Assembly (NCBI GenBank): GCA_905178155.1 | Contig: CAJINV010000006.1 | Span: forward strand, 105,415 to 152,087 | Reading direction: 5' to 3' | Length of the DNA: 46,673 nucleotides | Source: Amoebophrya sp. A120 | Lineage: Eukaryota; Protista; Dinoflagellata | Shown here: in pieces, positions 1 through 46,673 of the stretch | Position numbering within the stretch: the stretch's first letter is position 1 | Layout: each line of letters starts with the position of its first letter | Program-made: the position numbers and the translations under genes | Notes under the pieces: model-generated | Databases searched by the model: none | What the model was told of the DNA's origin: nothing | What the model saw: the letters and a program-made list of their open reading frames with translations, nothing else

Positions 1-500
1 AGCGAAAAAGCAAAGCGAAAAAGCAAAGCGAAAAAGCAAAGCGAAAAAGCAAAGCGAAAAAGCAAAACGAAAAAGCAAAGCGAAAAAGAAAAGCGAGCAA
101 GCAAAGCGAAAAAGCAAAGCGGAAAAGCAAAGCGGACAAGCAAAGCGGGCAAGACAAGCGAACAAGCAAAGCGCGCAAGCAGAGCGAAAAAGCAAAGCGA
201 AAAGGCAGAGCGAAAAAGCAAAGCGAAAAAAGCGAAGCGAAAAAAGCAAAGCGAAAAAGGCAAAGCGACTATATAAAGCAAAGCGAAAAAGGCAAAGCGA
301 AAAAGGCAAAGCGGAAAAAGAAAAGCGAAAAAATCAAAGCAAACAAAGCGAAGCGAAAAACGCAAAGCAAACAAAGCGAAGCGAAAAAAGCAAAGCGGAA
401 AAAGCAAAGCAAACAAAGCGAAAAAAGCGAAGCGGAAAAAGCAAACCGAGAAAAGCAGGGCGAAGGCTGCGCGGGCGAGGCTGCGCAAAGCAAAGCAAGG
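1..500. repeat. 13-bp minisatellite (AAAAAGCAAAGCG)n, decaying rightwards, running off the window start
   Basis: Near-perfect copies at 1-120 and progressively more degenerate copies to about 500. Confidence 0.95.
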
Positions 501-1032
501 CTGTGCATGAAACACAGGGGGGGGCGTCAATTATGCGGCCAACGGCGCGAGCTTGCTTGCCTGTCATCGCCAAGCCTGCCAAAGCCAGCAAAGGCGGAGC
601 GGCCTGCGAAAAGCGCAGCAATTTTGCGCATTTCACAGCCAGCGCCTGCGAAAATAAAAAACGGAGGCGGAGCGGCCCCGACGGGCCCGGGGCCGCGGCT
701 TTTTCGTATTTCCCAGACAGCGCAACGGACGGGCTGCACTTCTAACGCGGGCCCGCGCATTGTCGTAGGCTTTCCCGATTTTGAAAGCGGGGCCGACCAC
801 GGGGGCGGGTCGGTCCGGCAGCAGCGAGCCCATAGAAGCGGGGCCCCGATGGCCCCGCTTCCAGGCTCGTACATATACAACTTGCGATGCTGCGTTTGGA
901 TTCTACAAAAATCTGTATTGTGCGAGCAGCAAGACGCACGAGTCAGTTTTTGCAGTATGCAGAGAGGTATTTCTCATGCGGTATAAGTAGGCATCAGGAA
1001 TTCGTCACAAAACCTGCGATATGCTAGGGTAT

Positions 1033-1387
1033 TGTGAAGTTTCCTGTGATCGTGGTGAACAAATTTGGAAACTTTCATAGAGGTTACGATCCTCAAACGT
1101 AAGGGGTTTTTACCAATTGTGAATTCCAGTATTGCGCGTGTATTGGGTTCACAAACAAGCCTGACATCGTTCCATTCAAAAATCCACATCGGTCTTCTTT
1201 TCATCTGTATCGTTTCTCATCGTCATTGCATTCAGATTAGCATGCTATGCTAGAAGCTAGTTAGTGTGTACGATGCTACAACGATAGGTGTACGATGGTC
1301 CGAATAAATATGCTCTGAACGAATACCGATAGTAGTAATGATTTTTGCATTCAAACAGAAATTGGGTGTACGTCAATACCGATGACA
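1033..1387. mobile_element. Probable solo LTR (355 bp) inserted in a family-A introner
   Basis: Starts TGTGA and ends TGACA. Perfect 5-bp duplication GGTAT at 1028-1032 and 1388-1392. The flanks rejoin into the family-A internal sequence (atgctagggtatgcatcacaga; compare 17508-17529). Confidence 0.75.
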
Positions 1388-1474
1388 GGTATGCATCACA
1401 GATATCATGGCTCATGCAAAACGTGCATGACAAGTCTCACAATCGTCCAGACCCAGACATTTTCGCAGTCCATA

Positions 1475-3922
1475 TGGCTGCCCTGGACGCAATGCACGGG
1501 CCACATCACCTATCATATGAAAAAAGCGTTTCCCTGTAAGGATTTTGCGAGTTTTGCATTACAAGTTCGTCACACATGACAAGGAAAACTTGCCATGCGA
1601 GGTTGCAAAGGGAAAACACAGCTAAAAATCACTTGTCTTGCATGTGTAGCAACACAAACACTTCTACGATGCATTTTCTGCATCACAAGTTCACAGTGAA
1701 ACACTTTTTTCTTGCGATATCACCTGGTTCGTCTCCACAGTGTTGCCGTTGGTCGCCGTGCGGATCAGCTTGACCTCCTCGAATTCCTTCTTCCCGGGGT
1801 TGTTGTATCAAAGTGAAAAAATAAGCCCCCACCCCATATTCTTCAAAAGACAACTTGCGTTGCTGGATTTGTGTACACAAATGAACTTTGTATTGCAGCG
1901 AATTATGCTTGTCGGTAATATATTCTAAGCCCATTTGGGTACTACGCATCCGGCTAGCAGCTGAGCATGAGAAACAAGTCTGACATAGGCGAAAACGCAT
2001 GACAAATTCGCTGCACAATGCGCCACATGGGTGCCGCTTGCCTTGCACGCAAGACAAAGCTGATTTGTGGCCACGAATCAGCATCACAAATTTCCTTTTC
2101 GATATGGGGACGCGGGGGGATTTTTCCTTACGATATGTTAGCGGCAAAGCTCATGTGGTCGGCCGGGTGCCAGTCCTGGGACCACACAATCTTGCGGTTC
2201 ATCTATAACCCGCTCAGGCATTACAATGATCTCAAACGCTACAATAGAGTCTGGATTTTGCATTGCATGACGCGCATGACACACTCGCAGAGCGTTCCGT
2301 CTTCTGCAATACAAATTTCGGCAGATTCTAGTGCGGTTTGGGACTCGAGAACTTGTCATGCGCAATCCTGTGGGAGAGTAGTAGGCTAGATCATGCACTC
2401 TTGCATTACAGATTTCCATATTCTATTGTAACCGATTTGAGTAATATTGTAACGTTTGAGCGGGTCATATCATCGACCGGGCCTTTCCCACGAACGCGCG
2501 CACGGCTTCTTCGTACTTCTGGTCCGCACCGGGGACCGCGAGGGCACCGCCTTCCAGAAAGTCGTACTGGTATCGAAAGGGAAAATCCCCCCTCCCCAAC
2601 TCAAAACGGAATTTCTGATGCTGGACTTGTGTACACAAATCAGGTTTGTATTGCAACAAGGCACTGCGGCCAGATCCCCAGGCGAGGTAGGGGCGTATGG
2701 GTCTAGTTGTTCAGCATGGCAAACGGCTCCCCTTTAGGCGCAACAGCATGACAAATCGCTTCCATAATGGGGCGGAAGCTTCTGCCCTTGTCTTCTTGCA
2801 AGACAAATGTGATTTGTGACCTCAAATCAGCAACACAAATTCTCGGAAACATTACCTTTTCGGTATGGGGAAGGGGGATTTTTCCTCTTGATAACTGGAA
2901 GTCGACGACGATAACCGCAGTGTTATCCGGAACAAAAACGTCCCCACTCCAGCGTTGTCATGCAAATGCGCAATGACAACGACAGAAATCGATTTGTAAT
3001 GCGCAGCTCCATGAAGCAGAGGCATTTCCAATCGCGCTTTGGAATTTGTAATGCTTTAAACAGGATGAGAAGCTGGCTTTCTCATCCGGCTGCCCTTGCT
3101 AAAAACAACACGGCGCTACAGATGGAAACTTGTCATGCAAAACTCCCAAAACTATAGAGATTTGTGTTGCTAGATTCCCAGCTTGACTACGGGGCGGGGA
3201 CGTTTTTGCTTAGGATAAGTGTCCGGATCCTGGAGAACCTTTTCGGCGAGCAAGACGTTGTTTGTTCCCAGCGCAGTGTTACCCCCGCCGTTGTTATCAA
3301 ATGCAAATATGTCTGGGTCTGGAAGAGTGTTAAACTTGTCATGCAGGTTTTCCATGACCCATGAGGTCCGGAATGCGGGACCTAGCATGACAGAGTCTGT
3401 GAGGTCTTTGCTATGCCTATCCTGCATGAGAAACTCGAACTCGCTCCCAACTTGGTCGAAAGTGGACAGCTTTCGGCCCTCATGCAACACAGACTTTCGC
3501 ACTATTCGGATTTAGCATGACAAGTTGCAATCTTCCAGACCCAGGCATTTTTGCAATCCATAGTTGTTGTCGTTCTGGCGACAGGCGTACACGATTCCAA
3601 CCGTTGCACCGGCAATGGCACCAAGACCGAGGAGGACGATGAGGGCAATGGCCCAGACGGGGCAACAAGACGATTTGTTTTTCATCCCAACACGACTACC
3701 ATCTTCCTGCTGCGCTACCACCACTTTATCGGAGCACGCGGGGGCGGTAGCTGCGAAGGCGTCGTGGGAAAAATGGAAATCCTCCTGCTCCTCTTCCGAC
3801 ACGAAGTCAGCATCTTGGTACGAACCAAGAAACGCATCGTCATCTGCGCCCGACGAGGGCTGCATGACGTAGTTCTCAGGAACAACGTGAGAATAAAACG
3901 TGTTGGACAAGTGACTCGACAT
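1475..3922 (-). CDS. pncA: Nicotinamidase/pyrazinamidase (isochorismatase superfamily) with N-terminal transmembrane segment; spliced, 3' part missing from the window
   Basis: Removing the elements at 3295-3562, 2924-3217, 2571-2893, 2204-2469, 1806-2135 and 1511-1719 (plus one DR each) gives ...WAIALIVLLGLGAIAGATVGIVYAC...DTAVIVVDFQYDFLEGGALAVPGAD...IVWSQDWHPADHMSFAANNPGKKEFEEV...NQVMWPVHCVQGS. These are the PncA motifs VDxQxDF/GGALAV, DWHPxxH and WPxHCVQ. The catalytic Lys/Cys half is not seen. Start codon is assumed. Confidence 0.9.
2204..2469. mobile_element. Singleton introner, TIR TATRACCCGCTCA
   Basis: DR TCATC; removal gives RSMNRKIVWSQDWHP. Confidence 0.85.
2571..2893. mobile_element. 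Introner family C (representative; about 11 copies), TIR TATCAAAAGGAAAAATCCCCCTCCCCATATC
   Basis: DR ACTGG here; closely similar to 37172-37493. Others: 1806-2135, 7822-8125, 11054-11363, 19042-19355, 20498-20830, 34130-34336, 34400-34717, 40497-40818, 41303-41796. Confidence 0.95.
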
Positions 3923-5921
3923 TTTTACTTTATTTTCTCTATATGCAGCTGATGTGACAGCACTGTATTGTTCAAAAATCTTTTCTGCTGTTGTTGTGAT
4001 GTAAAATTGCAATACGTTGTAAAAAATTCTTGCGCAGCTGCAGCAAGAACAAAGTTGTACTCTGTGACGAGGATTATATTACAGTTGCTATTTTTGTTAT
4101 AGTCGTTGATCGGATGTGGTCGTAGGCTATGAAGATTGATTTGGGGCAAAGATCTAGCTTTTTATCTAGGTTTTTAGAAGAGGTGTTCCTGTGTAAAGTT
4201 TAGCAGAGGTGGTCCTTGCAGCTACGGCAAAACTCAGCGACGTCGAGACCGGCGGGTACTTCCTACTACTACCTGGACGTAGTAGAAGTTCGTTTATTGA
4301 TGTTCATGTTCTTTACTGTGTTCTTGTACAGGACTGCCACTACATGTGATTTCATTCTTGTGATGAGCAATGGTGTCGAAATCGAAATGCAGCTTTGCCG
4401 TTGTACCGATGTTAACATTTTTCAAATTGCTGAATTTCATTTTCACGAACGGACACCGACTTGATCTACAACTTCACTTCGACTTCGACATGAGAGATAG
4501 CGGAAAAATCTCCACATCTGATTATGCCGGGGTTCGTCACGATCTTGGTTCCTACTTTTTCAGTTTTGTATAATTGGGTCACCAAAAATTTTCGGATCTG
4601 CTGCCATTGCAGTTCTAAGAAGGGCGCGATCTTCTTCTTTGATTTTTTTTACATGTTGAGGGCAGGCACCTCACGTGATCGTGCAAAAGATGTCAAGCGT
4701 TTGAACCACTGAAGGTGTCACCTTCAATTTTCGAGTTGAGCCAACTATATACTGATATACACAGATAGACACGTCGACAATCAGGGCATAAAAGCCTCCC
4801 AGTTTATTTTGCTTTGTTCATTTCTCTCTTTTAATGTTCCACTTTTTCGCTTATGGCACGAAGACGAACTTCGTTCCTCCCTGCACACTGGAACACGAGA
4901 AGAACACGATTTCCTCGTGCGAAGATACGGTGGACCAACGAAACACCAATCACTTCCAGGTCAACAGGCAAAAAATTGAGTCAGGAGTGATCTTCAACCT
5001 GTTGCTTCAGAGGAAATGCATTTTTTTTCAATATAAATTTGAGTCGCCTTCGACAAAAAATCATGTTTTCGTTTGAAAAAAGTGGCGAAATATTGGTTCT
5101 TTTGTGCTCCTTACATGAATTCGTGAATGTTCATCATGGAATTATCTGTGCAGATGTTGACCTCCTGTTTTGGGGGTCGGAGAGCCGGAAAAACATGTGA
5201 AAAATATGTTGCTTTATTTGCTTGGCAGTTTTCAAACGGTGGACAAAATCTTTTTATGATCTCCACAATACAACGCGTATACCAGCAACAATCTGAGCAT
5301 GCGTTTTCGGTAAATCTGAGCATGCATTTTCGGTATAAAATAAACCGCGTTAAGAAAGGCGTCTCTTCAAAAATTTATTCTGTATTGGTTATGGTTTTGG
5401 TAGGAAAAAAGATCAGTGTTGAAATAGGTGTGATGTTGTCAAGGGAGCGACCACAACTCGACTGTAAGTATTACTTCGTTCATTTGCACGGATAATGGTA
5501 GAGAATGAGGCACAAGCAGCAGTAGCCGCTGCTGTATCTACTTATCCTCAGAGCAGTCAGCTTTTAGAGGCATGTAAAAACGATTCATTTTAGATATCGA
5601 AAATGGAAATCAAAAAAACAAGAAAGCAAGCTATTGATAAATCGGTCAAATATAGCGGTTTTGACAGACAAAAAAAAGTGTAGAAACTGGTATAAACAAA
5701 TGCAACAGTGGGACTATAGTCGAGCTACTCCTGCAACATCACAACTTTATCTCCACCGACCGGCAACCTCGTCGGAATTAACGGAGTAGAACCAGGGAAG
5801 GAGTGACGGTCTTCTTCTTCTTGGAGGAAGAAACTACTGAACAGCGCTGCTGGTGTGGACGTCCAGACCGAATGTTGGCTATTGTTAGCACGACTACTTA
5901 CTGGTGAGGACACACATGTTT

Positions 5922-7535
5922 TTACAACTGGTCCGCGTGATTTGCTGAAAGCACCGGGTATGAGTCGTATGAGTGGGAAAAGCAGTGGAAGATGGTATCA
6001 TATCTACAAACGTCCCCACCTCATAGTCAAGCTGGGATGAACACTGCAAGAAGAAGTCCAGAAGTTTTGGGAGTCAACACGCAGGACAAGTTTTGTTCCG
6101 CTGTTTTGGAATGCAGAGTCGCAAGGACAGCCGCATCACAAATCCATCTGCTTATCGTGTTTACAGCAGTTTTACAAAAAATGCGCGAACATGAATGGAA
6201 ATGCCTATCGTGTGGATCCGCATCACGAATAGTCCTGCACTTGCAATAAATCCGCATGACAACTCTAGATCGGGGACGTTTATTTTACACACAGGATAGA
6301 TGTCGTCCGTCAAGTAACCTTTGGAGCAGTTCACGTTTGGTTCCACACGGTTTTTTATCAAATGCAAATATGTCTGGGTCTGGAAGGATCCGAACTTGTG
6401 ATGCGTGTTTCGGATCCTACAAAGATCTGTGATGCATAACGTGGAAAAGGTGCCCACTTCGGGCCATGTTGAGAGGGCATTTCTCATGGAGAATACGCAT
6501 TACCAAGGAGGGTGCAGAACCTGTGATGCTAGGCGTTGCATTCCAGACGTGGGGGAGCTTGCAAAAACTGGATGACAAATCTCGGAATCTCCCAGACCCA
6601 GACATTTTTACATTTGATATTTTTGAAGGCTGCTTCTTTCCGGGCCGGAGGAATGCGTCGAAAGATCACCCACAAGGCGTCGAGTTCGAGTTTACGCAGC
6701 TTTCGCTCCTCCTCTCGGTAATCCTCGTAAACGTACCGCAACCGCTTCTCACCGGAGGTAAGGAACGTGTAGAGCTGCACTTTGTTGATATCCTGTACGA
6801 CGTCCATTCTTGCGTACTCGACTGCTGTTCCACGTGGTGCTCTCTCCGTGTATGGTGTTCTCAACTGTTACGCTCTCAGCTGTTGCATGCTTTGTCATGC
6901 AGAACTCTCATCAGTATCTACGCCATCAAGCTGCCTCGCATGACAAATTTCCGAAGAGCTGAACAGCATCTAAATCTGTGCCAAACCTGTAATGCAAACG
7001 GCGAAATCTTCTCCCTCGCACATTTGCCATTTTTGCATTACAAATCCACGTAACAGTTGAGAATGTAACGCTTGAGAACGCCATACCGTGTGCGCTGGGT
7101 TTCCGTTGATGGAGGTGCCGCTGGATACCGTTCGGTGCCGCAACTGAGGGGTGGGGTCGTTATGGGAATCTCAAGCCTTACGCGGCTTGCTGATACATGA
7201 TTTGTGACGCAAAACAACCATGATCAACACCAGCATCCAGCACACAACCAAGAAACTACTTCGCATTACAAAGAACTTGGGCCAAACAAAAGCATGGAAT
7301 TGTTTGCCGAATTTGTAATCTGAAAGGTGCAGACACAGACTTTTGCCCCTCTTGCATGACAAACTCATCATGTACCGGCTGACATCGCTCGGACCGCTCG
7401 CATGGATTACCTTCTATCCCTTTTGCTCCTCCACGAAAGTAGGAATCCCAGGGGCATACTCTTGGACCTGAAGTAGAATTTGTGGGATCTCGTGGTCGAT
7501 TACAACTTGCAGAGCACCCCGGCAGAGTCGGTGAC
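5922..7535 (-). CDS. 3' exons of a hypothetical protein (5' end unresolved)
   Basis: Removing 6851-7085, 6356-6619 and 5996-6298 gives an open frame ...GNPAHTERAPRGTAVEYARMD...KEAAFKNRVEPNVNCSKGYLTDDIFHCF...DQL-stop (TAA 5922-5924). Upstream degenerate elements (about 7161-7458 and from 7538) are tentative. No clean frame could be carried through 7800-8600. Confidence 0.45.
6851..7085. mobile_element. Singleton introner, TIR TATGGYGTTCTCAA
   Basis: Perfect DR CCGTG; frame restored on removal. Confidence 0.8.
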
Positions 7536-8634
7536 CTTATAATTTTGTGATGCGTTGTCCTATGTGTTGTCTCTGAAAGCAGCAGAGTGCAGATTTGTGA
7601 CACGACGCCCTGATCAGGAAGGTCACGCAAAAACTTGCTGTGTTGTATCAGGTAGTAGAGACAGATCATCAATAATTTATGCAGATTTCCCGGCGCAAGG
7701 GAATGGAACTGCGACTGCCTTGGCGAGGGCAGGGGACAGGGCACCGCAGATCGCACAAGCTGGATCGTCCTCGAGTTCGCGCGGAGGCGTGGTCCACGAC
7801 TTGTTTATTTATCGATCAGTAAATCAAAAGGAAAAGTGCCCCCTTCCCATATCGAAAACGAAATTTGTGAAGCTGTATTTGAGTACACGAGTCGGCTTGT
7901 ATTGCTAGGAGGCCGCGGGTGTGGCCTCGTTTGCTGGCAATTTGTCATGCTGCTTCCCACCTCCAGCTGCCTCCTGCCATGCTGAAGATGCAAGGCTTTC
8001 CCACGACACCCAGCACTACGGTGCACATCTTTTCCCTTCTAGCACGACGAAGCTGACTTGTGGCCCCAAATCTGCATCACAGATTTCCGTTTTGATATGG
8101 GAAGGGGGGATTTTTGTTCTTGATACAGTAGCAGCCAAAAAAAAACTCTTCGGCGCACTGCGCGCGCCTTCTGAAACCCCAAACCCTTTCCGAAAATAAG
8201 AAGTCGACCCTTCCGCGCGGAGGGACGACCGGAAATTTCGGCTTCTTCTTGCGCCACAAGCGCCTGAAAGAAGCCGCCCCCTCCACCCGGAGGGGCCGGC
8301 TTCTTTCTGGGCCGCCAGCGACGGAGAAGAAACCCCCTCCACGCGGAGGGCCCGGTTTCTTCATGTTCCGAATCGCGCACGCTGCGCGCGGAATCTTCTG
8401 CGCGTTTGATGTTTTCCCGAAGAGGAGCCGCAGCTCGAGCAGTGGATTCTCACGGAGGTGGCCAGCTTTTTTATAATCCCGGCCACCTCATGAAAGCGCA
8501 GCACCCCTGCTGTGAACCATGGTTTCAGCAGGGTGTTGGCCTACTGTGTTGCAGAGTAATTATATCCGGGTCGAAAGTAGGGTGCAGAGTTGTGATACGT
8601 CCTGTGGAAGGTGGGTCAAGCAAAAAACAACGTC

Positions 8635-11600
8635 TTACGGCCGACGCGAACTGTACTCCCAGTACAACCACCAGTCGAACGGACATTCCTTATCGATTTT
8701 CTCCGTTTCTACTTGGTCCCGGAGTTGCTTCCTGGGAGCCGCGTTCTCGAATTTGCGAAATGTCTCCCGCTATCAAATGCAAAAGTGTCTGGGTCTGGAA
8801 ACTTGCGATGCTGGGTGGCGTATCATGAGGAGGCCGCAGGCGCTGGCTCAGAATGACAAGTTTCTGAGCTTCTAGGTGTTGCCTATTCTGCATGACAAAC
8901 TGCGTTTCTGCATGACAGGAAAAAAAAAATGGGGCTCTTGGGCAATGTGCATGACAAATTCAAGAGTCATGTGAGACAAGCATGACAAACTTGCATTCTT
9001 CCAGACCCAGACATTTTTGCACTTGATATCCGCCACTTGCAAAATTCGTCTGCTACTTTTCCGCCGCACTCGCTGAAAGACGGAAGATCCGTTAGCCTCT
9101 TCTTGCCCTCCAGAAAATCCGCGAAGTTCTTGTCCATTTCTTGTTTTTTCTTGTGCCGGTCAATGTCGAGGGCCAACGCAAATTCTTCCGGCTCTCCACC
9201 CTCCTATGCATGGCGAATATGTCTGGGTCTGGATAGACGCAGCGGGAATTTGTGTTGCTGTGTATTGCATGACAGAGCGATCTTTTATACGGCATCCCCT
9301 CGTCACAAACCGCATGACAAAAAATTGTCCAATGGTATTCTATGCATCAGAAATAATCAAAATCCTTGCTGTCTTCAAAAATTCGCATCACAAATCCAGA
9401 TCCAGATCGATACTTGCAGCGAATATGTACATCTTGGCTCGCAATATCTGCTGCACCACCAATTCCACCTGGTCGCGCGGCGGACGCGTTAACTTCTCTG
9501 GCTCGTTCCTCGGAATCGACGGCACCAGGGTGGGATAGAGAAAATCCGCGATGACACCATTTACGTCCTCCGGGAGACGCTTCTGGACCACGTTGTCGAA
9601 AATGTCGACCTGCGCCAACTATCAAATGTAAAAATGTCTGGGTCTGGAAGATTGCCAGGTTTGTCATGCACATTTTGCATGAATCCTGATGTCTGTGATG
9701 CATGCCCTAGCATCACAGACTTTGTGAGGGCTTCCTGATGCCTATACCGCATGACAAATGCTCTTTCCGTGTAGCAAAACTTGGACTCTCTTTGCTGCTC
9801 ATGCAATACAGATAGAATTTTTAGAGTCCAAATTCAGCATGAGAAGTTGGATTCTTCCAGACCCAGACATTTTTACACTTGATACCAACGCGCGGTCCCG
9901 CAAGAGCTTGTGGACGGTGATCGCGTTGGTGTAACCGAGGATCTGGAGCTCCGCTTCGCGTCGCACGTACACGTCGATGACTACGGCGCCGTATCGTATT
10001 TAAAAATGTCCCCACCCCAGAGTTGTCATGCAAATCTGCATGCTGAAAATGTTTCTCATAGGGAGCTGCATGAGAAGCGTCTTCCAGTCGTGTTTTAGAA
10101 TTTGTCATGCTCCAACCAGCTTGATATAGAAGATCCGTGACGTTGCTGAGCTAGCTCAAACAGCACTACAATACGAGTCCAAATTTGTCATGCAAAACAG
10201 CCGAAGCCTGTGGATTTGTCTAGCCGGGTCTCCATCTTGGCTATGGGGTGGGGACGTTTTTACATAGGATACGCCGTCTACAAAACTCTGAAGACACTGA
10301 GAGTGCAACTCTTCAAATGTACTTGAGAGTTTTGCCAGTTCATCGCCTGCCAACACAAGCCCGTCCGCCAACAGAGTGCGTAATTTGTGGTCGCGAATGT
10401 TGTATCAAGTGTAAAAATGTCAATGTCTGGGTCTGGAAACTTGTAATGCTGCGTTGGGAATAGTGAATGCTCTGTAATGCACAGCCAAGCATGAGATGAA
10501 ATATCTGTGCTTCTTTGTGTTGCGTTTTTCGCATGACAAACTGCGGTTTTGCTTGACAGGCAAAAGGGTCTCTTCTTGGACACGCATCGCAAACTTTTTA
10601 GTCATGCCAGAGAAGCATGACAAGCCTCGCAATCTTCCAGACCCAGACATTTTTGCATTTGATAAGTTGGCCACGCGCGCACGTTGGACGCGTTCGTAGA
10701 GACTGGGGTACCCGCGAAAAGCAGTGCTGGCAGATTCGTGGAAATGCCGAAGCTTATTGCAGACGTGGGTTCTCGTGGGCAGATCTACGTCACCGACGGG
10801 CTTCCTGGGATCACGGGCGGGGCGGGAGTCCAAGTACTCATCCATGAGACGGGAGGGAAAATGGGAGAAATTACGCCTCCGAACATCAACCTCCCAAACC
10901 TTCAACTTGTTTTCTACGAGTGAAGAGAGGTCTCGCTGTATCCACCGGTCGCCAGTTTTCTTGTGTGCTTCAGCTGCTTCCCTGAGCCCCTTATTCTTGT
11001 GACTGAGCGCAGCCAGAGCTACCCGCAACTTGCAGTCGTTTTTGTTCTGGGCGTATCAAAAGGAAAAATCCCCCCTCCCCATATCAAAATGGAAATTTGT
11101 AATGCTGATTTGGGGTCACAAATCATCTTTGTCTTGCCTATAGGGCAATAGGAGCCGTGTGGCGCATTCCAAAGCCAATCTGTCATGCGCTTTCGGCTAC
11201 TGCAGACCTGTTTGCCATGTGTAATTGCTAGCCTTCCGCATACCCAAACAGGCTCAGAAAATGCCGCCACGCACTTTCTGCAAGACAAACCTGATTTGTG
11301 TACTCAAATCCAGCATCAGAAACTTCGTTTTGATATGGGGAGGGGGGATTTTTCCTCAGAATAGGGCGAGGTTCGGCTGCGAGGGGTCGTACTTGTAAAC
11401 CAGGTTTTCGATGTGTTACAATGAAACATGCCCCCACCCCCGAACTTGGGAGCATTTGTATTGCAAACCTTTCCAAATGAAACATTCGCCCTCTTGCATC
11501 TATCAGCATCACAGGTTTGTTCCTATCGTGAATAGCAAAAATTTGTGTTGCAAAAGACCCTAGCAGAAGCGGCGCTTGTCATGCAAGCGATGTGATACAC

Positions 11601-14600
11601 GCGTAGACTCTGCATCAGAAGGATTCGTACTCCTTTCATGCGTGACGAAAAGTTTTCATTTGGAAACTTCGCATCACAAATTTTTGGAACTTTGGGGGTG
11701 GGGGCATTTTTCGCTGTAATAAGATGTCCTCTCGTATCTTTCGAAACGCCTTTGCTCGTTCGTTGAGCTCGTCTCGCTGCATCAGCACCTCGTAGGCATT
11801 TTTCGCTTCGTCCTGCAGGCGCTTCTCAACGGACGAGGAAGGATCGAAAATTCGGACACCATAAAGCGCACTAGCATAGGCGAGGGTCGGCTTCCGCTTC
11901 ACTGGTGGCGCATTTTTACTAGTAGCCGAAGTTGAACTACTCGAGTTGTTGTCCTCCCACCATTCTAGGAGTCCTCTTTCTCGCGGGAAATAAGAGGAGA
12001 GCCTGCTCTGTGCTGCGGATGATGCGGTCGTGGTATGACTCCCTGCAAATGCAGCTGCTGTGGGGTCCGCGTTGGCTTTGTTGTAGGTTGGCGAAGACGA
12101 CGAGGAAGAGGAAGTTACGACTTTCAAGGAACGAGTAGAAATGCGCGTGTTAGAAGGAGGTTTTTTACTTTCTCCTGTACCCGCGGAAGCAGGCTGCATC
12201 TTCATGTGGAGGAAGGCGGGTTGTTTGGAGTTAGGTAAGACCGTCAGAGCTACTTCTTCTTCTTTCAAAGACGGATCTTCTTCGTCCAGCGTCGTTGCTT
12301 GGTCCTCTTTTCTCGAAGACGGATCGCCCAAGGTCGTTGGCGTCAGATGCACGTAGCAGGACCCGGGCGTAGCTGTGCTTGTGCGCCAGCCTTGTATCCT
12401 GTGTAAAAACGTCCCCATCTCCCCAGAGTTCTTGTCTTTGTCGCGCAAATCTGCATGGTAAAAAATGTTTCTCATGCGGAGTGCAATGGGACGCGTTTTC
12501 TAGTCGTGTTTGGAATTCGGGAGTCTGTGATGCTGCTGGAGCTAGCTAAAGAGGATTACACTGCGACGCCTATCTTTTCATGCGCAGCCACCAAGAAGGT
12601 TTTATTTGTCTAGCAGATTTCCCATTTTGCGTTTGCCTCTGGTGTGGGGACGTTTTGACTCAGGATACCTTGCTCTGTGTGTTCCTCTTCGTCTCCTGCT
12701 GCGTGTGAAAGTGCACAAGCAACCCCCCCTCTCCCTCATTTGTATTGGGCATGAACACCAGCAAGACAAGCATCCGCACGAGTGCAGGTTTTGCATGACA
12801 CATTTGCTACGCAGGATTGTAGTGGTCCTGCTTGGGCTGACAATCAAGCCTTGTCATGCCAATAGTGCTATGAGGCTGACAAAGGGTGGACGAATTGGTA
12901 CTATTCTGCGTGACAAAAAATGAGGGGGAGGGGAGGTATGTGCACTCTGATACCGCGCCGGGACCCGATAGCGGCCTCAGAACCGCAGCTGGCCTCGGCA
13001 CGGACAGCTCCGGAACGCTGTGGCGCAGGTCGTGGCTCGACGCAGATGAAGACGAGGTGGCACGACCGCCGAAACCGAAAGCGGTGGCTTTTGCTGCTTT
13101 CGCACTAGTCATCGCCGTGATCATGTGCTTTGACGAGGAGAGAAGGTTCGTGGAGGGGTCGAGCCCGCCAAAATTGGAAACCGTTGCAGTTTGCTTCCCT
13201 TCGTTATTCTTGAAGGGTTCTTTTTTGCCCGTCCCCGTGCTGCTGCTACTGGACGACGTGCCTGACGCAGTAGCTTTCTCCGAAACAATTCGTGCTGGCG
13301 GGAGAAATGACGACTTTCCGATGAGGCGTTGGGGCTGAAAGGACGAGGAGCTGTTGCTGCGAGGAGAAGTTTTATTTTTGTCCGCTTTATTAAAAATATT
13401 GCTGCTCGGTCGTGACAGAAATGAACCAGCGTGAGAACTTTGGCGCAGTCTGTCGATGTAGTCCAAAAACTCGTGCTCTTTCGCCAGGCGACCTGTTCCC
13501 CCGGAAAACTCGACGTCGCAGCTTAACCAAAAATCCGCAAGAGTGCACAAATCCGCAAGAGCGTTGTCCTGTGCAAATACGTCACCTTCGCCCCAGAGTT
13601 GTCAAGCCTATCAATTCGCTACACAATAGACCAACAAGTTTTATTGGCTGTCTCGCATGACAAGTTTGGACTCGCAGTCAAACCCAAACTTCTTTTAGCA
13701 TGCGAAGCCGCATCACAGATCGATCGTCTTATCCTGACTCTAGCATTACAACCTCCTCTTAGATAGCACGAGGATTTGTTCCCCATGCAAAGGGTTCTTG
13801 CGCATGAGACACATTTGGCGGGGGCCGGGCTTGCAGATTTTTGCATGACATCAAGTCTGGGGAGGAGCTGTTTTTACACCGGATATTTGTCTGGTTGTGT
13901 TCGCCGGATGCTTGTTTCCAAATCAGCCCAGAAAACAAACCCTTCGCTGTTGCGCCACACAGCGGGGTAGAATCCGCTTGCCGCTTCTGCTTTGGAAATT
14001 GGTGGCTTCGTTTTCTCGTGGTAGTGGAAAAAGTGGTAGGTGCCGTTACATCCGGAGCTCCCGCGAACCCACTTGACTGTCACGACGACCTGTTCTAACC
14101 ACTCTACTGCCGGTTTGTTTTTCACGCAGTGGTAGGGGATGGTTGTAATCACCTGATTTTTATTCCCGCCTCGATCAACATCGCACGCAAACTGCACCAG
14201 CACCACCCCAACTCCGTCGAGTTCGTGCCAGTTGCTGTCGCAAAGTACCGCATCTTTTTTATCGTGCAAGGAGCAACTACCCAAACTTTTTGCACCACAG
14301 TGAAGTCGAGAAGAAGAGAAGTTCTTGTAGACGAAATGGTCCTGCTTACTAGTATCATCAGCTTGACGGACAACTACATCGACATTGCTGGGTTTGGTTT
14401 CGTGTGAACTCATTTTTTCGAGGTTCGTTTTATTATTTCCACTGCCCAAGTGATTTGTACTGCTGGACGACGCGGAAGAAGATGATTTTTTACTACCACC
14501 ACTGCCAGAGCCTCCAATGCCAGAATTGCTCGCCGGTTGTGTTTATGCATTGCAAATATGTTGTCTGCTCCCGGGTCTGGAAAGTCAAAGCTCGAACGTG

Positions 14601-15988
14601 TAATCAAATCTGCATTGCATGTAATATGCGTGGTCACAAATCCTCGCTGTCCTTCAAAATTTCGCATCACAAAGCAGACCCAGATCGATATTTGCAATCT
14701 GCATACACTCTCGCTGGCTCGCAGGCTCTCCTGCTTCGCCCACTTCACCTGCTCTTCCTCCGACATTTGGGCGAGCTTGGCTTGCTCGCGGCTCTGCTGC
14801 AGCGCCCACTTTACCTGGTCTTGCTCCGACATTTGGTCGACCTCCTCCTCTGTCAAGAACTCGGCACCACTGCTTTGCAGCTGTTGCCCCTTCTCGTAGC
14901 TTTTATGCAGTAGTGAAAATGAATTTCTATCTATTCCCGCACACGTACAACGTACAGCAAGATGAACTGTCGCCACCTCATAACAAGGCTGAAAAAAGGT
15001 AGGAGCGGAAAGAACGCTCTTGCTTGCCTGCAGTAGAGATGTTGCCATTTGCAGTTCAGTACGTCTACGGGATACTAGATTTAGTATTCCTGTCGTGGAT
15101 ACTACTTTATTTTGTCCCCGGTCGCTGCACTTGTTCCGACACTAGTAGCTCGCTTTTGCTTTTTGTTTCTGCTGTCGTTGTCAGCATCGTTTTGCTCCGC
15201 CTGCATTGATAAAACGTTGTTGGAAGTGGAAGTACCAGAGGAGGTCGCGGAGGAAGATGAAGCGGCCGGTCCTGGGTTATTATTCTTCCGTTTCATAGTC
15301 GTTTTTCCTCGTGTGTTGTTCTTTTCCACGAGACCCATCTCAACGTTCTCAGCAGACTTCGCCCGACCACGCGCAGATGATACTGCTGCTGGTGCGCCAG
15401 AAGACGACGATGCGGCGACGGCGGTCGTATTGGGGATGTTGACTTCTTGCTGAGTACTATCTACTTCATGCCGTTCGTTGCTCGTTTTGATGCTCTATCA
15501 AATGTAAAAATGTCTGGGTCTGGAAGAATGCAAGTTTGTCATGCTTGTCTGGCATGACTCTTAAATCTGTCATGCACATTACCAAAGAGCCCCACTTTTC
15601 TGTCATGCAGAAACGTAGTTTGTCATGCAGAATAGGCAACACCTAGAAGCTCAGAAACTTGTCATGCTGAGCCAGCAAGTGTGGCCTCCTCATGATATGC
15701 CACACAGCATCACAAGTTTCCAGACCCAGACATTTTTACACTTGATATGCTAGTACTGGCCCCTGCTCTTTGTCCTCCTCTCTTAGCAGGTTGTCCCGTA
15801 GAGCTACTGTTGCTGCTGCTTCGGTTATTGTTTTTCGCGTTACCTCCTACTGGTGGTGCTGCTGGTGCTGCTTTAGCAGAACTAGACGCGGAGCTTGCAG
15901 CGGGCTTCTTTTTCCCATTTGTCGTGGTGGAACGCACCTGGTTCTTGTTCCGCTTGTTGTTGTTATTAGTTTTCTTGTCCGGCGGCAT
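8635..15988 (-). CDS. Large hypothetical protein (paralog 1): low-complexity N-terminus, two UIM-like motifs, conserved helical region with F-box-like motif; 13 introns
   Basis: Frame stays open after removing 15496-15747, 14904-15101, 14544-14705, 13565-13885, 12704-12952, 12395-12667, 11414-11721, 11054-11363, 10403-10664, 9992-10271, 9620-9884, 9205-9425 and 8771-9028. Contains MSEQDQVKWALQQS / MSEEEQVKWAKQES and KRLPEDVNGVIADFL. Aligns by eye with the gene at 16908-23937. The 3' end is the least certain part. Confidence 0.75.
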
Positions 15989-16907
15989 GACTTGTTTTCG
16001 TTGAGACGAAGAATGCAAGAAAGAAGTCTTATTTTCCGCAAGTAGAAGAATTCTTTGTCCACCTACTACTTGTTTCTTGGCAAGCACAAGTACAAAAGAT
16101 TTCTTCTATGGTGGTCTAAGTATAGTGAGGGTGCAGTGCTATTAAACAGGTTCAGCAACGACCAGGAGCAGGAAGCCCACAAATAAGAAAGCTAAAGCAC
16201 ACGACCCGAAGAAAGAAGACGGAATTTTACATTGTAGCAGTAGGTGAAGCAACAGCGGCATCATGAACTTTCTGAAGCAACAAGCAGTAAGATTTCTTTG
16301 GGCGGAAGAACCGATTTGGCTTGATCATTTTGGGTCCCAACACGGAAGCACTCGCTCGGATTTGGGTAAATAGAGTGAATGTTTTGGAGGTCTGCTCATC
16401 TCTCGTCATTTACTCGGCGGTGTGGTCGTCCACAGGAACAACGAGATGAACACAAGTATTACTACTTACTCCCCGAGGGTTGATGTCACGTGTGCCCTAC
16501 TTAAGGAGCCCCCTAGCTGCGGGACAACATTAAAGCATTTAAACTAGAGTGCAGCTTGTCACACTGAGTTTTTTTTTCAACAAGTCGTTGCAGCCTGAGA
16601 CAAAAAACATGTTGTCATGATGTCGTGTGTGAAAGTGTATCGTGTGTTGTTTCCTCGGAGTCACGTTTTTTTTCCTTTTGTTTCTCCTGATATGTCGGTG
16701 CTGAGCCAAGAAAAAGGAAAAGTTTTTTCCGACTGTTGTGCGTTTGCTTCATGGCACAAATCAACGCGCAAGTAAGCTAGTGTAGCTTGCTGTCGAAAGA
16801 ATTCACTTGGTAGAGATCTAGATGCCTTTTTATGAGCTAGAGTTTGTATTTGAATACAGCAACTATCCTAATCACAGAATAATATGCACTCTCTTTTCTC
16901 ATAAGTA

Positions 16908-19900
16908 CTATTCTAGTCCCTGATCCCCGTTGACGGCAGCATCGGCAAGGAGCACCTGTTGCATCTCGTAATGATGGATGGTAGCGTTGGCTGTTATCAA
17001 CTGCAAATATCCAAATTCTGGGTCAGGAAAGACGTGAATATGCTATAAACAAGTAGAGTACGCAGGCTAAGCATGACAGATTTTTGAAGGGTTCCGTGCA
17101 AAATACTGCGCATGAGAAACTGCGTTTTTGCATGACAAGGAGTCAGCGCGAATGCTATTCCACAGCACGCATTTCGAGACAAGCTGGGAGTATGGAAGTT
17201 TTAGTTTAGCACTACATACCTGGTATATTATCTTCCAGACCCAGATCGATATTTGCAGTGGGTATCTCTATCTGTCGAGAATTCCTCATCTTCGTTTCCG
17301 CCTGGACGAAAAGGTCGCTGATTGTTTCCAGGAATATCATATCAACTGTAAAAATGTCTGGGTCTGGAAGAATCCAACTTGTCATGCTGATTTTGGATTC
17401 TAAAAGCATCTGTATTGCATGAGCAGCAAAGAGAGTCCAAGTTTTGCTACACGGAAAGAGCATTTGTCATGCGGTATAGGCATCAGGAAGCCCTCACAAA
17501 ATCTGTGATGCTAGGGCATGCATCACAGACATCAGGAGTCCTGCAAAATGTGCATGACAAACCTGGCAATCTTCCAGACCCAGACATTTTTACAGTTGAT
17601 ATATCAACCTCGTGTTGTTGTTGTTCCATTTCCGCGTCTCCGTCATCCTCCGGCGGCAACAGGAGTGGACCAGCATTGTTCCCATTATTCCGCCGGAACG
17701 GTGTGCTGCCCGCCAGCATCGTGTTGAAAGTAAGACCCGGCGTGCTACTGGCCCTGCTGTGGAGGTCCTCGTCGTTGAAAGTAGAGGTAGTAGCTGCAGC
17801 TGTGTTCTTCATCTTCTTTCCCTGCATTGTACTAGTGCCTTTGATGTGGTTCTTTCTCTGTAGTACCGAGCGCTGCTGGTTGTAGTTCTGACGCGAGGAA
17901 CTGCTGCCCTGAGTAGTTTTTGCGCGAAGGGCAAGAGAACTCAGTTTCTGCTGGCGGAGGTCGAGGCTGAAGAGTCGGTCTTTGTCCACTGCGACTTGCA
18001 CCCGCAGTTGTTCCCGCAGACCCACAGCGTCGAATTTTCGGAGTTCGTCCCTCCACGCGTGTAGCTTCTGCACCGTCGTATCCCTGAGCACCACGAACTT
18101 CTGGACACTCTCGAGCGGAACCTGCGACAGCTCTACCTCGTGCTGCAGAAACTTCGCTACTTTCTCGTCGGTCTCGCGTTTCTATCGAATGCAAATATGT
18201 CTGGGTCTCGAAAAGTGGAAATTGTAATGCGTGTCCTGCATTCCTGGAAAATCTGTGTTGCGTGAGCAGCAGAAGAGCCGCTTCCTTTGTCATGTAAAAA
18301 CGGAGTTTGTAATGCGTGCTAGACATCAGAAAGCGTTTCAAAAACTTGTCATGCTTGGCTGCCATGGCAGGCGTTGCAATCAGCAGCAAATCAGCATCAC
18401 AGGTTTTCAGACCCAGACACATTTACATTTGATAGCTTAGCGACGTCCGCGTCGTAGTCCAGGAGTGCGATGCGTGACGCTACGCTCGTCTCACGGTCCA
18501 GGATCCGTTCCTCTTTTGCGTCGATTGCGGGCGGCGCTGGTCGCGGAGCCAGCCAATCCGTGATCAGCCCGTGAATCTCGGCCGGCAGTCGTTTCTGGAG
18601 GACATTGTCGAGGATATGATCGACGTGCTTCTCCACTTGTTTCCGCCAGTTGTGCTTGCTCTTTACCGAGTTGACGCGCCACGTTTTCTATCCAGTGCAA
18701 AAATGTCTGGGTCTGGAAGATTTCTAGATTTGTGATGCATATTTTCCATGACCCATGATGTCTGTGATGCATGCCGTAGCATCACTGCTTTTTGGCGCGC
18801 TTCCTCATGCCTATTCCACACGACAATCAAATGCCATCTCCGCAGAGCACGAAGTCTACCCCTCTTCCTGGTCATGCAATGCAGACCCTTTTCGAATCCA
18901 AAGACAACGCCACAAGTTTAGAATCTTCCAGACCCAGACACTTTCGCACCTGATAGCTTCAGATAATTGCGGGCGTTCAGGTCAATCACAGCAGAACCCT
19001 GGACGAAGATGCGCACGCACTGCTCATGTAGCTCCTCACAGTATTGCAAGGAAAAATCCCCCCGCCTTATATCGGACAGGAGATTTGTGATGCTGGATTT
19101 GCGTACGCAAGTCGCTTTGTATTGCTAGAAGATCAAGGGACGCAGCTGCGTCCTTTTTTGCAGCCAATTTGTGACGCTTTTTCCCACTTCCAGTCGCCTC
19201 CTGTCATGCTGAAGACGCAAGGTCTCCTCACACCTGCCAGCACTACGGCCCGCATCTTTTCCCTTCTAGCATGACAGCACGACTTTTGGCCACGAACCAG
19301 CATTGCAGGCGTCCAGCTGATAGAGTATGGGGCGGGGGGGTTTTTCACTTTGATACGCAGGCCTCCGCCAGCTTCGCCAGCTCGTCGGCCGCGAATCGGA
19401 GGCCGTTGAGGAGAACAATGACAGCGGCAGGGCTTTTTCGTGACTTGGTTGGCAAAATCAAATGCAAAAATGTCTGGGTCTGGGACAGAGCAGCTTGTCA
19501 TGCTAAATCTCAATCATGCAAAAATCTGTGTTGCATGATATACCAGAAGCTGTCGACTTTTGACCTAGTCGAGAGGCAGGTTTTCATGCAGGATAGGCAT
19601 GATAGAACCGTCACAGAATCTGCCATTCTATGTTCTACATAACACACACCATGGGTCATGGAAAACCTACATGACAAACCTACCAATTTTCCAGACCCAG
19701 ACATTTTTGCATTTGATATTGAGAGAACTCCGCGCCGTGGCCGCGAGGACGTCGTACCCCTTGACCGCGTCTTGCGCGGATTTTTCGAACAACCGAAATT
19801 TGTTAGCCAGGGCGTCTTATGAAGTGTAAAAATGTCTGGGTCTGGAAGAATGCAAGTCTGTCATGCTTGTCTGGCATGGCTCGGAAATCTGTGATGCATA

Positions 19901-22900
19901 GGCACGAAAAAGCCTTCTTACCTGTCACGCAAAAACGCAGTTTTCCATGCGAAATACGTAAGACATGGCCGCCAAAAAATTTGTCATGCATAGCTGCGTA
20001 TTGCAGTGCGTCTATCATTCATTTTTAGGATTACAGGTTTCCAGACCCAGACATTTTTACAGTTGATACGTCTCCGGGTTCTCCGGGCTCTCGGGTTGGG
20101 GGAAAGGGCTCCGCTGGCTGTGTACTATGGCGCCCGGCAGCGACGAGGGTCAGGAGGTGCTGCATCCTCTTCACCATTTCCTCCCCCTTTTCCTCTCCCA
20201 CTACACGAAGGGCTCGATTCTTCTCACGCAATATGCAAGAAAAAAAAGTGTATAAAGTGGAAGTCTGTGACGCAGAAAATGCAAAACAGTGACGCTTGAT
20301 GTCATACTCCACATGCGTCATAAACTCGTTTCCTACGTGTCTGTTTTCCCGTGCTATCTGCGCATGACAAGTTTTTCTTGTCAGGGAAGACAAACTTGTG
20401 ATGCTGTTTTCCCAAAAGACCTACACTATCACGGTTTTTTTCTTTGATACACAAGTCTTCCAGCTCGTTGCGCAACCCGCAGTAGGCGGAGTTTTTGTAT
20501 CGCGGGGAAAAATCCCTCTTCCCCATATCGAAAAGGTACGTCGCAGAAAATTTGCAATGCTGATTTGCGACCACAAATCATCTCTGTCTTGCAAGAAGGC
20601 AACTTTTCCACAGGCTCTGCCGCATTATGCAGGCGGTTTGTGAAGATGCTGTTTGGCCTACCGCGCAGATTTTTCTCATGCTAAGCGACTAAGTAGGCCA
20701 AACCCTCTCTACTCAGGCTTGATGTGGGCCTGCAGTCCTCTTCAGTAAGACAAATCTGATTTGTGTACGGAAATCCAGCATCACAGACTTGGTTTCGATA
20801 TGTTGGGGAGGAGGATTTTTCTTTTTGATATTTTGCGGTCGGGGTTCAGGTCCTCACGGACTTTTCGCAACCTCAGTCCCCGCAAATTCAGTTCGTGTCG
20901 CTGCTTCAGGAAATCATCCAGGATCCTTTTCTCCGCGGAGAGCTTGGCCTGAACCTTCTTCACAAACTCAACCGTGTTTTCCTCGTTCTCCCCTAGTTCC
21001 TCGGGTGCTGGCGTGTAGGCCGGTTCTTGCAGGAGCACCGGTCGTCCTCGTTTGGAGAGTCCGCATTCGGACGTTGACAAAACATCTGGAGTTTTTTTAC
21101 CTTCTGTGAACAATACAGCCGCTGGAGGAGCCGGAGTTGTGCCACGACCCGCTTGTTCAACATTTTCTTCTATCAAATGTAAAAGTGTCTGGGTCTGGAA
21201 ACTTGTGATGCTGGGTGGCGTCTCATGATGAGGCCACAAGTGCTGGCTCAGCATGACAAGTTTCTGAGCTTCTAGGTGTTGCCTGTTCTGCATGACAAAC
21301 TGCATTCCTGCATCACAGAAAAGTGGAGCTATTGGGTAACGTGCATGACAGATTTAAGAGTCATGCCAGACAAGCATGACACACATGCTTTCTTCCAGAC
21401 CCAGACATTTTTGCATTTCATATCTTCCCCATCAGAAACGGGTCGAGAACCACCCTCACATTCTGGATCGAGAACCTCCACACTGCTGGAAGAAACAGAA
21501 GCATCGCAAGAAAAAACTGTTTCACTGTGAACCTGTGATGCAGCAGAGAACGAAGCGCCAAAGTGTTCGTCCTGCTTCTACACCTGCAACACAATGGCTT
21601 TTTAGTCATGTTTTCATCCCTTGGGGAACGCGCATGGCAAATTTTCTGTGTCATGTGTTGCAAACTTGTGACGCAGATCTTGCAATAGATCCATCACAGT
21701 GAAAAAGTTTTTTCATGGGATAAGAAATGCTGGACCGCGGTCGTTCATCTCGAAGCCAGAAGGTGGAAAATGCAGAAGGCAGAGGTTATCAAATGTAAAA
21801 ACGTGTGGGTCTCGAAACTGAATGATAGACGCACTGCAGTACGCAGCTATGCATGACAAATTTTTTGGTTGCCATGTCTTACGTAGTCCGCATGGCACAC
21901 TGCGTTTTTGCATGACAGGTAAGAGGGGTTTTTCGTGCCTATGCAACACAGATTCTCGAATCACGCCAGACAAGCATGACAAACTTGCATTCTTCCAGAC
22001 CCAGACATTTTTACAGTTGATAGAGGCGCAAAAGCAGAAGGCGGAGGGCACAAGTGTCGCTATTATGCACGGTGCAAATAACCTTCTATCGTACCAGAGT
22101 CGTCGTGGAAAAAAATTTTTATTGCATTTTGTTTCAATTTTTTCAATAAAGGGAAATAAAGTTAAATGGATTATTTGCATGATATGCTGCCTCAAGCAGG
22201 AATTTCTACTAGTAGAGTAGTTGTCACGACAGTAGTACTAGCTCTAATTTACTATGCAACGAAATGCGCGATAGTACAGGTACAACTTTTGATGCACAGG
22301 TCATACTGCAAGTCTCCATTGCTGTTCGGGCGGGAAAGTAGCCGCGGCCGAAGAAGTATCAAATGTAAAAATGTCTGGGTCTGGAAGAGTGCATGTTTGT
22401 CATGCTTGTCTGGCATGACTCTCAAATCTGTCATGCACGTTACCCAAGAGCGCCACTTTTGTGCCATTCAGAAACGCAGCTTGTCATGCAGAATAGGCAA
22501 CACCTAGAAGCTCAGAAACTTGCCATGCTGAGCCAGCACTTGTGGCCTCCTCATGATACGCCACCCAGCATCACAAGTTTCCAGACCCAGACACTTTTGC
22601 ATTTGATAAGAAGAGGAAGCAGGGTTAACAGCAGATGTAGTTGCCAGGGAATGGTAGTTCTGCTTCTTACTGGTACTGCCGACCTTAGTGTCGTCTTTGG
22701 GTAGTAGGACGGTTTTTTTGTCGTTATTTGCCGGGTAGTTGTTGTGAGACCGTTTCTTGGTAGGAAGACGCTTGTTGGGAGGTAGTAAGACGGTTTTTTT
22801 GTCGTTCTTCTTCTTTTTGTTGATTTCAAAAAGCGCACCAGTATTGGAAGACCAGGGCGTTTTTCGGACGGCGCCACTCGAGGAAGCAGCGGCTTTAATC

Positions 22901-23937
22901 GGGGAAAAGCGTATTTTCTGTTTACTATTACCGGCGCCAGAATTTTTGCCCGTACTAGCAGAGGAAGAGCCATGGTTTGCGACTCCGTTCCTCTGTGCAG
23001 AAGATGAGGTCGCGGCAGGTCCGGACTTCTTGTTCCGCTTGGCGCTGGAAGAAGGAGGGGTGAAGCCCGGGTTGTTCTTCGCCAACTTCCCGCTCTTCTC
23101 GGTGTTCTTCTTGTTTTCAGAATTGACAGAGGAAAAACGGGAGAAGGGCTGCTGTTTCGCATCACCGGAACTCGCGCTAGCACTCTCCTGCTGGATCATC
23201 GCATGGCTGGATAAAAACACGGACTTGGACGACAACGAACGGTCTTGCCTCTTCGACACTGTTGGCGCGCCGTCAACATTCTTGGCACAAGTAGACTTCC
23301 GCCCCTGCTCTTCTTGTTGTGTATTGCAAACGCGTCTGGGAGGTCCTACGCGTTTACTTTTACTTCCAGCGAGGGCGGAAGACGAAGAGGATGGCAATCC
23401 CGCGTTTATTCCTGGTCCGTGGCCAAACAGCTGTGGATGTATTTTTTGTTTTTCGTTGCACTTTTCTTTATACTGATACTGAAAAAGATGATCCGCATGA
23501 TACTGTCTGGACTGCAAAACACTCGTCTCTAGCATGACAAACATCAAATGCAGCACAGACTGATGCACAAAAGTCAAAAACTATACCTCGACCTCCCTGT
23601 TCATTTTCTGCTTCTCCTTCTGCAGCCGGTACTTCTCAAAAACCGCGATCTTGTTTGACGAATTTTTCGACTGTAGTTGTATTTCGCGGTTGATTGGGCT
23701 TAAACAAGCATCGGATGACAATAAATCACCCCTGTTTACTACTGCCGGAGCAGGACGTGGACGTCCCGCAACTGCCATTCCGTTTTCCCCTTCGTCTCGA
23801 GCATTCAGCTTATTCTCTCTGCCGACCTTAGTGTCGTCTTTGGGTAGCAGGACGGTTTTTTTGTCGTTCTTCTTCTTTTTGTTGCTTCCAAAAAACGCAC
23901 CAGGGGGCGTTTTTGGATACCGTTTGCCTGGATACAT
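16908..23937 (-). CDS. Large hypothetical protein (paralog 2): K/S-rich N-terminus with KKKKNDKKTVLLP repeats, shared helical region with F-box-like motif; about 15 introns
   Basis: Frame is restored across 23479-23586, 22357-22608, 22061-22305, 21787-22022, 21502-21722, 21171-21422, 20498-20830, 20232-20449, 19818-20068, 19456-19718, 19042-19355, 18689-18955, 18183-18434, 17340-17601 and 16995-17264. Blocks matching paralog 1: LLNGLRFAADELAKLAEACEELHEQC vs LADGLVLAGDELAKLSSTFEELHSQC; NVLQKRLPAEIHGLITDWL vs NVVQKRLPEDVNGVIADFL; WRDELRKF vs WRETFRKF. Confidence 0.75.
17340..17601. mobile_element. Introner family A (representative; about 31 copies), TIR TATCAAATGCAAAAATGTCTGGGTCTGGAAG
   Basis: DR TATCA here. 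Other copies: ~875-1474 (truncated), 3295-3562, 6356-6619, 8771-9028, 9205-9425, 9620-9884, 10403-10664, 14544-14705, 15496-15747, 16995-17264, 18183-18434, 18689-18955, 19456-19718, 19818-20068, 21171-21422, 21787-22022, 22357-22608, 28772-29027, 31415-31674, 33148-33427, 33722-33990, 37876-38137, 38392-38656, 38733-38990, 40136-40396, 41001-41262, 42761-43023, 43057-43347, 44210-44472, 46564-end. Confidence 0.95.
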
Positions 23938-23940
23938 CTT

Positions 23941-24101
23941 TATCACAGGAAAAAGTGTTAACGTTAACGGAATTTGTGATGCAATACAGCATCACAAAAC
24001 GTGCCCAAATTTGTAATGCATAACATGCATGCTGGGCAAAATTTGTCATGCTCATTTGCAATCCATGAAAACCGTTAACGTTAACACTTTTTTGTTTCAT
24101 A
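23941..24101. mobile_element. Singleton introner with GTTAACGTTAAC palindromes in its TIR, inserted at the predicted start codon
   Basis: Perfect DR ATCTT overlapping the ATG at 23937. TIR core AAAAAGTGTTAACGTTAACGG. Confidence 0.8.
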
Positions 24102-25773
24102 ATCTTCAGGAAAGAACCAGAATCCCCTCTCGAGAATGTTAATGTTAATCGAAGATCTCCTTGCTGTCACACTTCATCGGAGCAGGAGCACACAGCTCAT
24201 CGGATCGTAAATGTTGTGAAGGACCACGTGAAGAGGAACATCAAAGCTTGTATGATATCTTTTTGGAACAACAAAATCAAAGCTTGTATGAGAAGATCTC
24301 TTCGGAACAACAACAACATCACCAACTACATGTTGACGTCGAGCTGGGTCGTGGCGGACCATAATATAGCGGTAGAATGTAAGTCATGTCCTGGCCTCGT
24401 CACTAGAAGGCAACAAGTTTATTGGCACCGGGACGACGACGAGAGGGTGAAGAACACAGTATTAAATCGTCTTTGAAGAAGCTGATGATGAAAAGCAGCC
24501 CTTGTTGTAAAAATCAGTGGGCATCAAGAATATTTTTATGTACCGGGACGACCACCACGCTGGGAACATCAAAGCAAGAGATCTGCTCCTCGATTTGTCT
24601 CTACTTCTGCCCTTGCTGTGGCTTGGACACTGATGGGAAAAAAGTTCTTGCTGTAGTCCTATTCAACATTTTCAGGTCCCTGTACTACTGCAAAACCGGT
24701 AAACAGAACCGCTTGTCCTGTCAGTCTCGAACGAATCTTCGAGCTGTGACATCAAGGGAAGGCTTTGCGTACAGGAGAGTAGAAAACGTCTGGTACACAT
24801 AAACACCCTGGGCGGGGGTTGTGTTGAAAAATGCGAAACTCTTCTACGTCAAAAATCCATTCATCTACGAGCATGTTGTTCTTGTAGTATTCATACAGCA
24901 CTACAACTAGTACCCTGCCAGCATTCCGAAATGGATACATATGCTGTGCCAGTTTTCATAAACAGTTCAGACATCGTACACGATGGCAAGCAGCGGTGGT
25001 ATGTGATATGGCGCTTTTGCTACGCGCACTCGATTTGTTCATATATGTTTTTTCTACTGTATGTATCTGTATGCGTATGGAGAGCGAGAACAACCTGAAA
25101 CGTGTATTTAGTGCCTTTTATGTAGTTTCGATATTATATTTTTGAAAACGACGCTGGGCCTAGTGCCACTCTTGACGTGAATAAAAATCTAACTTTATTT
25201 GCTGCGGAAGAGATTGTTGTAGCTCCCAATGTGTTGACGAGCAGCAGGAGCTTCGTGATACCGTTTCGAGAAATTTTCGAAAATTGTGAAGGAGCAGCGT
25301 TGTCGCATTTTTGCGGCATAGCTTGTCTCGTTCTGATAAAAGTAAACCACTGTTAATATTGGGGCGAGAGTTTTTAGAATGTGCTTTTCTATTGTTCAAA
25401 GAGATGAATTTAACAACCTACGGCATTTTTGCGATTCACGTGATATTAGGCATTTGGCAGAAAATCAATTCTTTCTGCCACTAAAAATGCCAACACTCAG
25501 TTACGTCTTCAATTTGTTTAGCAAAAACCACTCAGAAGTCAAGTCTTTATATCGTTGCTCGCAGCATCAAAATTTCTAAGTGAGCTTTTTGTAGTCCTTG
25601 ATAAGCTCGTCGAACTACCCTCAAAAACGTATACAACCATTCGCCGGGTCCTTCGGCCGAGAAACGTATACAACCGTTCGCAGAGGGCCGAGAAACGGCC
25701 CTCTTTACTGAAGAGGGGCCGCGAGCAAAAGAACTCGCGCTCGAGCCCCTGCGTTTTCTGTGGGGCGAGCCAT

Positions 25774-28700
25774 CTATTGTTCGCCAGTTTCATCCGGCTG
25801 AAAGGAATAATAGCCAAAATCACTATCCTGAGTAAAAACATCCCCACACCAGAGTCAAGATGGGGATTTCGCAACACAAACCTAGAACTTTTGGGGGTCA
25901 CGCATCACAAGTTGCAGTCCGTAGTGTAGTGCAGGTTCGCAAGGCAAGCTGCATCAGAAATCCATCTGCTCATCCTGTTTACAGCATTACAAATTCCAAA
26001 ACACGACTAAAAATGCCTCTCCTGGCGATGCGCATTACAAATGTTCCTGTGCTTGCAAATCTGCATGACAACTCTGGTGTGGGGACGTTTTTACTCAGGA
26101 TAATCACCGTAGGGTCCAGACTCTCCATGGTAATGACCAAGCGCAACTAGATATGCAAGAAAAAAAGTGTGTATAGTGTAACTCTGTCATGCAGAACATG
26201 CAACAGAGTTACACCTGTCATGCCAGACAAGCATGAAGTCCTCTTTTTATTTGTGTTTTCCCTTACAAACCACGCATGAGAGGTTTTCTCTGTCATGCAG
26301 AACAAATTTGTGATGCTGTTCCTCCAAGAAAGTTACACTTACACACTTTTTTTCCTGGATACTAGATGGTCCGTGAGCAACGAGCTGCCCGGCGAATCAG
26401 TTACATACCGGCTAGCGCTCTCTTCAGAGTACAAATCATCCTGTTGGCCCAGCGAATCAGTAGCGCTCTGTTCATCGTACAAATCCTTCCGTTGGCCACC
26501 GTCGTACATACTCTGTCCTCTGGGTTGTTGTGTCATCTTATCCCGAGCAGCCCCTCGCTGCCACACTCCTGGCGGCTTGCTTCTCCCGCGCGAGGGCGAC
26601 CGGGCGCTCTGTTCAGGGTACGAACCTTTCCGTTGGTCACCGTCGTACATACTGTGTCCTCTGGGTTGTTGTGTCATCTCATCCCGATTTTTATCCCGTC
26701 GCAGCCACACCCCTGGCGGCTTGCTTGTCCCGCGCGAAGGTTGCGACCGGTTTCTCTTTCCTCGCAAGAGCTGCTTAGTAGGATTTTTCTGCCCTTGTTC
26801 CAGAACGATAGCACTGTCTTTCCCGGGAGCAGCAGCCGCTTGCACCATGCCTCCGTCGAAAGAGGGCGGCTGCGCATGCTGCGGCGAGTCAGGACGAGAC
26901 CCTGGCGGCGACGGGCCTCGTGGGGGGCGAGCCACGTTGAAAGATCCGGCGTCGGGATGGTGTGTGCTCGGTCCAGCTATGTTCGCAAAATCATAACTAA
27001 ATTCGCCAGAATAAAACTCCTCTCCCGGATGAAGCAGTGATCCAGCTTCTGCTCCAGCTCTTTTCTGCGGCGGCACATATAGTGGAGGCTGCTTCGTCCC
27101 TGTTGCTGCTCGTCCTCCCGGACTGGTTTCTTCAGCAGGTGCATTTTTTACAGAACCCGCCCCCGCTTGCCCTTCCACCTTTCCGGGGCGTAACGGCCCA
27201 CCGTCCGCTCTCTTTGCAGGAGGGGGGACCACGCTTGTGGTCCTGCGGGCGGGTTGCTGGTCGTGCCTATGGGCTGCCCGAGAGGTTGACTTTTCGCGCG
27301 GCCGCTGAGAAGTCGTGTGTTGTTCCCTAGCCGCCAGCATCTTCTCGTGGGCCGCCTGCGAAAACCTAGGCTCCCCTGAAGCACGTCGTAACGCCGAGCG
27401 AAACAGGTCCTGCGAGGATTGCGCGTGGGTCGTGGTGGTGGTCTCAGCACGACTACACAGTTCTTGATCACCAAAAATGTTATTTGTCTCGTGCTCCGCC
27501 TCCGGCGCAGAAACAATCTCCTTTGCTGCCACTGTGTTCACGGCGCCCGACGCAGTGCTTGCAGTGTTACAGTCTGGGAAGACCGCCGGGCCCCCTCCTG
27601 CCTGTGGCGTAGTGGGAGTGGCACCACTCGTCCCTGTAGTATCTGCAGGGCCGTGTAGTTGTCCGGGAGGAGGTGCTGGCACGGAGGTGTAAGTAGCGCA
27701 GGGGCTGCACCAAGCCCACGTGTAGTTGTTCGGCATAGAGTTGCTGCCATCATTTTTTCCCGGGTCGTTGTACGGAGCTGCTGGTGCGGCCCACACGAAA
27801 GGACAAGGGGATACAACTAACGGGGATGGCTGTGCCTGTCCCGGAGAGCAGTGAAGAGCCATTGCCGGATTATGATGCGGCATCACCTGCCACATTCCGC
27901 CCGCTTGTGGCCACGGAGGACTGTAGAACTGCACATTTGCTGCACTGCTGCCGGGGCAATCTCCACCTGATACAGTAGTAGAAGTCGCGCCACAAGAACT
28001 CATCGTGACGTCAGCCGAAGAACGGGGTTCTCGGTGCGCAGAGTGGTCGTGTGTTGACCTCGATATCGATTCGTCACTATACCCATCTTTAGTGGTGGTC
28101 GAAGAGGGAGCTGCCACTGCAGCCGGCGACTTTGGCGTTTGCTGTGCGGCAGTGTTTTGATGTCCAGCAGGAGGTGCTGGCACTCCAGGACTGCTGGACG
28201 GGCAGGAGCCACGCTTTAGTAGTCCTACGCCTGCCGCGTCGACCACACGAGCGCTGCCTTGTTGCTCGAGCAGTCTCTGCTGCTCATGCAGTCGCTGCTG
28301 TTCCTGCAGCAATAGTTGTTTTTTCTGCTTTTGTTGTTCCAACAACATGCTGTGCGCTCGCCTTTTCATTTCGTCGTTGTGTGGACAGTTTTCCGCAATC
28401 CGGCATAGCTGTATGGAAGTGTCAGAGGCGAAATTTACAAAATCGAAAAATTTGTGATGCACAAAATCGATGTCAGTTGGAGCCTCAGTTTCCATGTGGC
28501 GCATGACAAATTTCGGAAGTACCCAAATCCAGTCTGTCATGCTGTTTGGGCAAAGAAGACTCCTCCTGTAATGCTACTCTGGCAGCACTACATTGCATAC
28601 CCCTAAACGGGCTTACAATCGGTCTCATTTGCCTGCTCCCCAATACAGGCCTTCAGTGCCGTACATTTTATGCATCGCAAATTTTTCGCTTTTGTCGATT

Positions 28701-29832
28701 TCGATCCTGACACATCCATAAGCTGACCGGTCTTTGTATCCAGATCACACATGACCACGGCCCACCCGAGTTATGCATTGCAAAGAGGTCTGGGTCTGGA
28801 AGAATACAAACTTGTGATGCGCATTCCAGAACACAGAAAAATCTCCCATGTATAGGCAGCAAAAGTTGCCCACTTTCTGTCACCAAAATGGGGGATCTGT
28901 CATGCGGATTCGGCATTGCGGAAGCTTCTCGAAACCTGTGATGCTAGAGCTTCCGTGCCAGACCTTCTTTGTCATGCAAAAACAGCCTGACTCTTCCAGA
29001 CTGACCCAGCCATTTTTACATTTGATACGAGTTCTTGGCACGCAACGTCATTCGGCGGCGTAACACCATCCGATTTCTGGAGGTGAAGCTTGCCGTCCGG
29101 GCCCAGGACGGCGTAGTGACCGGGCGAGTACCACACGACTTCACCTCCTGGGAGGACCGCACCTTTTTCGGTTCTTTCTCCTGGACACAAGCCGGGGGAG
29201 GAGCTCCCGGGGTGGACCACTTGCCCCGGTTGCGGCGGCGATACGGGAAGGTGCTGCTCCAGGTGGATCTGCTGTTGCTGGGGTTGCTGCTGCTGCTGCT
29301 GTTCCTGCTGCACCATCGATCCTCGTGTTTCCTGCGCAGGAGCCGGAGCACCAGAGGCCGTTTGCTTGTCGTCCCGCTGCGTATTGAAACAAGAACCTGG
29401 CAAGAACTCAGCTGTTGGACGACGACAAGCGGGGTCGATCTTCTCCTCTTCGTTTTCTTTTGTGCGTTTCATAAAAAGTTTCGTGTTCCGCTCGAACCGA
29501 GAAAAGGCTCCGCGAGGACGCGAACACGTTGCTGGAGTAGGCGCAGTTGTTGCTGCATCTTCACCTCCCTCGAGGACACCACGTCCTTGTGCTCCTCCTG
29601 CGCAGCAAGGGCATTCTCCGTTGGTCCCGGTCTTGTTGTTCTCCGCAAACCCGGTGGTGCGCAGGGCATGGGCGTCAAGGACATTGTGCGAGATGAGGCC
29701 ACTGATGTTCAGCTTCAGGGCGAAAAAAACAACTGCACACGTGGTGGTCGCCGACCAGGGTAGCAGGTTTAGGACCATCGTGCGGGCGGGCACAACGCTC
29801 GGCCTCCGGTAGTAGTTCATCTTGCTGTTCAT
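25774..29832 (-). CDS. Q/P/S-rich hypothetical protein with hydrophobic N-terminal segment and a 47-aa internal repeat; 4 introns
   Basis: ORFs 28972-29868 and 26339-28540 join in frame after removing 28772-29027 and 28412-28720 (VACQELGWAVVMCDLDTKTGQLCRIAENC). Removing 26152-26361 and 25824-26102 leads to a TAG at 25774. All four DRs are perfect. Confidence 0.75.
26152..26361. mobile_element. Introner family D (representative; about 5 copies), TIR TATGCAAGAAAAAAAAGTGT
   Basis: DR CTAGA here. Others: 20232-20449, 32436-32661, 33475-33683 (inverted), 35535-35740. Confidence 0.9.
26462..26745. repeat. 141-bp coding tandem duplication
   Basis: gtcgtacata at 26501 and 26642; encodes (SRGxSKPPGVW...MTQQPRGxSMYDGxQRKxxYxEQSA) twice. 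Confidence 0.85.
28412..28720. mobile_element. Singleton introner, TIR TATGGAWGTGTCAG
   Basis: Perfect DR AGCTG; frame restored on removal. Confidence 0.85.
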
Positions 29833-30599
29833 CTTTTCGCGAGGGAATAGAGAACTTTTCGTCAGCACTTTCTTGCGTCGTTCTCAGAAAGCGGCGAGAC
29901 AATTCCAGGTTACTTTCTGATCTGGATAAATGCGCTTCGCGACTTGCTGTTCCGAGTACGGGGGAATTCCGAGTACTACTATTATGTATGCCGGGTGTAG
30001 AGCTGGCTGTGATAAAATCTTTTGAATGTATGAAGGATGTGACACGACCAGTGCCAGGAACGATGGCCGCTTTGGCTTTACTTAAGTGGCTGCTCGTGTA
30101 AGCTGCTTTTCCGAGTGGTTGGTAGTGACCTGTAAATTGTAAAAAACTATATGGTGTAATAAAATTTGGAACAAAAATAGATTTTTGTCTACACGTGTAG
30201 TAGTTCTGGTTCGTCTTGGCGTAGTTCTTGTGGATAATTTATCCTCAAATCAAACCGGAGCGAAGACACGCTGTTCACTCGCTTCTTCGTCGGTATAATC
30301 ACTGGCCGTGGAGTTCGTGTGGAAGAAAGATTTCAAAATTACGTATTAAATAAAGTGAATTCGGGACTAGTATTCGGATCTACTTCAGGATCGATATAAT
30401 TACGTCGCGGTAGATGAACACTTGTGAAAGAGCTGGTGTGAAAAATGTGTTCGTGATTTTGTTGTATGAACTCGGTCTGACGGATGCAGTGAAAAATGTT
30501 TTATAGCGTATAATTCTTGTCCATGTCGTGATCATCGAGCAAAAACAACTTTTCTGGAAAGATATGAGTCCTGGGTCTTCTTGCTGTCGTGCCAGCACT

Positions 30600-30857
30600 G
30601 TTATTTTCGGGACCCTCGCCTGCTCCTACACCGGGCGGAAACAGCCGCCCAAGCAGTCTAAAATCTGCCATGCCTGTATTGGAGCGCACCCGCGGGTGCG
30701 CTCCACTGTGGACCCAGTTATTTTCGGGACCCTCGCTGGCTCCTACATCGGGCGGAAACAGCCGCCCAAGCAGTCTAAAATCTGCCATGCCTGTATTGGA
30801 GCTCCAATGTAGACCCAGTTATTTTCGGGACCCTCGCTGGCTCCTACAACGGGCGGA
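30600..30857. repeat. Intergenic tandem repeat, about 2.4 copies of a 100-117 bp unit with palindromes
   Basis: gttattttcgggaccctcgc at 30600, 30717 and 30817. Hairpin ggcgg-aaacag-ccgcc. Perfect palindromes at 30680-30705 and 30795-30808. Confidence 0.9.
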
Positions 30858-31359
30858 GCCAGCATCATCACGCTAGCAACAACGCCGAAAAATAGAAACT
30901 CAGGACGACGCTCTGATTCGTTATTTCGCACTCCTCGGAAAGATGAACGCACAAAAAACCCAGATTGCTCTAAAAGCATGATGACCAAATGAACACACGT
31001 TCAGCACTACTATAGACAGCTAAGATTCGCCGCAAATCCAAATCGCTCGGTCGGGGTGTGTGTTTATTCTTGTGCTATTTTGGCCTTGCTGTAGTCTCGC
31101 CGTGCAACACAAATATACGTGCAACTACACAAATTTTCCGTCAAAAGATATTGTGGTCTCTTATCATACGGATAGAATGTTGGTCTTGCCTCCCAAGGTG
31201 GGCGAGATTGGTTTTTTGCACGAACAATAACACTCCTCACCCCGTCGCAGCCGCAGGGAATGTTATTGAATCTGCGTGACTTACGATAAGATTAAGAGGG
31301 TATTAGTAGTACAAGGACCTTATGATCAATAAATTTTTGCAACATCTTCACGAGCAGTT

Positions 31360-34300
31360 CTAGATGGGGATGTAAAGTGTTGCGTTCGTATGAATATTGT
31401 CCATGTCCTCCACTTATCAACCGCAACAATGTCTGGGTCTGGAAGAGTCGGGACTTGTCATGCACATTTTGCATGACCCGTGAGGTCTCTGATGCTGGTG
31501 CTAGCATCACAGATTCTTTGAGAGCTTCTTGATGCAAATTGCGCATGAGAAATGCCCTCTCCGCGTGCCAAGAACTGACTCCTCTTGCTGCTCATGCAAC
31601 ACAGATATTTTTAGAATCCGCAGACAGCATTACAAGTTCCACTCTTCCAGACCCAGACATTTTTGCTATCCATACCACTCGTGTGATATCCCAGGCCCGT
31701 AGCGACTGCTTGAATTTTATCATTTGTAAAAACGTCCCCACACCAGAGTCAAGATGGGAAATCTGCTAGACAAATCAGCCAGCTTTGGTCATTTCGCATG
31801 ACAAGTTTCTCCTCGTAGTGTAATCCTGTTTAGGTAGTTCAGCAGCATCACAGATCTAGTATATCATGCAGATTATAGCATCACAAATTCCAAAACACGA
31901 CTAGAAAATGCCTCTCATGGCGCTACGCATGACAAACTTTTTTGGCATGCAGATTTGCATGACAACTCTGGTGTGGGGACGTTTTTACTCAGGATAAATT
32001 TTGCCGCCTGGAAAAACATGCTTGCCATGTTCCTCACAGTGCTAACGTCCCACTTATCCATATCCTTTGTAAAAAAAACGTCCCCGCCCCATAGTAATAG
32101 CCAAGATGGGAAATCTGCGTAGAAAAATCAACAAGCTTTGGCTGATGTTGCGCATGACAAGTTTGACCTCGTAGTGTACCTAATCCTCTTTAGCCAGTTC
32201 AGCAGCATCACAGATCTAGCATATCATGGTGATTGGGGCATTACAAATTCCAAAACTTCTACACGACTAGAAAATAAGAATGCTTCTCATGGGACTCCGC
32301 ATGAGAAACTGAAACATTTTCCGCATGCGGATTTGCATGAAAACTCTGGGGTCAAATTCTGGGGTGGGGACGTTTTTGCAGAGGATAGTCCAGCGGCTGG
32401 TTAAATTCCCGGGCGGTCATAAACATCCCTGACATTATCGTGAGAAAAAACTGTTGCAGTTACACACTCTGACGCAACATCAGCAAGACAGACAATCTCT
32501 GTCATGCAGGAGATGCTTGCCAATGCCAGCTTCATTTCATTCGTCTTTTCCGTTATAGTCATCTGCGCATTACAAGTTTGCTTTGCCGTGCAGAGCAAGT
32601 TTGTGATGCTGAAATTCCAACAAATGGGTAACTGTTATAACTACACTTTTTTCCGGTGATAGACATGTCCGTCACATTACTGACGTTCCAGTCATTATCC
32701 CACGAAAAAAATGTTTCACTGTGGTGATCCTGCAAAATCTGCATCACGACAAGTTTGCTACGCATGACACTGAAAATCTGTCATGCGGGGTTCCTATCTA
32801 CTTAAGGGAAAACACAGCTAGAAATCAATTGTCTTGCCTGTGTAGCATGACACACACTTCTGCGTGCGATCCATTTTCTGCATCACAAGTTCACAGTGAA
32901 ACAGTTTTTTCTTGCGATAGTCATTCAAGGGCTGGTTGAAATTACTTATGCATTGCAAAAGCACCATTGCACTCGTATAATAAATGCAGTACAAATTTAC
33001 TCGGCATGAGAAATAAAATTTGTAATGCGGATTTGCCTTAAGAAAAAGATTTGTAATGCATGACTGCAATCGCTACGAGTACGATACTTTTGCACAGGAT
33101 ATTACTCGCGCCAAAAAACATCCGGTCCATCGTTGTCACGCTGAAAATATGCATTGCGATTATGTCTGGGTCTGGAAGTAGATTCCGAGATTTGTCATGC
33201 AGTTTTTCCAAGCTTCCTCGAGTCTGGAATGCGGGGCCTAGCATCACAGGTTCTCTCTGCAGCCCCTCCGTGATGCCTATAATTCTGCATGAGAAATTCA
33301 TAGCCTCTCTGCATGGCCAGAAGTGCGCACCTTTTGCCAGTCATGCAACACAGATCTTTGCGTGATCCGCAACTCGCATCACATCAATTTCGGATCCTTC
33401 CAGACACAGACATATTTGCAATCCATAGGAAACATCCCAATCTTGGATCGGCTTATTGAAGTTCACCGCACCGCTATCCAAGAAAAAAAGTGTGTTAGTG
33501 TAACTATCTTTGGCTGACAGCATCACAAATTTGCTCTACATGACTGAGTAAACCTGTCATGCGTGGCCTGTAAGGGAAAACACACATGAAGCGAGGACTT
33601 CATGGTTGTCCGGCATGACAGACGTGAGGCTGTTGCATGTTCTGCATTACAGAGTTACACTTACACAGTTTTTTTCTTGCATAACCGCTGAACATGCCAA
33701 CCATGGTTTTCGCGCCACTGATATGCATCCCAAAAAATGTCTGGGTCTCCTGGAAGATTTGGAGAGTTTGTCATGCAAATTGTACATGGCCTTCGAAGAT
33801 GCATTCTCTAGCATCACAGCTTTCGCAAAGGTTTGCTTAAAATCCCTGTTCTGCATGAGAAATGCCCTCTTCGAGTGGCAACAATCCGAGCGCTTTTTGC
33901 CTCTCGTGCAATACAGATTTTTGTGTGAAGATCGACAGCTGGCATCACAAATCCCATTCTTTCCAGACCCGGACATATTTGCAATGCATAACTGACGTCC
34001 CACTGGCTTATGTCCAGGTCGAAAAAGAAGGCGCGGGTAAATAAATTGGAAAAGTCTTCCACCTGCGACAGGTCCCAAATGCGGATGGGCCCGTGCCTTT
34101 TCTCGATCTCGAAAATTTCCCGGACCTGCTATCGTAAGGAAAAATCCCTTCACCCCATATCGAAACGGGATTTCTATATGCTGGATTTGTGTACACAAAT
34201 GCGCTTTGTATTGCAGGAAGGCATTCCCTTGTCTTCTTGCACGACAAATGTGATTGGTGGTCACAAACCAGCAACACAAATTTTCGGAAACATACCTTTA

Positions 34301-36010
34301 TTTCAGTATGGGGAGGGGAGATTTTTCCTCGCAATAGCTGCTGCTGATAGGAGAACTCGTCGTGGACACGGGTCGCCAGACTGTCCTGTTTGTACGGAGT
34401 ATCAAAAGGAAAAATCCACCTCCCCATATCGAAAACGAAACTTCTGATGCTGTATTTGAGTACACAAGTGGACTTGTAATGCTAGAAGACCAAGGGCCGC
34501 AGTGGTGGCCTCAATGGGAGGCAATTTGTCATGCTGCTTCCCACTTCCAGCTGCCTCCTGTCATGCTGAAGATGCAAAGGTTTATTCCCACGCCACTCAG
34601 CACTACAGTGTCTACAGCTTTTCCCTTCTAGCATGACAAAGCTGATTTGTGACCACAAATCTGCATCACAGATTTCCGTTTTGTTATAATTGGTAGGAGG
34701 GATTTTTCGTCCTGATACGGGGTCAAAGCGGTTTCGAGGGCTTCGCGAGTGGGGATCGGGTCATAGAGGCGGACGAAGTAGCGGACAGAGAGAGGCGAGG
34801 AAAATAAATGTTGAGCTACAGCATTTTTTTGTAGTGTTGATCCACCCGTAGGCCGTCGTTTCTGGTCCTGCAGATGATCAGGGGTCCTCTGCCTCGATAG
34901 TGGTACTTTTTCCCGCTCAGCCTCACTACTGGTCGCGCTGGTCAGGTAAAAATTTATTTCGGAACCAGCATCCTCATCGTCCGCTCTACAAGAACCGTAG
35001 CTGTGTTTACTGTCCCATGCTGAGTAAAGATGTCCCCACACCCAAGTCAAGATGGGAAATCGGCTAGACAAATCAACAAGCTTTGGTTGTTTCGCATGAC
35101 AAGTGTGCTCCTGTAGTGCAGTCCTGTTTAGCTAGTTCCGAAGCATCACAGATCTAGTATATCATGCTTATTCTAGCATTACAAATTCCAAAACACGACT
35201 AGAAAATGGATCTCATTGGGCTTCGCAAGAGAAACTTTTTTGGCATGCAGATCTGCATGACAACTCTGGGTCTGGGGTGGGGACGTTTTTACACAAAATA
35301 TCTCCGTGCGCGCTGCTCGGAGAAGGTTCAGCTGCGTTTCTTGCGGAAGGATGCTGGTGGTGTTTATGGTTCTTTGCGACGTCTTCTCGTCTCCAGTCCT
35401 GCCATGGTCCACAGCCTGCTCAAAAGCTCGGAAAAAGTTCTCGTCTTTCCAACTCCCGGAAGACGGCAAGGCGTCCGTGTTTCCGATAACCGTTTCGCCG
35501 TCCTTCAGAAACAGAATAATGTTTTCCCAAAAGCTATCAAAAGAAAAAAGCGCGTGACAGTTACACATTTGTAGTCAATTCAGCAACACAAATTTCTCTG
35601 CATGATAATGCAGAAATCCTACGGGAAAACACCTATGAAACGACGCTCCTATGCATATCCGGCATGACAGAGCTTGTCTGTCTTGCTTGGCGTGCAACAC
35701 AATGTCTGTGTAACTGTATTAACACTTTTTTCTTGCGATAAAAGCAGCGATGCCGTTTCGACGCGGTCCCGTTCTCGTCTAGCGTACTAGCAGGTGCAGC
35801 GTGAACTACCCGGCCAGCACTTCCTGCTCTGACCGCCGCCGCTACGGCTTTGCGTACTTCTTGTACCGTTGTGACCTTCGTCTCGAAAGTGTCTGCAACG
35901 GGCAGTGCCTCATCGGAAAGCGCGTTGCGAACTTTCAGGCGGAATGAAAACGGGTCTACGTTCTTTGACGGAGGCTGTTCGACATTCTTTTCTTCCAGTG
36001 CGGACTGCAT
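31360..36010 (-). CDS. BspA-type leucine-rich-repeat (DUF285) protein, paralog 1; 13 introns
   Basis: Spliced product contains HGPIRIWDLSQVEDFSNLF...FDLDISQWDVSGAKTMVGMFSGAVNFNKPIQDWDVSSVTTMDRMFFGASNFNQPLNDWNVSNVTDMSGMFMTAREFNQPLDKWDVSTVRNMASMFFQAAKFKQSLRAWDITRVEDM. This is the DUF285 25-aa repeat (FNQPLxxWDVSxVTxMxxMF). Elements removed start at 35535, 35016, 34400, 34130, 33722, 33475, 33148, 32947, 32696, 32436, 32061, 31718 and 31415. Confidence 0.9.
32696..32919. mobile_element. Introner family E (representative; 4 copies), TIR TATCGCAAGAAAAAACTGTTTCACTGTG
   Basis: DR GTCAT here. Others: 1511-1719, 21502-21722, 42213-42407. Confidence 0.9.
32947..33101. mobile_element. Introner family H (2 copies, about 155 bp)
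   Basis: DR TTACT here; closely similar copy at 36966-37121. Confidence 0.85.
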
Positions 36011-36923
36011 CTATTCTTCCATGTGTTCAATATCTAAATATCCAAGTAGACCTATTTGAAGATCTAGGTGTGGCTTATTTTCAGGAGGGTGAGAACATCA
36101 ACATATATTCTTTTCCCTTAGTCTGTCTAAGTACTACTTGCTTCCTGTGTGGGGTAAGTTTTTGACCAGCAAAGAAAAATCCTGTACTTACCACGACTAC
36201 CGAATCATCTTCACAGCTATGTAACTACGCCTGACTGCCTCAAGGCTCGCTCGGGGGCATTTTCATACGGGCCCTCTTTCTAGTTTTCGTACTAGCGCAT
36301 CAGGGGGACGGACGAGATCTGAGGGAAGGTAATGGGGGTAGCACACGTTTAAAGATACTAGTCCGCATTCTTATACCCAATATAACCAATATCATGAAAC
36401 GACCAAATCCGAAGTTGAAATGTCGGACGGACAGGAGCTGCGGACTTTGAATCGACCTCTCAACCAAAAGTTGATTTTTTGCTGTTTCAAAGCCCTTTTC
36501 TCGCACTGTATAAAAAATGAGTCCAGATTTTGGCACGAGGTTTTCTACTCAGAAAAAAAACGCAACCGAGTTTTATTTGTAGTTCCCCCACCGCAAAACA
36601 AATGCCTAAACATCAACATAAAAGAACACACATGTAGTTCACCTTAGCACTGCACGACCAGCACAACAAGGCAGCACGGAGCTTGCGCTCAGAGCGGTTG
36701 AAGGTCAAACCGCCCGAACAGTCAGTCGCGGCGATTTTTGACGGATAGATTTTCTCCGAATATCGAATTGCAGCAGGAGCCCATCGAAGTGAAAGGATCG
36801 CACAAAAGAGGCAGAAAAGTATTTTAAGAAAATGAAGCTTGTCCGCTTTGTCAACACGCGGGATCAACAGCCGCTTCTGCTTCTGTAGTCTTCAGGGACG
36901 AGAGCGCTTCAACATCGTCAACA

Positions 36924-39900
36924 TCAGCTTCTTTGATTTTTAGAAAATTCCACATCGAAATATTCTATGAATTGCAAAAGTATCGTACGTGCATAAATGC
37001 ATTGCAAATTTCCCCAGCATGAGAAATAAAATTTGTAATGCTGATTTACCGTAAGAAAAAGATTTGTAATGCATGCTGCATGCATGATTGCAGTACGAGT
37101 ACGATATTTTTGCACAGGATATACTCGCTAAACCAGGTTGGGTCTTCCTCGCGCAGTTTTTCTTCATTTGCTATCGAAACGAAAGATCCCCCCTCCCCAT
37201 ATCAAAACGGAATTTCTGATGCTGGATTGGTGTACACGAATCAGCTTTGTATTGCAGAGAGGCACTGCGGCCAGATCCCCAGGCTAGGTAGGGGCGTATG
37301 GGCCTAGTTGTTCAGCATGACAAACGGCTGACCTTTAGGCCCAACAGCATGACAAATTGCTTCCATAATGGGGCGGAAGCTTCTGCCCTTGTCTTCTTGC
37401 AAGACAGGTGTGATTTGTGACCTCAAAACAGCAGCACAAATTTTCGGAAACATACCTGTTCGATATGGGGAGGCGGGATTTTTCCTCTCAATATTTTCCC
37501 GGAACCAGTGCCACCACTCCCCGGCTATCCTGTGGAAAACCGTCCCCACCCCATAGTCAAGCTGGTAAGTCTGCAACACGAATGTTCAAGTTTTGCGAGT
37601 TGTGCATGACAAGTTCGTCCCCTCTGCAGCGTAGTGCTGGTTAGCAAGGGAAGCTGTGTGAGGAAGTCATTTTCTCATCCTGTTTACATCATTACAAGCT
37701 TCAAAACACGATTGGAAATGCCTCTCATGGAGCTGCGCATCACAAATCGATTCCTGTCATTGCACATTTGCATGGCAGCTCTGGGGTGGGGGCGTTTTTG
37801 CTCAGCATACCGGCCGCCGAGGGCAGGCCGACTGCGGACCAGTCTTGCGCGCCGCCATCGTCGAGCTGAGCTGCCTATCAAATGCAAAAATGTCTGGGTC
37901 TCGAAGATTTGTAGATTTGTCATGCATATTTTCCATGACCCATGTTGTCTGTAATGCCTAACCTGGCATCACAGATTTTTAGAGGGAATCCTGATGCCTA
38001 ATCTGCATGAGAAATGCCCTCGCCGTGTAGAACAAACTGGACTCCTTTTGCTCCTCATGCAATACAGATTTTTTTCGAATCCGAAGACAGCATCACAAGT
38101 TACAACCTTCCAGACCCAGACATTTTTGCAATCCATACTGCCTCTGGTGTCACTTCATCTTGTTGCCTCGACCCTGATATTAAAACAGTCCCGGAACTAC
38201 AAGAACTTTCATCATGCGGCCCGAAGATGTCGAAGGCCAGGGCGCCCTGCGGGGGTAATTGCCGAAAGGCGGACGCGGTTGCAAGCATCTGCCTGCAGTT
38301 GGTGCTTCCACTGACGATCCAGCTCGCGAGAGAATGGTTAAACGCCTCGGCACCATGAAATATTTCTTCCAAATTGGTTGTGATTCCAATCTATGCATTG
38401 CAAATATGTGTGGGTGTGGGAGATCGCGAGATTTGTCATGCTAGTCTGGCATGACTCTGAGCTTTGCATTGCGTGGCCGCGAAGTAGAGCTCCTCTCGCC
38501 TGTCATGCTAAGCCGCAGTTATTTCTCATGCGGAGTACGCAACTCAGAACCACGGAAAAACTTGTCATGCTTGAAAGCGTAAGCGCATTACAGTGTGCTC
38601 ACTATTCCCTTCCTTGCATCATAAGTTTCCAGACCCAGGCATATTTGCATTTGATACTACCTCCCATCTGTCCAGTGCCTGGTTGAAGCGCTTCGCGTGC
38701 TGAAACATCCGGGCCATAGAAGTCACTTCCCTTTTGCATTGCAAATATGTCTGGGTCTGAAACCTTGTGATGCTGGGTGGCGTATCATGAGGAGGCCACA
38801 AGTGCTGGCTCAGCATGACAAGTTTGTGAGCTACTTCTAGGTGTTGCCTATTCTGCATGGCAAACTGCATTTCTGCATGACAGAAAAATGGGGCTCTTGG
38901 GTGACGTGCATGACAGATTTAACAGTCATGCCAGACAAGCATGACAAACCTGCATTCTCGTCCCAGACCCAGACATATCTGCACTTGATATTCCTCACGT
39001 CCCAGCCATTCAAATCCCGGTCGAAATTAACCGCGCACGAAAACATCCCCTATCCTGAGCAAAAACGTCCCCACCCCAGAGTCAAGTTGGGAAATCTGCT
39101 ACGACAAATCAGCGAGCTTTTCTTGTTGCGCATGACAAGTTCTTTGGCGTCGTAGTGTGATTATCCTGTTGAGCTAGTAAAGTAGCATCGCAAATCTAGC
39201 ATCTCATGCTGATTGAAGCATCGCAAATTCCGAAAAACGAACTGAAATTGCTTCTCATGAGAAATATTTTCAGCATGCAGGTTTGCAAGACAACTCTGGT
39301 GTGGGGACGTTTTTACGTAGGATACCCCTTCCATGTTGGTCACCTTCGATACGTCCCACTGACGGATATCTTGGTCGTATCCTGAGTAAAAGCGTCCCCA
39401 CCCCGTAGTTGTCATGCAGATTTGCAGTCACAGAAAGATTTGTCATGCGGATCGCCATGAGAGACAATTCCAGTCGTGTTTTGGACTTTGTGATGCTGTA
39501 AACAGGATGAGCAGAAGGATTTGTGTTGCGGCTGTACTTGCTAAACTGCACTACAATACAGAGACGAACTTGTCATGCTTTACCCCCAAAACCTCTCTTC
39601 ATGTGTTGCGAGATCCCCATCTCGACTCTGGGGTGCGGACGTTTTTGCTCAGCGTAGGTCGAAAGCCAGGCAGCCGGCGAAGCAGTACTGGAGGTTGGTA
39701 ACGCGGCTGGTGTTCCACGCATCCAGGGGTTGGTTGAAGTCTTTGTTTTCGTAGAACATGAGCTCCATGGTATTCTGTGTAAAAACGTCCCCACCCCAGA
39801 GTTGTCATGCAAATGTGCAATGACAGGAAGATTTGCATTTGTAATGCGCACTTCCATGAGGGGCATTTCCAGTCGTGTTTTGGAATTTGTAATGCTGTAA

Positions 39901-42900
39901 ACAGGACGAGAAAATGGCTTTGCCATGCGGCTTTCTTTGCCAGCCAGTACTACACTGCAGATGGAAAGAACTTGTCATGCAGAGCCCCCAAAACTAGGGG
40001 ATTTGTGTTGCAGACTTCCCCTCTTGACTATGGTATGGGGACGTTTTTACATAGGATACATGGTAGTGGCGCCAGAAACATCCCACTGACTTATGTCCTC
40101 GTTGAAGCCCCTTCCGGCAAACGACGTGCGATTGTTATGCATTGCAAATATGTCTGGGTCTGGAAGATTGCAACTTGTCATGCTAAATCCGGATCATGCA
40201 AAAATTTGTGTTGCATGAGTGTCAAAAGCTGTCCACTTTCGACAAAGTTGGGAGGGAGTTTCTCATGCAGGATAGGCATGACAGAGACGTCACAGAGTCT
40301 TTCATGCTAGGTCCCGCATTGTAGACCTCATGGGTCTTGGAAAACCTGCATGACAAGTTTACATTCTTCCAGACCCAGACATATTTGCAGTTGATAATTG
40401 TGAGGCCTGGCCAAGTCGGACTGCGGATTGTGCGGCCACCCAGAGAGCAAGAGCTTCAGATCTTGAATTTTCGAAAGGTCCCAAATCCGCAGCGGTTATT
40501 GCGAGGAAAAATCCCCCCGCCTCATACCAAAACGGGACACTTCTGAAAATTTGTGATGCTGATTTGAAACCACAAATCGTCTCTGTATTGCAAGAAGGCA
40601 AATCCAAAAACCCCGCCGCGCTCTGCGGGCAATTTGTAATGCTGTATGGCCTGCGGAGGATAGGCCTGCCTTGCTAGGTGCCTACACCCAAAGGCCCCTA
40701 CTCCTGCTTTGTATCTGGTTGCAGTCTTGTACTGCAAGACAAAGCCGATTTGTGTACACAGATCCCGCATCACAGATTTCCATTTCGATATGGGGAAAAG
40801 GGATTTTTCGTTACGATACCGGGCCGTGCTTCTTTTCCACCGCACGAAGCATGGGTCGGGTGTACAGGTTGTGTCGCTTTGATATTTCCACTTCACTTTG
40901 ACTTTGCTTTCCTCCCGCACAAGAATAACTCGTTCTATTCTCGTTGTCTCGGTCAATTCTCTCCTGTACGAAACAGTGAAGACTGTACAGCGCTGCGTCA
41001 TGTGCATTGCAAATACGTCCGGGTCTGGAAGGTTGGAACTTGTCATGCTAAATCTGAATCATGTAAAGATCTGTGTAGCATGATTACCAAAAGCTGTCCA
41101 CGTGTGACCTAATCGAGGTGCACTTTCTCATGCAGAATAGGCATCATAGAACTATCACAGAATCTGTCATGCTATGTTCTACATATCACACCTCATGGGT
41201 CATGAAAAACCTGCATGACAAGTCTGGCACTCTTCCAGACCCAGACATATTTGCAGTTGATACGTCAACCTCTTCGCGGGTCTCAAAAGGCTCGAAAACT
41301 TTTATCAAATGGAAAAATCCCCCCACCCCATATCGAAAACGAAATTTGTGATGCTAAAACAACCGCACCGACATTGCCATTGTCCAGCATAGCTTTGGAG
41401 GCAAGCCTCCGCAGGCGCTGGAACGGCATAGGGTCAGAACCGCGAAAACATCGCAAGTATTTCTTCATCCCCGGGCACTTATATACTTTTCAACCTTACT
41501 TTGCGCTCACATTTCTTCACAAACGAAATTTGTGATGCTGTATTTGAGTACACAAATCGCCTTGTAATGCTAGAAGGCCAAGAGCCGCAGTTGTGGCCTC
41601 GGTTGCAGGCAATGCGTCACGCTGTTTCCCACTTCCAGTTGCTTTCTGTCATGCTGAAGATGCAAGGCTTCCCCACGCCACCCAGCACTACAGTCCGCAT
41701 TTTTTCCCTTCTAGCATGACAAAGCTGGTTTGTGACTGCAAATCTGCATCACAGATTTCCGTTTTGATATGGGGAGGGAAATTTTTCTTCTTGATAATTT
41801 TCACCAGGTACTTCATCTTGAATGCCGTCCGCAATGATGTTCCAGACCCAGGTATCCTGTGTAAAAACGTCCCCACCCCAGAGTTGTCATGCAGATTTGC
41901 CATGACAGGAACATTTGCGATGCGCGACCCCATGACAGGCATTTTCAATCGTGTTTGGGAACTTGTAATGCTGTAAACAGGATCAGAAGGTCGATTTGTG
42001 ATGCGGCGTTCCGTGCTAAGTTGCACTACCTTACGGACTGAAACTTGTCATGCGTGACTCCTAAAACTCCTAGCTTTGTGTTGCAAAATCTCCAACTTGA
42101 CTCTGGTGTGGGTACGTTTTTACTCAGGATACCAGGCATCAACCTTTCTGCGTTTGATAGGACGGCATCAAGCGACGGCGAAGACCGTTGCTGCTGCTTT
42201 TCCACTAGCTCGTATCGCAAGAAAAAACTGTTTCGTTCGTAATGCAGAAAGTGGTGTCTTGCTACACATGCAAGACATGTGCATTTCTAGGCGTGTTTTT
42301 CCTTGGGTGGCTCGCGCTCGCGGGGCAAACTTCCTTTGTGATGCAGAGCAGACTTGTGATGCAAAACTTGCAAAATCATCACAGTGAAACAGTGTTTTCG
42401 TGGGATAGCTCGTGGTATTCGGTCAAAAGGGGCAACAACTCCATTTCCCCGGTCTCTCCCATCCTATGTAAAAACATCCCCACCCCAGAGTTGTTTGTAG
42501 TGCAAATCTGCATTGTAGTCAAAATGTTTCTCATGCGGAGCCCCATGAGAAGCGTTTTCTAGTCGTGTTTTGGAATTTGTGATGCTCGAATCAGCATGAG
42601 ATGCTAGATCTGTGACGCTGCTGCACTAGATGAAACAAGACTACATTACGTTCGCAAATTTATTGTCATGCGCAACACCCGCAGCTCGTGGATTTGTCTA
42701 GCAGATTTCACATCTTGACTACGCGGTGGGGATGTTTTTACATAGGATATCTTCCTGCAGTATCAAATGCAAAAATGTCTGGGTCTGGAAGAATGCATGT
42801 TTGTCATGCTAAATCTGGATCATGCAACAATCTGTGTTGCATGAGTACCAAAAGCCGTGCATTTTTGACCAAGGTGAAAAGCAGTTTCTCATGCAGGATA

Positions 42901-44527
42901 GGCATGATAGAGCTCTCGCAGAATCTGTCATGCTAGGCGCTGCATTCCAGACCTCATGGGGCATAGAAAACCTGCATTACAAATCGCATATTCTTCCAGA
43001 CCCAGACATTTTTACAGTTGATATGCAGGTATTCCTGGTCGTCGCCATCCAAGGGGTATCAAATGCAAAAATGTCTGGGTCTGGAAAGAACTTGTGATGC
43101 AAGTCTGCGACGTTTGGGCGCACTGGAGTACACAACCACGCATGACAATTTTTCGAGCTGCTGTGTGTTGCGTACTTAATGTTAATCCGCATGACAAATT
43201 GCGTTTTTGCATGGCAGGCAAGACCACGCGCGGCTCTACCTCGTGCCAATGCACAGTCACAGACCTGCTCAGAGTTGTCATGCCAGACAAGCATCACAGA
43301 TCTTGCACTCTTCCAGAATATCGCAGATATGATATTTGCACTCGATAAGGGGTCGTCATACTCAAACAGCAGTTGGATATTTTCCCAAAACAATGATCTT
43401 CTAGCAGGAAGTCGTTTTGTAGCACCTTCTACCTTGTGGTTTTCGTCTGCACGAGGACTCGATGCACTTTCGGAAATTTTTTGATTCAGTGGTACCGCAC
43501 GGTCAACAAGAACATCGGCATCCTTATGTCGCGGATCATCCCTCTGCCTCATCAACGCATCGCAGATCGCGGCTTTCAGATCCTTCACCCGGGGGGGTTG
43601 TGGTGCTGGCGCGTGTGGTGCAAGTGCAACAGCCACAGCAGCAGCATTTTTTCCCTCGCTGCTTGTGAACCAGGAGGACGGAGACGGACCACTGCATAAT
43701 TCTTTCCTCCAAAGCAGTTCCGTTCCGCCATGAAAAAGCAACGGATCTCCGGTGAGTGCGTTCACAACAGCGATTTGTAGGGTGAGATTCTCCTGCTCGT
43801 GGTTCTTGTGGGATGAGTTGTTTTTTGGGTTCAGTATTATAGTGAAAAATGCTCCCACCTCCCCAGCACTTGCCAGCATTTGTACTGCAAACCTTTCCAA
43901 TGGAAACATTCACTCTCTTGCATATCTCAGCATCACAAATTTTCCATGCTGAATAGCTCAAATTTGTGTTGCAAAGGAGCCCAAAAGCAGGCGGATCTGT
44001 TATGCAAGATTCTGCGTCACAAAGGAGCCCCTTGCGTGCCTAGATTCTGCATCACAAAGGCTCGCAGTCCTTTCATGCAAGACAAAAAGCTTTCATTTGG
44101 AAACTTTGCATGAGAAACATTTGCAACTTCCGGGGTGGGCGAATTTTTCACTGTAATATTCGACATCTCTGGTCGTTGTACTCCTCCGGTATCATCTACT
44201 CCCACCTCGTATCAAATGCAAAGGTGTCTGGGTCTGGAAGATTCTAAACTTGTAATGCTGACTCTGGATTGTAAAAAAATTTGGATTGCATGACCAGCAA
44301 AAGGACTCCAGTTTGTGCTACGTAGAGAGGGCATTTCTCATGCGGTAGAGGCATCACAAAGTCCTCTAAAAATCTGTGATGCTAGGGCATGCATCACAGA
44401 CATCATGGGTCAGTCAAAATATGCATGACAAACCTGGCAATCTTCCAGACCCAGACATTTTTGCAGTTGATACCTCGGCGGTCGCAGGATACTGCTGCAG
44501 CGCATCGGCTATTTCCGAAGTCAACAT
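36924..44527 (-). CDS. BspA-type leucine-rich-repeat (DUF285) protein, paralog 2; 20 introns
   Basis: Continuous frame MLTSEIADALQQYPATAE...FWENIQLL...KHGPLRIWDLSKIQDL...FNEDISQWDVSGATTMELMFYENKDFNQPLDAWNTSRVTNLQYCFAGCLAFDQDIRQWDVSKVTNMEGMFSCAVNFDRDLNGWDVRKVTSMARMFQHAKRFNQALDRWEV...NQRS-stop, after removing 20 elements between 36966 and 44472. Confidence 0.9.
41853..42131. mobile_element. Introner family B (representative; about 15 copies), TIR TATCCTGTGTAAAAACGTCCCCACCCC
   Basis: DR CCAGG here. Others: 2924-3217, 5996-6298, 9992-10271, 12395-12667, 13565-13885, 25824-26102, 31718-31996, 32061-32387, 35016-35300, 37526-37809, 39051-39324, 39378-39656, 39771-40058, 42460-42749. Confidence 0.95.
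43835..44158. mobile_element. Introner family G (2 copies), TIR TATTAYAGTGAAAAAT
   Basis: Relative at 11414-11721 shares gcatttgtaytgcaaacctttccaa. Removal of either copy restores the reading frame. Confidence 0.85.
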
Positions 44528-44932
44528 CGTCTCACTTTAAATCGCCACAATGTTGTTGAGCAGGAAGAAAAGTAGAGGCGGTCTGGTAATCAACCATTCA
44601 TCTACTACTTTCAGCGATCAGGATGAAAAATCTTTTCATCGGCGGATGATCCTGTTATAGCGCGTAGGAATGAGTTCACTTGTGGTATGTGCCTATTTTC
44701 TCCGCAGCGCTGTTTTTCTGGAGAGGACAGAAAGGCATTCGACTAGCCATGAAGTTGTGTAGTGCTGTAAGTTTTTCCTTTCATGATTTGGGACTAGATC
44801 ATATGTAATGTGCAAGAGCGGGCAATAAATCATTGGAAGAAGACTGCGAAGGCCTAATATTACATGAAAAAGCGATGCAGTATATTTTCTTTTTGTGCAG
44901 GTCCTTCTGGCAAGGTCGCGCCCAGGTGCGTG

Positions 44933-46090
44933 GGGGTGGTTCTTTGGTGCCTACAACATACAATTTTACGTTCTTTGGTGCATACAACATGCGCCCAGTA
45001 GCCTGGGCGCGCTGAAATCGCAAAAAAAGTGGCATCTTTTTCCTTGGTCCGACGGAAGGCGCAAAAAAAAACAAAAAATCCTGCGCCGACCGGGCAGTTG
45101 AACAGTCGGGAAGCAGGGCGGGTGCGGAGCTGTGCTGCGCACCTGCCTGGCCTACGGCCGCTTGCCTAAAAAAAGCCCACTGGCGCCCCACCGCTTTTTC
45201 ATTTTTCCCCCTCATACAAATTCCGCTTGGCCCCTAGCTACACCCTCGGGTGCGGCCGCTGGGCCTGTCGACGGCCTACACAGGGCGCAACTCGTGCTGC
45301 CGTCCGCGTAGAGGAGACAAGCAACAGACACCGGGGGCGGACTGCGGACCCCTCCGTCTGCACGAAGACAGGGCGCAGACGACGGCGCGCCACAAGGGCC
45401 TGCGCTCCGTCCGGACAGCAATAAAGATGCCGGCGTCGGAGCGCGAAAAACCTACGAACCTTCGGCAGCCACTAAGCCCGTAGGGCGCACGCAGCTGAGC
45501 AGGCCTGCGAAGCGCCACACCCACAAAAGCCGGGGCAAGCGACGGCCCAGAACTTACGCGCCGGCCCGCCTGCTGCAAAAATTTTAGTGCTGCCTCGGGA
45601 AGAAGGCTGGCGCCCCAGAACATGGGCCGCCCTTGCTGCTGTCTTCGCCATGCTGTCTTGCACAACTTTTTGAAGGATGCGCGCGGGTCGGAAAATGCAC
45701 AAGAACTTCGTCGGCAGGCGGCGCAGCGCCCGATTACAGACCAGCACCAAGCTGGCCGCCTTGCTGCGCGAGGTGCAGGTACGTAAACTCGCCGGCGTCG
45801 ACGTCGCAATACCCACGCACCTCATCCTTCTGCTCGTCATCGAGAGCAAATCCGCACATTGCCTCGACGGCGTCTAACACTGTGCGCTGCATCTCGAAGT
45901 AGTCCACACGCACCAGCCGCTGCATCTGGTCATCTGCCCTGTCGTTTGCGTCCCCCAAATACCGGGACGAGCGGCGAATCAACCAGGACTGCATGTGCGT
46001 CCTGAGTTAATTCCATTTTTTTTACTTTTAGCGCCGCGTGCTTCTGAGTTAAGGGGTGGCTCTTTGGTGCCTACAACATACAATTTTACG
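44933..46090. repeat. 38-bp direct repeats (44933-44970 and 46053-46090) bracketing a GC-rich, introner-free 1.1-kb segment; possible mobile element
   Basis: ggggtggYtctttggtgcctacaacatacaattttacg occurs twice with 1 mismatch, plus a partial third copy at 44972-44990. Confidence 0.6.
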
Positions 46091-46563
46091 CACCGTATGG
46101 GTGCCTCCACCCGATGCGGTTCCTGGAACCGGATTGTCACTGGCGTAGGTGCCGCTGTACTCCTGGTACAGCTGTCTCAAGTTTTGCAAACCGATCTTGG
46201 CTTCATCATTCCCCGCGAAGGTTTTCTCGTGCACCATCCCGTAGAGCTCCCGTTGAATATGAGAGTGCACAACTCCCCCTCGTCCCCTCCATTTGTCATG
46301 CAAAATATCAAATCCGCATCTTGCCTCTAGGCACAGTTCGCATGAGAAATAATTTCGGAGCCTCGAACAACAGTACTACAGAAGTCCGTGTGCATATTTG
46401 TCATGCAGAAGCCACATTTCTGTCGTTGCTTGTGTTGCATGCTGTTCATGCAATACAAATGAGGGGGAGGGGGGTTGTGCACTGTCATATTGAAATTTGC
46501 TGATGTACTTCTCTAAATCCCTCTTTTCCTCCTCCGTGTGCTTTATTGTGTCCTGCTGGTGCT
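46049..46563 (-). CDS. 3' exons of a hypothetical protein entering from the window end
   Basis: Removing 46258-46489 plus one TTGAA copy joins KRDLEKYISKFQ to RELYGMVHEKTF in frame. A family-A element starts at 46564. Confidence 0.6.
46258..46489. mobile_element. Introner family F (2 copies), TIR TATGAGAGTGCACAAC-C-tract
   Basis: DR TTGAA here; inverted relative at 12704-12952. Confidence 0.85.
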
Positions 46564-46673
46564 TATGAACTGCAAATATCTCTGGATGTCTGGAAACTTG
46601 TGATGCAAGAAAGGAAATAGTGAGCACACTGTCATGCGCCCCCTAGCATGACAAGTTTTTCCGTAGTTCAGAG

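What the first reader, a model, noticed from the sequence alone, without database searches (positions are those of the whole stretch)
1511..46660. Unrelated families all carry arrays of one motif, TGTNATGC / GCATNACA
Seen: (T)TGTCATGC, TGTGATGC, TGTAATGC, TCTCATGC and their reverse complements occur several times in each well-preserved element, typically every 20-40 bp and often as head-to-head pairs (e.g. tgtgatgc-tagggcat-gcatcaca at 17504-17527). This holds across families with no other visible similarity. The motif is scarce in exons and intergenic DNA. Inference: a shared cis-code, either binding sites for one transposase or host protein, or short stems that fold the intron RNA. Its presence in both orientations would explain orientation-independent removal. 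This is the best candidate here for an undescribed component.
Basis: partly seen in the sequence, partly recalled or inferred. Interest (0 to 1): 0.85.

Follow-up and report, generated by a model that had tools for sequence, protein, structure and literature searches.

The report
Spaced protein-binding code inside transposon introns
Dozens of small transposon-derived introns with otherwise unalignable interiors all carry the same conserved 8-letter motif, very often as same-direction pairs 31-33 bases apart, which likely are DNA docking sites for the still-unidentified enzyme that copies these elements and would serve as bait to find it.

Summary
The motif is real. The window holds 74 TAT…ATA inverted-repeat elements with 5-bp target duplications, matching published Amoebophrya A120-type introners. 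RNA skips them as element+5 nt (20 of 20 joints), while a DNA-like run keeps them. TGTNATGC/GCATNACA occurs 231 times inside elements (11.75/kb) and 10 times outside (0.37/kb); shuffles give 5.9. Its core diverges 0.14 against 0.34 for spacers and 0.36 for its N position. RNA stems are not supported: inverted copies are no more complementary than chance, and one family has strong sites in one orientation yet is spliced either way round. Constraint falls mainly on variants shared between copies, and 7 of 28 spliced copies lack the pair. So the motif is most likely a double-stranded DNA site needed for propagation (transposase or cofactor), not the splicing signal. No transposase was found and no binding was shown. 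The families share a terminal signature, so they are not unrelated. I found the motif in no paper searched.

The parts
3295..44472 (.). Family A, 27 elements of 236-291 bp, ends TATCAAATGYAAAAATGTCTGGGTCTGGAA. Starts: 3295, 6356, 8771, 9620, 10403, 15496, 16995, 17340, 18183, 18689, 19456, 19818, 21171, 21787, 22357, 28772, 31415, 33148, 33722, 37876, 38392, 38733, 40136, 41001, 42761, 43057, 44210. 23 of 27 have a 31-33 bp direct pair.
2924..42749 (.). Family B, 15 elements of 273-327 bp, ends TATCCTGWGTAAAAACGTCCCCAC. Starts: 2924, 5996, 9992, 12395, 13565, 25824, 31718, 32061, 35016, 37526, 39051, 39378, 39771, 41853, 42460. Strong sites nearly all in one orientation; both insertion orientations are spliced (2924 and 31718).
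1806..41796 (.). Family C, 11 elements of 207-494 bp, ends TATCAAAAGGAAAAATCCCCC. Starts: 1806, 2571, 7822, 11054, 19042, 20498, 34130, 34400, 37172, 40497, 41303. 11 of 11 have a 31-33 bp pair.
1511..42407 (.). Family D, 9 elements of 195-226 bp. Starts: 1511, 20232, 21502, 26152, 32436, 32696, 33475, 35535, 42213. Divergent 17/35-bp arrangements are common; 3 of 9 have a 31-33 pair.
2204..46489 (.). Minor families and singletons: E 11414-11721, 43835-44158; F 12704-12952, 46258-46489 (2204-2469 and 6851-7085 join F with more data); G 32947-33101, 36966-37121; 23941-24101; 28412-28720; 9205-9412 and 14544-14705 (short, with family-A-like ends).
9662..9717 (+). Exemplar module in family A: forward site 9662-9669, second forward site 9694-9701 (32 bp on), reverse site 9710-9717 (48 bp from the first).
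41885..42084 (+). Exemplar family B array: six same-orientation sites at 41885, 41916, 41964, 41997, 42046, 42077, forming three pairs at 31, 33 and 31 bp.
17504..17527 (.).
860..1474 (.). Family-A-like interior and right end without a left end in the window; carries motif copies at 878, 967, 1393, 1425.
7190..7560 (.). Motif copies at 7198, 7263, 7354, 7541 with no recognisable termini; probably decayed elements (inference).
46565..46673 (.). Family-A-like element cut off by the window end; motif copies at 46599, 46630, 46646.

Best explanation
The motif aaaYY-TGT(C/G/A)(A/T)TGC is a conserved, spacing-constrained site shared by all these spliced TAT…ATA transposon-introns, and it is likely bound on double-stranded DNA by the protein that mobilises them (a shared integrase-like transposase or its cofactor). 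Shown: enrichment, conservation, the 31-33 bp same-orientation pair, indifference to strand, removal from RNA as element+5 nt in one register. Inferred: a protomer pair or oligomer binds two sites three helical turns apart (same DNA face) and helps assemble the end-pairing complex, like the subterminal repeats of pogo/Tc1, hAT and CACTA elements. In elements of 110-330 bp such sites fill the whole interior. Non-autonomous families that keep or rebuild the sites get copied, and once inserted a copy's sites mutate almost freely. Splicing is inferred to rely on the terminal inverted-repeat hairpin, with cuts 1 nt before TAT and 4 nt after ATA.
For: Core mismatch is 0.144 against spacer 0.34 and N position 0.36, with terminal repeats at 0.187; motif columns were defined on a third sequence, 53 of 74 window elements. 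Direct 31-33 pairs: mean 9.0 of 13 window families against null 1.6, max 6 of 2000; 19 of 29 clusters against null 2.6, max 9 of 1000; 103 of 158 non-family-A elements that the search pattern did not select. Inner cores carry 0.37 singleton and 0.12 shared alleles per site, spacers 0.48 and 0.42 (odds ratio 2.7, p=4e-5, 134 of 398 elements in 7 subfamilies), which is expected if selection acts on copies that spread. Family B is spliced with sites all sense (31718, 35016) or all antisense (2924). A GT-AG intron (14900-15102) has no site. All families share TAT-S-N6-AAAAA ends and a 5-bp duplication. PMC12130899 lists A120 fam38 (about 808 bp, integrase-like ORFs) with '5-bp TSD, TA/TA termini'. 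Precedent: Lemi1 binds Emigrant MITE subterminal repeats cooperatively and depending on arrangement (PMC1636448).
Against: No transposase or autonomous element was found in the window or in 166 loci. PMC7789003 reports no transposase in A120 and argues against transposase-mediated mobilisation. There is no 10.5-bp periodicity once the 31-33 pairs are removed (z 0.2). Indels are not depleted between paired sites (20 in 259 sites against 65 in 712, p=0.62; shared only 2 against 11, p=0.53). Singleton changes in cores are still somewhat depleted (0.018 against 0.025, p=0.003), and redundancy of 4-6 sites could hide a splicing role. Five of the seven subfamilies tested and the sixth small one are family A, so the test is mostly one family. 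The motif is not a clear copy of the terminal repeat except in families A and G. No binding was measured.
Confidence: 0.6

Rival explanations
1. A host DNA-binding protein reads the paired sites in either orientation and marks the element for removal during transcription, standing in for the U1 snRNA that is reported missing.
For: Strand-indifferent and shared by all families; absent from the one canonical intron checked; residual depletion of singleton changes in cores; PMC7789003 reports no U1 and no A120 transposase; all 28 spliced copies examined keep at least 2 profile sites.
Against: Constraint is far stronger on shared than on singleton variants; 7 of 28 spliced copies lack the pair and one has no strict motif; the cut register follows the terminal repeats.
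Confidence: 0.2
2. The copies act in RNA, as short stems that compact the intron or as single-stranded sites for an RNA-binding protein.
For: Predicted motif-motif pairing is 0.27-0.53 in families A, C, D and G, and motif bases are paired somewhat more than spacer bases (0.71 against 0.59).
Against: N-position complementarity is at or below chance for most inverted classes (51 of 185; 78 of 241 outermost; 7 of 30) and near chance for the rest (44 of 97, 17 of 37, 28 of 65; chance 0.39). Bases inside convergent arms are 0.22-0.31 complementary. Family B motif-motif pairing is 0.04. The dominant unit is a direct pair, which cannot form a stem. Both strands are spliced.
Confidence: 0.08
3. The motif is a functionless relic of an ancestral unit of about 32 bp, duplicated and inverted while the families diversified.
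For: Families share ends and probably ancestry; no indel depletion between paired sites.
Against: Seven core positions are conserved while the N position and spacers are not; spacers between paired sites are unalignable across families; shared variants are purged from cores.
Confidence: 0.05
4. The sites recruit a host chromatin or silencing protein that protects or packages the elements, unrelated to transposition chemistry or to splicing.
For: DNA-level, strand-indifferent and same-face spacing.
Against: The motif is rare in non-element DNA (0.25-0.37/kb), so it is not a general host site; selection on spreading copies points to mobility.
Confidence: 0.07

Closest known systems
Amoebophrya A120 introner elements (Farhat et al. 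2021, PMC7789003; Gozashti et al. 2025, PMC12130899)
   Same: Inverted repeats starting TAT + 7 nt + at least 3 A, 5-bp direct repeats, about 150-330 bp, non-canonical removal from RNA, many families; lengths match listed families (149, 209, 252-262, 278, 305-321 bp).
   Different: The passages, section and supplement text that I saw describe only the ends. They mention no shared internal motif, no 31-33 bp pairing and no single cut register, and call the splice sites variable.
Subterminal transposase-binding repeats of MITEs and TIR transposons (Emigrant/Lemi1, PMC1636448; Sleeping Beauty, hAT, CACTA as cited there)
   Same: Short repeated motif in both orientations inside a non-autonomous element, with arrangement predicted to matter.
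   Different: Here one motif spans at least 11 families with unalignable interiors and different inner terminal repeats, fills the whole element, is not simply half of the terminal repeat, and no binding protein is known.
IS3EU/GingerRoot DNA transposons (PMC10045372)
   Same: TA..TA termini; integrase-related transposase lineage.
   Different: Duplication is usually 6 bp there; here it is 5 bp (42 of 74 exact at 5 bp, 0 of 74 at 6 bp). No transposase is available to compare.

Membership tests
Amoebophrya A120-type introner | Inverted repeat starting TAT, seven looser bases, then 3 or more A | tested here: met
   Cluster-weighted end profile TAT-S-N6-AAAAA (the element finder itself favoured TAT ends); definition in PMC7789003
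Amoebophrya A120-type introner | 3-5 nt direct repeat at the borders | tested here: met
   5-bp repeat: 42 of 74 exact, 21 with one mismatch
Amoebophrya A120-type introner | Removed from RNA, present in DNA, non-canonical boundaries | tested here: met
   20 of 20 listed element joints skip element+5 nt; one joint also in 400 raw RNA-Seq reads (X9); run X5 contigs run unbroken through elements. X1/X2/X4 are RNA by guess only.
Amoebophrya A120-type introner | Host organism is Amoebophrya | tested here: inconclusive
   One exon search found no homologue; genus inferred only from element anatomy
Subterminal transposase-binding repeat | Short motif repeated inside the ends of TIR elements and conserved above spacers | tested here: met
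Subterminal transposase-binding repeat | Bound by the cognate transposase | not testable with these tools
   No transposase sequence in hand; needs a binding assay
Subterminal transposase-binding repeat | Also present in the autonomous partner | tested here: inconclusive
   No autonomous element found in window or 166 loci; fam38 sequence not in the supplement text searched
IS3EU/GingerRoot | TA..TA termini | tested here: met
   definition
IS3EU/GingerRoot | Target duplication usually 6 bp | tested here: not met
   0 of 74 exact 6-bp repeats
IS3EU/GingerRoot | IS3/IS481-related DDE transposase | not testable with these tools
   Elements are non-coding; no partner found
Conserved RNA stem element | Complementarity at variable positions of paired copies | tested here: not met
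   no Rfam match in the window

The most novel reading that the evidence does not exclude
The paired sites are an intron-definition code read on DNA: a host protein, possibly a domesticated transposase, binds them in either orientation and licenses scarless, hairpin-registered excision from the nascent RNA in a lineage that has lost U1, so one code serves both mobility and splicing.
Probability: 0.15. Interest if true: 0.9.

Novelty: new variant of a known kind. Interest (0 to 1): 0.58.

Why it matters
How Amoebophrya's tens of thousands of non-canonical introns move and how they are spliced are both open; the genome paper found no transposase in A120 and no U1 snRNA. One motif with one spacing across families argues for a single trans-acting protein behind what was counted as many families. 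It supplies a defined bait and a spacing control to identify that protein. It separates two signals, ends for splicing and interior for spread, that can be tested apart. It also gives a marker for recognising decayed elements.

Tried and rejected
No whole genome is held for this window. Two pattern scans of viral contigs found nothing. Search for long elements with matching ends found only family-A copies with unrelated inserts and no long ORF (longest stop-free stretch 137 aa). A general 10.5-bp lattice was considered and rejected: the signal disappears without the 31-33 pairs. Indel depletion between paired sites was not significant in two versions. Rfam gave no match. One exon searched against longer proteins gave no hit. 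No listed holder of the stretch is on record as RNA, and X10 barely covered 1300-21200. Earlier-finding look-ups were empty. One literature search returned nothing. A resemblance of YTTGTNATGC(A/T)AAT to the mammalian Sox-Oct composite site, and of its parts to PUF and RBFOX elements, is recalled from memory, untested, and not used as evidence.
Full report
What the window is. It is eukaryotic DNA crowded with short elements. An end-pairing scan found 69 elements and five more were added by hand from a relaxed scan, giving 74 elements and 19,659 bp. They begin TAT and end ATA, with 25-30 bp inverted repeats and a 5-bp flanking repeat (42 of 74 exact, 21 with one mismatch, none exact at 6 bp). 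Removing each element plus 5 nt in a script restores long minus-strand frames of 317, 446, 626, 650, 1011 and 1097 codons; three of twelve frames scanned, all from two of these genes, hit Pfam DUF285. This anatomy matches the A120 introners of PMC7789003 (passages). The genus is inferred from that match only; one homologue search found nothing.

They are introns. Contigs of runs X1, X2 and X4 (RNA by guess) skip 13 elements of one gene, and raw RNA-Seq reads of X9 show the joint 46252-46490 in 400 reads. Six more joints appear, where run X5 instead gives contigs that run unbroken through elements. All 20 listed element joints skip exactly element+5 nt, and the mismatched duplications allow one register only: the cut falls 1 nt before TAT and 4 nt after ATA on the transcript. 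Both tables were truncated (86 and 166 joints not shown). Eight further elements are read as spliced from piece boundaries.

The observation. The strict motif has 231 hits inside elements and 10 outside; shuffles give 5.9. The profile extends to aaaYY-TGT(C/G/A)(A/T)TGC, with T almost excluded at the variable position. A metagenome scan with a family-A end plus motif gave 169 stretches; 166 loci were loaded and yielded 324 distinct elements, 310 with a strict copy. A few low-scoring, motif-free calls among them may be false elements and were kept. Family A (166) was selected by the pattern. The 158 bystanders were not: 145 have a strict copy and 152 have two or more profile sites. The 80 listed contigs come from one assembly and window elements match them at a median 84% (max 96.5%), so this is more of the same element population, not an independent lineage. 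Outside element-like DNA in those loci the density is 0.25/kb against 10.5/kb inside.

Same-orientation pairs peak at 31, 32 and 33 bp (37, 31, 24 pairs in the window; 206, 94, 58 in the second set). The pair is present in 59 of 74 window elements and 103 of 158 bystanders and in every one of the 11 multi-member clusters. Random placement gives 1.6 of 13 families against 9.0 observed and 2.6 of 29 clusters against 19. The 13 and 29 overstate independence because several singletons have ends like the large families. Elements of only 109-122 bp consist of two ends and one pair. The pair is asymmetric: the first site has the A-rich 5' flank and ATGC, the second more often TTGC. Weaker preferences are convergent 15-16 and 45-49 bp and divergent 17 and 35 bp. 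Against over-reading: there is no wider 10.5-bp periodicity, and indels are not measurably depleted between paired sites.

Selection. With motif columns defined on a third sequence, pairwise mismatch is 0.144 in the seven core positions, 0.36 at the N position, 0.34 in spacers and 0.187 in the terminal repeats (53 of 74 window elements). In seven subfamilies (134 of 398 elements, six of them family A), inner cores have near-spacer rates of singleton alleles (0.37 against 0.48 per site) but far fewer shared alleles (0.12 against 0.42; p=4e-5). That is the pattern expected if mutated copies stop spreading. It does not exclude a redundant splicing role.

RNA or DNA. Inverted copies are not complementary at the variable position beyond chance, and the bases inside convergent arms do not pair. 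Family B carries strong sites in one orientation (28 of 33) with predicted motif-motif pairing of 0.04, while terminal repeats pair at 0.84 in all families. Family B is spliced with its sites all sense or all antisense. Seven of 28 spliced copies lack the pair and one has no strict motif, though all keep at least two profile sites. A canonical GT-AG intron at 14900-15102 has none (n=1). A double-stranded DNA site read by a protein fits these results best; 31.5 bp is three turns of B-DNA (established knowledge).

Mechanism. I commit, at 0.6, to sites for the shared mobilising protein. All families share TAT-S-N6-AAAAA ends and a 5-bp duplication, which points to one transposase lineage, while masked interiors do not align across families (best 31 bits; low power for the shortest families). 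PMC12130899 describes an A120 family with integrase-like ORFs and lists it with 5-bp duplication and TA/TA ends (passages; Dataset S7 rows 1-41 of 58 seen). PMC1636448 gives the precedent of arrangement-dependent binding to MITE subterminal repeats (passages). Against: I found no autonomous element, PMC7789003 found no A120 transposase (section 16 read in full), and binding is untested. The elements work like IS3EU/GingerRoot-type non-autonomous elements but fail the 6-bp criterion of PMC10045372 (passages), so I do not file them there.

Novelty. The elements are known. Searches found no paper that describes the motif in these elements. The two introner papers have no occurrence of it in main text or in the supplement text searched (two files of PMC12130899 not searched). 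PMC6482013 has one occurrence of GCATGACA that I did not open. Figures S19-S25 of PMC7789003, the GitHub consensus files of PMC12130899 and Roy et al. 2023 (Curr Biol; seen only as a reference) were not visible and could show the motif. PMC9860276 and PMC11282704 were seen as listings only; bioRxiv 2024.09.05.611473 as passages, which report canonical introns in that strain. Verdict: a real, selected and apparently undescribed internal code in a known class of elements; a new variant of subterminal binding repeats; interest 0.58.

Noticed in passing
window, 20 RNA joints between 1504 and 46490: Every joint removes element+5 nt in a single staggered register (1 nt before TAT, 4 nt after ATA on the transcript), even where the duplication has mismatches, restoring the pre-insertion length exactly. 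The genome paper calls these sites variable.
   Followed up: yes
window 1-1474: A family-A right end at 1474 has no left partner in the window; RNA contigs continue from 1475 into sequence not in the window, suggesting a long intron that includes the AGCAAAGCGAAAA-type satellite at 1-480.
   Followed up: partly
window 44934-44975 and 46053-46090: A direct repeat of about 35-40 bp lies 1.1 kb apart around a GC-rich stretch; X9 reads have loose ends at 46110 and 46564. Possibly another mobile element.
   Followed up: no
window 30598-30850: A tandem duplication of about 117 bp with motif-like sites at 30661 and 30778, outside any TAT…ATA element.
   Followed up: no
window 31363-36010 and 36927-44536: Two neighbouring DUF285-repeat genes on the minus strand hold 13 and 20 elements.
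   Followed up: partly
window 1475-3922: The restored frame looks like a nicotinamidase/isochorismatase-family protein (recalled motifs; single exons gave no Pfam hit); it is highly covered in X1 and X2.
   Followed up: partly
L002:3985-5875 and L011:3988-5240: Family-A copies interrupted by 1.0-1.6 kb unrelated inserts without the motif, possibly LTR remnants.
   Followed up: partly
L028:5823-5931, L054:1008-1119, L077:1911-2032: Minimal elements of 109-122 bp made of two ends and one direct pair; natural minimal substrates.
   Followed up: partly
window 41303-41796: A 494-bp family-C element with an extra segment of about 185 bp inside its left arm.
   Followed up: no

Follow-up and report, generated by a model that had tools for sequence, protein, structure and literature searches.

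Evidence for a fixed, gene-directed splice register in the TAT...ATA introners of Amoebophrya sp. A120

Genes of Amoebophrya sp. A120 contain transposon-like TAT...ATA elements that are inserted in either orientation and removed as the element core plus five bases, and at every readable site four nucleotides of the upstream repeat copy and one of the downstream copy are kept (4+1). We consider it very probable that this register is fixed and depends on direction. The elements themselves are the introner elements already published for this organism (PMC7789003). A fixed, direction-dependent code N-TAT...ATA-N4 was not found in the accessible text; the legend of Fig. S23 in that paper, where repeats lie '1-5 nucleotides' from splice sites, may partly anticipate it. 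Amoebophrya is a parasite of algae whose non-canonical introns are cited for unprecedented and variable splice sites; if the register is fixed, this variety is target-site sequence seen through a single rule. The junctions of tens of thousands of introns could then be re-annotated, and the rule would explain why an element does no harm at whatever site it inserts.

Elements and genes of the window

The window, the entire 46,673-nucleotide stretch of contig CAJINV010000006.1 that was analysed, holds 74 curated cores of 155-494 nt (median about 265), with perfect direct repeats in 42 and mismatched ones in 32 cases. Core-plus-five sequence makes up 43% of it. The terminal inverted repeats of the window elements start with TAT, seven looser bases and at least three A. 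In 72 curated elements the repeat copies agreed in 59-68 of 72 cases at offsets 1-5 and in 12-23 of 72 outside, and our detector returned 65 elements from the window but none from each of three shuffles; the direct repeats are therefore not a product of chance. Terminal inverted repeats, target duplication and insertion in either orientation are all traits of the MITE type. The elements fall into repeated families that occur both ways round in genes, 13 versus 13 for family 1 of the window and 59 versus 45 in the other loci studied.

Among 223 calls in these other loci, L076:5854-6106, in a gene for a putative NRAMP-like protein named from its motifs, had appeared informative on the register but proved to be a boundary mis-call: by eye, an end 6 nt further out improves the protein reading and gives a perfect repeat. 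For this reason the 12 calls with repeats matching in fewer than three of five bases were removed before pooling, so that the pooled set of 285 comprises 74 window elements and 211 from other loci.

Removal of core plus five produced open reading frames of 1011, 781, 650, 626, 620 and 446 amino acids in the window, whereas removal of core plus three, four, six or seven left none longer than 366, apart from one unspliced frame of about 700. The features are:

1511..46489, minus strand: the 74 curated TAT...ATA introner cores with 5-nt direct repeats
8638..12735, minus strand: 620-aa spliced ORF, 8 elements, contains core 11414
12810..16105, minus strand: 781-aa spliced ORF, 4 elements, contains cores 14904 and 14544
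16911..22059, minus strand: 650-aa spliced ORF, 12 elements
31363..36010, minus strand: DUF285 gene, 13 element introns, 446-aa spliced ORF, equal to A120 protein P0001, residues 1-430
36927..44536, minus strand: second DUF285-like gene, 626-aa stop-to-stop spliced ORF, 20 elements, alike to the first by eye

A window exon is 100% identical to a deposited Amoebophrya sp. A120 protein. A protein search with one exon of the second DUF285-like gene found no deposited counterpart, and a PDB search with a DUF285 exon gave no match. Note that of the deposited gene models checked, one misses its last element intron and another seems to read into one.

The register of the cut

We define k as the number of nucleotides kept from the upstream repeat copy, the rest coming from the downstream copy, so that 4+1 is k=4. 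The individual introns, with upstream and downstream copies, are:

11410..11722, minus strand: intron under 4+1, core 11414-11721, CATCT/CATCG; a 5+0 stop breaks the 620-aa ORF
14540..14706, minus strand: intron under 4+1, core 14544-14705, GAGTG/AACAC, no repeat left; from the ORF only
14900..15102, minus strand: intron under 4+1, core 14904-15101, AGTAG/AAAGC, repeat 1/5; 5+0 excluded by a stop
32057..32388, minus strand: core 32061-32387, TGGAC/TGGAT, k=0-4; joint 32056->32389 in X1 and X4
33144..33428, minus strand: core 33148-33427, TTTCC/TTTTC, k=4-5, family 1, forward; joint 33142->33428 in X1 and X4, P0001 S353
34126..34337, minus strand: core 34130-34336, GCAGC/GCAGG, k at most 4; joint 34125->34338 in X1 only, P0001 V284
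34396..34718, minus strand: core 34400-34717, CCCCG/CTCCG, k at least 2; judged from the end of a mismatch-free piece, 34716-35010, in X1 and X4
35012..35301, minus strand: core 35016-35300, GGAGA/GGACA, k=4-5, family 2, forward; joint 35010->35301 in X1 and X4, P0001 E166
38388..38657, minus strand: core 38392-38656, GGTAG/GATTG, k at least 4, family 1, reverse; end of piece 38138-38386 in X1, depth 5.2, one contig
39047..39325, minus strand: intron under 4+1, core 39051-39324, AGGGG/GGGGA; MEGMF (base 5 from the downstream copy) versus MEGVF

A sequence-only reading of this DNA had named cores 11414, 14904, 33148 and 39051 as cases where mismatched repeats betray the register, and on the minus strand all four were confirmed letter for letter. 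At 11414-11721 base 5 of the upstream copy creates a stop (IREDI* versus IREDIENLV), and at 14904-15101 the whole upstream copy does so (DKIK*); for both, continuity of the reading frame argues for the predicted intron. At 14544-14705 removal of core plus five still links two frames into the 781-aa one. The sequence at 33148-33427 demands base 4 from the upstream copy for WDVSS, as otherwise WDVFS results, and for 39051-39324 no joint is among the 15 of 447 contig joints listed. From the letters alone 5+0 is the one register excluded, since stops cannot separate k=0 to 4, and the lower bound of that reading was a single consensus residue, later backed by contigs and proteins.

The same is seen across the 31 mismatched window elements in long reading frames, in which 5+0 gives two stops and k=0 to 4 are not separated. 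At cores 13565, 14544, 14904, 18689 and 19456 the two copies differ at position 4 as well as position 5, so that a junction read at any one of them would fix k by itself. The stop test was also tried on 54 mismatched elements of other loci and set aside, with one stop each at k=0, 1 and 3 and none at k=2, 4 and 5; in two of these three stop cases the repeats match in at most two of five bases, and the calls may be wrong.

Assembled contigs were more informative. The 15 of 447 contig joints listed include 13 that skip an element, and each of these removes core plus five. The permitted ranges are k=0-4 for 32061, at most 4 for 34130 and 4-5 for both 33148 and 35016; they intersect at k=4, which is thus the sole common register. 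Register information at contig level covers six window sites, and X1 and X4 belong to one study, have a guessed RNA status and, as contigs, hide minority junctions. Residues 1-430 of P0001 differ from the spliced gene at no position with k=4, at two with k=0-3 and at one with k=5. As proposed beforehand, the junctions of mismatched repeats in these likely-RNA contigs all fit k=4 wherever they are readable, and N + TAT...ATA + NNNN, the intron form suggested from the sequence, is borne out by the contig joints, by P0001 and by an orthologue discussed below. P0001 may derive from the RNA behind X1 and X4, and core 35016-35300 reads ATG at its 3' terminus.

Could the cut slide to different positions of the direct repeat in different introns, with 4+1 a small-sample accident or the majority register only? 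A sliding position is what the Fig. 3 legend of PMC7789003 suggests. At most sites, taken singly, k is bounded from one side only, the contigs give majority forms and the joints are those 15 of 447, the stop test is weak, with k=2, 4 and 5 equally free of stops in 54 elements, and the intronic repeat copy showed no AT-drift. We nevertheless regard sliding as improbable: k=4 is contradicted by no readable site, one site (L077:1646-1943) admits k=4 only, and the T next to the predicted first base, invariant in a direction-specific way, requires the donor to stay in one place. The chance of ten register constraints arising under a random k of 0-5 per intron is about 7e-4 by a rough estimate, and 0.017 for the contig evidence alone.

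Several candidates were not counted. The presumably Rab-like gene L028 (k at least 4) and the presumably dehydratase-like gene L046 (k=1-4) agree with 4+1 solely by comparison with a general consensus. L077:4580-4865 and an insert near L077:3800-4036 each allow two in-frame readings. No paralogue families that could serve as reference were found among the loci.

Gene direction and the level of removal

As a rival to a register set by the gene, it might be a property of element orientation, or the elements might be excised from DNA in the manner of ciliate IESs. The element L077:1646-1943 of a related assembly lies opposite to its family-mate 35016 (scores 53 for the same and 173 for the opposite orientation), and the LLERS of its A120 orthologue is obtained only with k=4. 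L023 is a gene on the plus strand; here the closest long homologue has TGKGALFCGG, which corresponds to k of at least 4. Since the opposite orientation still gives 4+1 and the register flips on the plus strand, the register follows the gene and not the element. The asymmetry had been tied to transcription direction in the sequence-only reading, which called for a search for the flip in plus-strand genes and offered dependence on element orientation as the refuting outcome; L023 and L077 side with the gene. In the window, 38392-38656 is likewise opposite to its family-mate 33148.

Excision from DNA would suit ends that are TA-containing inverted repeats with target duplication, and for X1 and X4 no RNA origin is recorded. 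Sequences eliminated at the DNA level are, however, present in joined form in DNA, and the DNA-like X8 shows none of 13 joints (counts incomplete), with pieces that run through the elements. The depth of X1 and X4 drops to zero between genes, and X9, which is recorded as RNA, has the joint 46252->46490 in 400 reads. These observations agree with the earlier preference for splicing of RNA. Excision from DNA and control by element orientation are largely refuted, and we consider them very improbable.

Intron ends and the cutting machinery

With introns read as 4+1, position +2 is T in 285 of 285 and +3 is A in 284; at the 3' end the mirrored positions are conserved in 275 and 280. Pooled deviants number 1 versus 15 (significant); the window alone gives 0 versus 9 (p=0.004), the other loci 1 versus 6 (p=0.125), and with the 12 dropped low-repeat calls restored the latter count becomes 2 versus 8 (p=0.11), including one 5' CAT. 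This direction-dependent conservation points to a reading of sequence at the donor. A at -7 is found in 283 of 285, its asymmetry (9 versus 2 deviants, p=0.065) not being significant.

The earlier claim that no rule governs the terminal dinucleotides is upheld: G at +1 occurs in 91 of 285 introns, no enrichment over a 29% background, and AG at the end in 27. An AG excess in the window (12/74, p=0.002) did not recur in other loci (15/211 versus 15.2 expected), so that a proto-splice preference for AG|G was rejected; decayed repeats show no drift toward AG and repeat composition is near exon background. Of the canonical U2 features T at +2 and A at +3 are present, but G at +1 and an AG end coincide in only 9 of 285, and GT-AG is reachable at any k in 15. 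Table S4 of PMC7789003 gives nine predominant end pairs for A120, each with T second, and the A25 pairs, whose repeat starts with TTA, all begin with TT, a pattern that may reflect an aligner preference for GT-like donors.

We slightly favor cutting by a spliceosome with relaxed ends, requiring neither G at +1 nor a terminal AG. At every readable site the TAT...ATA inserts with a five-base target duplication leave likely transcripts as N-TAT...ATA-NNNN. With T-A-T at each inverted-repeat end, a donor N|TA would be on offer in either orientation, its T at +2 and A at +3 corresponding to those of the canonical GT-A donor. For the acceptor we envisage a count of four bases beyond ATA in place of a read AG, possibly starting from the near-invariant A at -7, a candidate branch point; a fixed spacing between branch and acceptor has precedents (PMC2483917). 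All that the direct repeat would contribute is a seamless mRNA upon insertion, and its later decay would keep the frame. Of 89 spliceosomal proteins, PMC7789003 reports 83 in A120, together with every snRNA other than U1, which was not detected; a cognate transposase is not reported there for A120. Tentatively, and with more doubt than for the relaxed spliceosome itself, one might place all introner introns of A120, roughly 30,000, under the single code N-TAT...ATA-N4; the machine reading it would be independent of U1 and indifferent to both terminal bases. Any TAT...ATA transposon would then become a seamless intron at whatever site and in whichever orientation it lands, the +4/-7 stagger would be convergent with that of the nonconventional Euglena introns, and A25 would share the +2 T/+3 A donor.

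Alternatively, the mechanism originally proposed may apply, in which pairing between the inverted repeats forms a stem in the RNA that guides a Euglena-like machine, either a nuclease and ligase or a non-standard spliceosome, to cut one base before and four bases after the stem base. The ends lack a terminal dinucleotide (61 end classes in 285), predicted stems of three introns are long (-79 to -110 kcal/mol), the pairing of +4 with -7 is shared with the Euglena code in its N6 form (PMC12501133; comparison made here), and the undetected U1 would fit as well. We judge this rather unlikely, as G·U and A·C mismatches on the transcript strand are balanced (73:71 in the window, 171:181 in other loci), arm energies do not differ between sense and antisense (p=0.88), and non-pairing changes are tolerated at stem positions 2-3 while the +2 T never varies; in the predicted fold of 35016 the ends are unpaired at the base, yet it is skipped at depth 144. 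Note that in such long stems single mismatches may escape selection. Of the proposed cut at a fixed asymmetric distance from a hairpin, the 4+1 offset holds, but the missing sense-strand G·U bias lends the hairpin base no support as an RNA ruler. The mechanism is testable through a branch at -7 or circles, through the +2 T set against stem pairing, and through the spacers of 1 and 4.

The elements match the A120 introners of Farhat et al. 2021 (PMC7789003) in organism, a TAT-starting terminal repeat with seven looser bases and an A run, families and removal from RNA. Their 5-nt direct repeats also lie within the 3-5 nt of the published borders, for which the Fig. S19 legend gives 5 bp. Unlike in that account, as far as accessible, the border is fixed at 4+1, directed by the gene and followed by the invariant +2 T. 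Nonconventional Euglena introns, with the code N3-CDG...CH'G-N5-6|R (PMC12501133), likewise combine a missing terminal dinucleotide and a MITE-like origin with fixed unequal spacers around an inverted motif, and their sliding ambiguity within direct repeats was settled by non-slidable introns. The present motif is TAT/ATA with spacers of 1 and 4, alike in kind and not in length; +4 is T in 276 of 285 and not C, and the first exon base, a purine in 164 of 285, follows no rule. A requirement for end pairing was tested in Euglena (PMC12501133), whose introns form full-length circles without a lariat (PMC11282704).

Introners of Aureococcus and Polarella (bioRxiv 10.1101/2020.10.14.339549) are also transposon-like, inserted either way and bordered inside the target duplication, the donor of Polarella class 12 being the last base of the duplication plus the first of the element. 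They need G-H donors and AG acceptors from a constrained target, which is unconstrained here. The introns of Fritillaria borealis, excised by an adapted spliceosome (reviewed in PMC11282704), similarly derive from terminal repeats and target duplications and have non-canonical ends, but keep the preferred pairs AG-AC and AG-AT, whereas in A120 first and last base are free to vary.

Introner elements of the window

Short elements crowd the window, each with TAT...ATA inverted repeats at its ends and 5-nt direct repeats beside them; they correspond to the introner elements that Farhat et al. describe in the available part of PMC7789003. The set comprises 72 curated elements and two added later (74), with cores (the TAT...ATA part, whose start names each element) of 155-494 nt; cores plus one repeat copy (core+5) occupy 43% of the window. 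The direct repeats are perfect in 42 of the 74, and insertion entails a 5-nt duplication and occurs in either orientation. Note that the 494-nt element 41303-41796, a relative of 34400 and 7822, has about twice the usual length and is possibly nested or internally duplicated, and that positions 1-480 form a degenerate A-rich tandem repeat (AT skew 0.59 over the first kilobase).

Removal of core+5 yields minus-strand ORFs of 1011, 781, 650, 626, 620, 446, 340 and 317 aa, all destroyed by other removal lengths. One fully decayed case is the following.

14544-14705, minus strand: decayed element; 0 of 5 repeat bases match, there is no in-frame stop, and core+5 removal fuses two ORFs into the one of 781 aa

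Repeats are similarly decayed at 13565, 14904 and 19456. As repeats may decay fully, yet core+5 removal still restores the frame, repeat matching is, judging from the ORFs, likely not the splice signal. By eye, the spliced ORFs 8638-12735 (620 aa) and 16911-22059 (650 aa) have motifs in common (DELAKL..., VxQKRLPxx(I/V)xGxIxD) and resemble paralogues that have diverged; the 317-aa ORF (1408-4078) includes a membrane-like stretch and motifs that may be isochorismatase/nicotinamidase-like.

A fixed register at mismatched repeats

With k as the number of bases that the spliced product retains from the upstream repeat, the sequence-only reading had proposed a fixed 4+1 register (k=4, intron N-TAT...ATA-NNNN) from four elements with mismatched repeats, and its account of these proved correct letter for letter. 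At 11414 and 14904 stops rule out k=5, at 39051 k up to 4 is preferred (MEGMF vs MEGVF), and at 33148 k of at least 4 (WDVSS vs WDVFS). Among 31 mismatched elements within long ORFs stops arise at k=5 only, and sequence alone therefore firmly bounds k just from above.

Four of 11 available sequencing runs were compared with positions 28000-46673, so that run-based junctions come from 28000 rightward. Runs X1 and X4 are contigs from one study, guessed to be RNA, and their depth is absent between genes. X8, of unrecorded type, behaved like DNA: in incomplete counts it supported 0 of 13 joints, and its pieces run across elements. Among the 15 joints listed, of 447, 13 skip an element, in every case by exactly core+5; the other two link repeat interiors and were rejected as artefacts of repeat families. 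Four of the 13, all within one gene, have mismatched repeats and allow k=0-4 (32061), up to 4 (34130) and 4-5 (33148 and 35016), ranges that overlap only at k=4, so that the proposed register is borne out at these junctions. Contig piece ends add k of at least 2 at 34400 and of at least 4 at 38392 (depth 5.2, single contig). The 97-aa exon 34718-35008 (minus strand) is 100% identical to one protein, the deposited P0001 (named Amoebophrya sp. A120), which carries DUF285. When P0001 is compared with the spliced gene over residues 1-430, k=4 leaves no difference, k=0-3 leaves two and k=5 one; its model derives, by the available part of its source, from transcript alignments and may depend on the RNA that gave the contigs.

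Raw reads of X9, recorded as RNA, gave only the joint 46252->46490, with perfect repeats (400 reads), in a copy differing from the window at fixed places. The region 46110-46564 is highly covered in X1, X4 and X9, but it shows fixed substitutions (46145, 46160, 46175) and its two sides have loose ends; it is probably a partial copy or a paralogue of a gene that is expressed from another place. An unspliced X1 contig at 32406-32691 (depth 28; the spliced forms beside it reach 144-205) represents pre-mRNA or intron retention. At the last element, 31415-31674, X1 and X4 contigs skip, while the P0001 model reads into the element and ends differently; the deposited protein P0003 likewise appears to run into an element matching 579-833 of locus L077 of a related assembly. 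The A120 annotation seems to miss introns of this type.

Gene direction and element direction

Within minus-strand genes the element families occur in both orientations (13 vs 13 in family 1, 6 vs 7 in family 2), with no inconsistent orientation edges (0/126 and 0/69). A pattern scan added 143 loci of the related assembly, which is filed among metagenome contigs; the one gene tested there shares about 90% identity with its A120 orthologue, and the loci hold the same families as the window (best matches 77-91% identity). Our detector, which recovers 63 of the 74 window elements and none in three shuffles, found 385 unique elements, of which ORF and codon score oriented 223; 110 of these lie in plus-strand genes and 113 in minus-strand ones, and every locus was uniform in direction. 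Intron phases under 4+1 are 96:51:64 (211 elements).

The core+5 unit is removed at a 4+1 register that follows gene direction, as had been anticipated, and not the element. Elements 33148 and 38392 belong to family 1 in opposite orientations (from cross-subfamily scores, agreeing in 88% of 165 pairs), with k of at least 4 at both. The family 2 element L077:1646-1943 (GAGCA/GCGTG) is opposite to 35016; it could read LLAWS, LLEWS, LLERS or LLEQS, LLERS arising from k=4 only, and the A120 orthologue P0003 reads ELLERSV. All three copy differences lie in parts that 4+1 makes intronic. The predicted flip in plus-strand genes is suggested by homology at locus L023 (GAAGG/GCACG), where H, N or K could result: the three best matches after the gene's own fragment, P0005, P0006 and P0007 (TGKGALFCGG), have K, and 22 pattern-matching hits show A in 11, K in 4 and H or N in none. 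Under a rough null in which each intron draws k at random, the chance of all ten constraints is 7e-4, and that of the six from contigs 0.017; both the register and its link to direction have good support, from a modest set of sites.

The elements are already published; what is new for this known class is the rule of a fixed register. In their available parts, the Fig. 3 legend of PMC7789003 describes variable splice sites and an unknown border, PMC11453091, PMC12005148 and PMC11282704 repeat this description, and PMC12130899 gives no register. No paper stating a fixed one was found in the literature searched, mostly without subscription papers; Fig. S23 of PMC7789003, whose legend has 'located at 1-5 nucleotides' from splice sites, may partly show it.

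Intron ends and mode of excision

End bases were counted at k=4 in 285 elements (74 from the window, 211 from the loci, after 12 of the 223 with repeats under 3/5 were dropped as likely mis-calls). Positions +1 and -4 to -1 are free, without G preference at +1 or an AG preference replicated between window and loci, in agreement with the earlier view that the cut does not lie at a dinucleotide. The flanking positions have T at +2 (285/285), A at +3 (284), T at +4 (276), A at -7 (283), T at -6 (280) and A at -5 (275). As the detector handles the two ends identically and elements insert both ways, any difference between the ends reflects the transcript. Deviations at the first base number 0 at the 5' end against 10 at the 3' end (p=0.002). 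For TA, the deviants are 1 vs 15 in the pooled set, 0 vs 9 among window elements and 1 vs 6 among those of the loci alone (p=0.125; 2 vs 8 with dropped calls restored); third-base deviants run in the reverse direction (9 vs 2, p=0.065). In the available part of Table S4 of PMC7789003, to which aligner bias may contribute, all nine predominant A120 end pairs have N-T at the 5' end, and 56 of the 285 elements fall into these classes at k=4 vs 0-31 at other k.

The donor would be read by sequence (N, then TA) and the acceptor counted from the element end. T at +2 and A at +3 are those of the canonical donor. Available parts of the literature report that A120 has almost the full set of spliceosomal proteins and every snRNA except U1 (PMC7789003), and that fixed branch-to-acceptor distances occur in Yarrowia, Trichomonas and Giardia (PMC2483917). 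The sequence-only reading had the cut measured from an RNA hairpin base, and such stem guidance would suit the lack of terminal dinucleotides and of U1, as well as a stagger resembling that of Euglena, whose code is the nearest worked-out parallel (PMC12501133, in part); diplonemid non-canonical introns (PMC12621601) and Polarella introners (bioRxiv 10.1101/2020.10.14.339549) are further analogues in the portions available. An RNA-stem signature was not seen, however, G·U showing no excess over A·C on the transcript strand (73:71 in the window, 171:181 in other loci), and we consider stem guidance rather doubtful. Given this, the canonical donor bases, the near-complete spliceosome and the fixed-distance precedents, we lean somewhat towards a spliceosome with relaxed terminal bases. 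The insert L077:3800-4036 starts with TAAT in place of TAT, yet would keep T-A at +2/+3 in its in-frame readings, with an ambiguous boundary.

Follow-up and report, generated by a model that had tools for sequence, protein, structure and literature searches.

Canonical GT and AG ends of introners in the dinoflagellate Amoebophrya sp. A120 are probably chance gifts of the insertion site, and copies that read GT-AG would be free to lose their repeats, with no stepwise series behind them. A first-pass annotation of the window, i.e., the whole 46,673-nt stretch analyzed here, had arranged its elements by age and read the most decayed ones as introners domesticated into GT-AG introns. What survives of this proposal is that one or two GT-AG introns of the window are likely decayed introners, whereas the stepwise series of GT followed by AG is not supported. 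The wider issue is how hairpin-closed non-canonical introns are spliced in Amoebophrya and whether they become ordinary, for which a true age series would represent conversion in progress. What the data offer instead is an expectation of about 2.5% GT-AG due to the target site alone, one constant splice register and two relic candidates; with these, conversion can be tested on the public genome, but the question is not answered.

Introner anatomy and splice register

For two exons of the window, protein matches at 100% and 98% carry the name Amoebophrya sp. A120, and the elements of the window are the already published introners of this strain, mostly a known phenomenon. In their open-access text, Farhat et al. 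(2021, PMC7789003) describe A120 introner elements with inverted repeats beginning TAT and direct repeats of 3-5 nt (5 bp in the legend to Fig. S19), spliced at non-canonical sites that start with NT; in either strain, every top-ranking non-canonical site carries T at position +2 (Table S4). The same repeat layout is reported for 15% of canonical A120 introns, introns conserved in position between A25 and A120 are 98.6% canonical, and no U1 snRNA was found. In A25, the elements begin with TTA. Transcript alignments underlie the public A120 gene models, and genes are described as lying in co-oriented blocks, which matches the window, where all modeled genes are on the minus strand. Within the open-access text of the literature, we found no published test of introner conversion to canonical introns in Amoebophrya, nor one in the accessible parts of PMC12130899 and PMC11282704.

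We curated 76 window elements, including the six listed by the first-pass annotation (selected features in the table). When every core is excised together with 5 nt, the reading frames of six minus-strand genes, which hold 72 of the 76, become open; a seventh gene, with four elements, was modeled only in part. The flanking direct repeat measures 5 bp, being perfect in 41 elements and matching at four or more of five positions in 62. A 4-bp duplication with one extra base was rejected, as each of the five positions has its share of mismatches (24, 19, 20, 21 and 17). The "4+1" arrangement proposed earlier does describe the splice register: in the transcript-guided public models P0001 and P0002, our source of junction evidence, introns begin 1 nt before TAT and end 4 nt after ATA. 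This register fits 10 of 10 informative junctions among 21 introns matched to the two models, against 1 to 5 of 10 for the other five registers tried; it is the sole fit in five of the ten, and for one of these five (7157-7410) the element's bounds were taken from the annotation. Accordingly, the opening base of an intron and its final four bases derive from the target copies, so that a target ending in AGG yields GT-AG at once, which applies to about 2.5% of copies.

An internal 8-nt motif, GCAWNASA, recurs in both orientations across unrelated introner families. We defined it by eye from this window, where its density is 16.5 per kb within elements, compared to 0.28 within exons and 0.74 between genes; across the window elements and the 385 elements of the second assembly described below, the densities are 16-18, 0.3 and 0.6-0.7 per kb. 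It is possibly a protein-binding or splicing signal. We found no mention of the motif in the available text of Farhat et al. (PMC7789003), and the introner terminal motif had no match in a viral sequence collection.

The two host genes modeled by P0001 and P0002 share a 28-residue block (E 2e-8), and Pfam assigned no family to P0001, P0002 or the exon at 17603-18178. In P0001, what look like two genes are joined across a GT-AG intron of 1171 nt (7468-8638, minus strand), inside which lie open frames and an intact introner (7822-8125); the fusion is possibly an annotation or read-through artefact. Two further minus-strand genes with short tandem repeats (31400-36000 and 36900-44530) carry 13 and 20 introners and exons as short as 6 nt; their repeats presumably resemble DUF285/BspA-type surface-protein repeats. 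The C-terminal part of the gene at 1480-3922 (minus strand) is, we assume, similar to nicotinamidase/isochorismatase-type hydrolases. The last element of this gene (ca. 870-1475) appears both truncated and interrupted, close to a tandem repeat of 13-14 nt that occupies 1-470. Between genes, three imperfect tandem copies of a ca. 110-nt unit occupy 30590-30870, and a 494-nt element at 41303-41796 looks nested or composite, with the same terminal family starting at about 41303 and at 41490-41520.

Table. Host genes, introners and introns of the window discussed in the text (positions of the window)
Feature	Position	Strand	Remarks
Host gene, 13 such introns	8635..15988	-	Public model P0001 runs further downstream
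Host gene, 16 such introns	16908..23937	-	P0002 covers the first part
GT-AG intron at introner register, likely relic	14900..15102	-	Residual inner arms; no target duplication
GT-AG intron at introner register, best-supported relic	22060..22306	-	Residual terminal repeat; introner-like 3' end
GT-AG intron of the first-pass annotation	23479..23586	-	No terminal repeat; two GCAWNASA copies; acceptor differs from public annotation
Donor 23586 with annotated acceptor, 156 nt, likely ordinary intron	23431..23586	-	T-rich start, A-rich end
Introner, GT only	14540..14706 (first pass: 14544-14705)	-	Repeat 1/5, clear TIR
Introner, AG only	9201..9426 (first pass: 9205-9425)	-	Repeat 2/5, six internal motifs
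Introner, AG only	16991..17265 (first pass: 16995-17264)	-	Strong TIR (43)
Intact introner reading GT-AG, counter-example	12391..12668	-	Repeat 5/5, TIR 44.5, same register
Intact introner reading GT-AG, counter-example	44206..44473	-	Repeat 5/5, TIR 57.5, same register
Decayed introner, GT..GA in public model	7157..7410	-	Absent from first-pass list
Introner, neither canonical end	13561..13886	-	Decayed repeat 2/5
Introner, neither canonical end	19452..19719	-	Repeat 1/5, strong TIR

Terminal dinucleotides and element age

The proposed series treated elements with a single canonical end as intermediates. Yet among the 69 window elements with at least three of five repeat matches, 22 read GT, 10 read AG and 2 read both, so that 30 elements with intact repeats carry at least one canonical end, and such an end is no sign of age. 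The three one-ended cases singled out earlier (14544, 9205 and 16995) each have a terminal inverted repeat (TIR) whose score was reached by 0 of 300 shuffles; 14540-14706 is a sister of 9201-9426 (88% over 60 nt), and the junctions of both agree with public models. For 16991-17265 we found no public protein model covering the element; its AG is present in both repeat copies, i.e., it was inherited from the target site. The series also overlooked two intact elements reading GT-AG (the counter-examples in the table, 2 of 41 window elements with perfect repeats) as well as decayed elements without both canonical ends (13561, 19452 and 7157).

Repeat-poor window elements (at most two of five matches) do read GT-AG more often than the rest (3/7 versus 2/69, Fisher p=0.005), a selected and partly circular comparison in that the three are the first-pass choice and 23479 is bounded by its GT-AG alone. 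Without these three introns, no trend appeared in the remaining 73 window elements (rho -0.04 for TIR, +0.04 for the repeat). Restricting the count to repeat-poor window elements that bear a TIR gives two of six reading GT-AG (binomial p of about 0.009 at 2.6%, post hoc).

For an independent sample we used another assembly, with at least 144 stretches returned by a terminal-motif scan that covered 18 of 64 parts. The matches listed come from loci on JACKZZ01 contigs, which contain the same introner families as the window, with ca. 67-79% identity in the longest matches; none of those listed, and none among protein hits either, was orthologous to P0001 or P0002. We kept 133 non-nested loci of 141 (746 kb). 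In the window, the detector made 68 calls, all correct, and missed 8 of 76 elements, including 14544, 14900, 22060 and 23479. In the loci it returned 472 unique elements, from which one edge element and 86 without confident strand were dropped to leave 385. A search of 245 coding gaps, which demanded exact TAT and ATA and a TIR of at least 15, added 44 elements; of 216 weak gaps, 19 passed this threshold in frame, compared to 8 and 6 in the out-of-frame counts, so that chance accounts for part of the weakest. Applied to the window, the gap search placed 14540 at the top, followed by 14900, and did not recover 22060. As the detector missed the relics and the gap search recovered only part of them, the oldest class is under-sampled.

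Among the resulting 429 predicted elements, 140 read GT, 32 AG and 11 both, and the product of the separate GT and AG rates (2.4%) is close to the observed share of GT-AG (2.6%). Old elements (n=19) comprised 9 with GT, 1 with AG and 1 with both, compared to 114, 25 and 6 in the young (n=347); GT is thus mildly raised (p=0.22) and AG is not. There was no correlation with TIR score (rho 0.03, n=385), the nine GT-AG copies among the 385 are no more decayed than the others (median TIR 46 versus 45.75), and 7 of 308 perfect-repeat elements outside the window read GT-AG. Comparison of intron-side with exon-side copies of mismatched repeats revealed no intron-side gain (G 10:7, AG 5:9). Motif-poor elements are GT-rich (10/17 versus 130/412, p=0.03), a post hoc comparison that is confounded because the ordinary donor is GTAT as well. 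The loci contain a single decayed candidate with GT-AG ends, L008. Four elements (L053 10319-10598, L058 8376-8657, L030 12152-12479 and L051 1526-1821) combine good to strong terminal repeats with a 5-bp duplication matching at only 0-2 of five positions, indicating that an element without the duplication need not be old.

As a reference we used 93 predicted GT-AG introns, from which 10 on a conflicting strand and 25 with element homology were removed; the remaining 58 non-introner introns are ab initio predictions and a noisy set. They start with GTAT in 14 and GTAC in 13 cases, i.e., about equally often, and the most frequent donor hexamer is GTATAG (7/58). An excess of GTAT among canonical donors, as anticipated by the first-pass annotation, was borne out (24/94 coding boundaries versus 66/736). 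The companion excess of ATAnnAG ends was absent: ATA at -7 occurs in 0 of 21 ordinary GTAT introns, and in 3 of 151 acceptors versus 0-2 at other offsets. Apparent intron-specific pairing of the ends of GTAT introns (2/2000 by cross-pairing) was discarded, since within-intron shuffles leave it in 1 of 14, an introner missed by the detector. GCAWNASA occurs 11 times in 36 ordinary-looking introns, about twice the 4.9 of shuffles (2/300).

These data bear on the idea that selection drives introners stepwise to GT and then to GT-AG, so that the spliceosome recognizes them like any other intron and their TIRs are then left to decay. In its favor are the GT-AG share of repeat-poor window elements, selected as they are, the mild increase of GT in old or motif-poor elements, the GTAT excess, the doubled internal motif in ordinary-looking introns, the published introner repeats in canonical A120 introns (PMC7789003, open-access text) and the two relics discussed below, where canonical bases lie solely on the intron side. 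We nevertheless consider this scenario unlikely: neither the 73 window elements nor the 429 others display a gradient, AG is flat (1/19 old versus 25/347 young), one-ended "intermediates" are equally common among intact copies, ordinary GTAT introns lack ATA at -7, and their end pairing vanishes under within-intron shuffles in all but the one case.

Candidate relics and the third intron

All six stretches listed by the first-pass annotation have the end dinucleotides given there, on the minus strand, and are removed in frame. The junctions of 14900-15102 and 22060-22306 agree with the public proteins P0001 and P0002, respectively; an in-frame donor 3 nt upstream of 15102, chosen by the gene parser, was rejected as P0001 fits 15102 instead. 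Target duplications match at 1/5 positions in 14900 and 0/5 in 22060. The statement that 14900, 22060 and 23479 retain essentially no TIR applies to 23479 (193/300 shuffles) and needs qualification for the other two. The anchored terminal repeat of 22060 scores 23.5, reached by 0 of 300 shuffles, and in 14900 the anchored terminal score is weak (29/300) while inner arms score 31.5 (1/500 shuffles; fold z -2.99). Moreover, the 3' end of 22060 scores 33.5 against a library of introner termini, above all 12 shuffled best scores (maximum 26), its nearest terminus being that of an ordinary element, L004, with a perfect 5-bp repeat. The sequence features suggest that 22060 and, less firmly, 14900 are likely true decayed introners. 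In both, the G and AG occur only in the intron-side repeat copy, a pattern that fits later acquisition as well as birth with these bases followed by exon change.

The intron with donor 23586 has a different character. P0002 joins this donor to 23431, not to 23479, and both acceptors are in frame. The donor reads GTATAG, the commonest ordinary donor hexamer of the lineage, and the direct repeat of the 23479 form matches at 2/5 positions. End pairing of the 156-nt form gave z -1.6, p 0.02 and 246/500 in three separate assessments. Its T-rich start and A-rich end are the reverse of A-rich introner starts, and it had no match in the introner terminus library. We conclude that this is likely an ordinary intron. 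A ca. 80-nt exonic segment of the same gene is duplicated on both sides of it (22680-22830 and 23820-23900).

Could all three be ordinary ancestral GT-AG introns, with GTAT as the local donor and ATA and end pairing arising by chance? None of them has a BLAST match at E<=1e-3 to any element of the 141 loci or the window, and 14900 and 22060 are the only 2 of 76 window elements devoid of GCAWNASA. Against the terminus library, the ends of 14900 do not outscore shuffled sequence, nor does 22060 as a whole fold better than its shuffles (z -0.27). The frequency of GTATAG among non-introner introns and the near-uniform canonical ends of position-conserved A25/A120 introns (PMC7789003, open-access text) point in the same direction. 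Against this, exact ATA at -7 occurs in 2 of the 3 versus 0 of 21 ordinary GTAT introns, self-complementarity is significant in both 14900 and 22060, and the 3' end of 22060 outscores every shuffled library comparison, which makes an ordinary origin of all three rather improbable.

The two candidates also resemble each other. Their 3' ends are alike (33.5 versus 13.2 +/- 2.9, 0/500), 22060 is the joint-best match to the end of 14900 among 998 TATGC sites, and both end in ATA-AnAG, an ending that no more than 6 of the 385 elements have. Together with the block shared by the host genes, this means that they may not be independent cases, and they are possibly sisters in paralogous genes. That they represent one old introner subfamily carrying its own GT and AnAG ends, canonical by design, agrees with these likenesses and with the lack of a target duplication at the introner register in either, but it is unlikely given the want of further copies with such ends in about 0.79 Mb, a weak whole-intron similarity (6/300 shuffles) and the closest terminus to 22060 being that of L004.

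Origin of GT-AG ends and comparison with known systems

We thus favor the insertion site as the source of canonical ends. Insertion leaves a 5-bp duplication, and a target ending in AGG makes the copy GT-AG at birth; the TAT of the element would supply positions +2 to +4 of GTAY, the ordinary donor of the lineage. All copies would probably be cut from birth by the same relaxed, U1-lacking spliceosome, with the hairpin placing the 3' cut where AG is missing. A copy with two canonical ends, whether born with them or given them by a later random mutation, would no longer need its hairpin and internal motif, and such copies would likely shed their terminal repeats to give relics such as 22060-22306 and 14900-15102. 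Such a release of constraint predicts loss of the motif, in keeping with its absence from these two alone. Whether the relics were born GT-AG or converted later, the data fit both, and a point against release is that the GT-AG copies in the set of 385 have decayed no further than other copies.

From the percentages given in the open-access text of Farhat et al. (PMC7789003), GT-AG ends would be expected in 10-21% of introns with repeats, a share well in excess of our 2.6%. In 44 of 385 elements, an in-frame GTAT..ATAG lies three bases short; if used, or chosen by an aligner, such sites possibly explain much of this gap. In the one checkable window case, the core at 9620-9884, P0001 does not use them. 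A bolder extension, which we regard as speculative and unlikely to hold, is that GT-AG introners are kept and eroded until they make up a sizeable share of the "canonical" introns of A120, with TAT acting as a mimic of GTAY and the internal motif as a shared splicing signal.

The elements share TAT inverted repeats, 5-bp repeats and NT-starting sites with the A120 introners of Farhat et al. (PMC7789003), in whose open-access text the point of splicing is treated as variable with respect to the hairpin, in contrast to the fixed register described here. An age-series test was not found in that text, and unlike the introners described there, the three GT-AG introns of the first-pass series have neither direct repeat nor family homology. 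The "intermediate" introns of euglenids (Milanowski et al. 2016, PMC4770533, accessible text) are likewise hairpin-closed and non-canonical, some with one or both ends canonical; a GT/C end alone is considered no evidence of kinship there, and one GC-AG case is discussed as a possible conversion. They belong to another lineage, pair +4..+6 with -8..-6 instead of TAT with ATA, and follow no 5-bp duplication rule. Closer in lineage, the introners of the dinoflagellates Symbiodinium and Polarella bear target site duplications, and splice-site change was tested against age (Roy et al., bioRxiv 10.1101/2020.10.14.339549); as far as the accessible part of the preprint goes, orthologous positions revealed a real age bias from GA to GC, whereas our comparison, which graded copies by TIR and repeat decay, has no comparable bias. 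Fungal introner-like elements (PMC3609843) are spliceosomal introns already, and a change of end dinucleotides is not at issue in the accessible text on them; they decay until they are indistinguishable from regular spliceosomal introns, as proposed here for the relics.
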